Origin: Octopus vulgaris
Taxonomy: Eukaryota
NCBI GenBank assembly: GCA_951406725.2
Contig: OX597816.1
Span: forward strand, 111,414,001-111,478,000
Length of the DNA: 64,000 nt
Direction: 5' to 3'
Part shown: positions 1 through 64,000 of the stretch, in pieces
How the letters are laid out: the number at the start of each line of letters is the position of its first letter
How positions within the stretch are numbered: the stretch's first letter is position 1
Notes under the pieces: model-generated
Told to the model about the DNA's origin: nothing
Database searches by the model: none
What the model saw: only the letters and a program-made list of their open reading frames with translations
Translations under genes and position numbers: made by a program

Positions 1-490
1 GGAGATATGTTGAATCCAAAAGGCATGTCCTTTGTATATGTGTGCGTATAATTTATCTTTGTGTGTGCATGTGATCATTGCTTTAACAGCAATTCATATG
101 CTTGTGCATACATGAATATACGCAAATGTGTGTATGTGTTCATCATTTTAGGAGCAGTTTATATAAAGTGAAGACAGCTGAAGTGAAGACAGCAAGTTCT
201 CTGTATATCTCCGTAACTTCTTGGAGATTTTAAGTAAAATCATACTAATGTGTCCATATGTTTTAATTTAATTAAATTCTATGTCTTTATGCAGCGGAGA
301 ATTGCTCTGCATTTAAATTGATGTAATGATTGCATTCTTCAATTAAATGGAGTTACTTGAAACGATCGTACTGCATTACCTCTGGATATCCTTCTTGTTT
401 ATTTCGATTTTAATCACCTTATTTTGAAATTGCATGGATAATAATGTACTAAATTCTGCTTCCTCAACTTAAGTACCATATTCATCTGAA

Positions 491-492
<2 letters not shown>

Positions 493-543
<51 letters not shown>

Positions 544-680
544 TTGCATATGTACATACCTACATATATATGTATATGTACATGCATATATACATACATA
601 TATATGTATATGTACATGCATATATACATACATATATGTACATACCTACATACATACGTATATGTACATGCATATATGGG
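493..680. repeat. (TA)n/(TACA)n microsatellite block
   Basis: Directly visible simple repeats; they explain ORF 492..761. Confidence 0.95.
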
Positions 681-689
681 TACAGGACA

Positions 690-860
690 TAAAAAAAAAC
701 ATTGAACACAATAAGAAACGAAAACATAAAAACAAAAACATAGAAACGAACACTTTTTCAAACAACGAAGAAAAACAGAAAAACAAGACAGGCATCACAA
801 GGAATATTCTCCTTCTTCAGTTGTCCCTGTTTCATCTACTCCGCGTTTCGAAGGTAAGGA
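690..860 (-). repeat. Interspersed repeat fragment (second copy ~53003-53100, opposite orientation), possibly from a Penelope-like terminal repeat
   Basis: Minus strand ccttaccttcgaaacgcggagtagatgaaacagggacaactgaagaagg matches plus strand ccctaccttcaaaacacggagtagataaaacaggggacaactgatgaagg near 53004. Family assignment is inference. Confidence 0.55.
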
Positions 861-873
861 TAATATATATATA

Positions 874-1265
874 CTAGCAGTATCGCCCGGCGTTGCTCGG
901 GTTTGTAAGGGAAATAACTATATAAGCATTTTTAGAGTTATAGCCAAAAAATAGCAAAAAATGCATTAAAAAGGGAAATAAAATGATGGTAAATTTTTTT
1001 TAAATCGTTGACTCATCGTAGACGTTTTTAGAGAGTTACTTCCCTTATATAATAACGAAAAAATGCATTAAAATGGATAAAAATGATGGTAATTTTTTTT
1101 AAAATCGTAGACTCATCGTAGACGCGCGCTAATACCCAGAAGGGCTCGATATGAATCACGACTATAAGATACCGGTTTAGGTTAAACTGCACCGCAAAAT
1201 GTGGGAGTAGTTAGGAATCTAAATCGTAGGAGACAGACACACAACTTGACTTTTATATATAAAGA
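874..1265 (-). mobile_element. Non-autonomous Helitron
   Basis: Minus strand starts TC (tctttatatataaaag) and ends with hairpin cccgagcaacgccggg, then CTAG (874-877). Inserted between A and T in a TA run with no TSD; internal ~105-bp duplication. Confidence 0.85.
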
Positions 1266-1780
1266 TATATAAACTGCTCCTGTTTTGTAAAACCAGTAAT
1301 TAGAATAAACACAATGCAAACATTTTCAGACAAAATTTGTATGTAAATACTATGTACATGATTTTAAAAATCAACATATCACTTTCTTTCTATAAAATCA
1401 ACCATAGAACTAGAAATAGCTGATAAGAAACCACTAGGTTTTATGGGAATTTGTTTGAGAAACCCTAGTCTAAATGAATATTGCTCTTCCTCTCCACTCT
1501 CATACTTTATCTATCCAATTATTTATGTCTTCCTTGCCCAGTGTGTCTTTCATTTTTTCATTCCCTTTGCGTGACTTTCTGATTCTTTCTCTTGTTTTCT
1601 TTATTATATCTGCCAAACTCTCCTACTTTCTTTGTTTCTCAATGATTGATTTGCATCGCTCTACCTTTCTTCACTTCTATAACACATATTATCTACCATT
1701 CCTTGCTCCACTCTTAGTACTAATGCACTTAACTGATTTTTCATGTACCCTATATTTTACTATATGTATGTATGTATATA

Positions 1781-2010
1781 GGCGGCGAGCTGGCAGAAAC
1801 GTTAGCATGCCGGGCGAAATGCGTAGCCGTATTTCGTCTGCCGTTACGTTCTGGGTTCAAATTCCGCCGAGGCGACTTTGCCTTTCATCCTTTCGGGGTC
1901 GATAGATAAAGTACCAGTTTCGCGCTGGGGTCGATGTAATCAACTTTATCCCTTTGTCTGTCCTTGTTTGTCCCCTCTGTGTTTAGCCCCTTGTGGGTAG
2001 TAAAGAAATA
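1781..2010 (+). mobile_element. tRNA-derived SINE family A, full length, tail type A
   Basis: Head ggcggcgagctggcagaa, B-box-like ggttcaaattcc, tail tagccccttgtgggtagtaaagaaata, flanked by tatatgtatg duplication; many copies in the window. Confidence 0.9.
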
Positions 2011-2094
2011 TATATGTATGTGTGTATATGCAAAGAAAAACTTGAGTGTCACCTCAGATGCTTTCGTCAGATTGTATAAATCAAAAGAATACTA

Positions 2095-2300
2095 ATAATA
2101 CTTTCTACTATAAGCAAAAGGCCTGAAATTGTGTGGAAGGCAATAATTCGACTACATCGACCCCAGTGCCCAGCTGGTACTATTTTATCACTCTCCAAAA
2201 ATGATGACAGCAAAGGTAGCCTTAGCAGAATTTGAACTCAGAATGTAAAGATGAACGAAAAGTTTGTTGAACTAGCGATTTTGGGCAACTCACCACTTTC
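2095..2300 (-). mobile_element. SINE family A, degenerate, tail type B
   Basis: catcgaccccagtg...agaatttgaactcagaa matches the reverse complement of the family A body. Confidence 0.7.
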
Positions 2301-2514
2301 AATGAACAGTAATAATAAAAAATAGAAAATATGGGGAGAACTGTGATTCCATTGTAATTAAAATATGAAATGTTTTTCGCTTACTGCATGCTTCTGTCGA
2401 AGAGGCCATTTCAGTCAGAATGTCTTTTATAATTTTACATACAAAAACTTAGTGTCAAATCGACTCAGCATCAATTACATAACCATATTTGACAATATTT
2501 TAATTTAATTTTTT

Positions 2515-3010
<496 letters not shown>

Positions 3011-3186
3011 ATAACAAATATCATATTCGCATTTGCTATTACTGCCTTTGCTTTCATTGCAATTCTTCTGATCCAAGACAGCCCTGATAACAGAAATCAA
3101 ATGTAAAGATCATATTCACTGATTTCTGTATGAAATTTAGCCGAAATGATTTCAGCAGAGTGTTTTCTACAAAATGCATCAGAGAT

Positions 3187-3402
3187 AATATAGTTCTATA
3201 TTTAAGAGATGAGGAATTATGTACATTATTTACATTATTCACAATTGACGGATATTTGTCCTATCTTGTTTGCTGTTAACACAACGTTTCAGCTGATATA
3301 CCCTCCAGCCTTCATCAGATGAAGGCTGGAGGGTATATCAGCCGAAACGTTGTGTTGACAACAAACAAGATGAGGACAAATATCCGTCAATTGTAAATAA
3401 TG
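3187..3402. mobile_element. Fold-back insertion with minimal hammerhead motif (family H1); 12-bp TSD tgcatcagagat
   Basis: Near-perfect palindrome centred on 3317; TSD at 3175-3186 and 3403-3414; minus strand reads CTGATGA-aggctg..cagct-GAAACGTT-gtgtt. Confidence 0.85.
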
Positions 3403-3682
3403 TGCATCAGAGATGTAAAGGATGGTGTTGGACCAGGAGATCGATTTGTTTAAATACATAATAATGGGTACAGTTCCACTGATAAGATTTCCTGAAGTGC
3501 TTCGAACTTACAAAATTTAGGTCATAGTGAAGCTATTGTACAAGAGCTAGAGAGTCTGCATAGTGGGTAAAACCAGATAATCATGGAATTATGAAACGAA
3601 TTTCTTTAATACCAGATTAGCTAGGCAAATGACTCCTTGCTTATTTTCGAAGTGAGACAACTGACTTTATTACAATAAGTGC

Positions 3683-3738
<56 letters not shown>

Positions 3739-4067
3739 CTGTGTGTGCCCATGTATGCGTGTACGTCTGTGTTTCTCCCATTCGAAATTTTGAAAGGCAT
3801 CATTAGTTATATACAAGATAATTAAAATATTTCATTCCGTTTTGGCAAAGCCAACCATATTCTATAAGAATCTTATGTGGGTGACTCACACTGAGTAACA
3901 TATTGGCCATATTTCAATCAGTCGCTGGTGATTCGGGTACCTGGTAAAAGAATTCGTAAAATAAACCCGCTTGTTCTCAATTAAATGAAACTAGGATACA
4001 CACACACACAAGCACACCATTTGTGTCTGTGTGTGTGTATGTGTGTGCGTGTGTGTGTGTGTGTGAA

Positions 4068-4335
4068 GAGGTATGGCCTAGTGGTTAGGGTTCGATTCCC
4101 GAACTGGGGATGGGGGCGTTATGGTCTTGAGCAAAACACTTCATTTCATGTTGCTCGGCAACCATTTCGACATCTGGCGTGTCATACTCTTGTGCACGTG
4201 TACAGGAAATGTCGCTTTGACGGAGGGAGAGAGATAATGTACAGCACGTACATTTGATCATTATAAACAAATCACTTGAGAAGGGTGTTCAACAAAAACT
4301 GAACATCCATACATCGTCTTCGATGGGAGAAGCCA
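4068..4335 (+). mobile_element. SINE family C-like (tRNA head, CORE-like segment), degenerate
   Basis: tggcctagtggttagggttcgattccc head and tcttgagcaaaacacttcatttc, similar to the 48718 and 60240 copies. Confidence 0.6.
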
Positions 4336-4339
4336 CTTT

Positions 4340-4431
<92 letters not shown>

Positions 4432-4674
4432 ACACAATTATCTAAGCTTATACAATGGTATATCAAAGCACAAACTGAATCAACTTGATACAATGTGTCA
4501 AGTCTGGTTTACAGTCGTTTGATTTACAGAAGGTAATCCGGAGAGAAAGAAAGGCGAAGAAATGATCTTAGTCCTAGACTGATATTTTATTTATTGATCC
4601 CAAAAAGAGGTAAAACTAAAGCTAGCCTAACCTTGACAGTATTTGAACTGGGAGCAGAGACCCAGAACAAACAT

Positions 4675-4995
4675 ATATGTACGTACGTACGTACGTACGT
4701 ATGTATGTATGTATGTATGTATGTATGTATGTATGTATGTATGTATGTATGTATGTATGTATGTACGTATGTATGTACTTATGTATGTATGTATGTATGT
4801 ATGTATGTATGTATGTATGTATGTATGTATGTATGTATGCATGTATGTATGTATGCATGCATGTATGTATGCATGCATGTATGTATGTATGTATGTATGT
4901 ATGTATGTATGTGTATGCATGCACGTTTGAATACATGTATATATATATATATATTCATATATATATATATACACACACATACATATGTATATACA

Positions 4996-5035
<40 letters not shown>

Positions 5036-5190
5036 CTTACATATGTACATATATTTATATGCACATGTATATGTATACATACATATACATATACGTATAA
5101 ATAAATAAGTTTACATATATACATATGCACATACACATATACACATGTATACACACTCACATATACATAAACTCATATATACAGAAACGC
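4675..5190. repeat. (TACG)n/(TATG)n/(TA)n compound microsatellite
   Basis: Directly visible; source of the YVCM/HTYI ORFs. Confidence 0.95.
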
Positions 5191-5490
5191 ATATAACTTC
5201 CAGTCAAAACAGTACAATGCATGCCATTGGAACCTACTACGGTGATGGACAGAGTAACAAAAACGTTGTACAGGCTTTTGTTACTTAATTCCAATACTTA
5301 CAGACGTCTTACTATTATTTCATTTCTTAATCTGTTTTGTATTCTATAAAGTCCTATGGTGATGGACATGTGGTGTGAAAAGTCATTTCCGTGCACATGC
5401 AAGGATGAAAGTAAATCTGAACAATCAGGCTAAATGTAAAACGTCTATCATCTGACAATATAAGGCAATTTATCATGTATGTATATTTAA

Positions 5491-6664
5491 TATATATATA
5501 TATAGAACTGAGAATATCTGTCTGTCTGTCTGTCTGTGTGTTTCCCTAAAACTTGAGAACTACACAACCAATTTCATTCAAATTTTACACATGCCTTACT
5601 TAGGGTCCATGTAGTTTCATGGGCAAAAAAAATGTTCAACTTCTTGCCTAGAGCGAGCCCATAGCAATATCATATCTTCTCCACTATTTCAGTATTACGT
5701 GTTAAAAGTGAAACAAAAACATTTCTCTATTTTATGTCAGATACTTTCACTTTAACAATAAAAATAATAATAGCAATTGAATTATATGTAGTAAGTAATA
5801 ATTAAAATCAAACTAAAGTATAATATAACCGTAACATAACAAAAGTAAAAATAGCAATTGGTATAAAATTGCATCAATGAGCTTTAGTTATTGTTTAAAA
5901 ATTGAATTGTGTCCCTGTTGGGGAAATTGACAATATTTTCACCGTTTACACGGAAGCATTTTTGTTAGAATGCCTTCGATAGAAGAAAGTCCAAAAATGA
6001 ATTTCGCTGCAGCCGTCGGTGGGCGCGAACTCACTGAAATTAAAAATGGAAGAAATACGGATTGATCACCGGCAAAGACGGTGAATCTAGGATAACACCA
6101 CCAAACGAAATAAAAAATTAAATTAAAGAAAAGACAATTGTCTATAAAGTATACAATGTAGAGAAAAAAGATTTGAATACCTGGAGGAAAGCACCATCGA
6201 AAAGTGTCTCGGTGCGACTATGAAAGATATCTAACTAGAGGTGGTTAATTCACCGCAATAGAAGCAAGGTTCGAGTCAACGGAGCGTGCAAGGGAGTACT
6301 CGACTCGAACCTTACAGAGTGGAAATATTTTATTTTTACCTTTATATCTGGGACGTAAGACGTCCCGGATAAAAATTAAAAATGTCCCCACCAGAAGTAG
6401 AGGTAGGCTGGATTGTAGCCACACTTCTATACAAGAGGGAGGACAAGATACAATTGATCGAAATTGAAAGAGACGGGCCTACAATTCCAGTCTGTTATAT
6501 ATTTTGAGTATTGTTATCACTAGCGATATCAAGATATAACTTTGTATTTTGTATTTTATGTGTAGATGTGTATAAATAGATGTACATGTAATATGTACAC
6601 ATATATATACACATATATACATGCACTAGCAATATGACTCGGCAGCGACGGGTCATAATGCTAG
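5491..6664 (+). mobile_element. Non-autonomous Helitron carrying a captured coding fragment
   Basis: 5' end in a TA run followed by (CTGT)n; 3' hairpin tatgactcg/cgggtcata (6633-6657), then CTAG 6661-6664 and T. Confidence 0.75.
5975..6480 (+). pseudogene. Frameshifted fragment resembling Tx1/L1-type LINE ORF1
   Basis: Manual translation FTAIEARFESTERAREYSTRTLQSGNILFLPLYLGRKTSRIKIKNVP/PEVEVGWIVATLL; GC-richer than flanks. Family call is by motif recognition only. Confidence 0.5.
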
Positions 6665-6720
6665 TATATATATATATATATACACATACATGTACATATA
6701 TATATACATATGTATAAATA

Positions 6721-7040
6721 CCAACTACAAGGTTCCGAGTTCAGTCTCACTGCGTGGCACCTTGAGTGAATTTGGTAGACGGAAACTGAAAGAGGCCCGT
6801 CGTATATATATATATATGTATATATATGTGTGTGTGTGTGTGTGTATGTACGTGTGTCTGTATTTGTCCCCCAACATCGCTTGACAACCGATGATGGTGT
6901 GTTTACGTCCCCGTAACTTAGCGGTCGGCAAAAGAGACTGATAGTATAAGTACTAGGCTTATAAAGAATAAGTCCTGGTGATGAATTTGCTCGACTATAA
7001 GCGGTTCTCGACTATAGGCGGTGCTCGACTAAAGGCGGTG
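6721..7040 (+). mobile_element. SINE family B, 5'-truncated, fused to a LINE 3' fragment
   Basis: Matches the 47370-47705 copy and stops at ggcggtg (7040). Confidence 0.85.
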
Positions 7041-7480
7041 ATATATGTGTGGAAGATACTGGTGGGGCTGGCATCAGACTTTGGAAATGAGAGTTATACC
7101 AAACCACGAAATGGACGTCACTGTATTGTTCCAGATGTCCCAGATGTTTCATGTAAGGCAAGGATCATGTACTGCAATAACTTGAGATTCAAGGGCCCAC
7201 AGCTATTTAACTCCTTGCTGAAACATAAACATCTGAGGGATCTCCTTGGAGTGGGAATAGATGTTATCAAGAAGAAAAAATTTACCTCTTGCTATCCAAG
7301 ATACCACATGAACCAATATCAAAGCAGGAAACTCAAAAGAGGGCAGCGGCATCGAACTCCCTCCTCCACCAAAAGTCAATGACAAGGAATTGGCCATTTA
7401 AAAGGTGATTACACTGGCGGTGGCCCCGCATGGCCGCAGCCTCAAGGTTGAAACACATAAAAAACAAAAAGAATAAAAGT
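7041..7480 (+). mobile_element. CR1-group (L2/Crack-like) LINE 3' fragment
   Basis: ORF 6978..7382 contains IYVWKILVGL...RNGRHC...KGPQLFNSL, typical of CR1-group ORF2 C-termini; ends gcatggccgcagcc..gaaac plus an A-rich tail. Confidence 0.7.
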
Positions 7481-7515
7481 ATGTATATCAAAATGTTTGT
7501 GCAGATACATATGTA

Positions 7516-7561
<46 letters not shown>

Positions 7562-7598
7562 CATATGTATCCGCATAAACATCTAGATATACATATAA

Positions 7599-7634
<36 letters not shown>

Positions 7635-7832
7635 ATGTGTATGTATGTGGATACATAAATACATACATACATATATACAGAGAGACGGAGGGAGAGAGTG
7701 AGTGAGTGAGATACATGCAGAAACATCCAAACACGTAACAATATCTAGAGAGAGTGTACACACATAGAAACCCACATACATATTGCTATATTAGAATACA
7801 AATTGTACCGAAACAAAGACACAATACATACA

Positions 7833-8061
7833 TATTTCTTTACTACCCATAAGGGGCTAAACACAAAGGAGACAAACAAGGACAGACAAAGGGATTAAGT
7901 CGATTACATCGACTCCAGTGCGTAACTGGTACTTAATTTATCGACCCCGGAAGGATGAAAGGCAAAGTCGACCTCGGCGGAATTTGAACTCGGAACGTAA
8001 CGGCAGACGAAATACGGCAACGCATTTCGCCCGGCGTGCTAACGTTTCTGCCAGCTCTGCC
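7833..8061 (-). mobile_element. SINE family A, full length, tail A
   Basis: Reverse complement of 1781-2010; flanked by cacaatacat duplication. Confidence 0.9.
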
Positions 8062-8199
8062 ACAATACATTTAGAAATTTAAACATACACCTAAAAATGC
8101 AGATTCAAACAAAAGCGTATCCTTCATTGCTGACATACGCAAACACAAGCAGTCATAAATTAACTTTACGTCCAGGTTATGTATAAGTGTCTACAGAAT

Positions 8200-9130
8200 A
8201 TATTATAAGGTGTAGTAATAGTCAGTTTTTGACAAGATTATTATATATGTCTTTTTAGAGTACTGACTTTTAAAAAATCAATAGTTTTGAAATATTTCAC
8301 AGTTTGATATGTCCTCTTTCCGCAATGAGAGATGAATTGAGAATGTAAATGAGGCATTAATTTGGAAAAACATTCATTTTTTTTTTTAAGTTTGTAGTTG
8401 ATAGGAAATTTAAGTGTATTTACACGATTTAGGGAAAGACAAAAATTTCCAGGAATTGCTCATAGATTTTTTGGGTTTCCTGTATAAAAAGTTAATCATA
8501 TAACTGACATTTTATTACAGTTTCTGGGCGAGTAAGCCCGTTACTGGTGTTGAATTTTAAATTAGTTTAGTGCAAGTCCAATACAGGATTTTAAAAAAGA
8601 CGATGAAATTGTATTATCAGTAGTTCGATAAACTAGTTCCTTGTCTAAACATTCTACTCGGTGTCACCTATCATAATTGATTCATTTGCACTTAGAAGAA
8701 GGAGCTGTAATGTTATTAAAATGATTATTATTTAATTTAGCACCGTTAGAAATATCGATTAAATGAGTAAAATTATAAATAATTGGGTATGAGATTTCTA
8801 TATTTTACTAAACTTTGTTGTGTTAGTTATCATTAAGTAGAAATATCACGATAAAAATTTGAAATTTTCTGCTACGGATTCAGTGACAAGTATATTTAAA
8901 GCTGGATTTGACCAGTTGATTTTTTTGATATTTTATTCAATGTCTGTTATTAGATATTGGGATCGTACACTAATTTTTGATTTCTTCAATAAATATGCTT
9001 TGCTTCTGGGAATCACTGCAATAAGAGATAAACTTTGAAACTTTTTTTACGTTAGAAGATACAAAAAATAATCGTTTCTGTCAAGACGTTTTAGATTATT
9101 TTTGGATTGGTGAATAGTTTATTTATATAT
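8200..9130 (-). pseudogene. Heavily decayed Penelope-like RT remnant (tentative)
   Basis: Minus-strand peptide remnants NNNHFNNI, FVFP and SQFISH occur in the order expected for PLE RT/thumb motifs; no open frame. Confidence 0.3.
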
Positions 9131-9364
9131 GCTAACTGACAATGTTCAGGTTTTAGTTTAGTTTTTAGGACGCAATCCGTTGAACGCACGTTGAGATATC
9201 ATAATAGTACGAAACTATCATAACTGCATAAGCTGCCCTTAATATAATAAGACTGTAGTAAAGAATTAATAATAGTGGTACACCCTCCAACGTGACGAAT
9301 GAGATAACCTAGCCACTATAAGTAAAGAGAAGTACGTGAAGAACCAGAGTACGTAGTAGGTGGT

Positions 9365-10809
9365 GGAGGGGCAAGTCGATGCCCTCGAATGGCATCGTGG
9401 GATGCTGGACGGAGGACCCGGTTAAGCTGCTAGGGATCTGGTTTGGTCTAGATCTCCAGATAGAAAAGAATTGGTCTGAGGTGACGAGCAAGGTGGCTCA
9501 CGCGGTCAGGACTTGGTCCTGGCGGTGGCTATCCTTGAAAGGGAGGGCGGAAGTGGCCAATGTGTTTTTAGCATCGGTCATCACTTACCGCCTGACCGTC
9601 GTCCATTGTCCGGATTCGTGTTTAAGCAAGTTGGAGAGGCAGATCTTTCACTTTTTGTGGAAGGGAACCCCTCCTCTTGTAAGACGTTCTATTTGCTGTC
9701 AGAAGCCGTTAAAGGGTGGGTTAGGGATGCCTTGGCTGTTGATGCGCAGACATGCGCTGAGGTTAAGGCATCTTTGGCTCTACCTGGATGGTGAAAGGGT
9801 GTGGTCCCCGCTGGCGAGGCAGATGTTCCCCAGCTTTGCCAGTTTTGGTGGCAGAGAAACCTGATATCGTCGCAGACTTAGGACGAAGATGTGGTATTCG
9901 GAGTGCCATAAGGCACTCTGCCACTTCCGCAAGTCGGGCAATGCCGGCGGCTTTGGTACCACCGCAGCTTTTTATAGCAGGTTGGTAGAGGCCGGAAATG
10001 ACGATGCCTTAGGAAGGACTTTGGGCCTCGATAGGAATCAGTTAGACAGCCTGTTCCAAAGGACATTCAGGCCAAAGACGCTGGATAACTTTCAGAAGAG
10101 CTTTACTCGTTCGGGATAAACTCACAAGGCATGGTTACGGTGGACCATCGAACTGTCCAAGATGCGAGCGGGACGTGGAAACAGTCTCGCACGCTATTGC
10201 TCAGTGTCCGGAAATTTCGGACGTGTGGGTATATGCAGAACACCTGTTGTCAGACCGAAGAAGAGTACAGCTAACGGCTGAGACAATTCTAAAAATTGAC
10301 TCGCCTAGCTTTTTGACAAGTGAAGGTAAGCATTGCTTCCTCATTATAGTAGCAGTAGCGAAAGAGTGTATATGGAAGACTAGAACGAAAGGTATAAAGA
10401 CAGGCACCATGATCTCTGGCTCCGCCTTGGTGAACTTTTTTAAGTTCCACCTAAAAACAAAGGTGGAGCTAGAGAAAAGGTGTCTGTCAGTACGTGAGTT
10501 CGAAAAAAGATTGAAGCGTGTCGCACGACTGCTGCAAGTGAAAGTGGCCACATGAGCACGCTATGAGTTAGCTGCCGAGTTTCAGTGGGGAAAACAGGGC
10601 TCGTGGGGTCGGCAATCCTGGTGTTCCCACTTCATGTGTCATTTTATGTTGTATTGTAAAATTGTATATCATCCGATTTTTTTCGATTTTTTCGATTTTG
10701 TGTAAATTTTTAAAGATCATTTTTATGTAATCTCCATTCGTTTCTCATGACCCCAAATCATGATGTATTGTCCAACTCTATGTTAGCCCCTTGTGGGCAA
10801 TAAATAAAT
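9365..10809 (+). mobile_element. 5'-truncated Tx1-type (L1 group) LINE, ORF2 C-terminal part and 3' UTR
   Basis: ORFs 9379..9864 (VKLLGIWFG, WLSLKGRA, KGGLGMP) and 10175..10555 (ETVSHAIAQC, CIWKTR); A-rich tail; 17-bp TSD agtacgtagtaggtggt at 9348-9364 and 10810-10826. Confidence 0.9.
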
Positions 10810-11130
10810 AGTACGTAGTAGGTGGTCAGAGATAGTCGTGTCTTTACTGGTTTCATTAGATATACTGTATACCGACGTGGGCGTTATAACAATCCAAGAT
10901 TTTAAGGATTGTAACAGTGATAACGAGGATCTAAACGACTCGCGAGGAAGTAACAACTCACGAGGAGTTAAGAAACTCTCAAAAGTTTTTGTTGTGTGAA
11001 TTTTACGAAAACAAAATCGTGAAAATTACGGAAAATTTGTTGGCAGGTTTGCTCGAGTTGCAAAAATAGCAACAACAGCAGCAGTAGATACAAACTCAAG
11101 AGTAACAACAGAAGCAACAACAACAATTAA

Positions 11131-11759
11131 TATTATTTTCTACTCTAGGTACAAGGTCCGAAAGTTGGGGAATGGGCCCAGTCGATTAGATCGACCCCAA
11201 TACGCAACTGGTACTTAATTTATCGACCTCGAAATGATGAAAAGCAAATATGCCCTCGAAGGAATTTGAACTCAGAACATAAGATAGGCGAAATACCTAT
11301 TTCTTTACTACCCATAAGGGGCTAAACACAGAGAGGATAAACAAGGACAAACAAACGGATTAAGTCGATTATATCGACCCCAGTGCGTAACTAGCACTTA
11401 TTTAATCAACCCCGAAAAGATGAAAGGTAAAGTCGACCTCAGCGGAATTTGAACTCAGAACGTAGCGGCGAACGAAATACCGCTAAGAATTTCGCCCGGC
11501 GCGCTAACGATTCTGCCAGCTCGCCGCCTTACAACAACAAATAATATTCTTTTCTTCTCTGGGCACAAGGCCCGAAAGTTTTGGGGAGTGGGCCCAGTCG
11601 ATTATATCGACCCCAGTTCGCAACTGGTACTTAATTTATCGACCCCAAAGATGAAAGGCAAAGTCGACCTCGGCGGAATTTGAACTCGGAACGTAACGAC
11701 AGACGAAATACCGTTAAGCATTTCGCGCGACGTGCTAACGTTTCTGCCATCTCACTGCC
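11131..11759 (-). mobile_element. Cluster of three family A SINEs (11131-11297 tail B, 11298-11528 tail A, 11544-11759 tail B)
   Basis: Repeated atcgacccc...gaatttgaactc...ctgccagctcgccgcc blocks inside the Gypsy leader. Confidence 0.88.
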
Positions 11760-11829
11760 TTACAACAATAAATAATATTACAGCAACAAATGCTGCAATT
11801 ACTGCAGTCGTCAAGTAAGTCAGAAAAAG

Positions 11830-13450
11830 TGTTCATGCCAGACTATGTCGCGAACTCTGTAACAGAATTCAAAAACGAACCTGACGAAGGAGCTATTTTC
11901 GAAGCATACTACAGAAGATATGAGCAAATCTTCGAGAAAAATGTAAAGATAAGGACGATGAGATGAAAACGTGCTTAATCTTGAGAAAACTTACGGTAAC
12001 AGAACATGAACGATACAGTAATTATGTATGTTACACATTCATATCTGTGTGTATATGTTGGCACACTTGTATAGAATACATCCCCACTTTTGGCACTATT
12101 TTGTTAGTGAACAATACAAACTGTGTGTAAAGTATATAATGTATTACTACGCTGAATGTCGAGTCCGTGTAACATGAATAGTAAATAAACACGTAAACAA
12201 TAACAATGGCTTTCATTTGGTTGTCTATCCCATTAGAACCCAAACTACACATAACAATGTACTCCCAAGAAAACCTTCGGACATAAACTTTAATGACAAT
12301 AGATATATTGCGTAAATTTTTCAGTGAAAAAAGCTCATTGTTCAACACCCGTTGGAAGTGTCTGAACAGAAAGAAAAAACAACGACGCGGACTACATCAC
12401 ATATGCCGGTAGATGAAACACAGAATGCGAGAAGTTTAAGCTGGACGAATTAACGCCAGATATGGTCAAATGCCTGATTTTTACACAGGGACTTACTGCT
12501 GAAAAGAAGTTAGAACTAGAATTCTCAAAAAGCGGGAACAAAACCAGGATGTAACCCTACAGTAAGTGTCTGAAGAATGTTTCAGGATAGTCAAATTAAG
12601 ACGCGACACAGAAGAAATTGAATGTAAAGATTGTTTCCAAGTAAAGCAAGTACGAAATAGTCAGAATAGAGATAAAATGTTTCCTAAAGAAAAACAGGAC
12701 AAAAATCAGGAAATAAACTCATGTTTTGCGTGTGGAGGTATACACCTGAGGAAAAATTGTCCATTTAAAAAGCGGAGAGCTTTCGTTGCGGTGATATCGG
12801 ACATTTAAAGACGCACTGTAGAACGAAGATAATAAAGCATCAGAACAAAGGAAAGCGAATAAATAGTATGTCATCGGAAAAAATTGCTAATATAACGATG
12901 AGGAAATTCGTAAAGGTGAAAATCAGAAATATAAGAGATAGAATGCAATTGAACACTGGTAGTGACATCACCATTATAAACAAAAAAAACGTTTATGTCG
13001 GTAAGCCGAAATTGATTAAATCGTAAAAGGTTGCACATGGTGTTACGGGAAAAAAGATTTTATTTTTTCGATTAATTCATATGTAATGTAACATTTCGAG
13101 GTCAAACGAAAAAGGTAAAGATATATGTATTAAATGATTCACTTAATCTATTTGGCACAGAGTGGATGGAACTATTCAAATTGTGGGATACGCCCACAAG
13201 TGTTCTGTGTGGAAATATAGTTGGGTCAGTCAAAAGTTCAAATGGATCCGAAGGATTGAAATAAATTTTTTTTTTTAAATATATTCCAAGATATTTTTTT
13301 GAAGAACTGGGTTGTAAAAAACAAAAGCTAAGATCACTGTAAAACAAAGTGCAACACTGGTCTTTAGGCCCAAACAGAATGTACCATTTGCAGCAACAGA
13401 CCAGGTTAACAAAGAACTGGAAGAAGAGGAGAAGCAGGAAAAGGTAATGG
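11830..13450 (+). pseudogene. Gypsy gag-protease-start of pol, frameshifted
   Basis: FEAYYRRYEQIF, NYVLPRKP, SLFNTRWKCLN, two zinc knuckles (CFACGGIHLRKNC, CGDIGHLKTHC), protease-like LNTGSDITII, RPKQNVPFA. Confidence 0.85.
12029..12256. mobile_element. Solo LTR (228 bp) of an unrelated LTR family
   Basis: TGTTA...TAACA termini; 5-bp TSD atgta (12024-12028, 12257-12261); removing it restores gag EHERYSNYVLPRKPSD. Confidence 0.88.
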
Positions 13451-13910
13451 TGAAGACAGAGAACGACACACCATCTACTTCAACGACTACGAAGCACTAT
13501 CCTATTAAATTACGACTACAAAATGGAGTATTTTCCGTCAAAAAAAAAAAAAACTAGGGCATGCGGATTGTTTGTCCAGACAGATACCAAAACACGGTGA
13601 GCCATTCGAAGAGACGCTAATTGCAGCTCTAAAAGCTGAAGAAGAAATTTTTTTTTAATGTGGTATGTGAGCTGCGGAAGGAGACGATGAAAGGGGAGAC
13701 AGTCACGACGGAAAAAGTAGCACCGTTGACAACTTCTGCAAAGGTAATTGACGGTGAATGACAAGCGGCTGGGAGGAAGAGAAAAAAGAAAATTACTCGT
13801 TTCCCACCCCACCCCTGCCTCCCACAAACCTAAAAAGCCAATAGTTACAAGACTTCATAAAAACAAGAACACACATAAATATTTAACAGAAACAAACGAA
13901 ATAAAGTAAA
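13450..13910 (+). pseudogene. Possible LINE ORF1 C-terminal fragment replacing Gypsy pol
   Basis: Remnants GH-RIVCP (knuckle end) and GE*QAAGRKRKKK, followed by an A-rich stretch; recognition only. Confidence 0.35.
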
Positions 13911-14118
13911 TAGTACGTAGTAGGCGGTCAGAGATAGTCGTGTCTTTATTGGTTTCACTAAGTATACTGTATACCGAAGTGGGCGTTATAACAATCCAAC
14001 ATTTTAGGGATATGACAAAAACTTAATTTCTAGGCTTTTAAAATGCACAAACCGATGAACATTCTTGTTTCAGCAAGGTTTCTGTCCCATAGCGAAATGT
14101 TCAGAATAGTGATTTTTA

Positions 14119-14470
14119 TATTATTTACATTTGACGGATATTTGTCTTCATTTTGTTTGTTGTTAACACAACGTTTCGGCTGATATACCCTGCAGTCTTC
14201 ATCAGGTGTCTTGGAGAAATTTTGAACCTGGGTTCTCATTCCTAAGGTATTTTTCGATGTTATTATTATTATTATTATTCAGGTCACTGCCTGGAACCGA
14301 ACTCAGAATCTTGGAAAAATGCCTTAGGAATGAGAATCCATGTTTAAAATTTCCTCAAGACACCTTATGAAGGCTGGAGGGTATATCCGCCGAAATGCTA
14401 TGTTAATAACAAACAAGATGAGGAGAAATATCCGTCAAATGTAAATAATGTACATAATTCCTCACCACTG
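14119..14470. mobile_element. Fold-back insertion, family H1; 12-bp TSD tagtgattttta
   Basis: Inverted arms ~14120-14255 and ~14314-14450; TSD at 14107-14118 and 14471-14482. Confidence 0.85.
14165..14210 (-). ncRNA. Minimal type I hammerhead ribozyme motif
   Basis: gacac-CUGAUGA-a-gacug(cagggUAUAU)cagcc-GAAA-cg-UU-guguu: stem I gacac/guguu, stem II with one mismatch, palindromic AACGUU stem III. Activity untested. Confidence 0.7.
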
Positions 14471-16907
14471 TAGTGATTTTTACTGTTGTAAGAAGATACT
14501 TTCGAGACAATAGTATAAATTGTGTGTTGAATTGTTTTTTAGGTTGTAGTATTGTTTCAAGGGGTGATGAGTGAAATAGAATTAGCGCATTTGATAGCAT
14601 CTTTAAGAAATTAGTTATAGAAAAATAATATTCACAAATATCAGTCTGGGAAAGTGAAACGTTTTCTTAAGTGGATGTCGTGAAAATAGTTTATTACAAC
14701 GCTGAAATAGGTACAAAAATGGTAGGATAAAATTAATGTTCATTTGTTAACTACACATAGACCTCTTTGTAAATATTTATATGTTGGATAGCTGGATGTT
14801 GAGGGAAGGTAATTTTATAGACCTTTATAAAATAATATATCTGTTGGTATTTAGATTATTTTTTGTCATTAATTTTTAACTTAGTTTTTTATACTCTAAG
14901 CTGAAGAGTTTATATCGTAAGTGCAGCGAAGTTGGTTTTATTTTTGTTTACATATATATATATATATATACATACATAAACTTGAAAGAGAGTTCAAGAG
15001 AAGTGGCGGTAATTTTTTATCTATTTCGTAAAAATTTTTCATTTTATCAGAGTTCACGAAAATTTTATCACTTTCCTTGATATAAAATTTGTTTCAGAGT
15101 TATTTTGGGAAGTAGCTAGTTTTATTTTTGAATTAAAATTTTGTATTAGACAGAACAAATCATCTTCTAGCGATTAGGTTGTAGGAAGATGTTTAGTAGA
15201 GGGCAATTAACTGTTTTTAAACCGTATTTATTTCCGGTGATATTGTCGGGTGAACTGTTTTCAAAAAAATTTTTTCCACTTGAGTTTCTTGATTAGACAC
15301 TCACTCTTTCGGAAGAAGTTTCACAGACAGTTTCTTTGAATGCATACGGATATTTTTTCCTCTAGAAAAGGAAGTATGTAGAGATTGCATCTCTAAAATT
15401 ATAGCTTATGTTGTGGAAAGTGAATAATTTGTGGAGAGCTGTTGATTAATTGATATGAGTTCTTAAAAATGTAAGCATCAGAACACTAATTGACAAAATG
15501 ACTCAATACTAAAAGACGTCTTAATATTTCTTAAAGCGAAAGAATGACTGCGGCATTGAAATTTCGTCAAGAATGACTTGTCAAATAGCGATTAGAACTA
15601 TTAGAGTAGAAATGGGGACTTTATAGTTGGGTGGAAGAATTAAGAGAAATATTGTAATTTATAGATACAAATTTGAATAGCCATTACATCATTAGGAGAT
15701 ATAATTTTATTTAAAAGCTGATTCAGTTCATTCTCGCATTAGAGTTGCTGTCAAAAAGAAAGTGAACTAACATTAATATTCATTATTGAAGATAAGTAGT
15801 TATAAAGCACTAAAGCTAAGTATTAACCTGAGTGAACGACTTGAACATAGATGGAAGGTTCTGAAATAACATAAAATAAAATAGCATAAAATAAAGTGCG
15901 GCCATTAAATAAGAGTGGTTGATACCATTATTTACAGGGATAAGGATGAATTATATAAAAACTATAGAATTATACCTTAAGACAAATTATCAATTATATT
16001 AGTAAAAACACGAAAACCCAATATACTTAAGCTACTCAAAATGTTATAGAACGGCGATGGGTGATATAGACGAGATAAGTCACGTCTGATTCGAACAATT
16101 TGGCGAGGAAAGGTGATAATATAAGAGAATAAGAAGTTAAGCTAATAACTATGAGAGATAATAGAGGGTTGTACGTATGGCAACAATTAGCAAATAGGTA
16201 ATATTGTATGAGTAAGTTAATTTAATATGTAGATAGACAAAAATATACACAAAAACACAATTTCATATAAACAAATACACACACACATACATACATATAT
16301 ATTTACATAACCAAACATAAGTAGACACTTGAGACATTCTTGCAGTGTATAGCATATCTAATAGTCATGTATGTATGCATGTGAATATATATGTGTATGT
16401 ATGTGTGTGTGTGTATAGAGTGTACTTGGCATTTGTTACCTTGTTACAATAGGGCCAGATGTTACATCTCTCGTCTCTTCAGAGAAGGCTAGTAAATTTG
16501 TGGTCTAATTATGCTGTAAACGCAGGAGTTATGTGAAAGTAGGAACAGTATAGAGAAGATTGTGATATTGAGACTAGTAATTTTGACACAAGTGAAAATG
16601 TAAAATTTAAAATACTAATAAAAATAGTGAACGTGAGAATATTGAAAACGATAAAAACAATAAAATGGAAATAATTTTTAAAAGGAAATAAAAAGTAGAC
16701 AAGTGAGATTGAAAATGTGAAAGTTGTATAAAAACGTAATAAGATTGAAAAAGAGCTAAAAGTAACTATAATTTCAAGGTGTAAGATAAAAGGGTGCTAA
16801 CGAGAAAATGGTAAAAATTGTAAGTTGAAACGAATTCAAATGTTAATGGGTTAAGGAACATTCTTGGTTTGACTAGATAGGATAGTCTAGGCCATGGAAT
16901 GTACTTG

Positions 16908-17339
16908 ATATTGGTTTCAAAGTTTAGCACAAGGCCAGCAATTTCGGGGAGGAATTAAGTTGATTACGTTGACCCTAGTGCTCAACTGGTACTTATTTTA
17001 TCGAGCCTGAAAAGATAAAGAGCAAAGTCGATCGCCAGGAAATTTGAACTCAGAACGTAAAGACGGATGAAATGTCGCTAAGCATTTTACTCGGCGTACT
17101 AACGTGTCTTATTTCTTTACTGCCCACAAGGGGCTACACACACAGGGGACAAAAAGGACAGACAAACGGATTAAGTCGATTATATCGACCCCAGTGCGTA
17201 ACTGGTACTTATTTAATCGACCCCAAAAGGATGAAAGGCAAAGTCGACCTCGGCGGAATTTGAACTCAGAATGTAGCGTCAGACGAAATACCGCTAAGCA
17301 TTTCGCCCGGCGTGCTAACGTTTCTGCCAGCTCGCCGCC
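16908..17339 (-). mobile_element. Two adjacent family A SINEs (16908-17103 tail C; 17109-17339 tail A)
   Basis: Reverse-complement match to 1781-2010. Confidence 0.88.
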
Positions 17340-17519
17340 TTGAATGATGTGATACTAATGGGTAATTTTGTGGATGTACAGTTAGTGTTGTTTATCAAAG
17401 AGGGATTAAGAATAGAGACTTAGACAAAAGGATAGGAAATGGAGAGGAGGAGAAGAAAAAGTAAGAAAAGAGAAAAGAAAATTTAAATAAAGAAATATAT
17501 GGGAGCAGATTCAGCTAAG

Positions 17520-18390
17520 AAAAAATTTCTATTGTCGAAAACAATAGCAAGTTTCTATTCTAAACTCTCTATTAGGAAGAATCGCTATTTACTGTTGACT
17601 ATTGCTCTTGTCAATGCCCACCTACTTCACTAATCCGGTCTGTGTAAGGTCTTCATACCAGCGAAGACGCTTTCAGCTTCTTGTAACCTGGTCTCTACTT
17701 ATCTATGGCGACTGTACAGCTCTGTGAGTTGTATGGTCGACCTAGATAAGTAGGTCGTGTAACCAACGACTTTAAATTGCGGACATAATACGCTATCCCT
17801 GTCTACTGACCGACAGAATTCTCTGATTTTTTAAAACTATATGTGGCTTGCCCATGCCCATAATGGTAGATTCGGAAAAAGGGCCAGTACTTGTCAGAAA
17901 TGTTTATGGAGGTTTCTGAAGCTTTTTCACCCCGTCTTCTATCGGCTATCTCCTCACAGCCCGGTCATGAGTCTAAGATGCAGTTCTAATCTCTGAACAG
18001 CACCAAAAGGTGAAACGTTCCCTGTAGACCTTTGACGTTTAAAGAAATCCAGCCATTTGTGGATGTATTGATTGCTGCCAGTTAGACGGTATCCGCTTGC
18101 AGCTGGTCATGTCCAGCACAACTGGCTTAAGCCATGGGTCTCAGAAGACAGGCTGTATTGCAAGGTCTAGACCTTTCTGAATCTTAAATTCCCATTTGAC
18201 TTGGAGGCGTGTACACCTCATAACTGTTAAAGATAAACGTGAAGGTGCTTACTTCGAAAATCCTGGTTTCGTTAATTTGTCGCGACGTCTATGCTTAGGG
18301 ACTCTAGGTGACTGGAGGGGTTACCTTGCCTCCAAGATGAGCCTCTGTCATGTGCATTTACACTGTCGTATTGTGAGTAAGGTCATGCTT
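17520..18390 (-). pseudogene. Tx1-type LINE ORF2 APE endonuclease fragment, decayed
   Basis: Minus-strand remnants LLVLFRD*NCILD (GDWN motif), RILCRSVDRDSVLCPQFKVVGYT and ALTRAIVNSK. Confidence 0.6.
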
Positions 18391-18467
18391 TTTAAAAGAG
18401 TGTAAGAGAGAGAAGCTCTTTACATTATTCCTCTTCATAAAATTGCTGGCCTTGTGACAAGATTTGA

Positions 18468-18565
18468 AATCATCATCATCATCATTATTATCATCGTCAT
18501 CATCATCATTATTATCATCATCATCATCATCATCATTATTATTATTATTATCATTATTATTATTA
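18468..18565. repeat. (ATC)n/(ATT)n microsatellite
   Basis: Directly visible. Confidence 0.95.
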
Positions 18566-19374
18566 TACACATTAGGAGATAGTCCTAATTGCCTATTATA
18601 TGATAAGTGGCACATGAGACAACTGTCTTTATTTCAAATTGTCGTCAATGTCAATATTATACAATCATGCACAAATGAAGTGACTAAGTATGGGATAAGA
18701 TTTAAATAGACAAAAGAGACATAGCAGCAATATTTCACTTAACTTTTGAATGAGAGTTGCATGCAATACAAAAGGAATTATATTTCATTGATTTTAATAA
18801 CTTAGAAAACAGTGTCAAACATTGCCCTTACATGATGCTATAATTCTGAGAAGAAAATGGGATTTTGCACTATGCTGTATAAATATATTTCTATAGATGC
18901 ACAAGCATGCATATCTGTGTGATTAAGAAATTAGCTCCCCAATCATGTAATTCAACTTCAGCTCCCACTGTGTAGCACTTTGAGGAGGTGTTTTTATCTA
19001 TAGTTCTGGGCCCACCAATATTTTGTTAGTGAAGTTGATGTTCAGAATCTGAATAAAGGCCATAACATATGTATGTATTCTGCCTGCACAGGAAGGAATT
19101 TCAACCATGTTTCGTGGTCTGCTACCACAACAGCTCCTTTATAGGATCCAGTTAGCTCAAGACATCATCAGGAGGAACCACGTCTAGTTTCGGCCTCTAC
19201 TCCTCTACCGTTTTGACGTGGTGGGGCCCCCACTTTCGGAGGTGTCTTTAGCTCAGGTGTTGGGTGCATGTCTTCTTTTTTCTGCTCCCTGGCCTCTTCG
19301 ATGTAGCATTTCCATGTTTCTTTGGGATTCTTCAAAAATTGCTCAGCTGAATGGATTTATGTTGTTGTCATTTA

Positions 19375-19805
19375 CTCTTTATTCTTTTATCTTTTAATTG
19401 TTTCAGTCATTAGACTGTGGCCATGCTGGAGCACCACCTTGAAGAGTTTTCAGCCAGATAATTCGACCTCAGTACATTTTATTTTTAAAGCCTAGTGCTT
19501 ATGCTATTGGTTTCTTTTGCTGAATTGCTAAGTTATTAGGACATAAACAAACCAACACCAGGTGTCAAAGCAGTAGCAGGGGACAAACACATACAGAAAC
19601 ACACACACACACTCACACACACTTGCACATGCACACACACATACAGTGAGCTTCTCTTTGTTTCCATCTACTAAATACACTCACAAGACTTTAGTTTTCC
19701 CAAGGCTATAGTAGAAGACACTTGCCCATGGTGCCATACAGTAGGACTGAACCTGGAACCATGTAGTTGGGAAGCAAACTTCTAACCACACAGCCACACC
19801 TGCAC
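19375..19805 (-). mobile_element. SINE family B
   Basis: gtttcagtcattagactgtggccatgctggagcacc tail and accacacagccacacctgc head. Confidence 0.85.
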
Positions 19806-21989
19806 ATGTCAACAAATCAGCCACAGGTTTTGTGCATTTGAAACATACAATAAAAGACCCCTTGTTTGAAAAAGAAAGTAAAGGTTAGAGGCAAGAAGAA
19901 CATCCACCCAGGAACGCTACTTCAATAATATACGAATCTAAGTGATGATAGCTTGAAAACATGGATATATAAACAAATAAAGAAATACAAATTATCTTCT
20001 GCATGTATGTATATATCTATAGGGTTTTGGCACAGCTGTGTAGTGTAGTTTCTTCTAGGGTTATTAATACAGCTATTTAACTTGCTAGTACTCATACACC
20101 ATTAGACTATACATGATAATGCTACCCTGAGATGGGAATACACAAGCTGAAATCTATAAAACCATGTTTAAAGGCTTGTACTTTTGGTAAATAGGACTAA
20201 TGCAATGTCATTTATAAAACACTTAAGCTAGGATGATATCTGAGTCACTAGAGAGACAGTATAGAATATGGCTTGATCAGTCACAAGTTTTTTTTTTATT
20301 TTTATTTTTTGTTTTGCTATTATTGCTTCAGATATTTGACAGGAATTGGGAAAATTGGCTGATTTATCTGAATATCTCAACAGGTAACTGTATCTCTTTT
20401 AAGTGTATGAAACACTTAAGTTTTACTTAACCTAATTCTTTGAATTTGGATTTTACGACATGCCAAACTGGCACAATTGTCTTTTAAGTTATATCAATGA
20501 TATAAGTGAATGTGTAGCAGTGGAATATATAAGAATGGTCTTTAAGCTTGTTTTAAGATTAGAATTGCTATTGGAAAGGAAAACTGCACAGTGTGAATTT
20601 CAAAGAGAATGCAATGTGCATTATGAATAGTGATATGGAGAAAATACAGTATGAAGGTATTTTAGTAGCATCACTACTGCATACAAAGAGAGACATGAGA
20701 ATAATGAGAATACTGAGAATAAAGACAGTCTTTAAGTGGGTATAATACAGATGAAGTAGATTTAAGATTAGAGAAAAACGAAAAATTACATAATGGAAGC
20801 TTCCACAAAAAATGATAAAGAATATATTGATTTTATATATTGATTTCATAGCACTGATGAAGTTTAATGCTGTTGTTTAGCTCAAATTTAAGTGCTGATT
20901 GAAAAGATCAAGAAGGTAGTCAGTCAAATGGATAATTTTGATTTACATGTCCATTCTTCCAGATATGTTTCCCTCTTCCTAACTGAAAACCTTTTAGCAC
21001 ACTCCAAGATACAGTAGTGTGTAACTTATAGCATGTAGAAGACAGAGTGTGATTGGGTGTAATCCAGGTTGGCTGCTGCTTTTCCTGAGTGATGGTGATC
21101 GTTCTGTTCTTATTTCAATGTGCTAATTGAGGTTTGGGGGTTTCTAGAACAATACATCTATAGACAAACCATCTCACTGTTTGTCTTGTACTGGAACAGT
21201 TTAGTGATTAGAAGTGTAGTGTGTGAAAGTATTTTTGAAATATAATAATGTATTAGCAAGCATCAAGAAGAAAGTTTGTTGCATGGTTTAATGTCAAGCT
21301 GTCTGTTGATACATTAATGTTAAGTTCAAAACTTTGCTATAGAAATTGATTTTAAATTATACTCAGCTTGATTCCAATATTACAACTGACTGGTTGATAT
21401 CCATAGGCATATTCTGTAATAATAATCTATAAGGAAAAAAAAAACTAAAATTATATCAAAATTATTTTGGCTTAAACATGAAAAGCTACTTGCCAGATAC
21501 ACAAAATTTCACTCATCTATTTTGTTGGGTTTCTTTTTTCCTAGTTCTACGTCTTATACTACTATCTATAATAATTTCTATGCTATTATAGAATGTGTAA
21601 ACCTCTGTACCTCCTCTTCTACAACTGATGAGAAGTGCTAACTTCTCTTTAACCCATAATGTTTCTGGCTGTTTAATCTGAAAAATGCATACAGTGGCCT
21701 TAATCTTCACAGATTCTTCTACGTTGTGCGTATGATGGTATTTTTCTTTTGTTCATTCATGTATTATGCTTAGGATTGTTTGCAATTTCCAGCCCATCAA
21801 GTAAGCCCACATTTTGTTTTAGTGATAGTGGTGGTTTAAGCCATTAAGAGTAGGTAATAGAGAAAATACAATCTTAGTTATGATACAAGAGATGGTGGGA
21901 ATGTACTACCTAAGAGATAAATGTTACAGATACAGAACTTATTCAAAGAATATAAGTCCACTCAGTCAGTGCCTGAAGTGTTATTACAG

Positions 21990-22036
<47 letters not shown>

Positions 22037-22556
22037 CATACATACATACATATATATACACTTATATACAAGTTTATGCATGTAGCTATGTATATGACAC
22101 ATGCACACATATGCATACACCATCAGATACACATACAGATATAATATTTGCTATAAATTTATATATTTTTGCAGATATATTTTAGTGGTAAATGTGTGAC
22201 CAACTAATTTAACATTCTAATTTCCAGTTGCTACTGGAACTGTTGCCCCCTTCTCTTCTTTTTTTTTTTCCATTTCATTAGTCATTGATAAGCTGGTAGC
22301 TATCATGGTCATTTCAAAGTCTTCTAGATTTGTAAGGATTTTGTAGAAATGAAGTTATTTTCAGACTGGAAAAGTAGCTTGAAAACTTGTAATATAATAA
22401 TATTCTGCCAAAGGCACTGATGAATCAATTGGTGGTATTAAACCAGACGGCAGATTTAGTCTATCACCCAAGAACTGGAGCTTATATCACTACAGGCACA
22501 AAGATTTAACAACTTACTTCTTTTATATTTCTTTGTCAAATAAAATGACTGAGTCA

Positions 22557-22786
22557 TCAATTCTTTCGATACCAACCTGGCAGAAACAAGCTCTGGCTCT
22601 GTAGTGCAAATGTCTTCTTTTCATAAGTTTTGAAATAAAATCTTCCACCAAACCTTAGTCACAATTTATGTTCCTAACACTAGCTTAATGATAACTAAGT
22701 TATTTTACTATATTCTTTGTTATATTTAAAATAACTGAAAGAAACACAGAGCATCTCAAAATAAATCCAGTAACGAAAAGGGTTAA
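22557..22786. mobile_element. piggyBac-like MITE (second degenerate copy ~29235-29650, interrupted by a SINE)
   Basis: Right end gtaacgaaaagggTTAA; left end ctttcgatacc; interior shared with 29270-29650. Confidence 0.55.
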
Positions 22787-23171
22787 AACATAATCCAATG
22801 TATCCATAACTTCTTAAAACAATAGGGTGTTATCTGAAGGAATTTGGTTGTTATTTCTAGCAGACTGGATGATAGCAACCCCTATGTGAAAGCAACCCTA
22901 ATGGTTTTTTGAACTCACAAAGAGGACAGCAAATGTCTTGGGAACATTATGAGAGCACAATGTATCTAGAGGAGGGGACAGAATTATTTTAGAAATAAAA
23001 TAATTAAACCAGGTATTTTACTTATGTATGAAATACACTTTCAAATGTCTTTGTTGCTACTAAAATATGAATAAGACAATGAACAGAAACATAGTTGCTG
23101 ATGTACAAAAATTTTATTAAACAAGTCCTTATCTTCCAAAGTAATTTTTGTAAAATTAGGGGCACCACAAA

Positions 23172-23355
23172 TCATCAGCATCATCATTTAATGTCTGCTT
23201 TTCATGCTGGCATAGGTGGGATAATTTTGACTGGAGCCAGCCAGGTAGAAGCCAGCCTGCACCAAACTTCTGTGTCTGTTTTTACAGGATTTTTACAACT
23301 GGGTGCCCTTCCTAACACCAACCACCCAGCAGAGTGGAATGAGTGCTTTTTGCAT
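23172..23355 (-). mobile_element. RTE LINE 3'-terminal fragment
   Basis: (CAT)n tail and tgcccttcctaacaccaacca shared with 57111-57290. Confidence 0.7.
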
Positions 23356-26300
23356 GATACAAGCAATAGAGGAAAATACTGGCAAGACTATTATAAAATA
23401 ACAGGAATAAGAAAAATGTAGACTGTACAAAAGTATCCACAGTTGGATTTTGAGGGATTTTTGTATTCAAACTATGATAGCAGCATTTGTTAAAATCCAC
23501 TATGTGAAAGGAAGCACAGAACTACAATAGGTTGAAAACAACTAATGGAGAAACCAACTCTACTAGATGAATAACTGATACCAAGGAACAAGATAAAAGA
23601 AAACCATAACCATTTTCAACAACATCCTTTTCATCATCATCATCATCATCAATAATTTTGTTATGGAGTAAGGATTATTCTTGTCATTGTGAAGTCTAGT
23701 CTTAATCAAGCAGCTCTGTAGACTCAATTAATCAATCAGATAGTTAGGTGTGGTTCACAAATCTATTTTACCATTAATAAGATTATGTGTATTGAACTTG
23801 CATCATTTGATCACTACTTCTAGTCTAGCTGTAACTAGAGAGAAAGATATGTGTAAGGATTAACAGTTCAACATGATGAAATGACAATTATATATATATA
23901 TATATACATAGGATGCAGAGTGACACCATGAAGTCTCCCTTCTTTGTTCAAGAGGCAAGTGTTACTCAGCTAGAAATTTAAATTCTTGGACCCCCTTCTG
24001 TGGGATAGTAAAGATGATAAAGTGGACAGCCAGTAAATTATTGTATCAGTAGGGCTATACAAATTCATTTTCCAAATCATATAAGTGAATTTTGATCGTG
24101 TTGGTTTTGTTTGAGACCCTGATAAAATGGACCTGTGGGCAAAGATATTCCATCCATGAACAATCGTTTTATAACTATCAAGGCCTATATATCACTTTTT
24201 TCTTCTTTTTGTGAGGTTCAAACCAAACAATATACCAGCTAATGTACATTTTCCTTTTTCAATAAGAGAGATGTGACAGTTATTTCTAGCAGATCGAGCT
24301 ACCACTTAAGAAGCCCTCTTGCTGCCTCATTTTCACCATTTCATACATTGGTGTTACTTTCAAATTAATTGCTTTCCTAGCTGGGAAGTTTTAGTAAAAA
24401 TGATAGAAGAAGCCATAGACTTGCCTTGTGGAAAAGTAGTTACAAAGAAAGAGAGTGAGATTGAATTTTGTTGAGTAGTTTTGTGATGCTGGGATAGATT
24501 GAAAAATGCATGAGAGAAAGAATCAACTATAATTACATGTAGACATAAGGAGGTGGCAGTTATGGAAAGAAGTTGTGTGCTGTTAATCATGACAGAGAAA
24601 GAAGCATCACTTGATATAGTAGGGAAAGTCAGAAAGGTTTCAAGTCAATGTTTGTAATTGTGACAGTGATCAAAAAAAGCTCACTGGGGATATAAAGAAT
24701 TCTGCTGACTGACCTCATCTTATGTGTGTTTGTTTTCTTTTATGCAAAAACATCATTAGGAAAAACGTTATCTTATAACTTATATGGTTATCTTAACATC
24801 CAAACAGTTTTATTTAAAATGTAATTGATGGATATAGTCAGAGTCGACCAGCATGTTTGTTGGAGTAGGCTTCTGGGGAAACAGAATGTATTGACTGTAA
24901 TAAATGACATTGACACATGGACAGACAGATAATGGAGAAGAATTTTTTATTAGCTAAGTTAAGCTTTATAAATAGAAATATGTGGCCATTAGATAATCTG
25001 TGATAAAATCAGCTTTGAAGGAAATATAAATCATTTTGTATAAATATACAGTAACAATGATATGTTGCTATATTATTTTTCCTTCTTAAATACAAGGGCT
25101 TCTATACAAAACTAGTAAAGTACATAAGATTGGTTAGAGGTAGAAAAAAACATAAAGTCAAGCAGAATTGGCAGAGATCGTTTCCAAGCTTTAACAATCA
25201 GTTTCAGTATATGTAACAATGTTATTCACAGTAAGGAGTAGAATAAATATTTATGGGAGAGTTTACTAGAGTCATACATGAAGTTGGAAGAGTATAAATA
25301 ATGCTTTCTTTATTATCCATTAAGGGTTGAGTAAGATATTGGGGACAGAACTGGACAATCCAATGTGAGATTACATGAAAGTATATAAAAAGTAAAATAA
25401 TAGAAACAAAGAAACGAAGAAAATTCAAATAAGAAATAATTCCTCAAAAGGAGGAGGCCTTCCAAAGGTTATTTGTGGAAACCCACCATATCATGGTCAC
25501 TTGGACACTAAGGCATGTATTCTCTCCCAGTTGGCCTCTTTCAATCTATAAGTGCATGCTCAAAGCAGACCCATTCACTATGACATGCTTGCCACTTCCA
25601 TCCATCTTTCAACAAATTTGCTGAGAGGTAGTACATTCCTCTCAATCCTCGCTTTCCCTTTCGAGTGTAACTTCTAAATGGTGCAGAGGACTTGGCCAAA
25701 AAGCAAGGTGTCTGTCCTCAGCCCTTTTAATCTCATGCAACTATATTAATACTGACAACAAGCAGTATAAATACAGTCATATTTGAACTCTATCAAAGTT
25801 TGCTTGAATGCTGGGTCAATAATACAGTAAATAATTGAAAAGAAACTGAATTAATCTTTGACTAAAAACTTATATGATGTTCACTAATTAGTTTTCAGTA
25901 ACAGTAATAAGTAGCTTCATAATTTTTCAACCTTAAAGAGAGTGATGTTTGACTGAAGACTGCAAGTTCAAATAAAAATTTGCTATTAAATGTAATTTAC
26001 TAATTTGAATACGATATCAATAGTAATTTTATAACATACCTGAGGCTGTTACAACTTAGCAGGTTGTCCTATATAATAGCTTTGTGTGAATAAATAATCA
26101 TCTCAGTGCACAGAAAGAGATAAGAGAGAGAGAGAGTTGAAAGAATTAGTGGGTGGTGCAAGAATTGGTAGTACATCACTGTTCATGCCATGAGTGTTCA
26201 GGCTATTTTTATCATGATCATCATTAGAATAATCCTGATTCACACTTTCTTCTTAGATTTTCCTTGTTAGATTATACTTGATGGCTCTGCTCAGTAACCT

Positions 26301-26904
26301 CTATCTCACAGTCTTTTATACTCATTTATAATGTGGAGCACAAAAAAATCCTTTAGGTGAACTGGTGCATTAAATTCTTTCTTGTGTTGTCTACTATAGT
26401 TTTCTTGTTCCCAGTTCATTAAGATTACAAGTGTAATTTTAATTAACATGTTTCCTAGTATGAAGATTGCTTCAACCTTGGAGATACACCCCAATTTTGA
26501 TTGAAGACTGCTAGTTCAACTATAAATTTGGAAACAGATATAAATTTAAAAACAAGCTCTCAGCATTTTCACATACTTTATCAAGATGTTTTGATCATGG
26601 CTTAATGACATCAAGATTCTGATTGGCACTTATAATAGGCATTTTGGCTTTTACTTTTATAAAGTACATACATGATTGGTTTAGAATAGATAACATGACT
26701 CTGGAGTAGAACTAGCTTATTCAAATGGTAATCTTCACCTTCTAGGACACATGCTAAATTTTCTCAATATTCTTTATGAAAACATTGCCAATTTCAGTAA
26801 ACATAGAAATTAGCATTTCTTGAGTCACTATATCCAGTATGTTACTGTTAACTCTGTTTTGCTTTGTATACAGCATGTATCATTTGTGTATTTTTTTCTA
26901 TCTA

Positions 26905-27180
26905 TCCATCCGCTCAGTCGGAGTCGACTCTTGGTTACTCATTGGATCAGTGTCCTCCAGTCAGTTCTATCCTGGGCCGCTTCTTTCAGATTGGCTATGT
27001 CCATTCCGGTATCACTCTTGATGGTATCAAGCCAGCAGGTTCTTGGTTGGCCTCTTCCTCTCTTGCCACTGACCATTCCGAGCATGATGTCCTTCTCCAG
27101 GGATTTTCTCTGCATAATATGACTGAAATATGCCAATCTATGCTTGGTGATCCTAGCTTCTAGCAGCATTTTCGGCCTGA
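26905..27180 (-). mobile_element. RTE (BovB-like) LINE 3' fragment
   Basis: ORF 26939..27169 RLAYFSHIMQR..SLEKDIMLG..GKRGRGQPR..AAQDRTDWR; short tandem tail. Confidence 0.85.
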
Positions 27181-28585
27181 TCTATTTTTTTCTAATCACT
27201 TTATTTAACTATTGTTTATTTATCCTAAGATACATATACAGGGTAGTGAATATTCTTAGAAATATCACCACCAGTGGCCTAGCATGTATAAATAGTCAAT
27301 AGACAACATATTCTCAATATAAAATAGTGTATATTTAAATACAAGAGAAAACTACCCTTTAACAGGTAATTTTTACATGCTAGAAGAAGCAGTAAAAAAC
27401 GACCAAAGTTTTTATTGTTTATTTATCCTATATATTTCATCACTATCTCTTAGTTAGTTGGAGATAACTAAATACAGCTTTAAAAAAAAAACAAACAAAG
27501 CAAAATTAACAGCAAGTTTCATTACATAGATGTGATGTAGTCAAAGCCTTGTGAGTGAATTTGATAGAGAAATTGAACAAAACACCCTTTTATAAAATCA
27601 AAAACAGTGCAGGATTCATAACTATCAGAAACAAATTTTCTTGATCAGAATTGTCAAAGCATAGAATAGATTACCTGCCTTGGTTGCTAGCTGCCAAAAC
27701 ACTGCAGCCTTCAAAAATTCCATGTTTTCCAAAATTCATTGACACTATTCTAGACATATCTTAGCAACCTTTCCTTTATAGCCCTTTTGCTGTTCACTGT
27801 TCTATCTTTACGCATTTATTCTAATGTATTATGTATGTACTTTTGGCTGTCATCGCTTGTTTTCTCCATTTGACCTATTGCTAATTGTTATCCCTTCTTT
27901 TACACTTCCCTGTCTGTTGTTGTGCAACTAAGCACTGAATGCAGTTACTCATTATTTTATAGGCATGTATGTATGTGTGTATGTATGTATGTGTGCATAC
28001 AAGATTTGACCTTTTTGATAACCAAAGAATTAGCTTTGGGTCAGAATCGAGAAGCATACTGACTTATAGAATTAAACACAAGGCATTAAATTTGGAGTGT
28101 AGGTTTATTGAATACAGCAACTCAAGTAGTGATACAATAAACCACAGGAGGATCAGAAGCAAAGTTGTCTATAGCAGGATTTGAACCTAATATGAAAAGG
28201 GCCTAAACTAAATACTGCTCTAATTATTTTGCCAGTCTAACACTAACACTACCGCCACCACCAGCCATATTAAGAATTAAAGCATGAAGTAAAAAGGGTA
28301 TTTTTTGATTTTTTAGCATGGAGGTAATTTCTGGATTAATACTTCTGAGACAATCATTATATAAAGAAGGAGCTTCTACATGGTCAATCAACTTGCTAGA
28401 AACAACAGTCAAATCTTTCTCAAATCAGATACACCACTATTCTAAATAAAGAACGATACATTGTACAATTTAGTCCTTCATAAACAAAATCACTGAATGG
28501 TTACTGCTGGAATCCCGTTGATAAGCTATATGCTCATTCAGGATTGACCTGGTGCTAAACAAGACAGACAATCAGGATCTTATTA

Positions 28586-28820
28586 AGGTGGTGAGCTGGC
28601 AGAATTGTTAGCGTGCCGGGCGAAATGCTTAGCAGTATTTCATCTGCTGTTACGTTCTGAGTTCAAATTCCACCGAGGTCGACTTTACCTTTCATCATTT
28701 CGGGGCCAATAAATTAAGTACCAGTTATGCACTGGGATCGATGTAATCGACTTAAACCCTTTGTCTGTCCTTGTTTGTCCCCTCTATGTATAGCCCCTTA
28801 TGGGCAATAAAGAAATAAGA
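28586..28820 (+). mobile_element. SINE family A, full length, tail A
   Basis: Match to 1781-2010. Confidence 0.9.
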
Positions 28821-29334
28821 TCTGATAAAGAAGTGACTGCTCAGCTTGCTAGAAATTGCAATCAAGCCTACCTCAAATTACACCCTACCATCTCTAAAAA
28901 AGAAAACAGATCCATTGAATAATAATATAGTTAGTTATAAATGCACTATAAGAAGAAGAAAATACATCTTGGTACTCGTGACTGGAATATCTTTGATCAT
29001 AGGCTTTTTCTATCAAGCTTGACATGGAATTAACCTCGATTGAGCAAAGCTATGATGAAAGGCATTCCAACAGCTGTAATTAGCTCTTCTTTTATTCAGA
29101 CATAATGCATCCAGGATTGCCTTATCCAATATGTCATTCTCCTGGCTAATATGGTTTCTCCTGGTAATAATAATGATTTGTAACAGGAGCAAAAGATCAT
29201 ACTGAAATTTTATTTTGGGGTAAGGATTTTCAGTTGTTTAACCCACCTGCCTGAGACTGACTGAACTTATTATTTTAAACTTATCTAAATTAAAACCTTC
29301 TATCTATGTTTCAAACATTATTTTAACTAACCCC

Positions 29335-29535
29335 ACTTCCAAATTTTGGCACAAGGCCAGCAATTTTGGAAGTGGGGTTAGTTGATTACATCAACCCTAG
29401 TGCTCAACTGGTACTTGTTTTATCGAAAGGATCAATGGTAAAGTTAACCCAGATGGAATTTGAACTTGAAAATATAAAAATAGACAAAATGACACTAAGC
29501 ATTTTACCTAGGATTCTAGCAATTCTGCCAGCCCA
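29335..29535 (-). mobile_element. SINE family A, degenerate, tail C
   Basis: ggcacaaggccagcaatttt...catcaaccctagtgctcaactggtac, as at 16920-17000. Confidence 0.7.
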
Positions 29536-29904
29536 TAGTCTATGCTAGTTTAATAATGAAAATATTTTTTTACTAAATTCATCATTATTGTTAAAATTAA
29601 TTGAAACAGAAGCATTGTATTTCAGAAGAAATATGGTAACAAAAGTGTTAGCCCAACCATGGATACTGAAAGGTAGTTATTTTATTGACTCCAGGGTAGG
29701 GGAAAGTCAAAGTGACACTTATGTGGAATGATACCTAATTTTGGTAAAGCACCATCAATTTGAACGATGGTAGAAGCAATTAAACTCGTTACGAAGTCAC
29801 TTTGTAACACTGAGTAAGTGTCTTCTATTATAGTCACAGACCAAAAGGCCAACCAATACCTTGTGAATGAATTTAGAAGATGAAAACTGTATGGAAGCCC
29901 TTTT

Positions 29905-30070
29905 AGGTGCAGGGGGTGGCTGCGAGGTAAGCAGCTTGCTTACCAACCATATGGTTCCTGGTTCAGTCCCACTTTATAGCACCTTGGGCATGTGTCTTCT
30001 ACTATAGCTTCAGGCTGACCAAAGCCTTGTGAGTGGATTCGCTAGATGGAAACTGAAAGAAGCCTGTCAT
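29905..30070 (+). mobile_element. SINE family B 5' half (3' half at ~31180-31400)
   Basis: Head ggtgcagggggtggctg..gaaactgaaagaagcc; tail gcatggctgcagccaaatga near 31360. Confidence 0.8.
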
Positions 30071-30079
30071 ACATATATT

Positions 30080-30425
30080 TCATCTTGGAGAAGAGATGAA
30101 AGTCTGCAGGTGCTGAATCTGGTGAATAGGGCAGGTGCAGAAGTGATACCATGTTATTTTTGGTGAGAAACTCATGAGTAAAGAGAGCTCAGTGACAGGG
30201 TGCATTGTCATCTTGAAGAATCCAATTCTTTGTGCTCTACAAATCCAGGCGCTTTCGCCAAATGTTTTCCTTCAAACACTTCAAAACGCTGCAGCAGAAC
30301 TCTTGATAGACGGTCTGGCACTGGGGGACCAAATACTCAATGCACAATACCACATCACTGGGGGTGATGCTTGTGGCAGGTCTTCAGATCGTTCATCATC
30401 TTCTATGGATGTTCTCCTGCTTTTA
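30080..30425 (-). mobile_element. Mariner transposase remnant
   Basis: Minus strand encodes PYSPDSAP (YSPDLAP motif) and QDDNAP. Confidence 0.65.
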
Positions 30426-30429
30426 AAGT

Positions 30430-31030
30430 TCCAGTGATGGTTTGCATCTGTAGTCTTCAAATTAGCTTTCTCCTTTCTGGTTTTGAGAAGCCTAATTTCT
30501 CAAGATTGGTATTTATGCAATGTGCTACATATCTCAGAGCCACAATAATTAAAGGTATAAACTTGAATTTGTATTCTGGATAGAGTAACTGCAGATTTCT
30601 CAATAGTTCAGCATAGGTATTCTCTTTATCACTGATTTTCAGCTTTGTGTTAACATCTGCTGGGCAGCTAATTTCCACAGCTGTACACAGTTTCTCTTCT
30701 CTATCCCAAATCATATCAAGTCTGTTGTGCTTATATTTTATTGAGATCTTCACTGAGACATTCCACCAGTACTCCTTTTTACTATGAGTGGCTATGACTC
30801 CTACCATACTGTGGGTTCTTATTTCTTTCTCCTCAGGGTTATCATTCCAATGGATTTCATTATAGAGTGTCCTAGCTACAACATTATGTCTCATCAGTAG
30901 ATAATACCATGATGACAGTTTTGCACCACTGCTTAGGATGTGGGTGACATCTTCAGTGTTAACTCCACAAAACCTGAATCGGTTGTCATATTGTACTGCT
31001 TTTACTGCATCTCTATCCCTTTTGTGCATA
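30430..31030 (-). pseudogene. RLE-type (R2/NeSL/R4-group) non-LTR retrotransposon C-terminal fragment
   Basis: ORF 30457..31029: degenerate CCHC, RHN, HNRLD, VEISCP, KxxxY and PLIIVAL restriction-like endonuclease motifs. Confidence 0.8.
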
Positions 31031-31427
31031 TATATGTATTTTTGTGCATATATATGTATTTTTGTGCATATATATGTATGTATGTATGTTTATATGTATG
31101 TATGTATGCATGTATGCATGTATGTATGTATGTATGTATGTATGTATGTATGTATGTATGTATGTATGTATGTATGTATGAGTGTCTTTGAGGTTTGTCC
31201 TGCCATCCTGATCCCTGCCATTACTTAACAACCAGTGTTGGTTTGTTTGTATCCCCCAAAACTAAGTGGTTTGTGAACGAAACCAAAGGGATAAGACTCA
31301 GACATAAAATAAGCACTAGTGTCGATTTGTTTGACTATAACATTCAAGAGAGTGGTCCTAGCATGGCTGCAGCCAAATGATCAAATCAAGTAAAAGAAAA
31401 GCAAATAAGAGATATAAACAGAACCAT

Positions 31428-31463
<36 letters not shown>

Positions 31464-32389
31464 CAAACAAACAAACAAACACAATCAGATCAACACTGGT
31501 TTCTGGGTTCGATGGAAAAGAATAAAATTGTGGTCACATAAACTTTCCCTGATCAACATTAAAATAATGAACTCTGACGGACAGAGAACCATTGCGAAGC
31601 AAAAAGTCACTAATATTAATAGCAATATATAATCAATTGTCCAAAACCACACATAGAATGGGTGTCTTGTGTCTGTAGTAGAAATCAATGTGTATGATAA
31701 CCTAGAATGATACAAATATTATTGAATGTATTATTTCATAGAAAAGATTTTTTTGCTGTTTTCTTTTCTTTTCTCTTCTTTTTTATCTAACCCAAAATAT
31801 TATGTGTATATCTGAATATTTTGTTTCCGAAAAACCAGCTTTTATGTAAAATTGAAGAATTTTATCAATAAAATCTTAAATGAAATGGAATCTTGTATCT
31901 GCAGCCAAACTAATCCAATTTTCAAAGTAACATAACAATAAAGAAATGGAAATACTGATACTTTACAGCATCCCTTGTCAAAACATTAATTCCACCAACA
32001 CTTACCAATATATAAGCATATAATACAAATAACATTATAGACACAGCTCATGTGTTTTCTGAGATACTTTAAACATTATGATCTAGAAAAACAACTCTCA
32101 GACAGACTTATTTATAGCATATAATTAATATTAAATAAGGATAATTAGATTCTATAAACAACTTTCAAAACACGTTCATTGTTTATTCTTTTAGTTACCT
32201 TTATTAACTTTACAAATGTTCACTGAACAACCACATTCATTATCTGTAGATGTATGTGTATGTATGTATGTGTGTATGTTTGTGCGTGTATGTTTATAGA
32301 GACAGGCAGATACAAACGCACACACATATATACATATATGTATGCATATGTATGTTTAAGTATATAAATATATATATATATACATATGC

Positions 32390-32488
<99 letters not shown>

Positions 32489-32639
32489 ACAAAAGTGTGA
32501 CTGTAAGAAGTTTGCGTTATGACCACTTGGTTCTAGGTTCAGTCCCAATTGGTTCTAGGTTCAGCCTTGATAATGGATTTGACAGACAGAAACTGAAAGA
32601 AGTCCATTATATATATGGGTTTCTCTCATATCTGGAAAC

Positions 32640-32930
32640 AAATTGTTGTGAAGTGAGCCATGTGTTGGTTATACCCACTGTCATAGGCCATGGGCTATGG
32701 TCTCACTTGGCTTGTCGGGTCCTCTCAAGCACAGCATATCTCCAAAGATCCCGGTCACTAGCCATTGCCTTGGTAAGGCCCAACGTTCAAAGGTCGTGCT
32801 TCACCACCGCATAGGTTGAATGGCTCCAGTCTGATCTGGCAGTGTTTCTACAGTTGGATGCCCTTCCTAACGCCAACCACTCTGAGAGCATAGTGGGTGC
32901 TTTTTTTTACGTGCCAAAGGCACAGGGGCC
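32640..32930 (-). mobile_element. Rearranged RTE fragments
   Basis: 32700-32810 matches 57712-57815; 32820-32920 matches 57205-57300. Confidence 0.7.
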
Positions 32931-33259
32931 AATCTCCTGCCTAGTACTCATTTCAGATCCCCAGTTTATCTTTTCACTTTTCATTCTTTTCTTTCCTTCT
33001 AACTTCCTTCCCTCTACCCCATCTCTCTATCCTTCTCCTGAGCCTTCTCATGGTAACTTTGGAACACAAGCACCACTATCTTCTTTTTTTTTTGTTAGTT
33101 TTTGTCATGTAGTATCCCACACTTTGAAATACTTGCAATTTGTATTTTTACTGCTTATGTTCGCTCTGCTTGATACATTTCCAAAATTAAACATTTTAAT
33201 ATGCAAAATATACTTCACATTATTACATATACTATGCATTAATGCAAAAAATATTGTGT

Positions 33260-33732
33260 TTGTTGGCTATCTTCAAAATGATCACACCATCAATGGATAA
33301 TTTCAATGCCAACTTCCTAAGGCAGTTATGAAAGGCTATCAAGAACAAACTGATGAATGGAGTTTTGTTTCATTAGGACAATGCTTCAGCACACAAGTCC
33401 TTGGTTTCAATGGTTGCTGTGTGTGACTGGCTTTGAACCGGTTGATCACCCTCCCGATGTTAGTGATTTGGTTCCTTCTGGTTATCATCTATTTCCCAAT
33501 GTAGAAAAACACTCAGCTGAGCAACAGTATCACTATGATGAGAACATCTTATCTGTTGTTGATGACAATTTGATCAACAGAAAAGCTTCTTCACCAGCTC
33601 GATCCAAGCACTGCAACTACTTATGGAAGTGTGTGAACAGTAAAAGGAACTATGTTAGACAATGAACTTCATTTGGTCACATTCCATTGAGAGTGTCTTG
33701 CTCAGATTATGAACATTTTAGCTGAACCTCAT
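33260..33732 (+). mobile_element. Mariner 3' remnant
   Basis: HPPDVSDLVPSGYHLFP motif, WKCV..GNY-like end and TIR-like terminus. Confidence 0.7.
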
Positions 33733-33857
33733 ATTGATAAAAATTATTATTATACTTGCATTTGTTTTAATGTTAACATTGGAAAAATCCATATTTTTCA
33801 TTAAAAAAATTAGGACCTGGGTTTGCACCCCCTTAGCAAATTTTGTTGCTGGGCCAC

Positions 33858-33903
<46 letters not shown>

Positions 33904-34044
33904 TATTAACTTTACAAATGTTCACTGAACAACCATATTCATTATTTGTAGATGTATGTGTATGTGTGTGTGTATGTTTGTGTGTGTATGTTTATAGAGA
34001 CAGACAGACACAAACACACACACATATATACATGTATGTATATG

Positions 34045-34108
<64 letters not shown>

Positions 34109-34157
34109 CATCTTTTACCTTATACCTACTTCAGTCATTAGACAGTAGCCATGCTGG

Positions 34158-34487
34158 GGTACTTTCCAGTATATCCTTGGAATTTTCCAGGATATCCTTG
34201 GAATTTTCCAGGAAGTCTCACCCTCGGAACTTTCGAGGAAGTCCTCGGAATTTTCCAGGAAGTTCTTGGAGTTTCCCATGAAGTCTCATGTACGGCATTT
34301 TCCAGGAAGTTTCATCCTCGGAACTTTCCAGGAACTTATTGGAGTTTTCCAGGAAATCATCGGATTTTTCTGGGAAGTCTCATCATCGGAACTTTCCCGG
34401 AAATCCTTGGAGTTTTTCAGGAAGTATCATCCTTGGAATTTTCCACGAAGTCTCATACTCGGAAGTTTCCAGGAAGTCTCATCCTCG
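34158..34487. repeat. Minisatellite, ~15 units of 21 or 26 bp (GGAATTTTCCAGGAAG + TCCTC or TCTCATCCTC)
   Basis: Units parsed directly from the sequence. Confidence 0.9.
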
Positions 34488-34547
34488 TTCATCCAAGTTC
34501 AATGTTCATTACTTTGTTTACAATTGTTTCACTGATTTCCATTACAG

Positions 34548-34760
34548 GATGAGAGGAGGGTGCAGTGTGAAGTGGTAAGAGAAGGCAGATGGAGAACAGG
34601 AAATGAGGGTAAGAGGAACAGGTTTAGTAACAAGAGATGGGGAGCAGGAGAAGAAGGGAATATGGAAGGATAGGGAGGAAGAGCAGGAGCAAGAGGAGCA
34701 AGAGCAGGAGAAGCAAGAGCAGGAGCAAGAGCAGGAACAGGAGGAGGGGAGGAGAAGCTA
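34548..34760. repeat. Purine-rich low-complexity (GGA/GCA) tract
   Basis: Directly visible. Confidence 0.85.
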
Positions 34761-35876
34761 AAGGATATATCTGAACTGCATACCAAATACTTAAGAAAAT
34801 TAAAATACTTGACACATTATACCTTAAAAATAGAAAGTCATCAGGATTTTCTCTCAGAAATCACTTCCATCAAGAATCTACCATATCTACACCAACAAAA
34901 TTTATTGAATTTATCTCTCTTGTAATACAGCCTGAGGTATTATTTCTATTTTTCTTCATCTATATTTTATCATATGCAAATATCTCCATAGACCATCTCT
35001 CCTATGATTATTATATATTACCATTACATTATTTTTCTCAATTCTCACACAGCTATCTTCATTCCTCTTATTAATATTCTTTACAAATACAGTCTGCTGA
35101 TTAATTCCTAGACATTTTCTGAACCAATTAAAATTCATTCTCACTCTCAGATTAATCCCTAGATCATACTTATTTCTTACAACGTTGCAATTACTTTCCT
35201 TTCAACTCACTTTATACTGCTGATACTGTTTATGAAGTTCTCTGTCTACCTATTAGTTTAGCATGATACATCCTTTCATTACAGTTGAATTTATATGTGA
35301 ATAGAAGAGTGTGTGTGTGAGTTTATATCTGCATATAACAGTTTCAAATGCAAAGACCAGTAAACAGGAAATACTGAACATAAAAGATTTCAAATTACAA
35401 ATACGAGTTAATTTAATGTTTCAGAAGTTGAAATAAATTTTATGTTTGGATTATGATGAAACCAAAGTTTACATACAAATTAAATTTTATCTGTGATCAT
35501 TACATCTGTGTGGCTAAGCCAACAAAGGAAACTCTACTAGTAATGTGACTAGTTTGAAAAACAATCAATTTTCATAAGCAAATGAGAGAAATGTCTATTT
35601 GGTCATTCAACAAACAAGAAATAGTAGCTAAATCTCACTCAAATCTCCTTCAAGCACTTAAGAAAGAACACATCAGATAATGTTGTTCTAGATACTCTAT
35701 TTGAATAAGACAAGGTTTTCAGGGCTTGGCTGTCTGACTAAAGGCATGGTCTGTCAAAGCTAACTTGGTATTAAACAACAACCAAATCTCATGTAAATCC
35801 TCATGTACAACCTTTAAAAAGTTATGAAGTTAATATCTGATGCATTTCTCTTTGAAATAAGAATGAGATGATAGAT

Positions 35877-36718
35877 GCAAGATACATTCCTGAAGTCTTC
35901 GAATTTTTGTAGGAGAGACATTTATTAAATTAAAGGAAGTACAAAATTCTAATCTCCTTCAAAGTAGAATCCTTTGACTTCAATGCACTGGTTTTAGCAC
36001 TGCAGCCACCTCGTGAAGGCCCCATGGAAGCCCTCCAAAGTAGATGTGTCTAGGGCCCTTGTCACAGCCTCCCTCATCTTCTCAATGTCTTCAAAACAAC
36101 TGCCCTTGAGGTTCTGCTCCAGCTTCAGAAACAACCAGAAATCACAGAGAGTAAGGGATAATTCTGATGCCAGTTTCTGTCAAGTAGCTGATTACCAGGA
36201 TGGAATTATAGACTGGTGCATAAAATCTCTTCCTGAGCTCCCTCAGAACCTCCAGAAAATTCTCTTAATCGACTATCTGACCAATGGGAACCAGTGGATG
36301 TAGCCAATATACTTGCTGTTGTAAAAGTGGATCATTATAAACTTCCTGGTTGGCTTGCTTTGTCTGGCCTCTTGTACCAGCAAGAAAGCAGATGCTTAAA
36401 TCCATAAGCAGGCTGGAGCAGTTCATAAGTTTCTGTAGCATTTTTACCCAGTTTAACACAAAATTTTATAGAATATCAAGCTTCCAAAGTGCCTTCACAT
36501 CTCAACTGCATTTTGCAAAGTAGTCAGCTGTGACAACCAGTGTTTTACAGGATATGTTGAAAGTGCTGTTACAGCTGTTTCTTCAATCTGAAATAACAAA
36601 AGTTGGCAGGTCAGCTTATTAGATGTATAGTAATAATATACTAAAATTATAATGATCTAGGACTGATATAACAGCATCTCCTAAATGCATCTCAAAACTT
36701 CTGGAATGCACCTCCATA
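35877..36718 (-). mobile_element. Internally deleted, decayed mariner-like element
   Basis: Degenerate TIRs (cattcctgaagt / acttctggaatg); minus-strand transposase remnants near 35960-36150. Confidence 0.55.
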
Positions 36719-37149
36719 GGTCTCCTGGATCAAAGCTGACCAGGAATCAAATGAGAACATGTTTGTTGTGGGTATGCTATTCACAGTTTTAGGTCTGATC
36801 ACGAAATATATATATTTCAAAGACGATTGAGGATTTTTTTTGAGATGATTTATTCACCATTTCACAAGTAAAATGATACATAGACGTTTTCTCACTAGCA
36901 AACAGCAATAAACTTTCATGGTGTAATTTTTCCTAAAATAGAATTTACAAATCAAACAAAAATATACAAATTACATCTTAAATTACTGGCGTGTTAACGG
37001 TGTTTGGCAGTACATTATAGTAACAAAATTATATCTTTGTAGAAATATATTTCATGTTAACCACCATTTTACAGTTAACTTTGATTTTACACTGTTGTTT
37101 CTGTTGCTTATGGTGGTGATGTTGTTATTATTGTTATTTAATGTCAAGT

Positions 37150-37500
37150 GAGCTCCAATCCAACAGACCTATAACCAAAGAAATTCCTGTCATGACCACC
37201 TCATAATTTTATACATCAGGATTTATAATATTCTCCATTATTATCATTGTCATATTTTGCCTCTGATTTCTCCATGCTGTCATGGGTTGAACATGACTTA
37301 TTGAGGGTGTATTCTTGTTAAGAGCTAAATAAGCTCTAACTCAATATAACTATGACCAAATAATTCCAACCATGACTACCTCATAATTTGCCCAATTTAT
37401 TCGCCATAATTATCATCATGTTTTGCATGTTTCTTCTGTTCTGCCATGTGTTAAACATGAATCATTGAGGTAGTATTCTTATGGTTAGATAGACCTCTAG
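37150..37500. repeat. Old tandem duplication, 2 x ~180 bp
   Basis: catgaccacctcataattt / catgactacctcataattt and aacatga..attgagg..gtattctt recur about 180 bp apart. Confidence 0.75.
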
Positions 37501-37639
37501 ATCACAATACTTAATTGTTCTTCAGGTAAGGTATTTCCATTTCACTGGTCTTTACACATTGAAGCTGAGATATAACCAAGCATCAAAGTTGCTTATACTG
37601 CATTACTGCAAAGATACATGGAAGCAAACTATTGCAAGC

Positions 37640-38400
37640 ATCATCAGCATCATCATCATTATTTAACGTCCATTTTCCATGCTGGCATGGGTTGGACAGT
37701 TTGATCAGGGCTTGCAGGCTGGAAGGCTGCACCAGACTCCAGTCTGATTTGGCATGGTTTCTATGGTTGAATACCCTTCCTAACGCCAACCACTCCAAGA
37801 ATGTAATGGGTACTTTTAAGTGCCACCAGCATGGGTGTCATTTATTTGGATCAAGTATCTGCCATGACTGTGATTTTACTTGGCTTGATGTGTCTCTGTC
37901 TCAAGCACGACATAATGCCAAAGGTCTTGGTCATTGACTCTGTGAGGCCCAACACTCAAAAGGAACTTTACATATGCTACTGGCATCAGCCACTTTGCCT
38001 CTATGAGGCCCAATCCTTGCAAGAGTCTTTTTACGTTCCACAGGTATGGGTGCCAGTTATGTGACACCAGCATCAGCCACAACAACAATTTCACTTGACT
38101 TGACAGGTCTTCTCAAGCATAGCATATTGCCAATGGCCTCGGTCACTAGTCATTGCTTCTATGAGGCCCAAAGTTTGAAAATTATGCTTCACCACCTCCT
38201 CCCATGTCTTCCTGGGTCTACCTCTACCAAAGGTTCCCTCCACAGTTAGAGATTGGCACTTCTTTATATAGCTGTTCTCATCCGTATGCATCACATGACC
38301 ATACCAGTGCAGTCATCTCTCTTGCATACCACATCTTATGATTCTTATACCCAACTTTTCTCTCAAGATGCTTACACTCTGTTGAACATGCACACTGTTA
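37640..38400 (-). mobile_element. RTE LINE 3' fragment
   Basis: ORF 38091..38294 KKCQSLTVEGTFGRGRPRKTWEEVV; 3' UTR and (CAT)n tail shared with the 57111 copy. Confidence 0.88.
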
Positions 38401-40515
38401 CATATATATTTATATTAGGCTTCTGTGTAGCATCTATTTACCAAATTCCACTAAAAAAATATTGGTTAACACAAAACTATAGAAAAAGGCTCTTGAGCAA
38501 GTTGTCATTCAGTGGGATGGAACCATATGGTGGTGAAGTGAATTCACAACCATAAAGCTATACTTACACCTCTTTTTTATTTAGGCTATGACTTCAGGTA
38601 AAACAAGTGGTTATGTCTTGTAGTTTGAAGAGCTTCCTTGAATTATATGGAGTCAGTATTGAAAGTGGACTTTATATGAGGTTGTTTAATCTGTACAGCT
38701 GGTAACTGACCAAATTATGTATTTATTATAAAGAACAAAAGGTACCTAAGCTTGTTGATTATCCCCGTTAGAGTAAGCATTCATTAATAATTTTAAAGAT
38801 ATTCTATGTCAAAGGGTTTTTAGCAGAATGCATCAAGTATTTTCTGTTATTTTAGTTCCCCGTTTTTACTTTTATCTTTTAGTCTGATTCATTTAATGAG
38901 CTAAATTGTAGAACTGAGTGACTCCATCTCCTTTAGAGCTTTAGCAAACTTCTTAAAAGTTATGAAAACTCTCTTATTGGTTGTCAGTTTCCATGGGTTG
39001 AATAGCTGTACAATTTTTGGTTTTATATTTATTTATCTTACCACCTACAACATCAAGGACAACAGTTTTATAGTTTAATAATGCGATTCAACTTATCATA
39101 AACCTTTATAAAACAAGAAAAAAATGTAGATGGCTTTATTAAAGGACTTTCTATCTTGCTTAAAATATTTCAACCTATTAATATCAGAGGTAGAGAAGCA
39201 CTCAACTTCTAAGTTTATCTTCCAATTAATCTTTATAAAAACACTATTTTCTTTTTCTTGTGTTTACTTCTTTTTTAACTCTAAAATACTTTTTCAGTAA
39301 GTTATATCTAGTTCTAGTTCATCTAGTTTTTATCCAAGTCTAACTTAGCCATAAATTCCAGAATAAAGCATCTCTTGCATAATTTTATTTCTAAGCATTT
39401 AAAATATTTGCCTTTTTTCTCTTTTCTTTTTAATGCTGGAGGATCAATATGCTTAGTATGAATCATCTGTAAAGTCAGAAATTTTATGAAAGAGATGGAA
39501 TATTATTAGTTTCGCAACTCAGAATTTTCATTTCAACCAATAATATCATGCTTTAATTTATTTTATTCAACTAGTATATATGACTAGTTATACTGAAGAA
39601 AGTCACAAAAGTCCATAATAAAATTCTTCATAAAAGCATTCTGTTTAGACATTCAAAATTTAGTTGTATTTCTTCTGATTTTAATCATTCAGATATTAGA
39701 CTTGAAACAGCAACTGGTACTGCAGCTGTTGTTGTTGTTATTGCTGTGGTTAAGTAGCTGAGGTCACGTTTGTTGAAACAGAGTTATAACATGATAGTAG
39801 ACTAAATAGAAATTTGGTCAAATATATCTGTCTGTTATGGCCTCTACATTGTGAACTTTTCTGTCTGGATATGTGTAATGATTTGCAGTGGCAACAAAAA
39901 GAACTCAATCAATATTAAATAGTGTCTTTGCATATATATTTGATCTTTAATATTTAAATATTTTGATATTGATATTGAGAAAATCAAAAAGCATTGAATG
40001 GCTATTGTATGGAGGTGCTAAAAAGCCAACAATGTTTATGTATTTAACTGCAGCACTACCCCGTGTATGTGAACAGCAATTTAATGTGAGTTTCACTTGA
40101 ATGTTGTTAATGTTCAGTATGAAATATTTTCTGACATGAATGGACGTCTAAGTTTTCGGTGTTCTCCAATAGTGAATAGCAATTAACATACTCTTTGAAA
40201 ACATGTTAAGAATAGACATGTACATCATCATTTTTATTCTTACTGTTATACATGCTTGTGATAATTTATTATTTACTTGGAAGACAACAGGTTGAATCAG
40301 CAAATAATTTGTTGGCTGAATTCTTTAAACAAGAATGGACATTCTTGTTTAATTCAGTTATCTGGAGGTAGCTTTGACTGATGTAGCAGAATTAGATCAA
40401 AACACTGGTGTTTCAAAGTTTCCCTCATTATTAAATCCAGTAGGATGTCTGCATACATTGTCTGGAAAGAAAAGATATTTTCCAAAAGTAAACTATATGC
40501 ACTCACATGTGTCAA

Positions 40516-40547
<32 letters not shown>

Positions 40548-40619
40548 CAAACACGCACGCACACACACATATCTAGCTATCTATCTATGTGTGTGTGTGT
40601 GTGTGTTTGTGTGTGTAAC

Positions 40620-43600
40620 ACAGCATCCCACAACAATAAGGAGCTACTGTCCCAACATCCGCAATCATTTTTAGACCCAATATGCAAACACAGAGATACA
40701 AGATAGCACCAAAACTCAGGAGGAACCTAAAGTGATAAAAATTATTAATCTAACTCACAAAGAACTAACAGCAAACCAAATCAATATACTCTCCAAAAGA
40801 CTCAAATTTACACCCACCCCAAAATGTCCCAACTACAACGAAATGAAAGAAGACATCGTGGAATTCTGTAGAAAATTACAACTCACTGAGGAGTTATATG
40901 ACAAATACATTGAGGATGAATCATTGGTCTGAAATAGAAGTAACTACACCCTCTCGAAAGGTAAGAACAAAACCCTTGATCATTTCTGTGAACACATCTC
41001 AAATTACCCATTACAACATATGCACAAACAAAAACACAAACCAAACTTCAGCAAAAAAATTGTGCTGAGCTAAACAAATTAAAAATAACAAAATAATAAC
41101 AATCAAAGAGGCTGATAAAAGGAATGCAGTTGTCTTAATGGACATGGCATACTATATAACTCTAGTACTATCCATATTGGAAGACACAACATATTATGGA
41201 AAAGCCCAACACTACAGTCAGCAGAAAATAATGAGATACCTAAAATCCATATTAAACCTATACAGAGAAGGGCTCACAGACAAAGAATATGACTATATGA
41301 CCAATTTCAAAAGTAAAACCAGTCAATTATACGGTATTCCCAAGATACACAAAAGTGAAAAAATAAGTAAAGCATGCAGGATAGCCACAGACATAATAAT
41401 CAGGTCTCAGATTGAGACCTATAATAACAGGTCCCACATGCGAAACTCACTGCCTCAGTAACATTTTAGATACCCTCTTAAAACTATTCCTCAAGCATGT
41501 CAAAAGCTACATGAGGGACGACCTGGATATGTTCAATCCCCTTCCTGAAACAAGAAACAAAAACACCCTACTAGTATCAATCTCTATTCCAATATCTTTC
41601 ACAACCTAGGAATAGAGGCAATTCAATTCTGGCTAGAAACTTACACCGAGCTCACACATCACATCAAAAATGAATTTGTGATAGAAGGGCTAAAATTTAT
41701 CTTGGACAATAACTACTTCAAAGACAACTTCTGCGATGGTACAAGAATGGCCTCCTCCTTTGCTATCCTAGTCATGGGATATCTAGAACTTAGTCTTTAT
41801 TGTAAGGTTCTAGAAAAATACGGCAGCCCATTCTCCCTCCACATAGAAAATAACTGGAATAGATACCTGGATGACTGTTTCATTCTTTGGCAGGAAATTA
41901 TAGAGAGACTTAAAGAATTCCAAGTACTTATAAATGGACTTGACATAAACATTCAATTCATGATAGAATATAGCCATCAAAAACTTCCCTTCCTCAACAA
42001 CCTCATTAAGAAATCTAACAACATAATAGAAGCAGATATATACTATAAACCCACGAACTCCAAGCAATATCTACCATTCAACACATGCCAGCCCAGACAC
42101 ACCAGAATGAATATCCCCCTTCAACCTAGCAAAAAGGATATGTACTATAGTTTCTAATGCAATCACCAGGGACACACACAACTACATTAACTAAAGAATA
42201 CACTCATCACCAGGAACTACCCACCTTCACTAATTGACATATGCTTTCAACATGCCCTATTACTCAGCATCCACGAACTCAGACATCCCAAATTAAAGAA
42301 GGATTTACAATCAAAAGCCCTACCTTACATCTCCACACACAATGCTCTTAACAATGAAGCCTTCAAAACCATCCTTCAAAATATTTCCCTGCTAAAAAAG
42401 GACTACAGAATTAACTTAATCCTCCAAATACACACCATCATAAAAAGCAAGAGTCAGCCCAAATCTATGAAAAGTCTCCTAACACAAGCCCGAATACGCT
42501 CAACAACAACACTGAAGTCATCGGTAAATAAATGCGGAAGACCTAACTGTGGGACATGTGTCAATTTGATTGAGAGATCAGAGTTCTCCTTCAAACAGGG
42601 ACAACGTTTCACATTGAAAAGAAGCTTCAAATGTGCTTCGGAGAACCTGATATACGCACTAACCTGCTCTGGGTGACAAGAGCAATATATAGGCCAAACA
42701 AACACAGTCTACATCAAAGGATGGCTCGGCACAGATCCCAGATCAAAATTCCCCAAAACAGAAAAGAGCATTCAGCCAACACACTGACATTTGCGCCAAT
42801 AACAAAAATCCAAGCTTCAGAAATTTTCCCCTCTACCAATTCAGGAACGATACAACCTGCAGCCAACAAATTAATAAAGAGACTCTCTTTATTACAAAAT
42901 ACAAACCACTTTTGAACACATCTACGACAAACGACATATCCACCACGGCCTTAGAATAACACACACAAATATTAAAAATGATACATTAAAGAGACACCCA
43001 AGAATTCATTAAAAACAGTCCCAATCACTACTATAATCCACAACGAGTCACTTTTAAGTCACTTGACCAATTAACATCCTACTACTATCATAACATCCTG
43101 CATTCCCTTATTCTCTCTTCTGCATTCCCTTATTATTCTCTTTCTCTTTCTTCTTCTTCTCCAACACCTCCTTCCTTACTTTACTACAACTGCTATTTAG
43201 AATTACACCTATACAAATATTATAAACAATACATTCAAAAGAGATGTTTCAAGAATTCAATCACTACTACCATCCACAACAAGTCACTTTCAGAGAACTT
43301 GACTATTTAACATCCTGCTACGATCATAGCACTCCCGCATTATTCTTCTCCTTCTTCTTCTTCTTCATCTTCTCCTCTGCCAAGAATTCAGAATGACCTC
43401 GAACCCACAAGAGTAAACAAGAGAGACAGAGACACGCAGAATCAAGGAAAGTGCACTTTGTATTTGAATACTATGCAAATATTCTTTTAAAAAACTTTTC
43501 ATTTAATTTTTCCAAAATTTAATTGTTTTCCATGCTTACAGTTGAAGAAGTTTCACTGACTGAAATGTTTTTTATAAAATTATTTTAGCATTTTCTGCCT
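40620..43600 (+). mobile_element. Penelope-like element (Neptune-like), decayed RT + GIY-YIG endonuclease
   Basis: Fragmented ORFs 40732-42915: LSKRLKFTPTP, LYGIPKIHK, RPIITG, GTRMA, RYLDDCF, LPFL, YYKPT, CGRPNCGTC linker, LIYALTC..YIGQT..RMARH. Confidence 0.9.
42960..43385 (+). repeat. Tandem duplication (~240-bp period) downstream of the PLE ORF
   Basis: caatcactact..atccacaac.agtcacttt..acttgac.a.ttaacatcct.cta occurs at ~43022 and ~43258. Confidence 0.8.
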
Positions 43601-45127
43601 TGACTTTTTTTCCATCACTTGTTCAACCTTACACTTGTCTCTGCAATTACTCATTACATTCTGTTATAACCGTTTCTCTGCTGTTAATAACTCTCTTTAT
43701 CACCTCAAGCACCAACTCTTTCATTTCCCACTTTTGCATCTAATCAGTTTTCTACCTCATCCATCCTCTACCATCACTCTCAGCCCTACTCATTTTATTG
43801 GTTATGCTACCTAATAAGAAGACAATTAACACAATGATGAGAACTCCCTTTCATCTTTCCAGATAAAACACCCTGAATACATACTGTAACGTGATTAGTA
43901 AATGGAAAGAGAAGAAGCAAAATTGAGATGTGCATTTAGTTTGGTCTTGACAAGTTTTCTGGTGTTGGTTCCATGATAAACTGCATTCAATCCATTCTGT
44001 AATACAGCTGGTGTTAGAAAAGATATTTAGGAATAGAAACTATGCTAATATAAAATGTATCAGTGAGATATGGTCTCAAGTCTTGGAGCAATACTAACCA
44101 CAGCACCATGGAATGTGGTTGTAAAATTTTGATGGTAATGATGATGATGATGATGATGAGGAGGAGGAGGAGGTGGAGGTGGAGGAGGATATTCAAACAT
44201 ATCTATAATTTATATATACAATCATATGCACATACACACACACACACATAACACCCAGGTCGTAATGCCAGTACAGGATATTAACAATAATACAGGGAGT
44301 GTATATTATATGTAATTAAGTAGTGGGAATAAAAATCGTCTCGACCATTAAATTTGTAGCAACTCCATAAATATCAGGCTAACAGGGTACTCCAAATCAA
44401 TGCATAACAATTCTCAATCAATCAAGGGATTAATATAGCAGTCTTTGCAAAGTTAAACATTATATAATGACCCCAGGTATCCTATAAATCCATTTATGAA
44501 TCAAAGTGTTAATTGCAACATATTACAGTGCATCATGTAGCAAAGAAACAAGAATGGACTGCTCAAAACAATACTACACCCATTTCAATAGCGTGGTCAT
44601 ATATTCAACAATTGTACACTATTACATAACTTTTCATTATTAATTAACCATACCATTTCGTCAGATAATATCTGCCTTTTTGTTAGTGAAATTAGATGAA
44701 GGTATGAGAGTAATCAAATTCATAAATATATGTATATAGAAGGCAAAATTCATTTTAGAAACATTTTAAAGGAAAGGTGGATAATTCCATTCTTGAAAGT
44801 TAGGTTAAGTTATTGTAATCTATAAAATTAAGAATATTTTAATGTTGGGTGTATAATGTGCTAAAACTGGGTAGTAAATGTTGTCTAGAGCATAACCATA
44901 AACTGTAATTATTAGAGTTAGTCAAATGGAGCAGGGAGGCTAAATGTGTTAAACTGAGTGATTAATCCAGTGAGGAGAAGACACTGCTAATTCAATAACA
45001 GAGACATATTGAGATGCATACATATTGTAAAACATTTGACTCTCATTTAAGAAGGTCAGCTCAGTTCTTCAATCTAATAAGGTGGTGTGTTCTTTCAGTT
45101 ATACAGATCCTATGTATTTTTGACACT

Positions 45128-45295
45128 ATGAGGGTGGGCTGAAAGGTTCCTGGTTTTGAGTAAAAGAAAATACAGGAGGATCAGTTAATTATGATTTTAT
45201 TCCCCTCTCAGCTTCACACATTTATTGCAGTGGCCCTTTAGTCTTTTTATAGCCCTGTAAAAGAACTCTGATAGTTGGGCCTCCAGCCCTTAAAG
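45128..45295 (-). mobile_element. Mariner terminal fragment
   Basis: TA + tgagggtgggctgaaaggttcctgg TIR-like end followed by a transposase C-terminal remnant. Confidence 0.55.
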
Positions 45296-45306
45296 CTTGA
45301 GCCTTT

Positions 45307-45376
<70 letters not shown>

Positions 45377-45429
45377 AAAGACTAAAGGGCTATAAAAAGA
45401 CTATATATATATATATATATATATATAAC

Positions 45430-46001
45430 CTGTGGCCTATGCCAGTGGTGTAACTAGCCCACTTATGGACACTGAACACTGCTTGCAAAGACCTGTTGAG
45501 GCAAGTGAAATCGAAATCAAATTCGGTGACAGCACAGCATAACTGGCATCCATGCTAGAGGAGCATTAGGAGCACCATCCAAGAGTGATCATTGCCAGAG
45601 CCACTGACTGGCCCCCGTGTTGGTGGCACATAAAAAGCACCATTTGAGCATGATCCTTACCAGCGTTGCCTTACTGGCACTTGTGCCAATGGTACATGAA
45701 AAACAACATTCGAGCAAGGTTGTTGCCAGTGCCACTGGACTGGCTCCTGTGCAGGTGACATGTAAAAAACACCATTTGAGTGTCATCATTGCCAGTTCCG
45801 CCTGACTGGCCTTCATGCCGGTGGCACATAAAAGCACCTACTACACTCTCGGAATGGTTGGCCTTAGGAAGGGCATCCAGCTGTAGAAACTCTGCCAGGT
45901 CAGATTGGAGCCTGGTGCAGCCATCTGGCTTACCAGTCCCCAGTCAAACCATCCAACCCATGCCGGCATGGAAAGCAGACGTTAAACGATAATGATGATG
46001 A
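45430..46001 (+). mobile_element. RTE LINE 3' UTR fragment with internal repeats
   Basis: tggttggccttaggaagggcatccagctgtagaaac...gacgttaaacgat(GAT)n is the reverse complement of 57111-57290. Confidence 0.85.
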
Positions 46002-46175
46002 TATATATATATATATATATAAGCACAATTAAAGGTTACAAACCTCACTCAGGTATAGAAAATCCTATGAAAATACTGATTAATTACCTATACAAAAAAT
46101 ACTGAACATTATATTTAATACTTAACTGCAAGGTAACTATATAAACTGTGGTTTATATATATATTTATTTATTAT

Positions 46176-46544
46176 AATAATAAGATGAGAAAATAGAGAG
46201 GTAATTAATGAATTATCATCTATTAATTAAAAAATTGACAAATATCCCTTACAGCTATTTCAATTCAGACCCTCAGTAAAAGAATTAATCAAATTAAAAA
46301 TTATTTGAAAGTCGTGTCTCTTCAGAGGTAGATAAAGATATACAAAATAAACGTTCAATTTCCTCATGTTGAGTAAACAGCTGCAAACCATTAATCTTTG
46401 AAGAGATTCGACTTTCAAATAATTTTTAATTTAATTAATTTTCTGAGGGTCTGAATTGAAACAGCTGTAAGGGATGTTTGTCAATTTTTTTAATTAATAA
46501 ATAATAATTTATTAATTACCTCTCTATTTTCTCCTCTTATTATA
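46176..46544. mobile_element. Fold-back insertion with hammerhead-like motif (family H2)
   Basis: Inverted arms ~46176-46326 and ~46396-46544; CTGAAGA on minus (46325-46319); GAAACAGCTGTA on plus (46458-46469). Confidence 0.75.
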
Positions 46545-46594
46545 TATATATATATATATGTGTGTGTGTATGTGTGTTTGTATATATATATATA

Positions 46595-46658
<64 letters not shown>

Positions 46659-47334
46659 ATACATATGCACATGCACATATATATGTATGTATGTATGTAT
46701 ATATATAGATATATAGATATACATATAAGATTTTATAGTTTGCTTGAAGCATTGTATATGGAATATAACGTTGAATAATAAATTTCTGAGTAATACTTTT
46801 TTAAAAATGAAATTGTTTTTGCTAAAGCAAAGAAACAAACATTAATCTGTATGTATGTATGTATGTATGTATGTATGTATGTATGTATGTATGTATGTAT
46901 GTATGTATTAGTTACAGTATTCATTAGAATCAAGGTGCATCAAGACATAGAATGCCAGGACTGGCTAGGTATCATAACACTGATTTCACCAACCATGTGG
47001 TGTTATGTGTTGGTATTGTATTGCAGCTATGTATACACACAGGTATCAAATCCAATACTAACCACAGATCCAACTCAGAATTGATTCCAGGTGTGTCATA
47101 GGTATAAAAACAGGATCTAAAAACACATGCTGAATATTTATCCATCATTGACATTTGGTAGGTGGGTCATCATCTAAGTATTACCTTGTCTGCTTGTACC
47201 TGTTGAAAATTTTGCTTGAAGACGGTAGATTTATGCTATGATGTAATCTGTGACTACATCAATAAAATTCTATCGAAACAGCTGTAGTAAATTTTAAACT
47301 CTATTTGTGTTCTTCTTCAGATATATATATTATA

Positions 47335-47748
47335 GGCACAGGAGTGGCTGTGTGGTAAGTAGCTTGCTTACCAACCACATGGTTCCGGGTTTAGTCCCAC
47401 TGCATGGTACATTGGATAAGTGTCTTCTACTATAGCCTCGGGCTGATCAAAGCCTTGTGAGTGGATTTGGTAGACAGAAACTGAAAGAAGCCCGTTGTGT
47501 ATATGTATATATATATATGTATGTGTGTATGTGTGTTTGTGTGTGTGTCTGTGTCTGTGTTTGTCCCCCCAACATTGCTTGACAACCAATGCTGGTGTGT
47601 TTATGTCCCCGTAACTCAGCGGTTTGGCATAAGAGACCGATAGAATATGTACTAGGCTTACAAAGAATAAGTCCTGGGGTTGATTTGCTCGACTAAAGGC
47701 AGTGCTCCAGCATGGCCACAGTCAAATGACTGAAACAAGTAAAAGAGT
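47335..47748 (+). mobile_element. SINE family B, full length
   Basis: Head ggcacaggagtggctgtgtggtaag, CORE-like segment, central (TG)n, tail cagcatggccacagtcaaatgactgaaacaagtaaaagag. Confidence 0.9.
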
Positions 47749-48260
47749 ATATATATTCATACACGGTTGAGTGCATCTTCATGTTTGTGATGTCTCATTG
47801 CTTGACAACCTATATTGATTTATGCCCCCATGACTTAACAGTTCAGCAGAAACAAATAGAAATTAATAGATTAGTTACCAGAGTTTACAACATGACTACA
47901 ATGGTCTGGCAATGAGAAGTCACAAAAGATTGAAGAAATATGAGGGTCTCATTTGTAAATTGCTGCTGTGTAAATAGCATATAACACAAGACTGATTCTT
48001 TGAAATGTATAGCCAGTGTATCTTTGTATTGATATGGTTAGCAAGTGTATCATATCTTGTTGAAAACAAGGTTCTCTTGTCCATATGGACATATTTTGTA
48101 CATGTCTAGTCTTCATGTACAAAGTTCATAGGTGGAGATTATTAAAGTTGAATAAATGATAGTACAGAATGAATAAGAATGTATAAGGATCAAAGTAACT
48201 GCAAGTAAGACTTTTAATGCATAATAGGAAGAATGCTACCAATCCTTGAAGTACATATAT

Positions 48261-48713
48261 CCCTTTAGCACTCAAACCAGCCATATCCAGCTGGAAGATT
48301 CTACCTGTTTTATGTGCAAAGCAGCCAGATTAGAACTTTCGTAATTACCCTACAATGTCATTCTAAATGTAAACAATCATGTCATTTAAATCTTAAAACT
48401 ACATGATAGTATATGATCTTAAATCTTAAAACTTAAAACATGATCTTAAATCTTAAAACTACATGATAGTACTTAAATCTTAAAACATAAAACTTAAAAT
48501 CTTAAAACTTAAAACTTAAAACTTAAACTTAAAACTTAAAACATGATCTTAAATCTTAAAACTACATGATAGTACATGATCTTAAATCTTAAAACTTAAA
48601 ACTTAAAATATGATCTTAAATCTTAAAACTACATGATAATACATGATTAATTCAAAATAATTTGAATAAATAAGCATTACACTTGACAATTAATTTGAAT
48701 GCTAAAGGATTAA
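48261..48713. mobile_element. piggyBac-like MITE with internal repeat expansion
   Basis: TIRs ccctttagcactcaaa / tttgaatgctaaagga, followed by TTAA (48710-48713). Confidence 0.7.
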
Positions 48714-48717
48714 CAAG

Positions 48718-49050
48718 ACATGTAGCTTAGTGGTTAGGGTCTTTGGCTCATGGTCATAAGGTTGTGTGTTTGATTCCTGGCAGCACATTGCATCTTTCAG
48801 CAAGACACTTTATTTCAAAGACATTTTTTTTCAGATTTTACCAAGTCACTCAGCTGGCAAAGTTCTGTGTCACACTGAATCTCCCTGCAAACTATACTAA
48901 GAGTACACAAATCTGTAGAATGCTTAGCACGTTAATTTCAAAAGCAAGCTGTTATGTTGATCAATTCAAGTAGAACACTCTTTATCAAAACCAATGGATA
49001 ACCAAGCCACATTTGTGAGTAAAGATCTGAAAGATGCTCTTCAAGCCAAA
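48718..49050 (+). mobile_element. SINE family C-like, degenerate
   Basis: tagcttagtggttaggg..tttgattcc head and agcaagacactttatttc. Confidence 0.6.
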
Positions 49051-49275
49051 TTGTGATATGAATGGCCTGAAAGACAATGCTTAAACTAAAATATGAGATG
49101 GATTGAACAGCCGAGATAGATGAGATGAGAAACCACATTTGCAATTGTTTTTGTTTTGTTTTTTTCTTCTAGTATGTTTTAAGCAGAATGGTTATTAATC
49201 ATCATCAACATAATCTTAGCGATCTTCATCACCATCACCACCACCAGTATCATCATCATCATCATCCTCATCCTT

Positions 49276-49309
<34 letters not shown>

Positions 49310-49919
49310 GAGAGAGTCTGCATGTGGCACAGCAGATATTGTCTTCTTTGCATTGTTTGATAAGAATGCTTTTTTTATCATTTTTTTTTTTTCTTTTAGT
49401 CCTGATGTGCATGTAGTTTATCAGCTATTGCAGATACAGCAGGAGATTTTTGTATGGCCAATATTTTAGTTCTAATGATGCTAATCATGTTTTATATTCC
49501 TGCATTATTAGATTTTCGCATCTAGAATAGCCTTCAAGGTTTCCTCATTCTCGTGTTTGTTGTGTATTGTCTTTAATGTTACCAGCAGTTTTTTAAAAAA
49601 AATTTTTTTATTGGGTAAGCTTTGCGGCATTTTTATATTAAATCTTATAAAATGTTTTGAAATGATTCTATAATTATTTTATTGCAAAAAACATTTTATT
49701 GTCATGTTTAAATTATTTCAGTGGTTCTCAGTCTGAAAATTTGGATTCAGTATTATGTTTTATAACATTAGTGCCTTTGAGCATTCTGGTAACTTTGTGT
49801 TTATGACGTTGATGCATTGAGAAGATTGATAAGGTCTAGGTTAACTGGGGAGAGGAGGAAAAAAAAACAACACGTTTTATGTAAGGGAAAAGAAGATGAC
49901 ATTGATGGAGCATGTCAAT

Positions 49920-50345
49920 ACTAATGATGATGATAATGATGATGATGATGAGGAGGAGGATGATGAAAAGGACGACAGAGACAATAGATGGTGACAGCTG
50001 TGGCTGTAGTGGTGTTAGTGATGGTGGAGGTAGTGGTGATGTTGATGACAACAGTGATGACATCAGTGATGATGACTATGGCAGTGGTGGTGGTGGTGGT
50101 GGTGATGAAGAGTGAAGATGATGGCGGTCATGATGAAGGGGAAGAAAAGGAATAAAAAGAGGAGGAGGGGAGGAGGAAGAGGATGACGACGACGATGGGA
50201 GTATGACAATGATGATGAGGAGGATGACAATGCCGATGAGAAAGATGACAACGTTGATGTGGAGGATGACAATGAGGACAACAAGGAGGATGACGAGAAG
50301 GGCAAGGAGGATGAGGAGGAGGCCAGCAAGGAGAAGAGGATGAGT
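49920..50345. repeat. (GAT/GAG/GGT)n trinucleotide low-complexity tract
   Basis: Directly visible; a (CAT)n tract also lies at 49198-49310. Confidence 0.9.
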
Positions 50346-51026
50346 AGATTAATAGCAATGATATATATCCCGATATCTTCACTTCATCCATCAGATCAAA
50401 CACTTATTTCACTTCATTACACTTTGAAACACTATTTAATTTGTTCCTATATGTTGTCACAAAATAATTACAACAACAACAGCAACATATAACAAAAGCA
50501 CAATGGTTTTTTAAACTACTCTTATTTGAATTCTAATAAGTACCAAAATGTCCTATCCTCTTAGCAACCTACCAGGCACATCTGATACCAAATTAACTTA
50601 AAGATATTTTATACAACACATTAAGATTTTCTCATCTTATCTATTACCTAATAAAATAATCCATTAAACTTAAAAAACTAGAAATTTTAGTCAACAGCTT
50701 TAATTCTTCCAAGAACATTGTGCCAAATAAAATTTAGATCTTTTAGAATTATAATTGTCTATCTGCCATACCATCAATCTTTCATTTTATTCCTTACTGC
50801 TTTTAGTCATTGGACAGATGGCCATGGAAGGATACTGCAAAATCTCTCTCTCTCTCTCTCTCTCCTTCCTCATTTCCTCCATGTCATCTAGTGTGTGCGG
50901 AGGGGTATGCATGTATGTGTATGGATTTATGTATATGAGTAGTAGTAGTAGTATTAGTAGTAGAGACAGCAGCATATCTGACATCTAGCTTTATATCAAG
51001 TAATTAGAAGCTCGATGTCAAATGTA

Positions 51027-52304
51027 TCAGGTCGTCCCATAAGTTCTGTCCGATTTATTACCTCTTTTAAAATTGAATAAAATTTAATAGTATTTTAGAA
51101 TGTCTAATAGAATTTAAAATTATTTTTATGCATTTGTGTACATCTAAACTAATTAAATATTATTTTTACAGAATAATAGAATTAAAATTTCTTTGATTAA
51201 AACCTTTTCTAACATGGAAGTATCCAAAGAGCATTTGAGGCACATAATGCATTATGAATACAAAAAAGAAAACTCTGCAGCTGAAGCGACTCGAAACATA
51301 CACTCAGTTTATGGGAAAGAATGCTTGAATGAAAGAACTTGCATCAAAATTCAGAAGTGGAGATTTCAGCCTTGAAGATGAAGATCGAACAGGACATCCA
51401 CTTGAATTTGATGATAAGTTCCTTGAGACATTACTTGAAGAAAATCTTGCATTATCAGTTGAAGAATTGGCAATAAAGCTTAGTTCAAACCATACAAGTG
51501 TTCATTGTCATCTTCAACAACTAGGAAAGGCTCCTAAACTTAGAAAATGGGTGCCTTGCAAATTGTCTGAAACCAACCGCAAATCCCGAGTTGACCTCTG
51601 CTCTTCTCTCCGTTCTCGCGAACTCATTTCACCCTTTTTAGATAGACTTGTGACTGGTGACAAAAAATGGATCTTCTATCAAAATGTTAAATGTCATAAA
51701 CAGTGGCTTGGTAAAAGGGAGAAAGCTCAGCCACAACCAAGAAGGGAACTTCATGGGAAAAAGGTTCCTCTCTCTAACTGGTGGGATTGCAAAGGAGCAA
51801 TTCACTTTGAATTGTTACCACCTAATGCAACAATCAATGCTCAAGTCTACTGTCAGCAATTAGAGCATTTGAACCAAGTTTTGAAGAAAAAAGACCCAAT
51901 TTAGTGAATTGAAAAGGAGTGATGTTTTATCAGGACAATGCATGACCCCACACTGTATAGATCACATCACAGAAGATCGAAGAGCTTGGTTCGAAAAAAT
52001 TCCTCATCCACCTTATTCTTCCAACCTTGCTCCTTCAGACTACCGTTTGTTTCATAGTTTACAGAATTATTTGGGGAACATAACTTTCGCAAGCCATGAG
52101 GAGGTTGAAACTGACATTTCAGAGTTCTTCACTTTGAAACCAAAAGAGTTTTACATTGATGGGATTAAAAAGCTTGTAAATAGATGGAAGGAAGTCATGG
52201 ATAATCAGAAAAAGTACAATGATGATTAAATTTCAAATAAATATAACATTTGATCACTTGTTTTCTTTATTCAAAATTCGGACAGAATTGATGGGATGAC
52301 CTAA
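51027..52304 (+). mobile_element. Full-length mariner (DD34D type) transposon, inactive
   Basis: TIRs tcaggtcgtcccataagttctgtccga / tcggacagaattgatgggatgacctaa; TA on both flanks; ~1.28 kb. Confidence 0.95.
51214..52229 (+). pseudogene. Mariner transposase pseudogene
   Basis: Three ORF pieces with WVPCKL, LVTGDKKWI and HPPYSSNLAPSDY; frameshifts and stops. Confidence 0.92.
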
Positions 52305-52534
52305 TACTTAGTAAGGAGAAAAGTCAAAAGTAAGAGATTTGCAAATGCTCTGCAATATGAAGATCAGATCAAATGTCTGAAATGTTCCAGAGTGCAAGGT
52401 AGTGGGTCTAAAGAGAATCAAGACATCATTACTACACAACAAACAGCAGTTATTTATAAATTGAGCAGCTGTGCTGTAAAACACAAAGAAATGGACAAAA
52501 ACATAATAAAGTCAATATATGAATGGAAAATTTA

Positions 52535-52670
52535 GGCAGTGAGCTGACAGAATCATTGGCATGCTGGGCTCAATGCTTAGTAGAATTTCATTTGTTTTTA
52601 TGTTCTGAATTCAAACTCCACCAATGTCAACTTTAACTTTCATCCTTTTAGAGTCAATAAAATACGTTAA
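52535..52670 (+). mobile_element. SINE family A, degenerate 5' part
   Basis: ggcagtgagctgacagaa..ttcaaactccacc..tttcatccttt. Confidence 0.7.
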
Positions 52671-53104
52671 CAAGAAATAATAACTGTCTCAGAAAGTGAA
52701 AATACCTTTTTAACATGATATTAAAACTTGAGTGAGTACAGTGACTCACAGCTACTCAGTGCTATGATACTGTCTATGCAAATATCTCAAACAGTGAGAA
52801 TGATCCTCACATATACTGCAAGTCACATTGAAAGACCTCAAGATGTTCCACTGGATGTGTACTTCAACAGCTATTTTTGAACTAGAGAGGTTCTTGTTTT
52901 GCCACACAATATATAGATATATTGTAGCTGTTGACATCACAAGTAGTTTATAAATATGGGTGTTTGGGGGCACTATAAACATACACGCACACACACACAC
53001 AAACCCTACCTTCAAAACACGGAGTAGATAAAACAGGGGACAACTGATGAAGGGGATGTTCTTTATGTTGCCTGTCTCGTTTCTCTGTTTGTTTCTTTCA
53101 TTGA

Positions 53105-53462
53105 CAATGCCCCTCTCACCAGGCTCTCCTCACTTGTGAGTTTCTCATCAAAAACAACAAGTATCACTTTTGCACACACCCTATTCACCTGTGGACTCCC
53201 ATCTCTTCTCCAAGATGAAAATGCAGCTCAAAGGTTGTTGTTTTAATGCCATTGTCAAGATCAAGGGCAAACTAGAGAAGGTCCTCGATTCACTTATGGA
53301 AAATGACTTCTAGACCGGATTCCAAATGTGGCAGAAATGCTAGGACCAGTATATTGCTGCACAAGGTAACTATTACAAAGGAGATGATGTTAAAAGTGAG
53401 GCTTATAAACTATTTTTTTATTAAATACAAGTAAGCCAGGAACTCTTTGATAACACCTTATT
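53105..53462 (+). mobile_element. Mariner 3' remnant
   Basis: DNAPSH, HTPYSPVD and W..C..AAQGNY-like remnants; TIR-like ccaggaactctttgataacacc. Confidence 0.6.
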
Positions 53463-53465
53463 TTT

Positions 53466-53494
<29 letters not shown>

Positions 53495-53506
<12 letters not shown>

Positions 53507-53873
53507 CTGAAGTTGTCTGTGTATGGCAGGTTTGGTAACCTTTAATTAACACTATCTTCTCTGAGATCCTACAGTACAAGTTGACCAAAATTGATAGTAT
53601 GATAGAAGACGGCTTGCTCTTCCTTCTGTAAAATTCAAATCTGACCATGTTAACACCACAAATTATTTACATCAAAAAGGACTTTTTTTCTATGAAAATC
53701 CCTATTTTTTACGATTTCTTGACTGCTGTGTCACCATTTTTTGGTGTATTTCAACCAGAAAAATGTTCACTTAAAGACAATAACAAGCTACATAAGGCAA
53801 AAGTTTTACTTTTCAAAAATTCCAATTCTAAAGGGTTGAAACAAACCCGAGAAATGCCAGGCGATGCTGCTAG
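53495..53873 (+). mobile_element. Non-autonomous Helitron
   Basis: 3' end acaaacccgagaaatgccaggcgatgctgCTAG|t, homologous to the 3' end of 874-1265; sits in a TA run. Confidence 0.78.
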
Positions 53874-53988
53874 TATATATATATATATAAATTAAAGAAA
53901 AACCACTATTATGCAATTCAATAGGGTGGTGCAGAAGTGGTGCATGTTGTTTCTGAATTTTTCCCTGTAAGTTTGGAGTTATACTCCC

Positions 53989-54031
<43 letters not shown>

Positions 54032-54897
54032 TTTGATACTTTGATAGGTTTCGGCCATTATTGGCCCAGGCCATGTCTAACTTAATAGCACCACCTGATA
54101 TATATATCAATCTGTGAAGTAGCATACCAATTTGTTTCTGTGTAAGAATATTAGTTGATAAAAAAATCCCACAAATAAAATGAGTAAAATTGTGAGAGAA
54201 GGAGACAAGCAAATATCAATACATGTCATGCAAGCAAAATATGTGAGTGAAAAAGCATAGAAATATAAAACAAAAAAAGAACAATGGAAGAAGTGTACAA
54301 TGAAATTATATACACCAATAGAAGGAACAGAGGAGAATCTAACATTTTGGCTTGTCATGTAAGCAGACATAAATTTAGTATCATATATTTTTTTTACTTT
54401 CTCTTGACTCTTCATTCCTTTTCTTTCTCATTGTTAACCATTTGACTCTCATCTGAAACATATGATGCTCCTCTGTTCTCCCAACAGAGCATTCAGTTTT
54501 GTTATAATTTTCATCCATAATTTCTTTTTCTTTTTTTTTCACTTTATATTTACACTGGATGGAAGTCGACTGAATAATGAATATGATGATTACTAATGAG
54601 CAGTAAAACAGAGATGACTATTTTAGCCCAGCTGATGATTTGCAGTTTTTCCAAAAACTGTCACATTAATGTTCTCACTTAAATGCAATGCAGAATCTTG
54701 ACATTTGGTGTTGTGCATGAATCTATGAACCAGTGTGTTTGCAGACCACCAGTTGAAAGGCAAAATTTATTACAAGACTACTAGATATATATTCTTTCAG
54801 ATAGCAAAGATTTATTCTTAACTTGTTTTGGTCCATGTAATCTCGAGGGTATAATAGAACCAGCCTTAGGTAGACAAACTTGGATGCAAATGGAGTA

Positions 54898-55076
54898 TTA
54901 GAAAAAATTATTGATATCTGTGGAGTTTCCTTTCAGTGCATCCTGTTTTAATGTCTTCCTGTGTTTATCTTCAAAATATATAGGTTCCTTCAGTCTATGT
55001 TTCTTCTGTGATGGCCTATCAGTGACAGTGAAACATTTATTGTCAAAACATGCATTTTGTCTGTTATGTTGTGGGG
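54898..55076 (-). other. Candidate terminal coding exon (unverified)
   Basis: Acceptor-like tgttttgcag, then an open frame PQHNRQNACFDNKCF...DINNFF* in non-repetitive sequence; no homology recognised. Confidence 0.2.
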
Positions 55077-55204
55077 CTGCAAAACACGGACATGATAATT
55101 GAAACATAAATGTGGGAATGTTCTCAATAAAATTGTCTTTGACAAATTTAGCATATATTTAAGGGATACTGAGAGAAGTTGATATTTTGTATATATCTTC
55201 CTTT

Positions 55205-55590
55205 TAACTTTTATCTATTACTTATTTCAGTCATTAGACCAGGGCAATGCCTTAAGGAATTTTGGTTAAATGAATTGACCGCAATATTATTTTTAAAGCC
55301 AAGTACTCATTCTCTCAGAGTATTTTGCTGAATTGATAAGTTACAGGGATGTAAACTCAAGCAGTGATTGGGTGCAAACACAGACACAAAGGCACACACA
55401 CATAGATACATATCTATATATATGACAGGCATCTTATAGTTTCCATCTAAAAAATCTACTCACAAGGCTTTGGTCAGCCCGAGGCTATAGTAGAAGACAC
55501 CTGTCCAAGATGCTACACAGTGGGATTGAACTCAGAACCATGCAGTTGGGAATCAAGTTTCTTACCACACAGCCACGCCTGTGCCTATAG
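55205..55590 (-). mobile_element. SINE family B
   Basis: cacaaggctttggtcagcccgaggctatagtagaagacac..accacacagccacgcctg. Confidence 0.85.
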
Positions 55591-56029
55591 CCACATCTGT
55601 GTCTATAGCCATACCTGTGTATAGCAAATATTGTATACATAGAAGCTCTCTTGTTATATTGAAGACTGATGGAATCCATAGCCTTTACTTCATAAAAAAC
55701 TATGACTTCTTTACTAACACAAGACCCAAGTTAAAATAGAAGGATTGCTTAAAATTTAATCTGGAAAATAATGGCAACATATTCACCAATTTCTGTAGGA
55801 TTTAAACTCTAAACAGGACAAAAATGGGGAGAGGTTTTGCATCTGTTTCTGCAATCTGCTTTTGCAAGCATTTCACTTGTCATTATATATATATACATTT
55901 ATGCTGTTTAAATCTGTATATGTGTACATTTGTGTATATGTGTGAAAACATAATTATGCAAATATATGTATAGGTGAGTGAACGCACACACACACACATA
56001 TGTATATACATATATACATATATATATAC

Positions 56030-56118
<89 letters not shown>

Positions 56119-56211
56119 ATATATATATGTGTGTGTGTTTTGTGATTTTTTGCTATCCTGGTAACTATCTATTTTTTCTGTGTTAATTGTTAACAAGGGA
56201 AAAATACACAC

Positions 56212-56263
<52 letters not shown>

Positions 56264-56266
56264 TGT

Positions 56267-56675
56267 GTGTGTTGTGAATTTATGGAAAGAAATCCCATAA
56301 AACTCAACAATTTTGATAAAAATGGAGAAGAGATGTTAAAATATATAAGAGAATTTTAATCCATGCAGACGATCATTTCGTACAGAGATATAAAAATCAA
56401 GCAAATTCATGCTTTTTCCTTTACCAAGTCCTTTGAAAAAATTTTGTTTATGCTTCTTGCACTCAAGAGTACAGTGATTTATAATTAATTTAATTTCATC
56501 TAATCAATTTAATTAATTCTATTCAACCATGAATTTGCATGAAAATTATATCATTGTACAAAATGATCATTTGCATGAATTAAAATTCTCTTATATATTC
56601 TAACATCTTCTCTTCTCCATTTTTATCAAAATTGTTGAGTTTTATGGGATTTCTTTCCATAATTTCACAACACAC
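56267..56675. mobile_element. Fold-back insertion with hammerhead-like motif (family H3)
   Basis: Inverted arms 56267-56411 and 56528-56675; combined motif tgca-CT(c)AAGA-gtacagtgat..atcattgtac-GAAA-tgatcg-TC-tgca. Confidence 0.75.
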
Positions 56676-56834
56676 TATATACAAGTATTATTTTCATATT
56701 CACAATTTTACACCAGTAAGCCACCAGCAAAATATGAAGAATCTATATTAGAAATCTGTTTTGGAAACCTCCAAATTAGATGACGAATCCAATTCAACCT
56801 TTTTACACACACACACGCACACATATATATATTG

Positions 56835-57030
56835 TTTTATTCTTTTACTTGTTTCAATCATTTGACTGTGGCCATGCTGTAGCACCACCTTGAAGGGTTT
56901 TAGTTGAATAAAATGACCTCAGGACTTCTTAAGCCAAGTACTTTTTTTTGTCAAGCACTAAGCTACAGGGATGTAAGCACACCAACACTGTTTGTCAAGT
57001 GGTGACAAGGGAACAAACACAGACACAAAG

Positions 57031-57040
<10 letters not shown>
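56835..57040 (-). mobile_element. SINE family B 3' half
   Basis: cttgtttcaatcatttgactgtggccatgctg tail. Confidence 0.8.
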
Positions 57041-57101
<61 letters not shown>

Positions 57102-57110
57102 CATACACAT

Positions 57111-59770
57111 ATCATCATCATCATCATCATTTAACGTCCGTTCTCCATGCTAGCATGGGTTGGACGGTTCGACCGGGGATCTGGGAAGCCAGAAGGCTGC
57201 ACCAGGCTCCAGTCTTATCTGGCAGTGTTTCTACAGCTGGATGCCCTTCCTAACGCCAACCACTCCGTGAGTGTAGTGGGTGCTTTTCACGTGCCACCTG
57301 CACAGGTGCTAGGCGAGGCTGGCAATGGCCACGGTCGGATTGGTGCATTTTACGTGCCACCGGCACAGAAGCCAGTCGAGGCGGCACTGGCATCGGCCAC
57401 GATTCGGATGGTGCTTTTTACGTGCCACCGGCACGGAAGCCAGTCGAGGCGGCGCTGGCATCGGCCATGATTCGGATAGTGCTTTTTACGTACCACCAGT
57501 CCAGGGGTCCTGGCATCTGCCGGGTGCCAGTCATAGGATTTGTTCAATTTCGATTCCGATTTCTATTTCACTTGCCCCAACAGGTCTTCGCAAGCAAAGG
57601 GGGGTTGGCATGGGTGCCTGTCGTCGGATGAGGTTCGATATCGATTTCGCTTGCCTCAACAGGTCTTTGTGTGTCCAAGGGAGGAAATGCATGCATACGT
57701 GGGCTGGACTCACTTGTCCTGCCTGGTCTTCTCACGCACAGCATATTTCCAAAGGACTTGGTCGCTGGTCATTTCCTCAGTGAGGCCTAAAGTTCGAAGG
57801 TCATGCTTCACCACCTCGTCCCAGGTTTTCCTGGGTCTACCTCTTCCACGGGTTCCCTCAACTGCTAGGGATTGGCACTTTTTCACACACCTATCTTCAT
57901 CCATTCTCGCCACATGACCATACCAGCGCAATCGTCTCTCTTGCACACCACAACTGATGCTTCTTAGGTCCAACATTTCTCACTGTTGAGTATACGCACT
58001 GACATTACACATCCATCGGAGCATACTGGCTTCATTCCTCATGAGCTTATGCATGTCCTCAGCAGTCACGGCCCATGTTTCACTGCCATGTAGCATGGCT
58101 GTTCGTACACATGCGTCATACAGTCTGCCTTTTACTCTGAGCGAGAGGCCTTTAGTCACCAGCAGAGGTAAGAGCTCCCTAAACTTTGCCCAGGCTATTC
58201 TTACTCTAGCAGTTACACTTTCAGCGCACCCACCCCCGCTACTGACTTGGTCACCTAGATAACGGAAGCTATCAACTACTTCTAGTTTTTCCCCCTGGAA
58301 AATGACGGAAGTTGTTTTCTGCAGATTTTCGGAGGTTAATGCTCCTGAGCATCTGCCACATACAAAAACTATCTTCCCAGTTAGCTGCACCTCTTATGTG
58401 TCCATAGCTTACACTGGGTACATCTTATAGAGTTTCTACCTACACCTTTTCTACAGATCAAGCAGGGCCATCTTCCTGAAGACATTTGTGGTTTGTCTAC
58501 CTTCCTACTTATAAGTACTTTGGTTTTAGCTAGGTTGACTCTAAGGCCCCTCGATTCTAATCCCTCCTTCCACACCTGGAACTTCTCCTCCAGTTCTGAT
58601 AGTGACTCAGCAATTAGAGCAAGGTCGTCAGCATAGAGGAGCCATCAGGGGCAACCTGTCTTGAATTCCTCTGTAATTGCCTGGAAGACTATGATAAATA
58701 GGAGGGGGCTGAGGACTGAACCCTGGTGGACTCCAACCTCTACCTTGAATTCTTCTGTGTACATGTTGCCAACCCTAACCTTACTTACGGCATCCCTGTA
58801 CATGGCTTGCACAGCTCTCACCAGCCATTCATCTATCCCTAGTTTCCTCATTGACCACCAGATAAGGGATCGGGAGACCCTGTCGAAAGCTTTCTCCATG
58901 TCAACGAAAGCCAGGTACAGGGGCTTATCTTTGGCTAGGTATTTCTCCTGCAGCTGTCTCACCAGAAATATGGCATCAGTGGTGCTTTTCCCTGGCATGA
59001 AACCAAACTGCATTTCATCCAACTTGACTCTCTCCCTAATCAGTTGGGCTATGACCCTCTCTGTAACCTTCATTACCTGATCCAACAGCTTGATACCTCT
59101 GTAATTGTTTGTATCTAGAGCGTCTCCTTTACCTTTGTAGCAGTTGACTATTATGCTGCTACACCAGTCATTGGGTATGACTCCTTCGTGTATCACCTGT
59201 TTAACTATACGGGTGACTAGGTTATAGCCGACACTGCCAGATATTTTGAGCATCTCTGCAGTAATTTCTGGTGGGCCTGGGGCTTTCCCTGTCTTCATGC
59301 TTCTAATTGCCTTAACTACCAAAGAATTGTCAACTCGGATGGCTGGTCCCTCTGTTGGGTTGACATTCAGCAGACTCTCTTTATCCCATTCATTTTCTTT
59401 ATTCAGCAACCTTTCATAGTGGCATCTCCAAACCTCTCTCTTTGCATCCTCATTTAGTGCAAGTGAACCATCATCCATGCGGACACATTTCTCTCCTACC
59501 ACATCACGATTCTCTCTCCCACACTGTCTTGCAACACGAAATACCTCAAGTCTTTCATCCTCACAGTGCAGAACATTGGCAAATTTTTTCTTATCTGCTT
59601 CCCCCCTGGCTAAATAAACCTGTCTCCTAGCTTCCCTTCTGGCTGTCTGATACAATTCCCTGCTACCACCGTTCTTCCAGTCCCTCCAAGCCTGTTCCTT
59701 TCGTCTAATAACCCTGTCAACCACATTGTTCCACCACCATGTTACTCTGGGTCGAGATGGGACTTTATAA
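57111..59770 (-). mobile_element. 5'-truncated RTE-clade LINE, relatively young
   Basis: RT ORF 58645..59820 (YKGKGD, NYRGIKLL, QFGF, FVDMEKAFD, GVHQGSVLSP); after an in-frame stop, LLYADD; Cys/His insert; RYLG; RGRGRPRKTW; (GAT)n tail. Confidence 0.95.
57710..59770 (-). pseudogene. RTE reverse transcriptase pseudogene
   Basis: Stop at 58645; frameshifts near 58381 and 57980. Confidence 0.92.
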
Positions 59771-59845
59771 GCAATATGTGAGAGAGTAATGGAAAGAATC
59801 TTAAATGGATGATAGACCAAATATATATATATATATATTCTACAT

Positions 59846-60221
59846 CAGGCATGTCAAACCAGAGTCTCTATGGGCCATATTGTTCATATGCATGTTACCA
59901 TGTGGGCTACATTCCTCATATGCATGTTGCCATGGGGACCACATTGCTGACATACATTTTGCCATGGGGACCGTATTTTTTTAGGCACATGTTTACAACA
60001 AAATTTTCCATCATATCAGTTCTTTATTATTAAGTAAAAATCATTTAAATCTTATTTGCTCATCAATAACCATATTTCTATTAATTAGATTATTAATTAT
60101 TTTCATTATTAAAAAGTTTTGGATTCCCCATTTTTAAACTTCTAGCTACAACACTTGCAGGCCACACTTGTGTTCAAAAGCGACCAAATGCAGCCCAAGG
60201 GCCACATGTTTTACATGTTTT
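59846..60221. mobile_element. hAT-like MITE (tentative)
   Basis: caggcatgtcaaac / gttttacatg termini; internal ~31-bp repeats catgttgccatggggacc; no clear 8-bp TSD. Confidence 0.45.
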
Positions 60222-60237
60222 AGGTTAGGGTAAAGAG

Positions 60238-60572
60238 TAGAGACCCCTTTCGGTCATAAATAATCAAGGGATTGCACCTAGAAACTTACCCTCAGAGGCA
60301 CAAGTCAAGGCAAGGTTGTTTATGGAAGACCAGCAATCACCCATGCATACCAGCCTCCCCTTTTCACACCACCGATGTTATCCAAGGGAAAGGCAAATGT
60401 TGATACAGCTTGGCAATAGTGACATCACAACTCATTTTTACAGCTGAGTGAACTGGAGCAATGTGAAATAAAGTGTCTTGCTCAAGAGCACAACACATAG
60501 CCCGGTCCGGGAATCAAACTCACTACCTCATGATTGTAAGCCCAACACTCTAACCACTGAGCCATGCGCCTC
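60238..60572 (-). mobile_element. SINE family C (tRNA head + CORE-like domain); degenerate relative at 62520-62732
   Basis: Minus strand ggcgcatggctcagtggttagagtg..tttgattcccgg..tcttgagcaagacacttta..cagctgtaaaaatg. Confidence 0.8.
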
Positions 60573-61810
60573 CATAAATATACATACACAACATATCACA
60601 CACAGATACACACACGCACACATATGTACATCACTCTTTTTTTGTGATAGTCTAATAGTTAAAACTCTTCTTCAACATCTCATAGGACTAAATTCACAAA
60701 CTTAATGTAGAAACTGAGACTATTTCTACTCATATTATTCATAACAAGACATCATATCTTTATTCATGAATACATAAGAATAGAATTTACCTAAAATAAT
60801 ATGAATAAATTATAAAGGGTTCAGATTGATTCAAAATATAAATGATACATTTGTAACCAATAATACATATATGTATATATTAGATTCTAAGAAATGTGAT
60901 AATTTATTGAACCATGATGCGTGTAAAGCAAACTAAATATTGGCATGATTTCAATTCAGCATATAGAGTGGTACAAGCAAATTGTATCTGAGCAAATAAA
61001 TGATAAGCTATGTGGTCAATCAACCTACTAGATATAGCAGCCAAATCTCCCTTAAATCACACCATAAATACTTTCACTGTTGTACAATTTTTGCCACTTC
61101 AGTAGTAGTAGTAGAAGTAGTAGCACCAGTCGTCAATGGTGGCAGTGATTGTAGCAGTGGAGGTAACAGTGGCACCATTATTGTTTATCCCTGGTCCATA
61201 ATTAACATTGGTCTGGTAGTGACCATCACAACATTTCATTCAAACAAAGGGTTTCTAGAACTGCATTATTTTATTTTGTTCCATCACAGATTTTAGTTCA
61301 CATTATATGTTAGTAATTAATTCTCTCTCGCTCTAATGGATATTTATCTTAACATATAATTTATCTTAACTGCCTACCAAAATAGAAAACACTCTATTAT
61401 AGAGAATAGAGCTCTTCGAGATTATAAAATGATAATTATGAGCTATGGATTGGCAAAATTCAGTCACCAATACACTTCACTTGTTAAGGTTTTCTCTACA
61501 GATATACTATAGAAATTATAGCCAGCATTGATTTTGTTATGATGTTTCACATCCAAGATGCCTGATATAAACAACAATAATGAGATCGACGATGAAAAAT
61601 GGGTAATGGTTGTATATGTCATATATCATGAGTTTTTGCTCCTTCTTCAACATTCATCCAACCCCTTTATCATCCACGAGGACATTGCTTAAATAACCAC
61701 TAAATATATCAGTCTAACATTATTGAATATACCAATTTTATATATTAAACACATTCCTGGAAGCTATAAACATAAAGATTAACGACTTGGAGGGATAAAG
61801 TATTTTATTT

Positions 61811-62125
61811 TATGGAGATGCACTTGCATAGCAAGTGACCTGATCTGAGATCGTGTGCTGGAACGAAAACAATTGCAGCGTGGAAGGTGTTTATAAGCCA
61901 TTTAAGAAACACTAAAAAACTGTTAGATTCACTTCAACATTTAAATTTAATTTATCAAAATATTTTCGTTGCTTTGAGACCACGACCTATGGAATTTTGT
62001 CAGTGAACAGGTAGCAATCTCAAAGCAACGAAAATATTTTGACAAATTAAATTTAAATGTTGAAGTGAATCTAACGGTTTTTGTGTATTTCTTAAATGGC
62101 TTATAAACACTTTCCATGCTGCAAT
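61811..62125. mobile_element. Fold-back insertion (family H4); 12-bp TSD agtattttattt
   Basis: Inverted arms 61872-61990 and ~62007-62125; TSD at 61799-61810 and 62126-62137. Confidence 0.85.
61996..62046 (+). ncRNA. Variant minimal type I hammerhead motif with G3-C8 core
   Basis: uuuguca-GUGAACA-gguagc(aaucucaaa)gcaac-GAAA-auau-UU-ugacaaa: perfect 7-bp stem I, palindromic stem III. Activity untested. Confidence 0.6.
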
Positions 62126-63005
62126 AGTATTTTATTTGACTTATAAAAACGTTTAATATACTTTATAGTACATTGTGGTTCCATAACGAAATACCACATC
62201 CCTACAAATCATTAATATCAACACACTTCAGCTTCTAGTCTACATATGCATAATAACCTTATTTTACTTATTCTAGGTCTGATTAAAAACTACTTGACTT
62301 GCACACACACACCCCACACCCCACTGCTACTTCAAAACTGTCTAGTTATGCACATATTTCACTAAAACCTACATAATACATCAGAATATATAAGTAATTA
62401 CTCTTTTCTTATCTTGTAAATTGTATATCAACACCATAATTCAATGCCCAGCACTAACCACTATACCATTCTTATCTTTACAGACCATTTGGTTAGTCCA
62501 CATTACTCTATAAGTAGCATAGGGCAGATTTCTCAGTTTCTCGGTAGATATATTCATGCCAGGATGGAATGCCAGTCTGCCACAGGATTACTCATTTTTA
62601 TCAGCTGAGTTTACTAGAAGAAAATGAAATGAAGTGTATCGCTCAAAAACACAATGCATTGCCCAGTCCAGGTATTGAAACTACAATCTTATTGTCATGA
62701 GTCCAACACCCTAACCATAAGCCATGCACCTCTACTTACAGATCATTATTCCCTGGGAGTTCTCATCCTGCCAACTTCTTAGTTGCAGCTACTGATTCAC
62801 AGATGTTTAAATTAACCACCAACATTATCACTCTCATCATTCTTGGAAAGCTTATAAAGTTATAGTCAGAGGATTTTTTCCTTTAAGTAAACCTGAACTA
62901 AAATTGGCTGCATGCTTAAGAATTTGACTTTGCAACTACTTAATTTCAAATTCAATTTACTGTACTATACCCTGGGCAGCTGTCATCTCAACCTGAGACT
63001 GATCA

Positions 63006-63325
63006 TTAGGGTGGAGTGAAAACAAAAAATTGTAAAATTGAAGATGCCTGAGGGCTAAAATGTAGCTATATTTGATTACTAGAAAGACACCAAATTTTCG
63101 TTGAGATCAAGCAATGGCATTTACTCCCTCAAGCTCCCTAAACTCCGAAAATGGGTGGGGTTTGTAAATTTTTTACAATAGTGGAGTTTGGAGGGGTCTG
63201 AGGAAGTAAATGATCTTGACTGATCTAAGCAAAAATTTAGCATTTTTCTAGTAATAATATATAGCAAGAGTTTAGGCCTCAGGCATTTTCAATTTTCACA
63301 ATTATATATTTTCATTCCACCCTAA
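63006..63325. mobile_element. MITE with long TIRs (TA-flanked GGGTGG..CCACCC)
   Basis: tagggtggagtgaaaa..atgcctgagg..ttactagaaa is mirrored at the right end. Confidence 0.85.
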
Positions 63326-63361
63326 TACATGTGTGTGTGGGGGTATATAGATTGTGCAATG

Positions 63362-63678
63362 TAGGGTGGAGTGAAAATTTATAAATTGTAGAAATTGAAA
63401 ATGCCTGAGGCCTAAAATCTTACTATGTATGATTACTAGAAAAATGCAAAATTTTTGCTTAGATCAGTCAAGAGTATTTACTCCCTCAAACCCCACAAAT
63501 TCCACTCTTGTAAAAAGTTTACAAAAATGCTCCGTTTTCAGAATTTAGTGGGGCTTGAGGGAATAAATGCCTTCAATTGATCTCAACGAAAAGTTAGCAT
63601 TTTTCTAGTAATTAAATATAAAAATATTTTAGTTCTCAGGCATTTTCAATTTTACAATTTAAAAAATGTTTCACTCCG
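63362..63678. mobile_element. Second copy of the same MITE, inverted orientation
   Basis: Reverse-complement match to 63006-63325. Confidence 0.85.
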
Positions 63679-63729
63679 ATCATTGGCTTATCTGTAGTTG
63701 GTAAAAGAAAACTGGTCAAACGTTCATAG

Positions 63730-63764
<35 letters not shown>

Positions 63765-63776
63765 GTACATATATAT

Positions 63777-63823
<47 letters not shown>

Positions 63824-64000
63824 CATACATATGATAATTGTACATATGTATGCATGCGTTTTTTATTCCACCAGTTTATATTCCACTCAGTTGACGATTC
63901 ATATATTGTGGATACTTGGTGGCACACCAGTGCTAGTGCCATCTTTTAAGATGTTGGCATTAGAAAGGACATCTAACTGTAGACATAGAACCTGGCAGAG

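Follow-up and report, generated by a model that had tools for sequence, protein, structure and literature searches.

Insertions of Penelope-like elements (PLEs) are known to carry an inverted pLTR, a 31-bp tail and a TSD of 8-10 bp, and the pLTR is sufficient in trans (PMC3846280). In vitro, both target strands are cut and extended, with two internal starts, and ribozyme cleavage is not needed (PMC11167929). The complex insertions of canonical EN+ PLEs consist of an inverted, 5'-truncated copy, an optional one-sided tail and a TSD (PMC3846280, PMC8557442, PMC11167929), with a hammerhead in the terminal repeat, AT-rich or microsatellite targets, and both tandem and inverted forms within one family. 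The minimal type I hammerheads of PLEs have a palindromic stem III, an extra base between positions 9 and 10.1 and a G10.1-C11.1 pair, and opposite-strand hammerhead pairs 100-700 bp apart were noted in Schistosoma mansoni in 2014 (Cervera and de la Pena 2014, PMC4209133).

Several short relatives have also been described. Animal non-LTR retrozymes are short and non-coding, carry a type I hammerhead, occur as dispersed monomers and have been proposed to be non-autonomous PLE derivatives (Cervera 2020, PMC7229834; Li 2026, bioRxiv 10.64898/2026.07.22.740005). In the SM-alpha SINE-like repeats of Schistosoma, which are tandem and self-cleaving, the hammerhead comes after a Pol III promoter (PMC6765202). 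Non-autonomous Chlamys PLEs such as MRC1 resemble the elements considered here in being non-coding, forming pLTRs and using PLE enzymes, but are algal, arranged head-to-tail and mostly without canonical hammerheads (PMC8557442).

Five fold-back insertions (E1-E5), each made of two inverted arms, are present in a 64-kb window of octopus DNA, the window being the whole stretch analysed (Table 1). E1 and E2 are the only pair with a sequence match, and the insertions therefore represent four families, namely A (E1 and E2), B (E3), C (E4) and D (E5). In all five, the motif-strand 3' ends point outward and an inverted, 5'-truncated second copy lies at the 5' end. The original prediction of five fold-backs in four families is confirmed by arm alignments and cross-comparison, as are, from the sequence, the head-to-head arms, the palindromic stem III sequences and an exact 12-bp TSD at the three insertions outside TA runs. 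Its placement of the inner junction at or just upstream of the hammerhead motif does not hold as stated. The junction is in the core in E1 and the short arm of E5, approximately at the core in E3 (the inner boundary of the left arm being uncertain) and 50 nt upstream of the core in E2, while in E4 the short arm ends in loop II, ~60 nt downstream of the core. The lack of ORFs is correct in general, the exception being an open frame of ~40-50 codons in family A. The one-sided tails, found on the left of E1 and E5 and the right of E2, had been missed; none was seen in E3 or E4, for which one copy each was examined.

Table 1. Coordinates of the fold-back insertions, their parts and the PLE remnant in the 64-kb window
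Feature	Position	Strand	Details
E1 fold-back	3187-3402		arms identical at 79/83 aligned bases
E1 left TSD	3175..3186		12 bp, exact
E1 tail	3187..3231	-	~45 nt: ~33 nt plus 12-nt local duplication at short-end/tail border
E1 left arm, family A	3232..3318	-	core CTGATGA 3318-3312; 6-bp stem II; AACGTT stem III; position 17 at 3283; native stem I 5' strand missing
E1 right arm	3319..3402	+	begins within core, finishes at short end
E1 right TSD	3403..3414		12 bp, exact
E2 fold-back	14119-14470		arms identical at 119/137 aligned bases
E2 left TSD	14107..14118		12 bp, exact
E2 left arm, family A, short end	14119..14313	-	complete minimal hammerhead
E2 left-arm hammerhead	14210-14165	-	5-bp stem I; stem II with one mismatch
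E2 left arm, truncated 5' end	~14305-14294		(AAT)n and B-box-like motif
E2 right arm	14314..14470	+	begins 50 nt upstream of mutated core (14364)
E2 right arm, outer part	14451-14464		partial tail (~14 nt) plus 6 extra bases
E2 right TSD	14471..14482		12 bp, exact
E3 fold-back	~46171-46545		arms identical at 139/151 aligned bases
E3 left arm, family B	46171..46381	-	core CTGAAGA 46325-46319; stem II damaged; GUA site 46250
E3 right arm	46394..46545	+	mutated core TTGAAGA 46398; long stem II and ACAGCTGT stem III intact
E4 fold-back	~56265-56677		arms identical at 133/147 aligned bases
E4 left (short) arm, family C	56265..56414	-	ends in loop II
E4 right (long) arm	56415..56677	+	degenerate core CTCAAGA 56462-56468; position 17 at 56571
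E4 right-arm stem II	56469-56478/56550-56559	+	10 bp
E5 fold-back	61811-62125		arms identical at 106/117 aligned bases
E5 left TSD	61799..61810		12 bp, exact
E5 tail	61811..61871	-	one-sided, ~56-61 nt
E5 left arm, family D	61872..61988	-	ends at core position 9
E5 right arm	61989..62125	+	7-bp stem I 61996-62002; G3-C8 core GTGAACA 62003-62009; 5-bp stem II; GAAA 62030; AATATT stem III; position 17 at 62039
E5 right TSD	62126..62137		12 bp, exact
Decayed near-full-length PLE ORF, Neptune-type	40705..42920	+	RT, Cys-rich linker, GIY-YIG; frameshifted

This anatomy is shared with canonical EN+ PLE insertions, including the hammerhead, the AT-rich or microsatellite targets and the optional tail, and the fold-back architecture itself is already known from PLEs. 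Unlike canonical PLEs, the fold-backs have no ORF between repeats and no autonomous partner was found in the searches described below; the TSD is 12 bp rather than 8-10 bp and the E5 tail 56-61 nt rather than 30-40 nt, both exceeding the published values and counting against a PLE origin. A TSD-like 12-bp repeat arises by chance in 0.15% of 200,000 random segments of 200-420 nt. E3 sits within a TA run and is flanked by just a TA-type 12-mer, and a search of the E4 flanks gave no TSD. In all three cases outside TA runs, the TSDs enclose the whole two-armed unit, which argues against single insertions that break repair or replication fold-back made into hairpins afterwards. A variant common to both E1 arms and missing from both E2 arms is also expected from such post-insertion copying, but the tail-less arm ends at a site common to several copies, and later hairpin formation is considered very improbable.

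A strict minimal-hammerhead descriptor was run over the 64 kb, with 40 shuffles as the null. Two C3-G8 matches and one G3-C8 match were returned, all within E1, E2 and E5, against 0.05 expected of each type per shuffled window, while a U3-A8 site at 48931, outside the fold-backs, is at chance level (0.2 expected). An Rfam search of the window gave no hammerhead among the 150 listed of 220 matches, all of them microsatellite-driven miRNA matches. The minimal hammerhead is complete in the left arm of E2 and the right arm of E5, and in E3 and E4 only by combining arms. For instance, no single E3 arm combines an intact core with an intact stem II, and the degenerate E4 core (CTCAAGA...AAAA) is absent from the left arm, where GAAA, stem III and a GUC site are retained. 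E1 has an intact core without native stem I. The CUGANGA motif ascribed to every insertion is thus intact in three of ten arms (the left arms of E1, E2 and E3), degenerate in E4 and replaced by GUGAACA in E5. The palindromic stem III of PLE hammerheads recurs here, and families A and D also share the extra base and the G10.1-C11.1 pair; in families B and C, stems II and III are longer than in the PLE minimal hammerheads. There is almost no variation in the stems of the four family A arms.

In the case of E5, the core carries a G3-C8 swap, which is the majority form of family D in four sequencing runs, and a stem II C-G pair (62013, 62027) is restored in 87-95% of family D depth. G3-C8 cores are known from engineered rescue mutants. 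A natural G3-C8 core is among the fresh parts of this case, suggests that the ribozyme fold was once under selection, and would escape standard CUGANGA searches; in the accessible text of PMC4209133 and PMC3088659, U3-A8 is the sole natural covariation reported for PLE hammerheads. In all five whole fold-backs the hammerhead stems have a predicted probability of 0.0, the hairpin being predicted to bury the motif, and such copies are predicted to be dead ends. With these values, and with none of ten arms starting at the cleavage site, the proposal that the RNAs are ribozyme-processed is unsupported.

Copies of family D were compared over the E5 region in contigs of four sequencing runs, where A>G counts reflect DNA divergence. 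Depth of the E5 family is 2.6e5-4.0e6, against 45.8 in the single-copy flank (run X4), and no empty site for E5 was found among the joints listed. Outer ends with mixed flanks pile up at 61810 (75, 76, 47 and 54 contigs in the four runs) and again at 61867/61872 (57, 17 and 40 contigs among the matches listed, with none for run X12). Short arms of varied length, ending at 61879, 61889, 61901, 61905 and 61912, join at 61989/61991 in 1-2 contigs each. Behind 61988, the loose ends match one another for up to ~25 letters and diverge beyond that, and 61 contigs of X4, among the matches listed, form a 5' pile at 61991; together these point to a preferred 5' start of family D. Run-off where the transcript of an autonomous PLE begins would give such a start as well. 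No tRNA-type A or B boxes were found in family D.

For family A, the evidence comes largely from a sister family, A', sampled as gene-caller read-through proteins of 173-371 aa (120 listed of 162), both probes having been verified as reverse-strand readings. The sample is biased, and the references cap the tail-end counts, in which the last copies end in two clusters (31 and 75 of 116, among the matches listed, after exclusion of the chance match P0081). The 5' starts are variable, with 74 spread over 23 positions, and an upstream inverted copy is found in 30 of the 68 proteins with room for one. Sister-family copies occur solo, in tandem and inverted, and the fold-back is therefore an integration outcome rather than a class, contrary to what was first proposed; its layout is, in any case, published for PLEs. 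These solo and tandem forms, the asymmetric ends with their optional tail, the variable inner junction and the hammerhead motifs in all four families are at odds with MITEs or fold-back DNA transposons moved by a cut-and-paste transposase. The inverted arms, high copy depth and TSDs suit such elements, as does an imperfect complementarity over ~12 nt between the 5' end and the short 3' end of family D, yet fixed symmetric terminal inverted repeats are lacking (with one copy each compared for families B and C). For families A and D the MITE reading can largely be dismissed, and it is scarcely credible overall.

Upstream of A' is a shared segment that has tRNA-promoter-like boxes and is not EN coding sequence. 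Its B-box, GGTTCAATCC, is fixed by two overlapping frames, and an A-box-compatible tetrapeptide occurs twice in 23,873 windows, each time 17 codons upstream of the A' B-box. Two points count against a tRNA head: the spacing of ~53 nt exceeds the N30-35 between A and B boxes in PMC8969392, and the 64-kb window itself has just a B-box-like motif with 2 mismatches, in E2. From 12 peptide readings of A', we infer that family A probably has a tRNA-like Pol III head, resembling the promoter-then-hammerhead order of SM-alpha. Compared with SM-alpha, the octopus elements differ in having inverted copies, a minimal hammerhead and a tail of PLE type.

One candidate for a parent is the decayed PLE in the window, which is 43% identical to the PLE protein P0001 (RVT_1 and GIY-YIG) and shows that PLE machinery once existed in this genome. 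It has no homology to the arms and no hammerhead in its flanks, and was rejected as their source; its separate frames gave no Pfam match. No autonomous partner could be linked to the four families in the window or by protein searches, and no ORF with RT and GIY-YIG is linked to a terminal repeat in the five elements or in those searches. Exact-pattern scans of viral contigs, metagenome contigs and prokaryote genomes gave no match, and related-locus searches with P0001 and P0010 confirmed no locus.

The arms could instead be plain truncated ends (pLTR and tail) of autonomous PLEs, with no separate non-autonomous family. Short copies with a preferred 5' end would then result if reverse transcription were primed within the pLTR nearest the 5' end and ran off where the transcript begins. 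The anatomy equals published PLE units minus the ORF (PMC3846280), most minimal hammerheads are dispersed singly or as opposite-strand pairs 'probably related to truncated PLEs' (PMC4209133), and the variable 5' starts of A' fit as well. This explanation may well apply to E3 and E4. For families A and A', however, no reading in the protein searches continues as a PLE ORF, and the A' upstream segment is promoter-like rather than EN coding. The family A open frame was rejected as a PLE ORF start, as a word search found none and a profile search just short read-throughs (70 of 71 matches <190 aa), fifteen of which had no Pfam match, although it could still join a PLE ORF through an intron or another frame. 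An RT fragment is present in 1 of 120 A' proteins (P0157), where it starts mid-domain after the tail and is read as a nested insertion. Overall, truncation as the general explanation is unlikely, though it keeps appreciable weight.

A further alternative is that the templates were ribozyme-processed circular RNAs, as in non-LTR retrozymes, made from tandem copies and inserted as fold-backs. By definition, retrozymes form direct repeats in tandem and have circular RNAs, whereas the fold-backs are, at the DNA level, inverted pairs with a tail and TSD. Tandem repeats each with a hammerhead are absent from the window (0/5) and a minority in A' (8 of 120 listed of 162, and 12 of 71 proteins in the profile search). 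In these twelve, 15 tail-to-hammerhead junctions fall at one fixed point, giving a tandem unit of ~130 nt, which would suit circles, as would the conserved cores and the restored stem II pair of family D; a circular template would also allow copies past the cleavage site. The tandem junction, however, sits on a short shared stretch, which suits a template jump, and unique sequence rather than tail lies upstream of the hammerhead in E2 and most A' copies. Families A and D have the triplets GUU and UUU, and the hammerheads of PLEs show poor cleavage (PMC4209133) and are not required in vitro (PMC11167929). Circular templates are accordingly improbable.

On balance, the fold-backs probably arose when PLE enzymes inserted, in trans, short RNAs that bear hammerheads and are probably non-autonomous; these RNAs would serve as templates uncleaved. 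A PLE endonuclease would cut AT-rich DNA with a 12-nt stagger, and reverse transcription would be primed by both exposed 3' ends, starting at either of two sites within the RNA, so that the tail is included or left out. The point at which each cDNA halts would vary, lying close to the structured hammerhead, upstream of it or at the RNA 5' end, and joining of the two at their inner ends, followed by repair, would give the order TSD, tail, arm, inverted arm, TSD. Several findings support mobilisation by a PLE with priming on both target strands, as originally predicted, namely the geometry, the tail signature with its two ends, the decayed PLE in the window and the in vitro work (PMC11167929). 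Non-autonomy, originally extended to all the insertions, is likely for the families of E5 and of E1 and E2, given that no arm was found to continue into a PLE protein, the preferred 5' start of the E5 family and the tRNA-promoter-like boxes of A'.

More tentatively, octopus may possess very abundant SINE-like families that exploit the enzymes of Penelope instead of those of LINEs, with two-strand priming turning a large share of their copies into hairpins and PLE integration into a genome-wide source of long dsRNA substrates. The octopus group comprises the animals best known for RNA editing. In the SINE-like reading, A and A' would combine a tRNA-promoter head, a PLE hammerhead and a tail, and D would be a ~200-nt family with a natural G3-C8 core. 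The probable PLE-mobilised SINEs are, with the natural G3-C8 core, the fresh parts of this case. If family A is a tRNA-headed SINE using PLE enzymes, some of the many octopus SINEs, which make up ~40% of TEs (PMC8967140), are driven differently than assumed. The compact copies record later steps of PLE integration, namely the stagger, the choice of start site on each strand and the joining of two cDNAs, in numbers large enough for testing integration models. Fold-back copies can be mislabelled as MITEs. The open frames to the left of E2 resemble, by inspection, a decayed LTR element and not a host gene. Fold-back copies also yield spurious predicted proteins, and one such read-through, P0024, is a UniRef entry.

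The five fold-backs of the original prediction (E1-E5) are real, and are mostly accounted for by the known biology of Penelope-like elements (PLEs). All five were recovered by self-comparison of the window, with arms 87-95% identical over aligned bases, and they do form four families, sequence being common to E1 and E2 only (family A), and E3, E4 and E5 representing families B, C and D. Exact 12-bp target-site duplications (TSDs) are likewise present around E1, E2 and E5, against a null rate of 0.0015 per random segment. A minimal-hammerhead descriptor gave three matches in 64 kb, with a C3-G8 core pair or its swapped form, G3-C8, and every one lies within these elements, versus 0.1 matches in shuffled sequence. 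The statement that every element carries CUGANGA was too broad, as the motif is intact in three of ten arms; for E3 and E4, the full hammerhead motif was obtained only by pooling both arms, and the E5 core reads GTGAACA instead. One-sided tails, absent from that first account, extend one outer end of E1, E2 and E5.

Coordinates of elements and repeats in the window
Feature	Position	Strand	Description
E1	3187-3402		family A
E2	14119-14470		family A
E3	~46171-46545		family B
E4	~56265-56677		family C
E5	61811-62125		family D
PLE ORF	40705-42920		decayed, frameshifted; RT and GIY-YIG protein matches, Cys-rich linker
Partial direct repeats	42960-43450		downstream of PLE ORF; hammerhead not detectable
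Nested double fold-back	63001-63684		four related arms (~300/150 bp) that are 73-81% similar
Pieces of another repeat family	61477-61793, 62136-62240		flank E5
Decayed elements	57980-59844, 30457-31089	-	
Decayed elements	51329-52229, 9340-10555, 11772-13850	+	
Weaker local inverted pairs	1844-2248, 28592-29535, 29325-29383		

Excerpts of the literature describe inverted PLE terminal repeats (pLTRs) with a 31-bp tail, 8-10-bp TSDs and activity in trans (Arkhipova 2013, PMC3846280), a layout since generalised, with nonautonomous PLEs noted (Craig 2021, PMC8557442), as well as hammerhead pairs on opposite strands 100-700 bp apart (Cervera 2014, PMC4209133) and animal retrozymes derived from pLTRs (Li 2026, bioRxiv 10.64898/2026.07.22.740005). 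Thus, the fold-backs work like PLE terminal-repeat insertion, whose structural features they share, whereas they do not conform to an autonomous PLE or a MITE, nor show the tandem repeats of a non-LTR retrozyme.

The RNA-sense 3' ends of both arms lie at the TSD, suggestive of a 12-nt staggered cut at which both 3' ends would prime cDNA. In excerpts of Frangieh 2024 (PMC11167929), a PLE protein cuts and extends both strands, begins synthesis at two internal sites delimiting the tail, and does not need ribozyme cleavage. In E1, a short tandem duplication (3220-3231) falls precisely where the short end meets the tail, possibly through re-priming at an internal start site. The predicted ribozyme-processed unit is not supported, since all ten arms reach 5' beyond the cleavage site and the predicted probability of hammerhead stems is 0.0 in each whole fold-back; the unit is therefore not defined by ribozyme processing, and its hairpin copies are likely dead ends.

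What is fresh is the family with a G3-C8 core, together with passengers that are likely SINE-like. The literature covered, with few subscription papers and with repeat databases outside its scope, contained no report of PLE hammerheads in octopus, of G3-C8 as a natural core or of tRNA SINEs mobilised by PLEs; natural G3-C8 may already be in the supplements of Cervera 2014 or Perreault 2011, or among the hammerhead variants of Lunse 2017.

For family D, contigs from four sequencing runs were aligned to 61450-62500 at 80% likeness, and the results concern the matches listed. Depth across E5 is four to five orders above the single-copy flank, a ratio not convertible to copy number. Mixed flanks meet an outer end at 61810 (75, 76, 47 and 54 contigs in the four runs) and a second at 61867/61872 (57, 17 and 40 contigs), and short arms of varying length are joined to the long arm at 61989/61991. 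The loose ends behind 61988 (45, 42, 22 and 33 contigs) carry GTTCACTGACAAAA, which is stem I followed by G3-U-G-A-A-C8 in reverse complement, and thus the swap is the majority state in family D. Stem II has an A-A mismatch in E5, where 87-95% of depth shows C-G. Agreement among the loose ends lasts for ~25 letters before they diverge, and an end pile lies at 61991 in one run; both suggest that copies have a favoured 5' start, located ~14-20 nt upstream of stem I. Among the matches listed from the four runs there was neither an end pile at the cleavage site nor an empty site for E5. The preferred 5' end (61989-62000) and short 3' end (62114-62125) show ~12-nt imperfect complementarity, from which the RNA may close on itself beside a priming site. 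Positions 62051 and 61995 are connected, across three intervening letters, by a high-depth joint (3227 in run X4) that may reflect either an inversion or a hammerhead unit in tandem. Copies of the E5-flanking repeat family join its two pieces on opposite strands.

A profile from the open frame of the family A arms matched 71 predicted proteins (25 of family A, 45 of a sister family, A', and one chance match); the family members are read-throughs of other copies, one from family A being a UniRef protein of Octopus bimaculoides. Many public-set predicted proteins (P0024-P0228) are spurious read-throughs of these repeats. A second search for longer A' readings considered the best 120 of 162. The A' ends are bimodal, with about ten codons separating the two groups (31 and 75 of 116 readings); the group of 75 is limited by reference length, with mixed sequence past that point. 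Some copies of A' stand alone, some are in tandem (12 of the 71 proteins, with 15 junctions; 8 of the best 120 of 162) and some lie behind an inverted copy, found upstream in 30 of 68 A' proteins with room when two of three antisense frames were probed (one of the 30 is the probe's own source). P0094 is laid out like E1 and E5, its reading running from the tail across the inverted arm into an arm that has no tail.

A segment upstream of A' is common to seven readings in one frame and five in another, and contains a B-box, GGTTCAATCC, fixed by three frame pairs. An A-box-compatible tetrapeptide occurs in 2 of 23,873 windows, both 17 codons upstream of the B-box; this evidence, from peptide readings, is indirect, and the spacing of ~53 nt is longer than the N30-35 of PMC8969392. 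The E2 left arm is truncated at a B-box-like motif. On these boxes, family A/A' is a possible tRNA SINE.

The decayed PLE ORF has 34-43% identity to RT plus GIY-YIG proteins over its central block, and its linker type is a defining mark of Neptune-type PLEs (PMC3846280, in part). It shares no homology with the fold-back arms, and no family A or A' reading, among the 71 proteins and the best 120 of 162, extends into a PLE ORF. The direct repeats downstream are possibly a worn pLTR. The nested double fold-back, bounded by the 7-bp direct repeat GATCATT and lacking a hammerhead by the minimal-hammerhead descriptor, is a possible fold-back element of the DNA type. Other decayed elements include an RVT_1 LINE and a mariner-type transposase, with further LINE-like and LTR-like types by inspection, and the weaker inverted pairs are probably adjacent members of a common interspersed repeat ~230 bp long.
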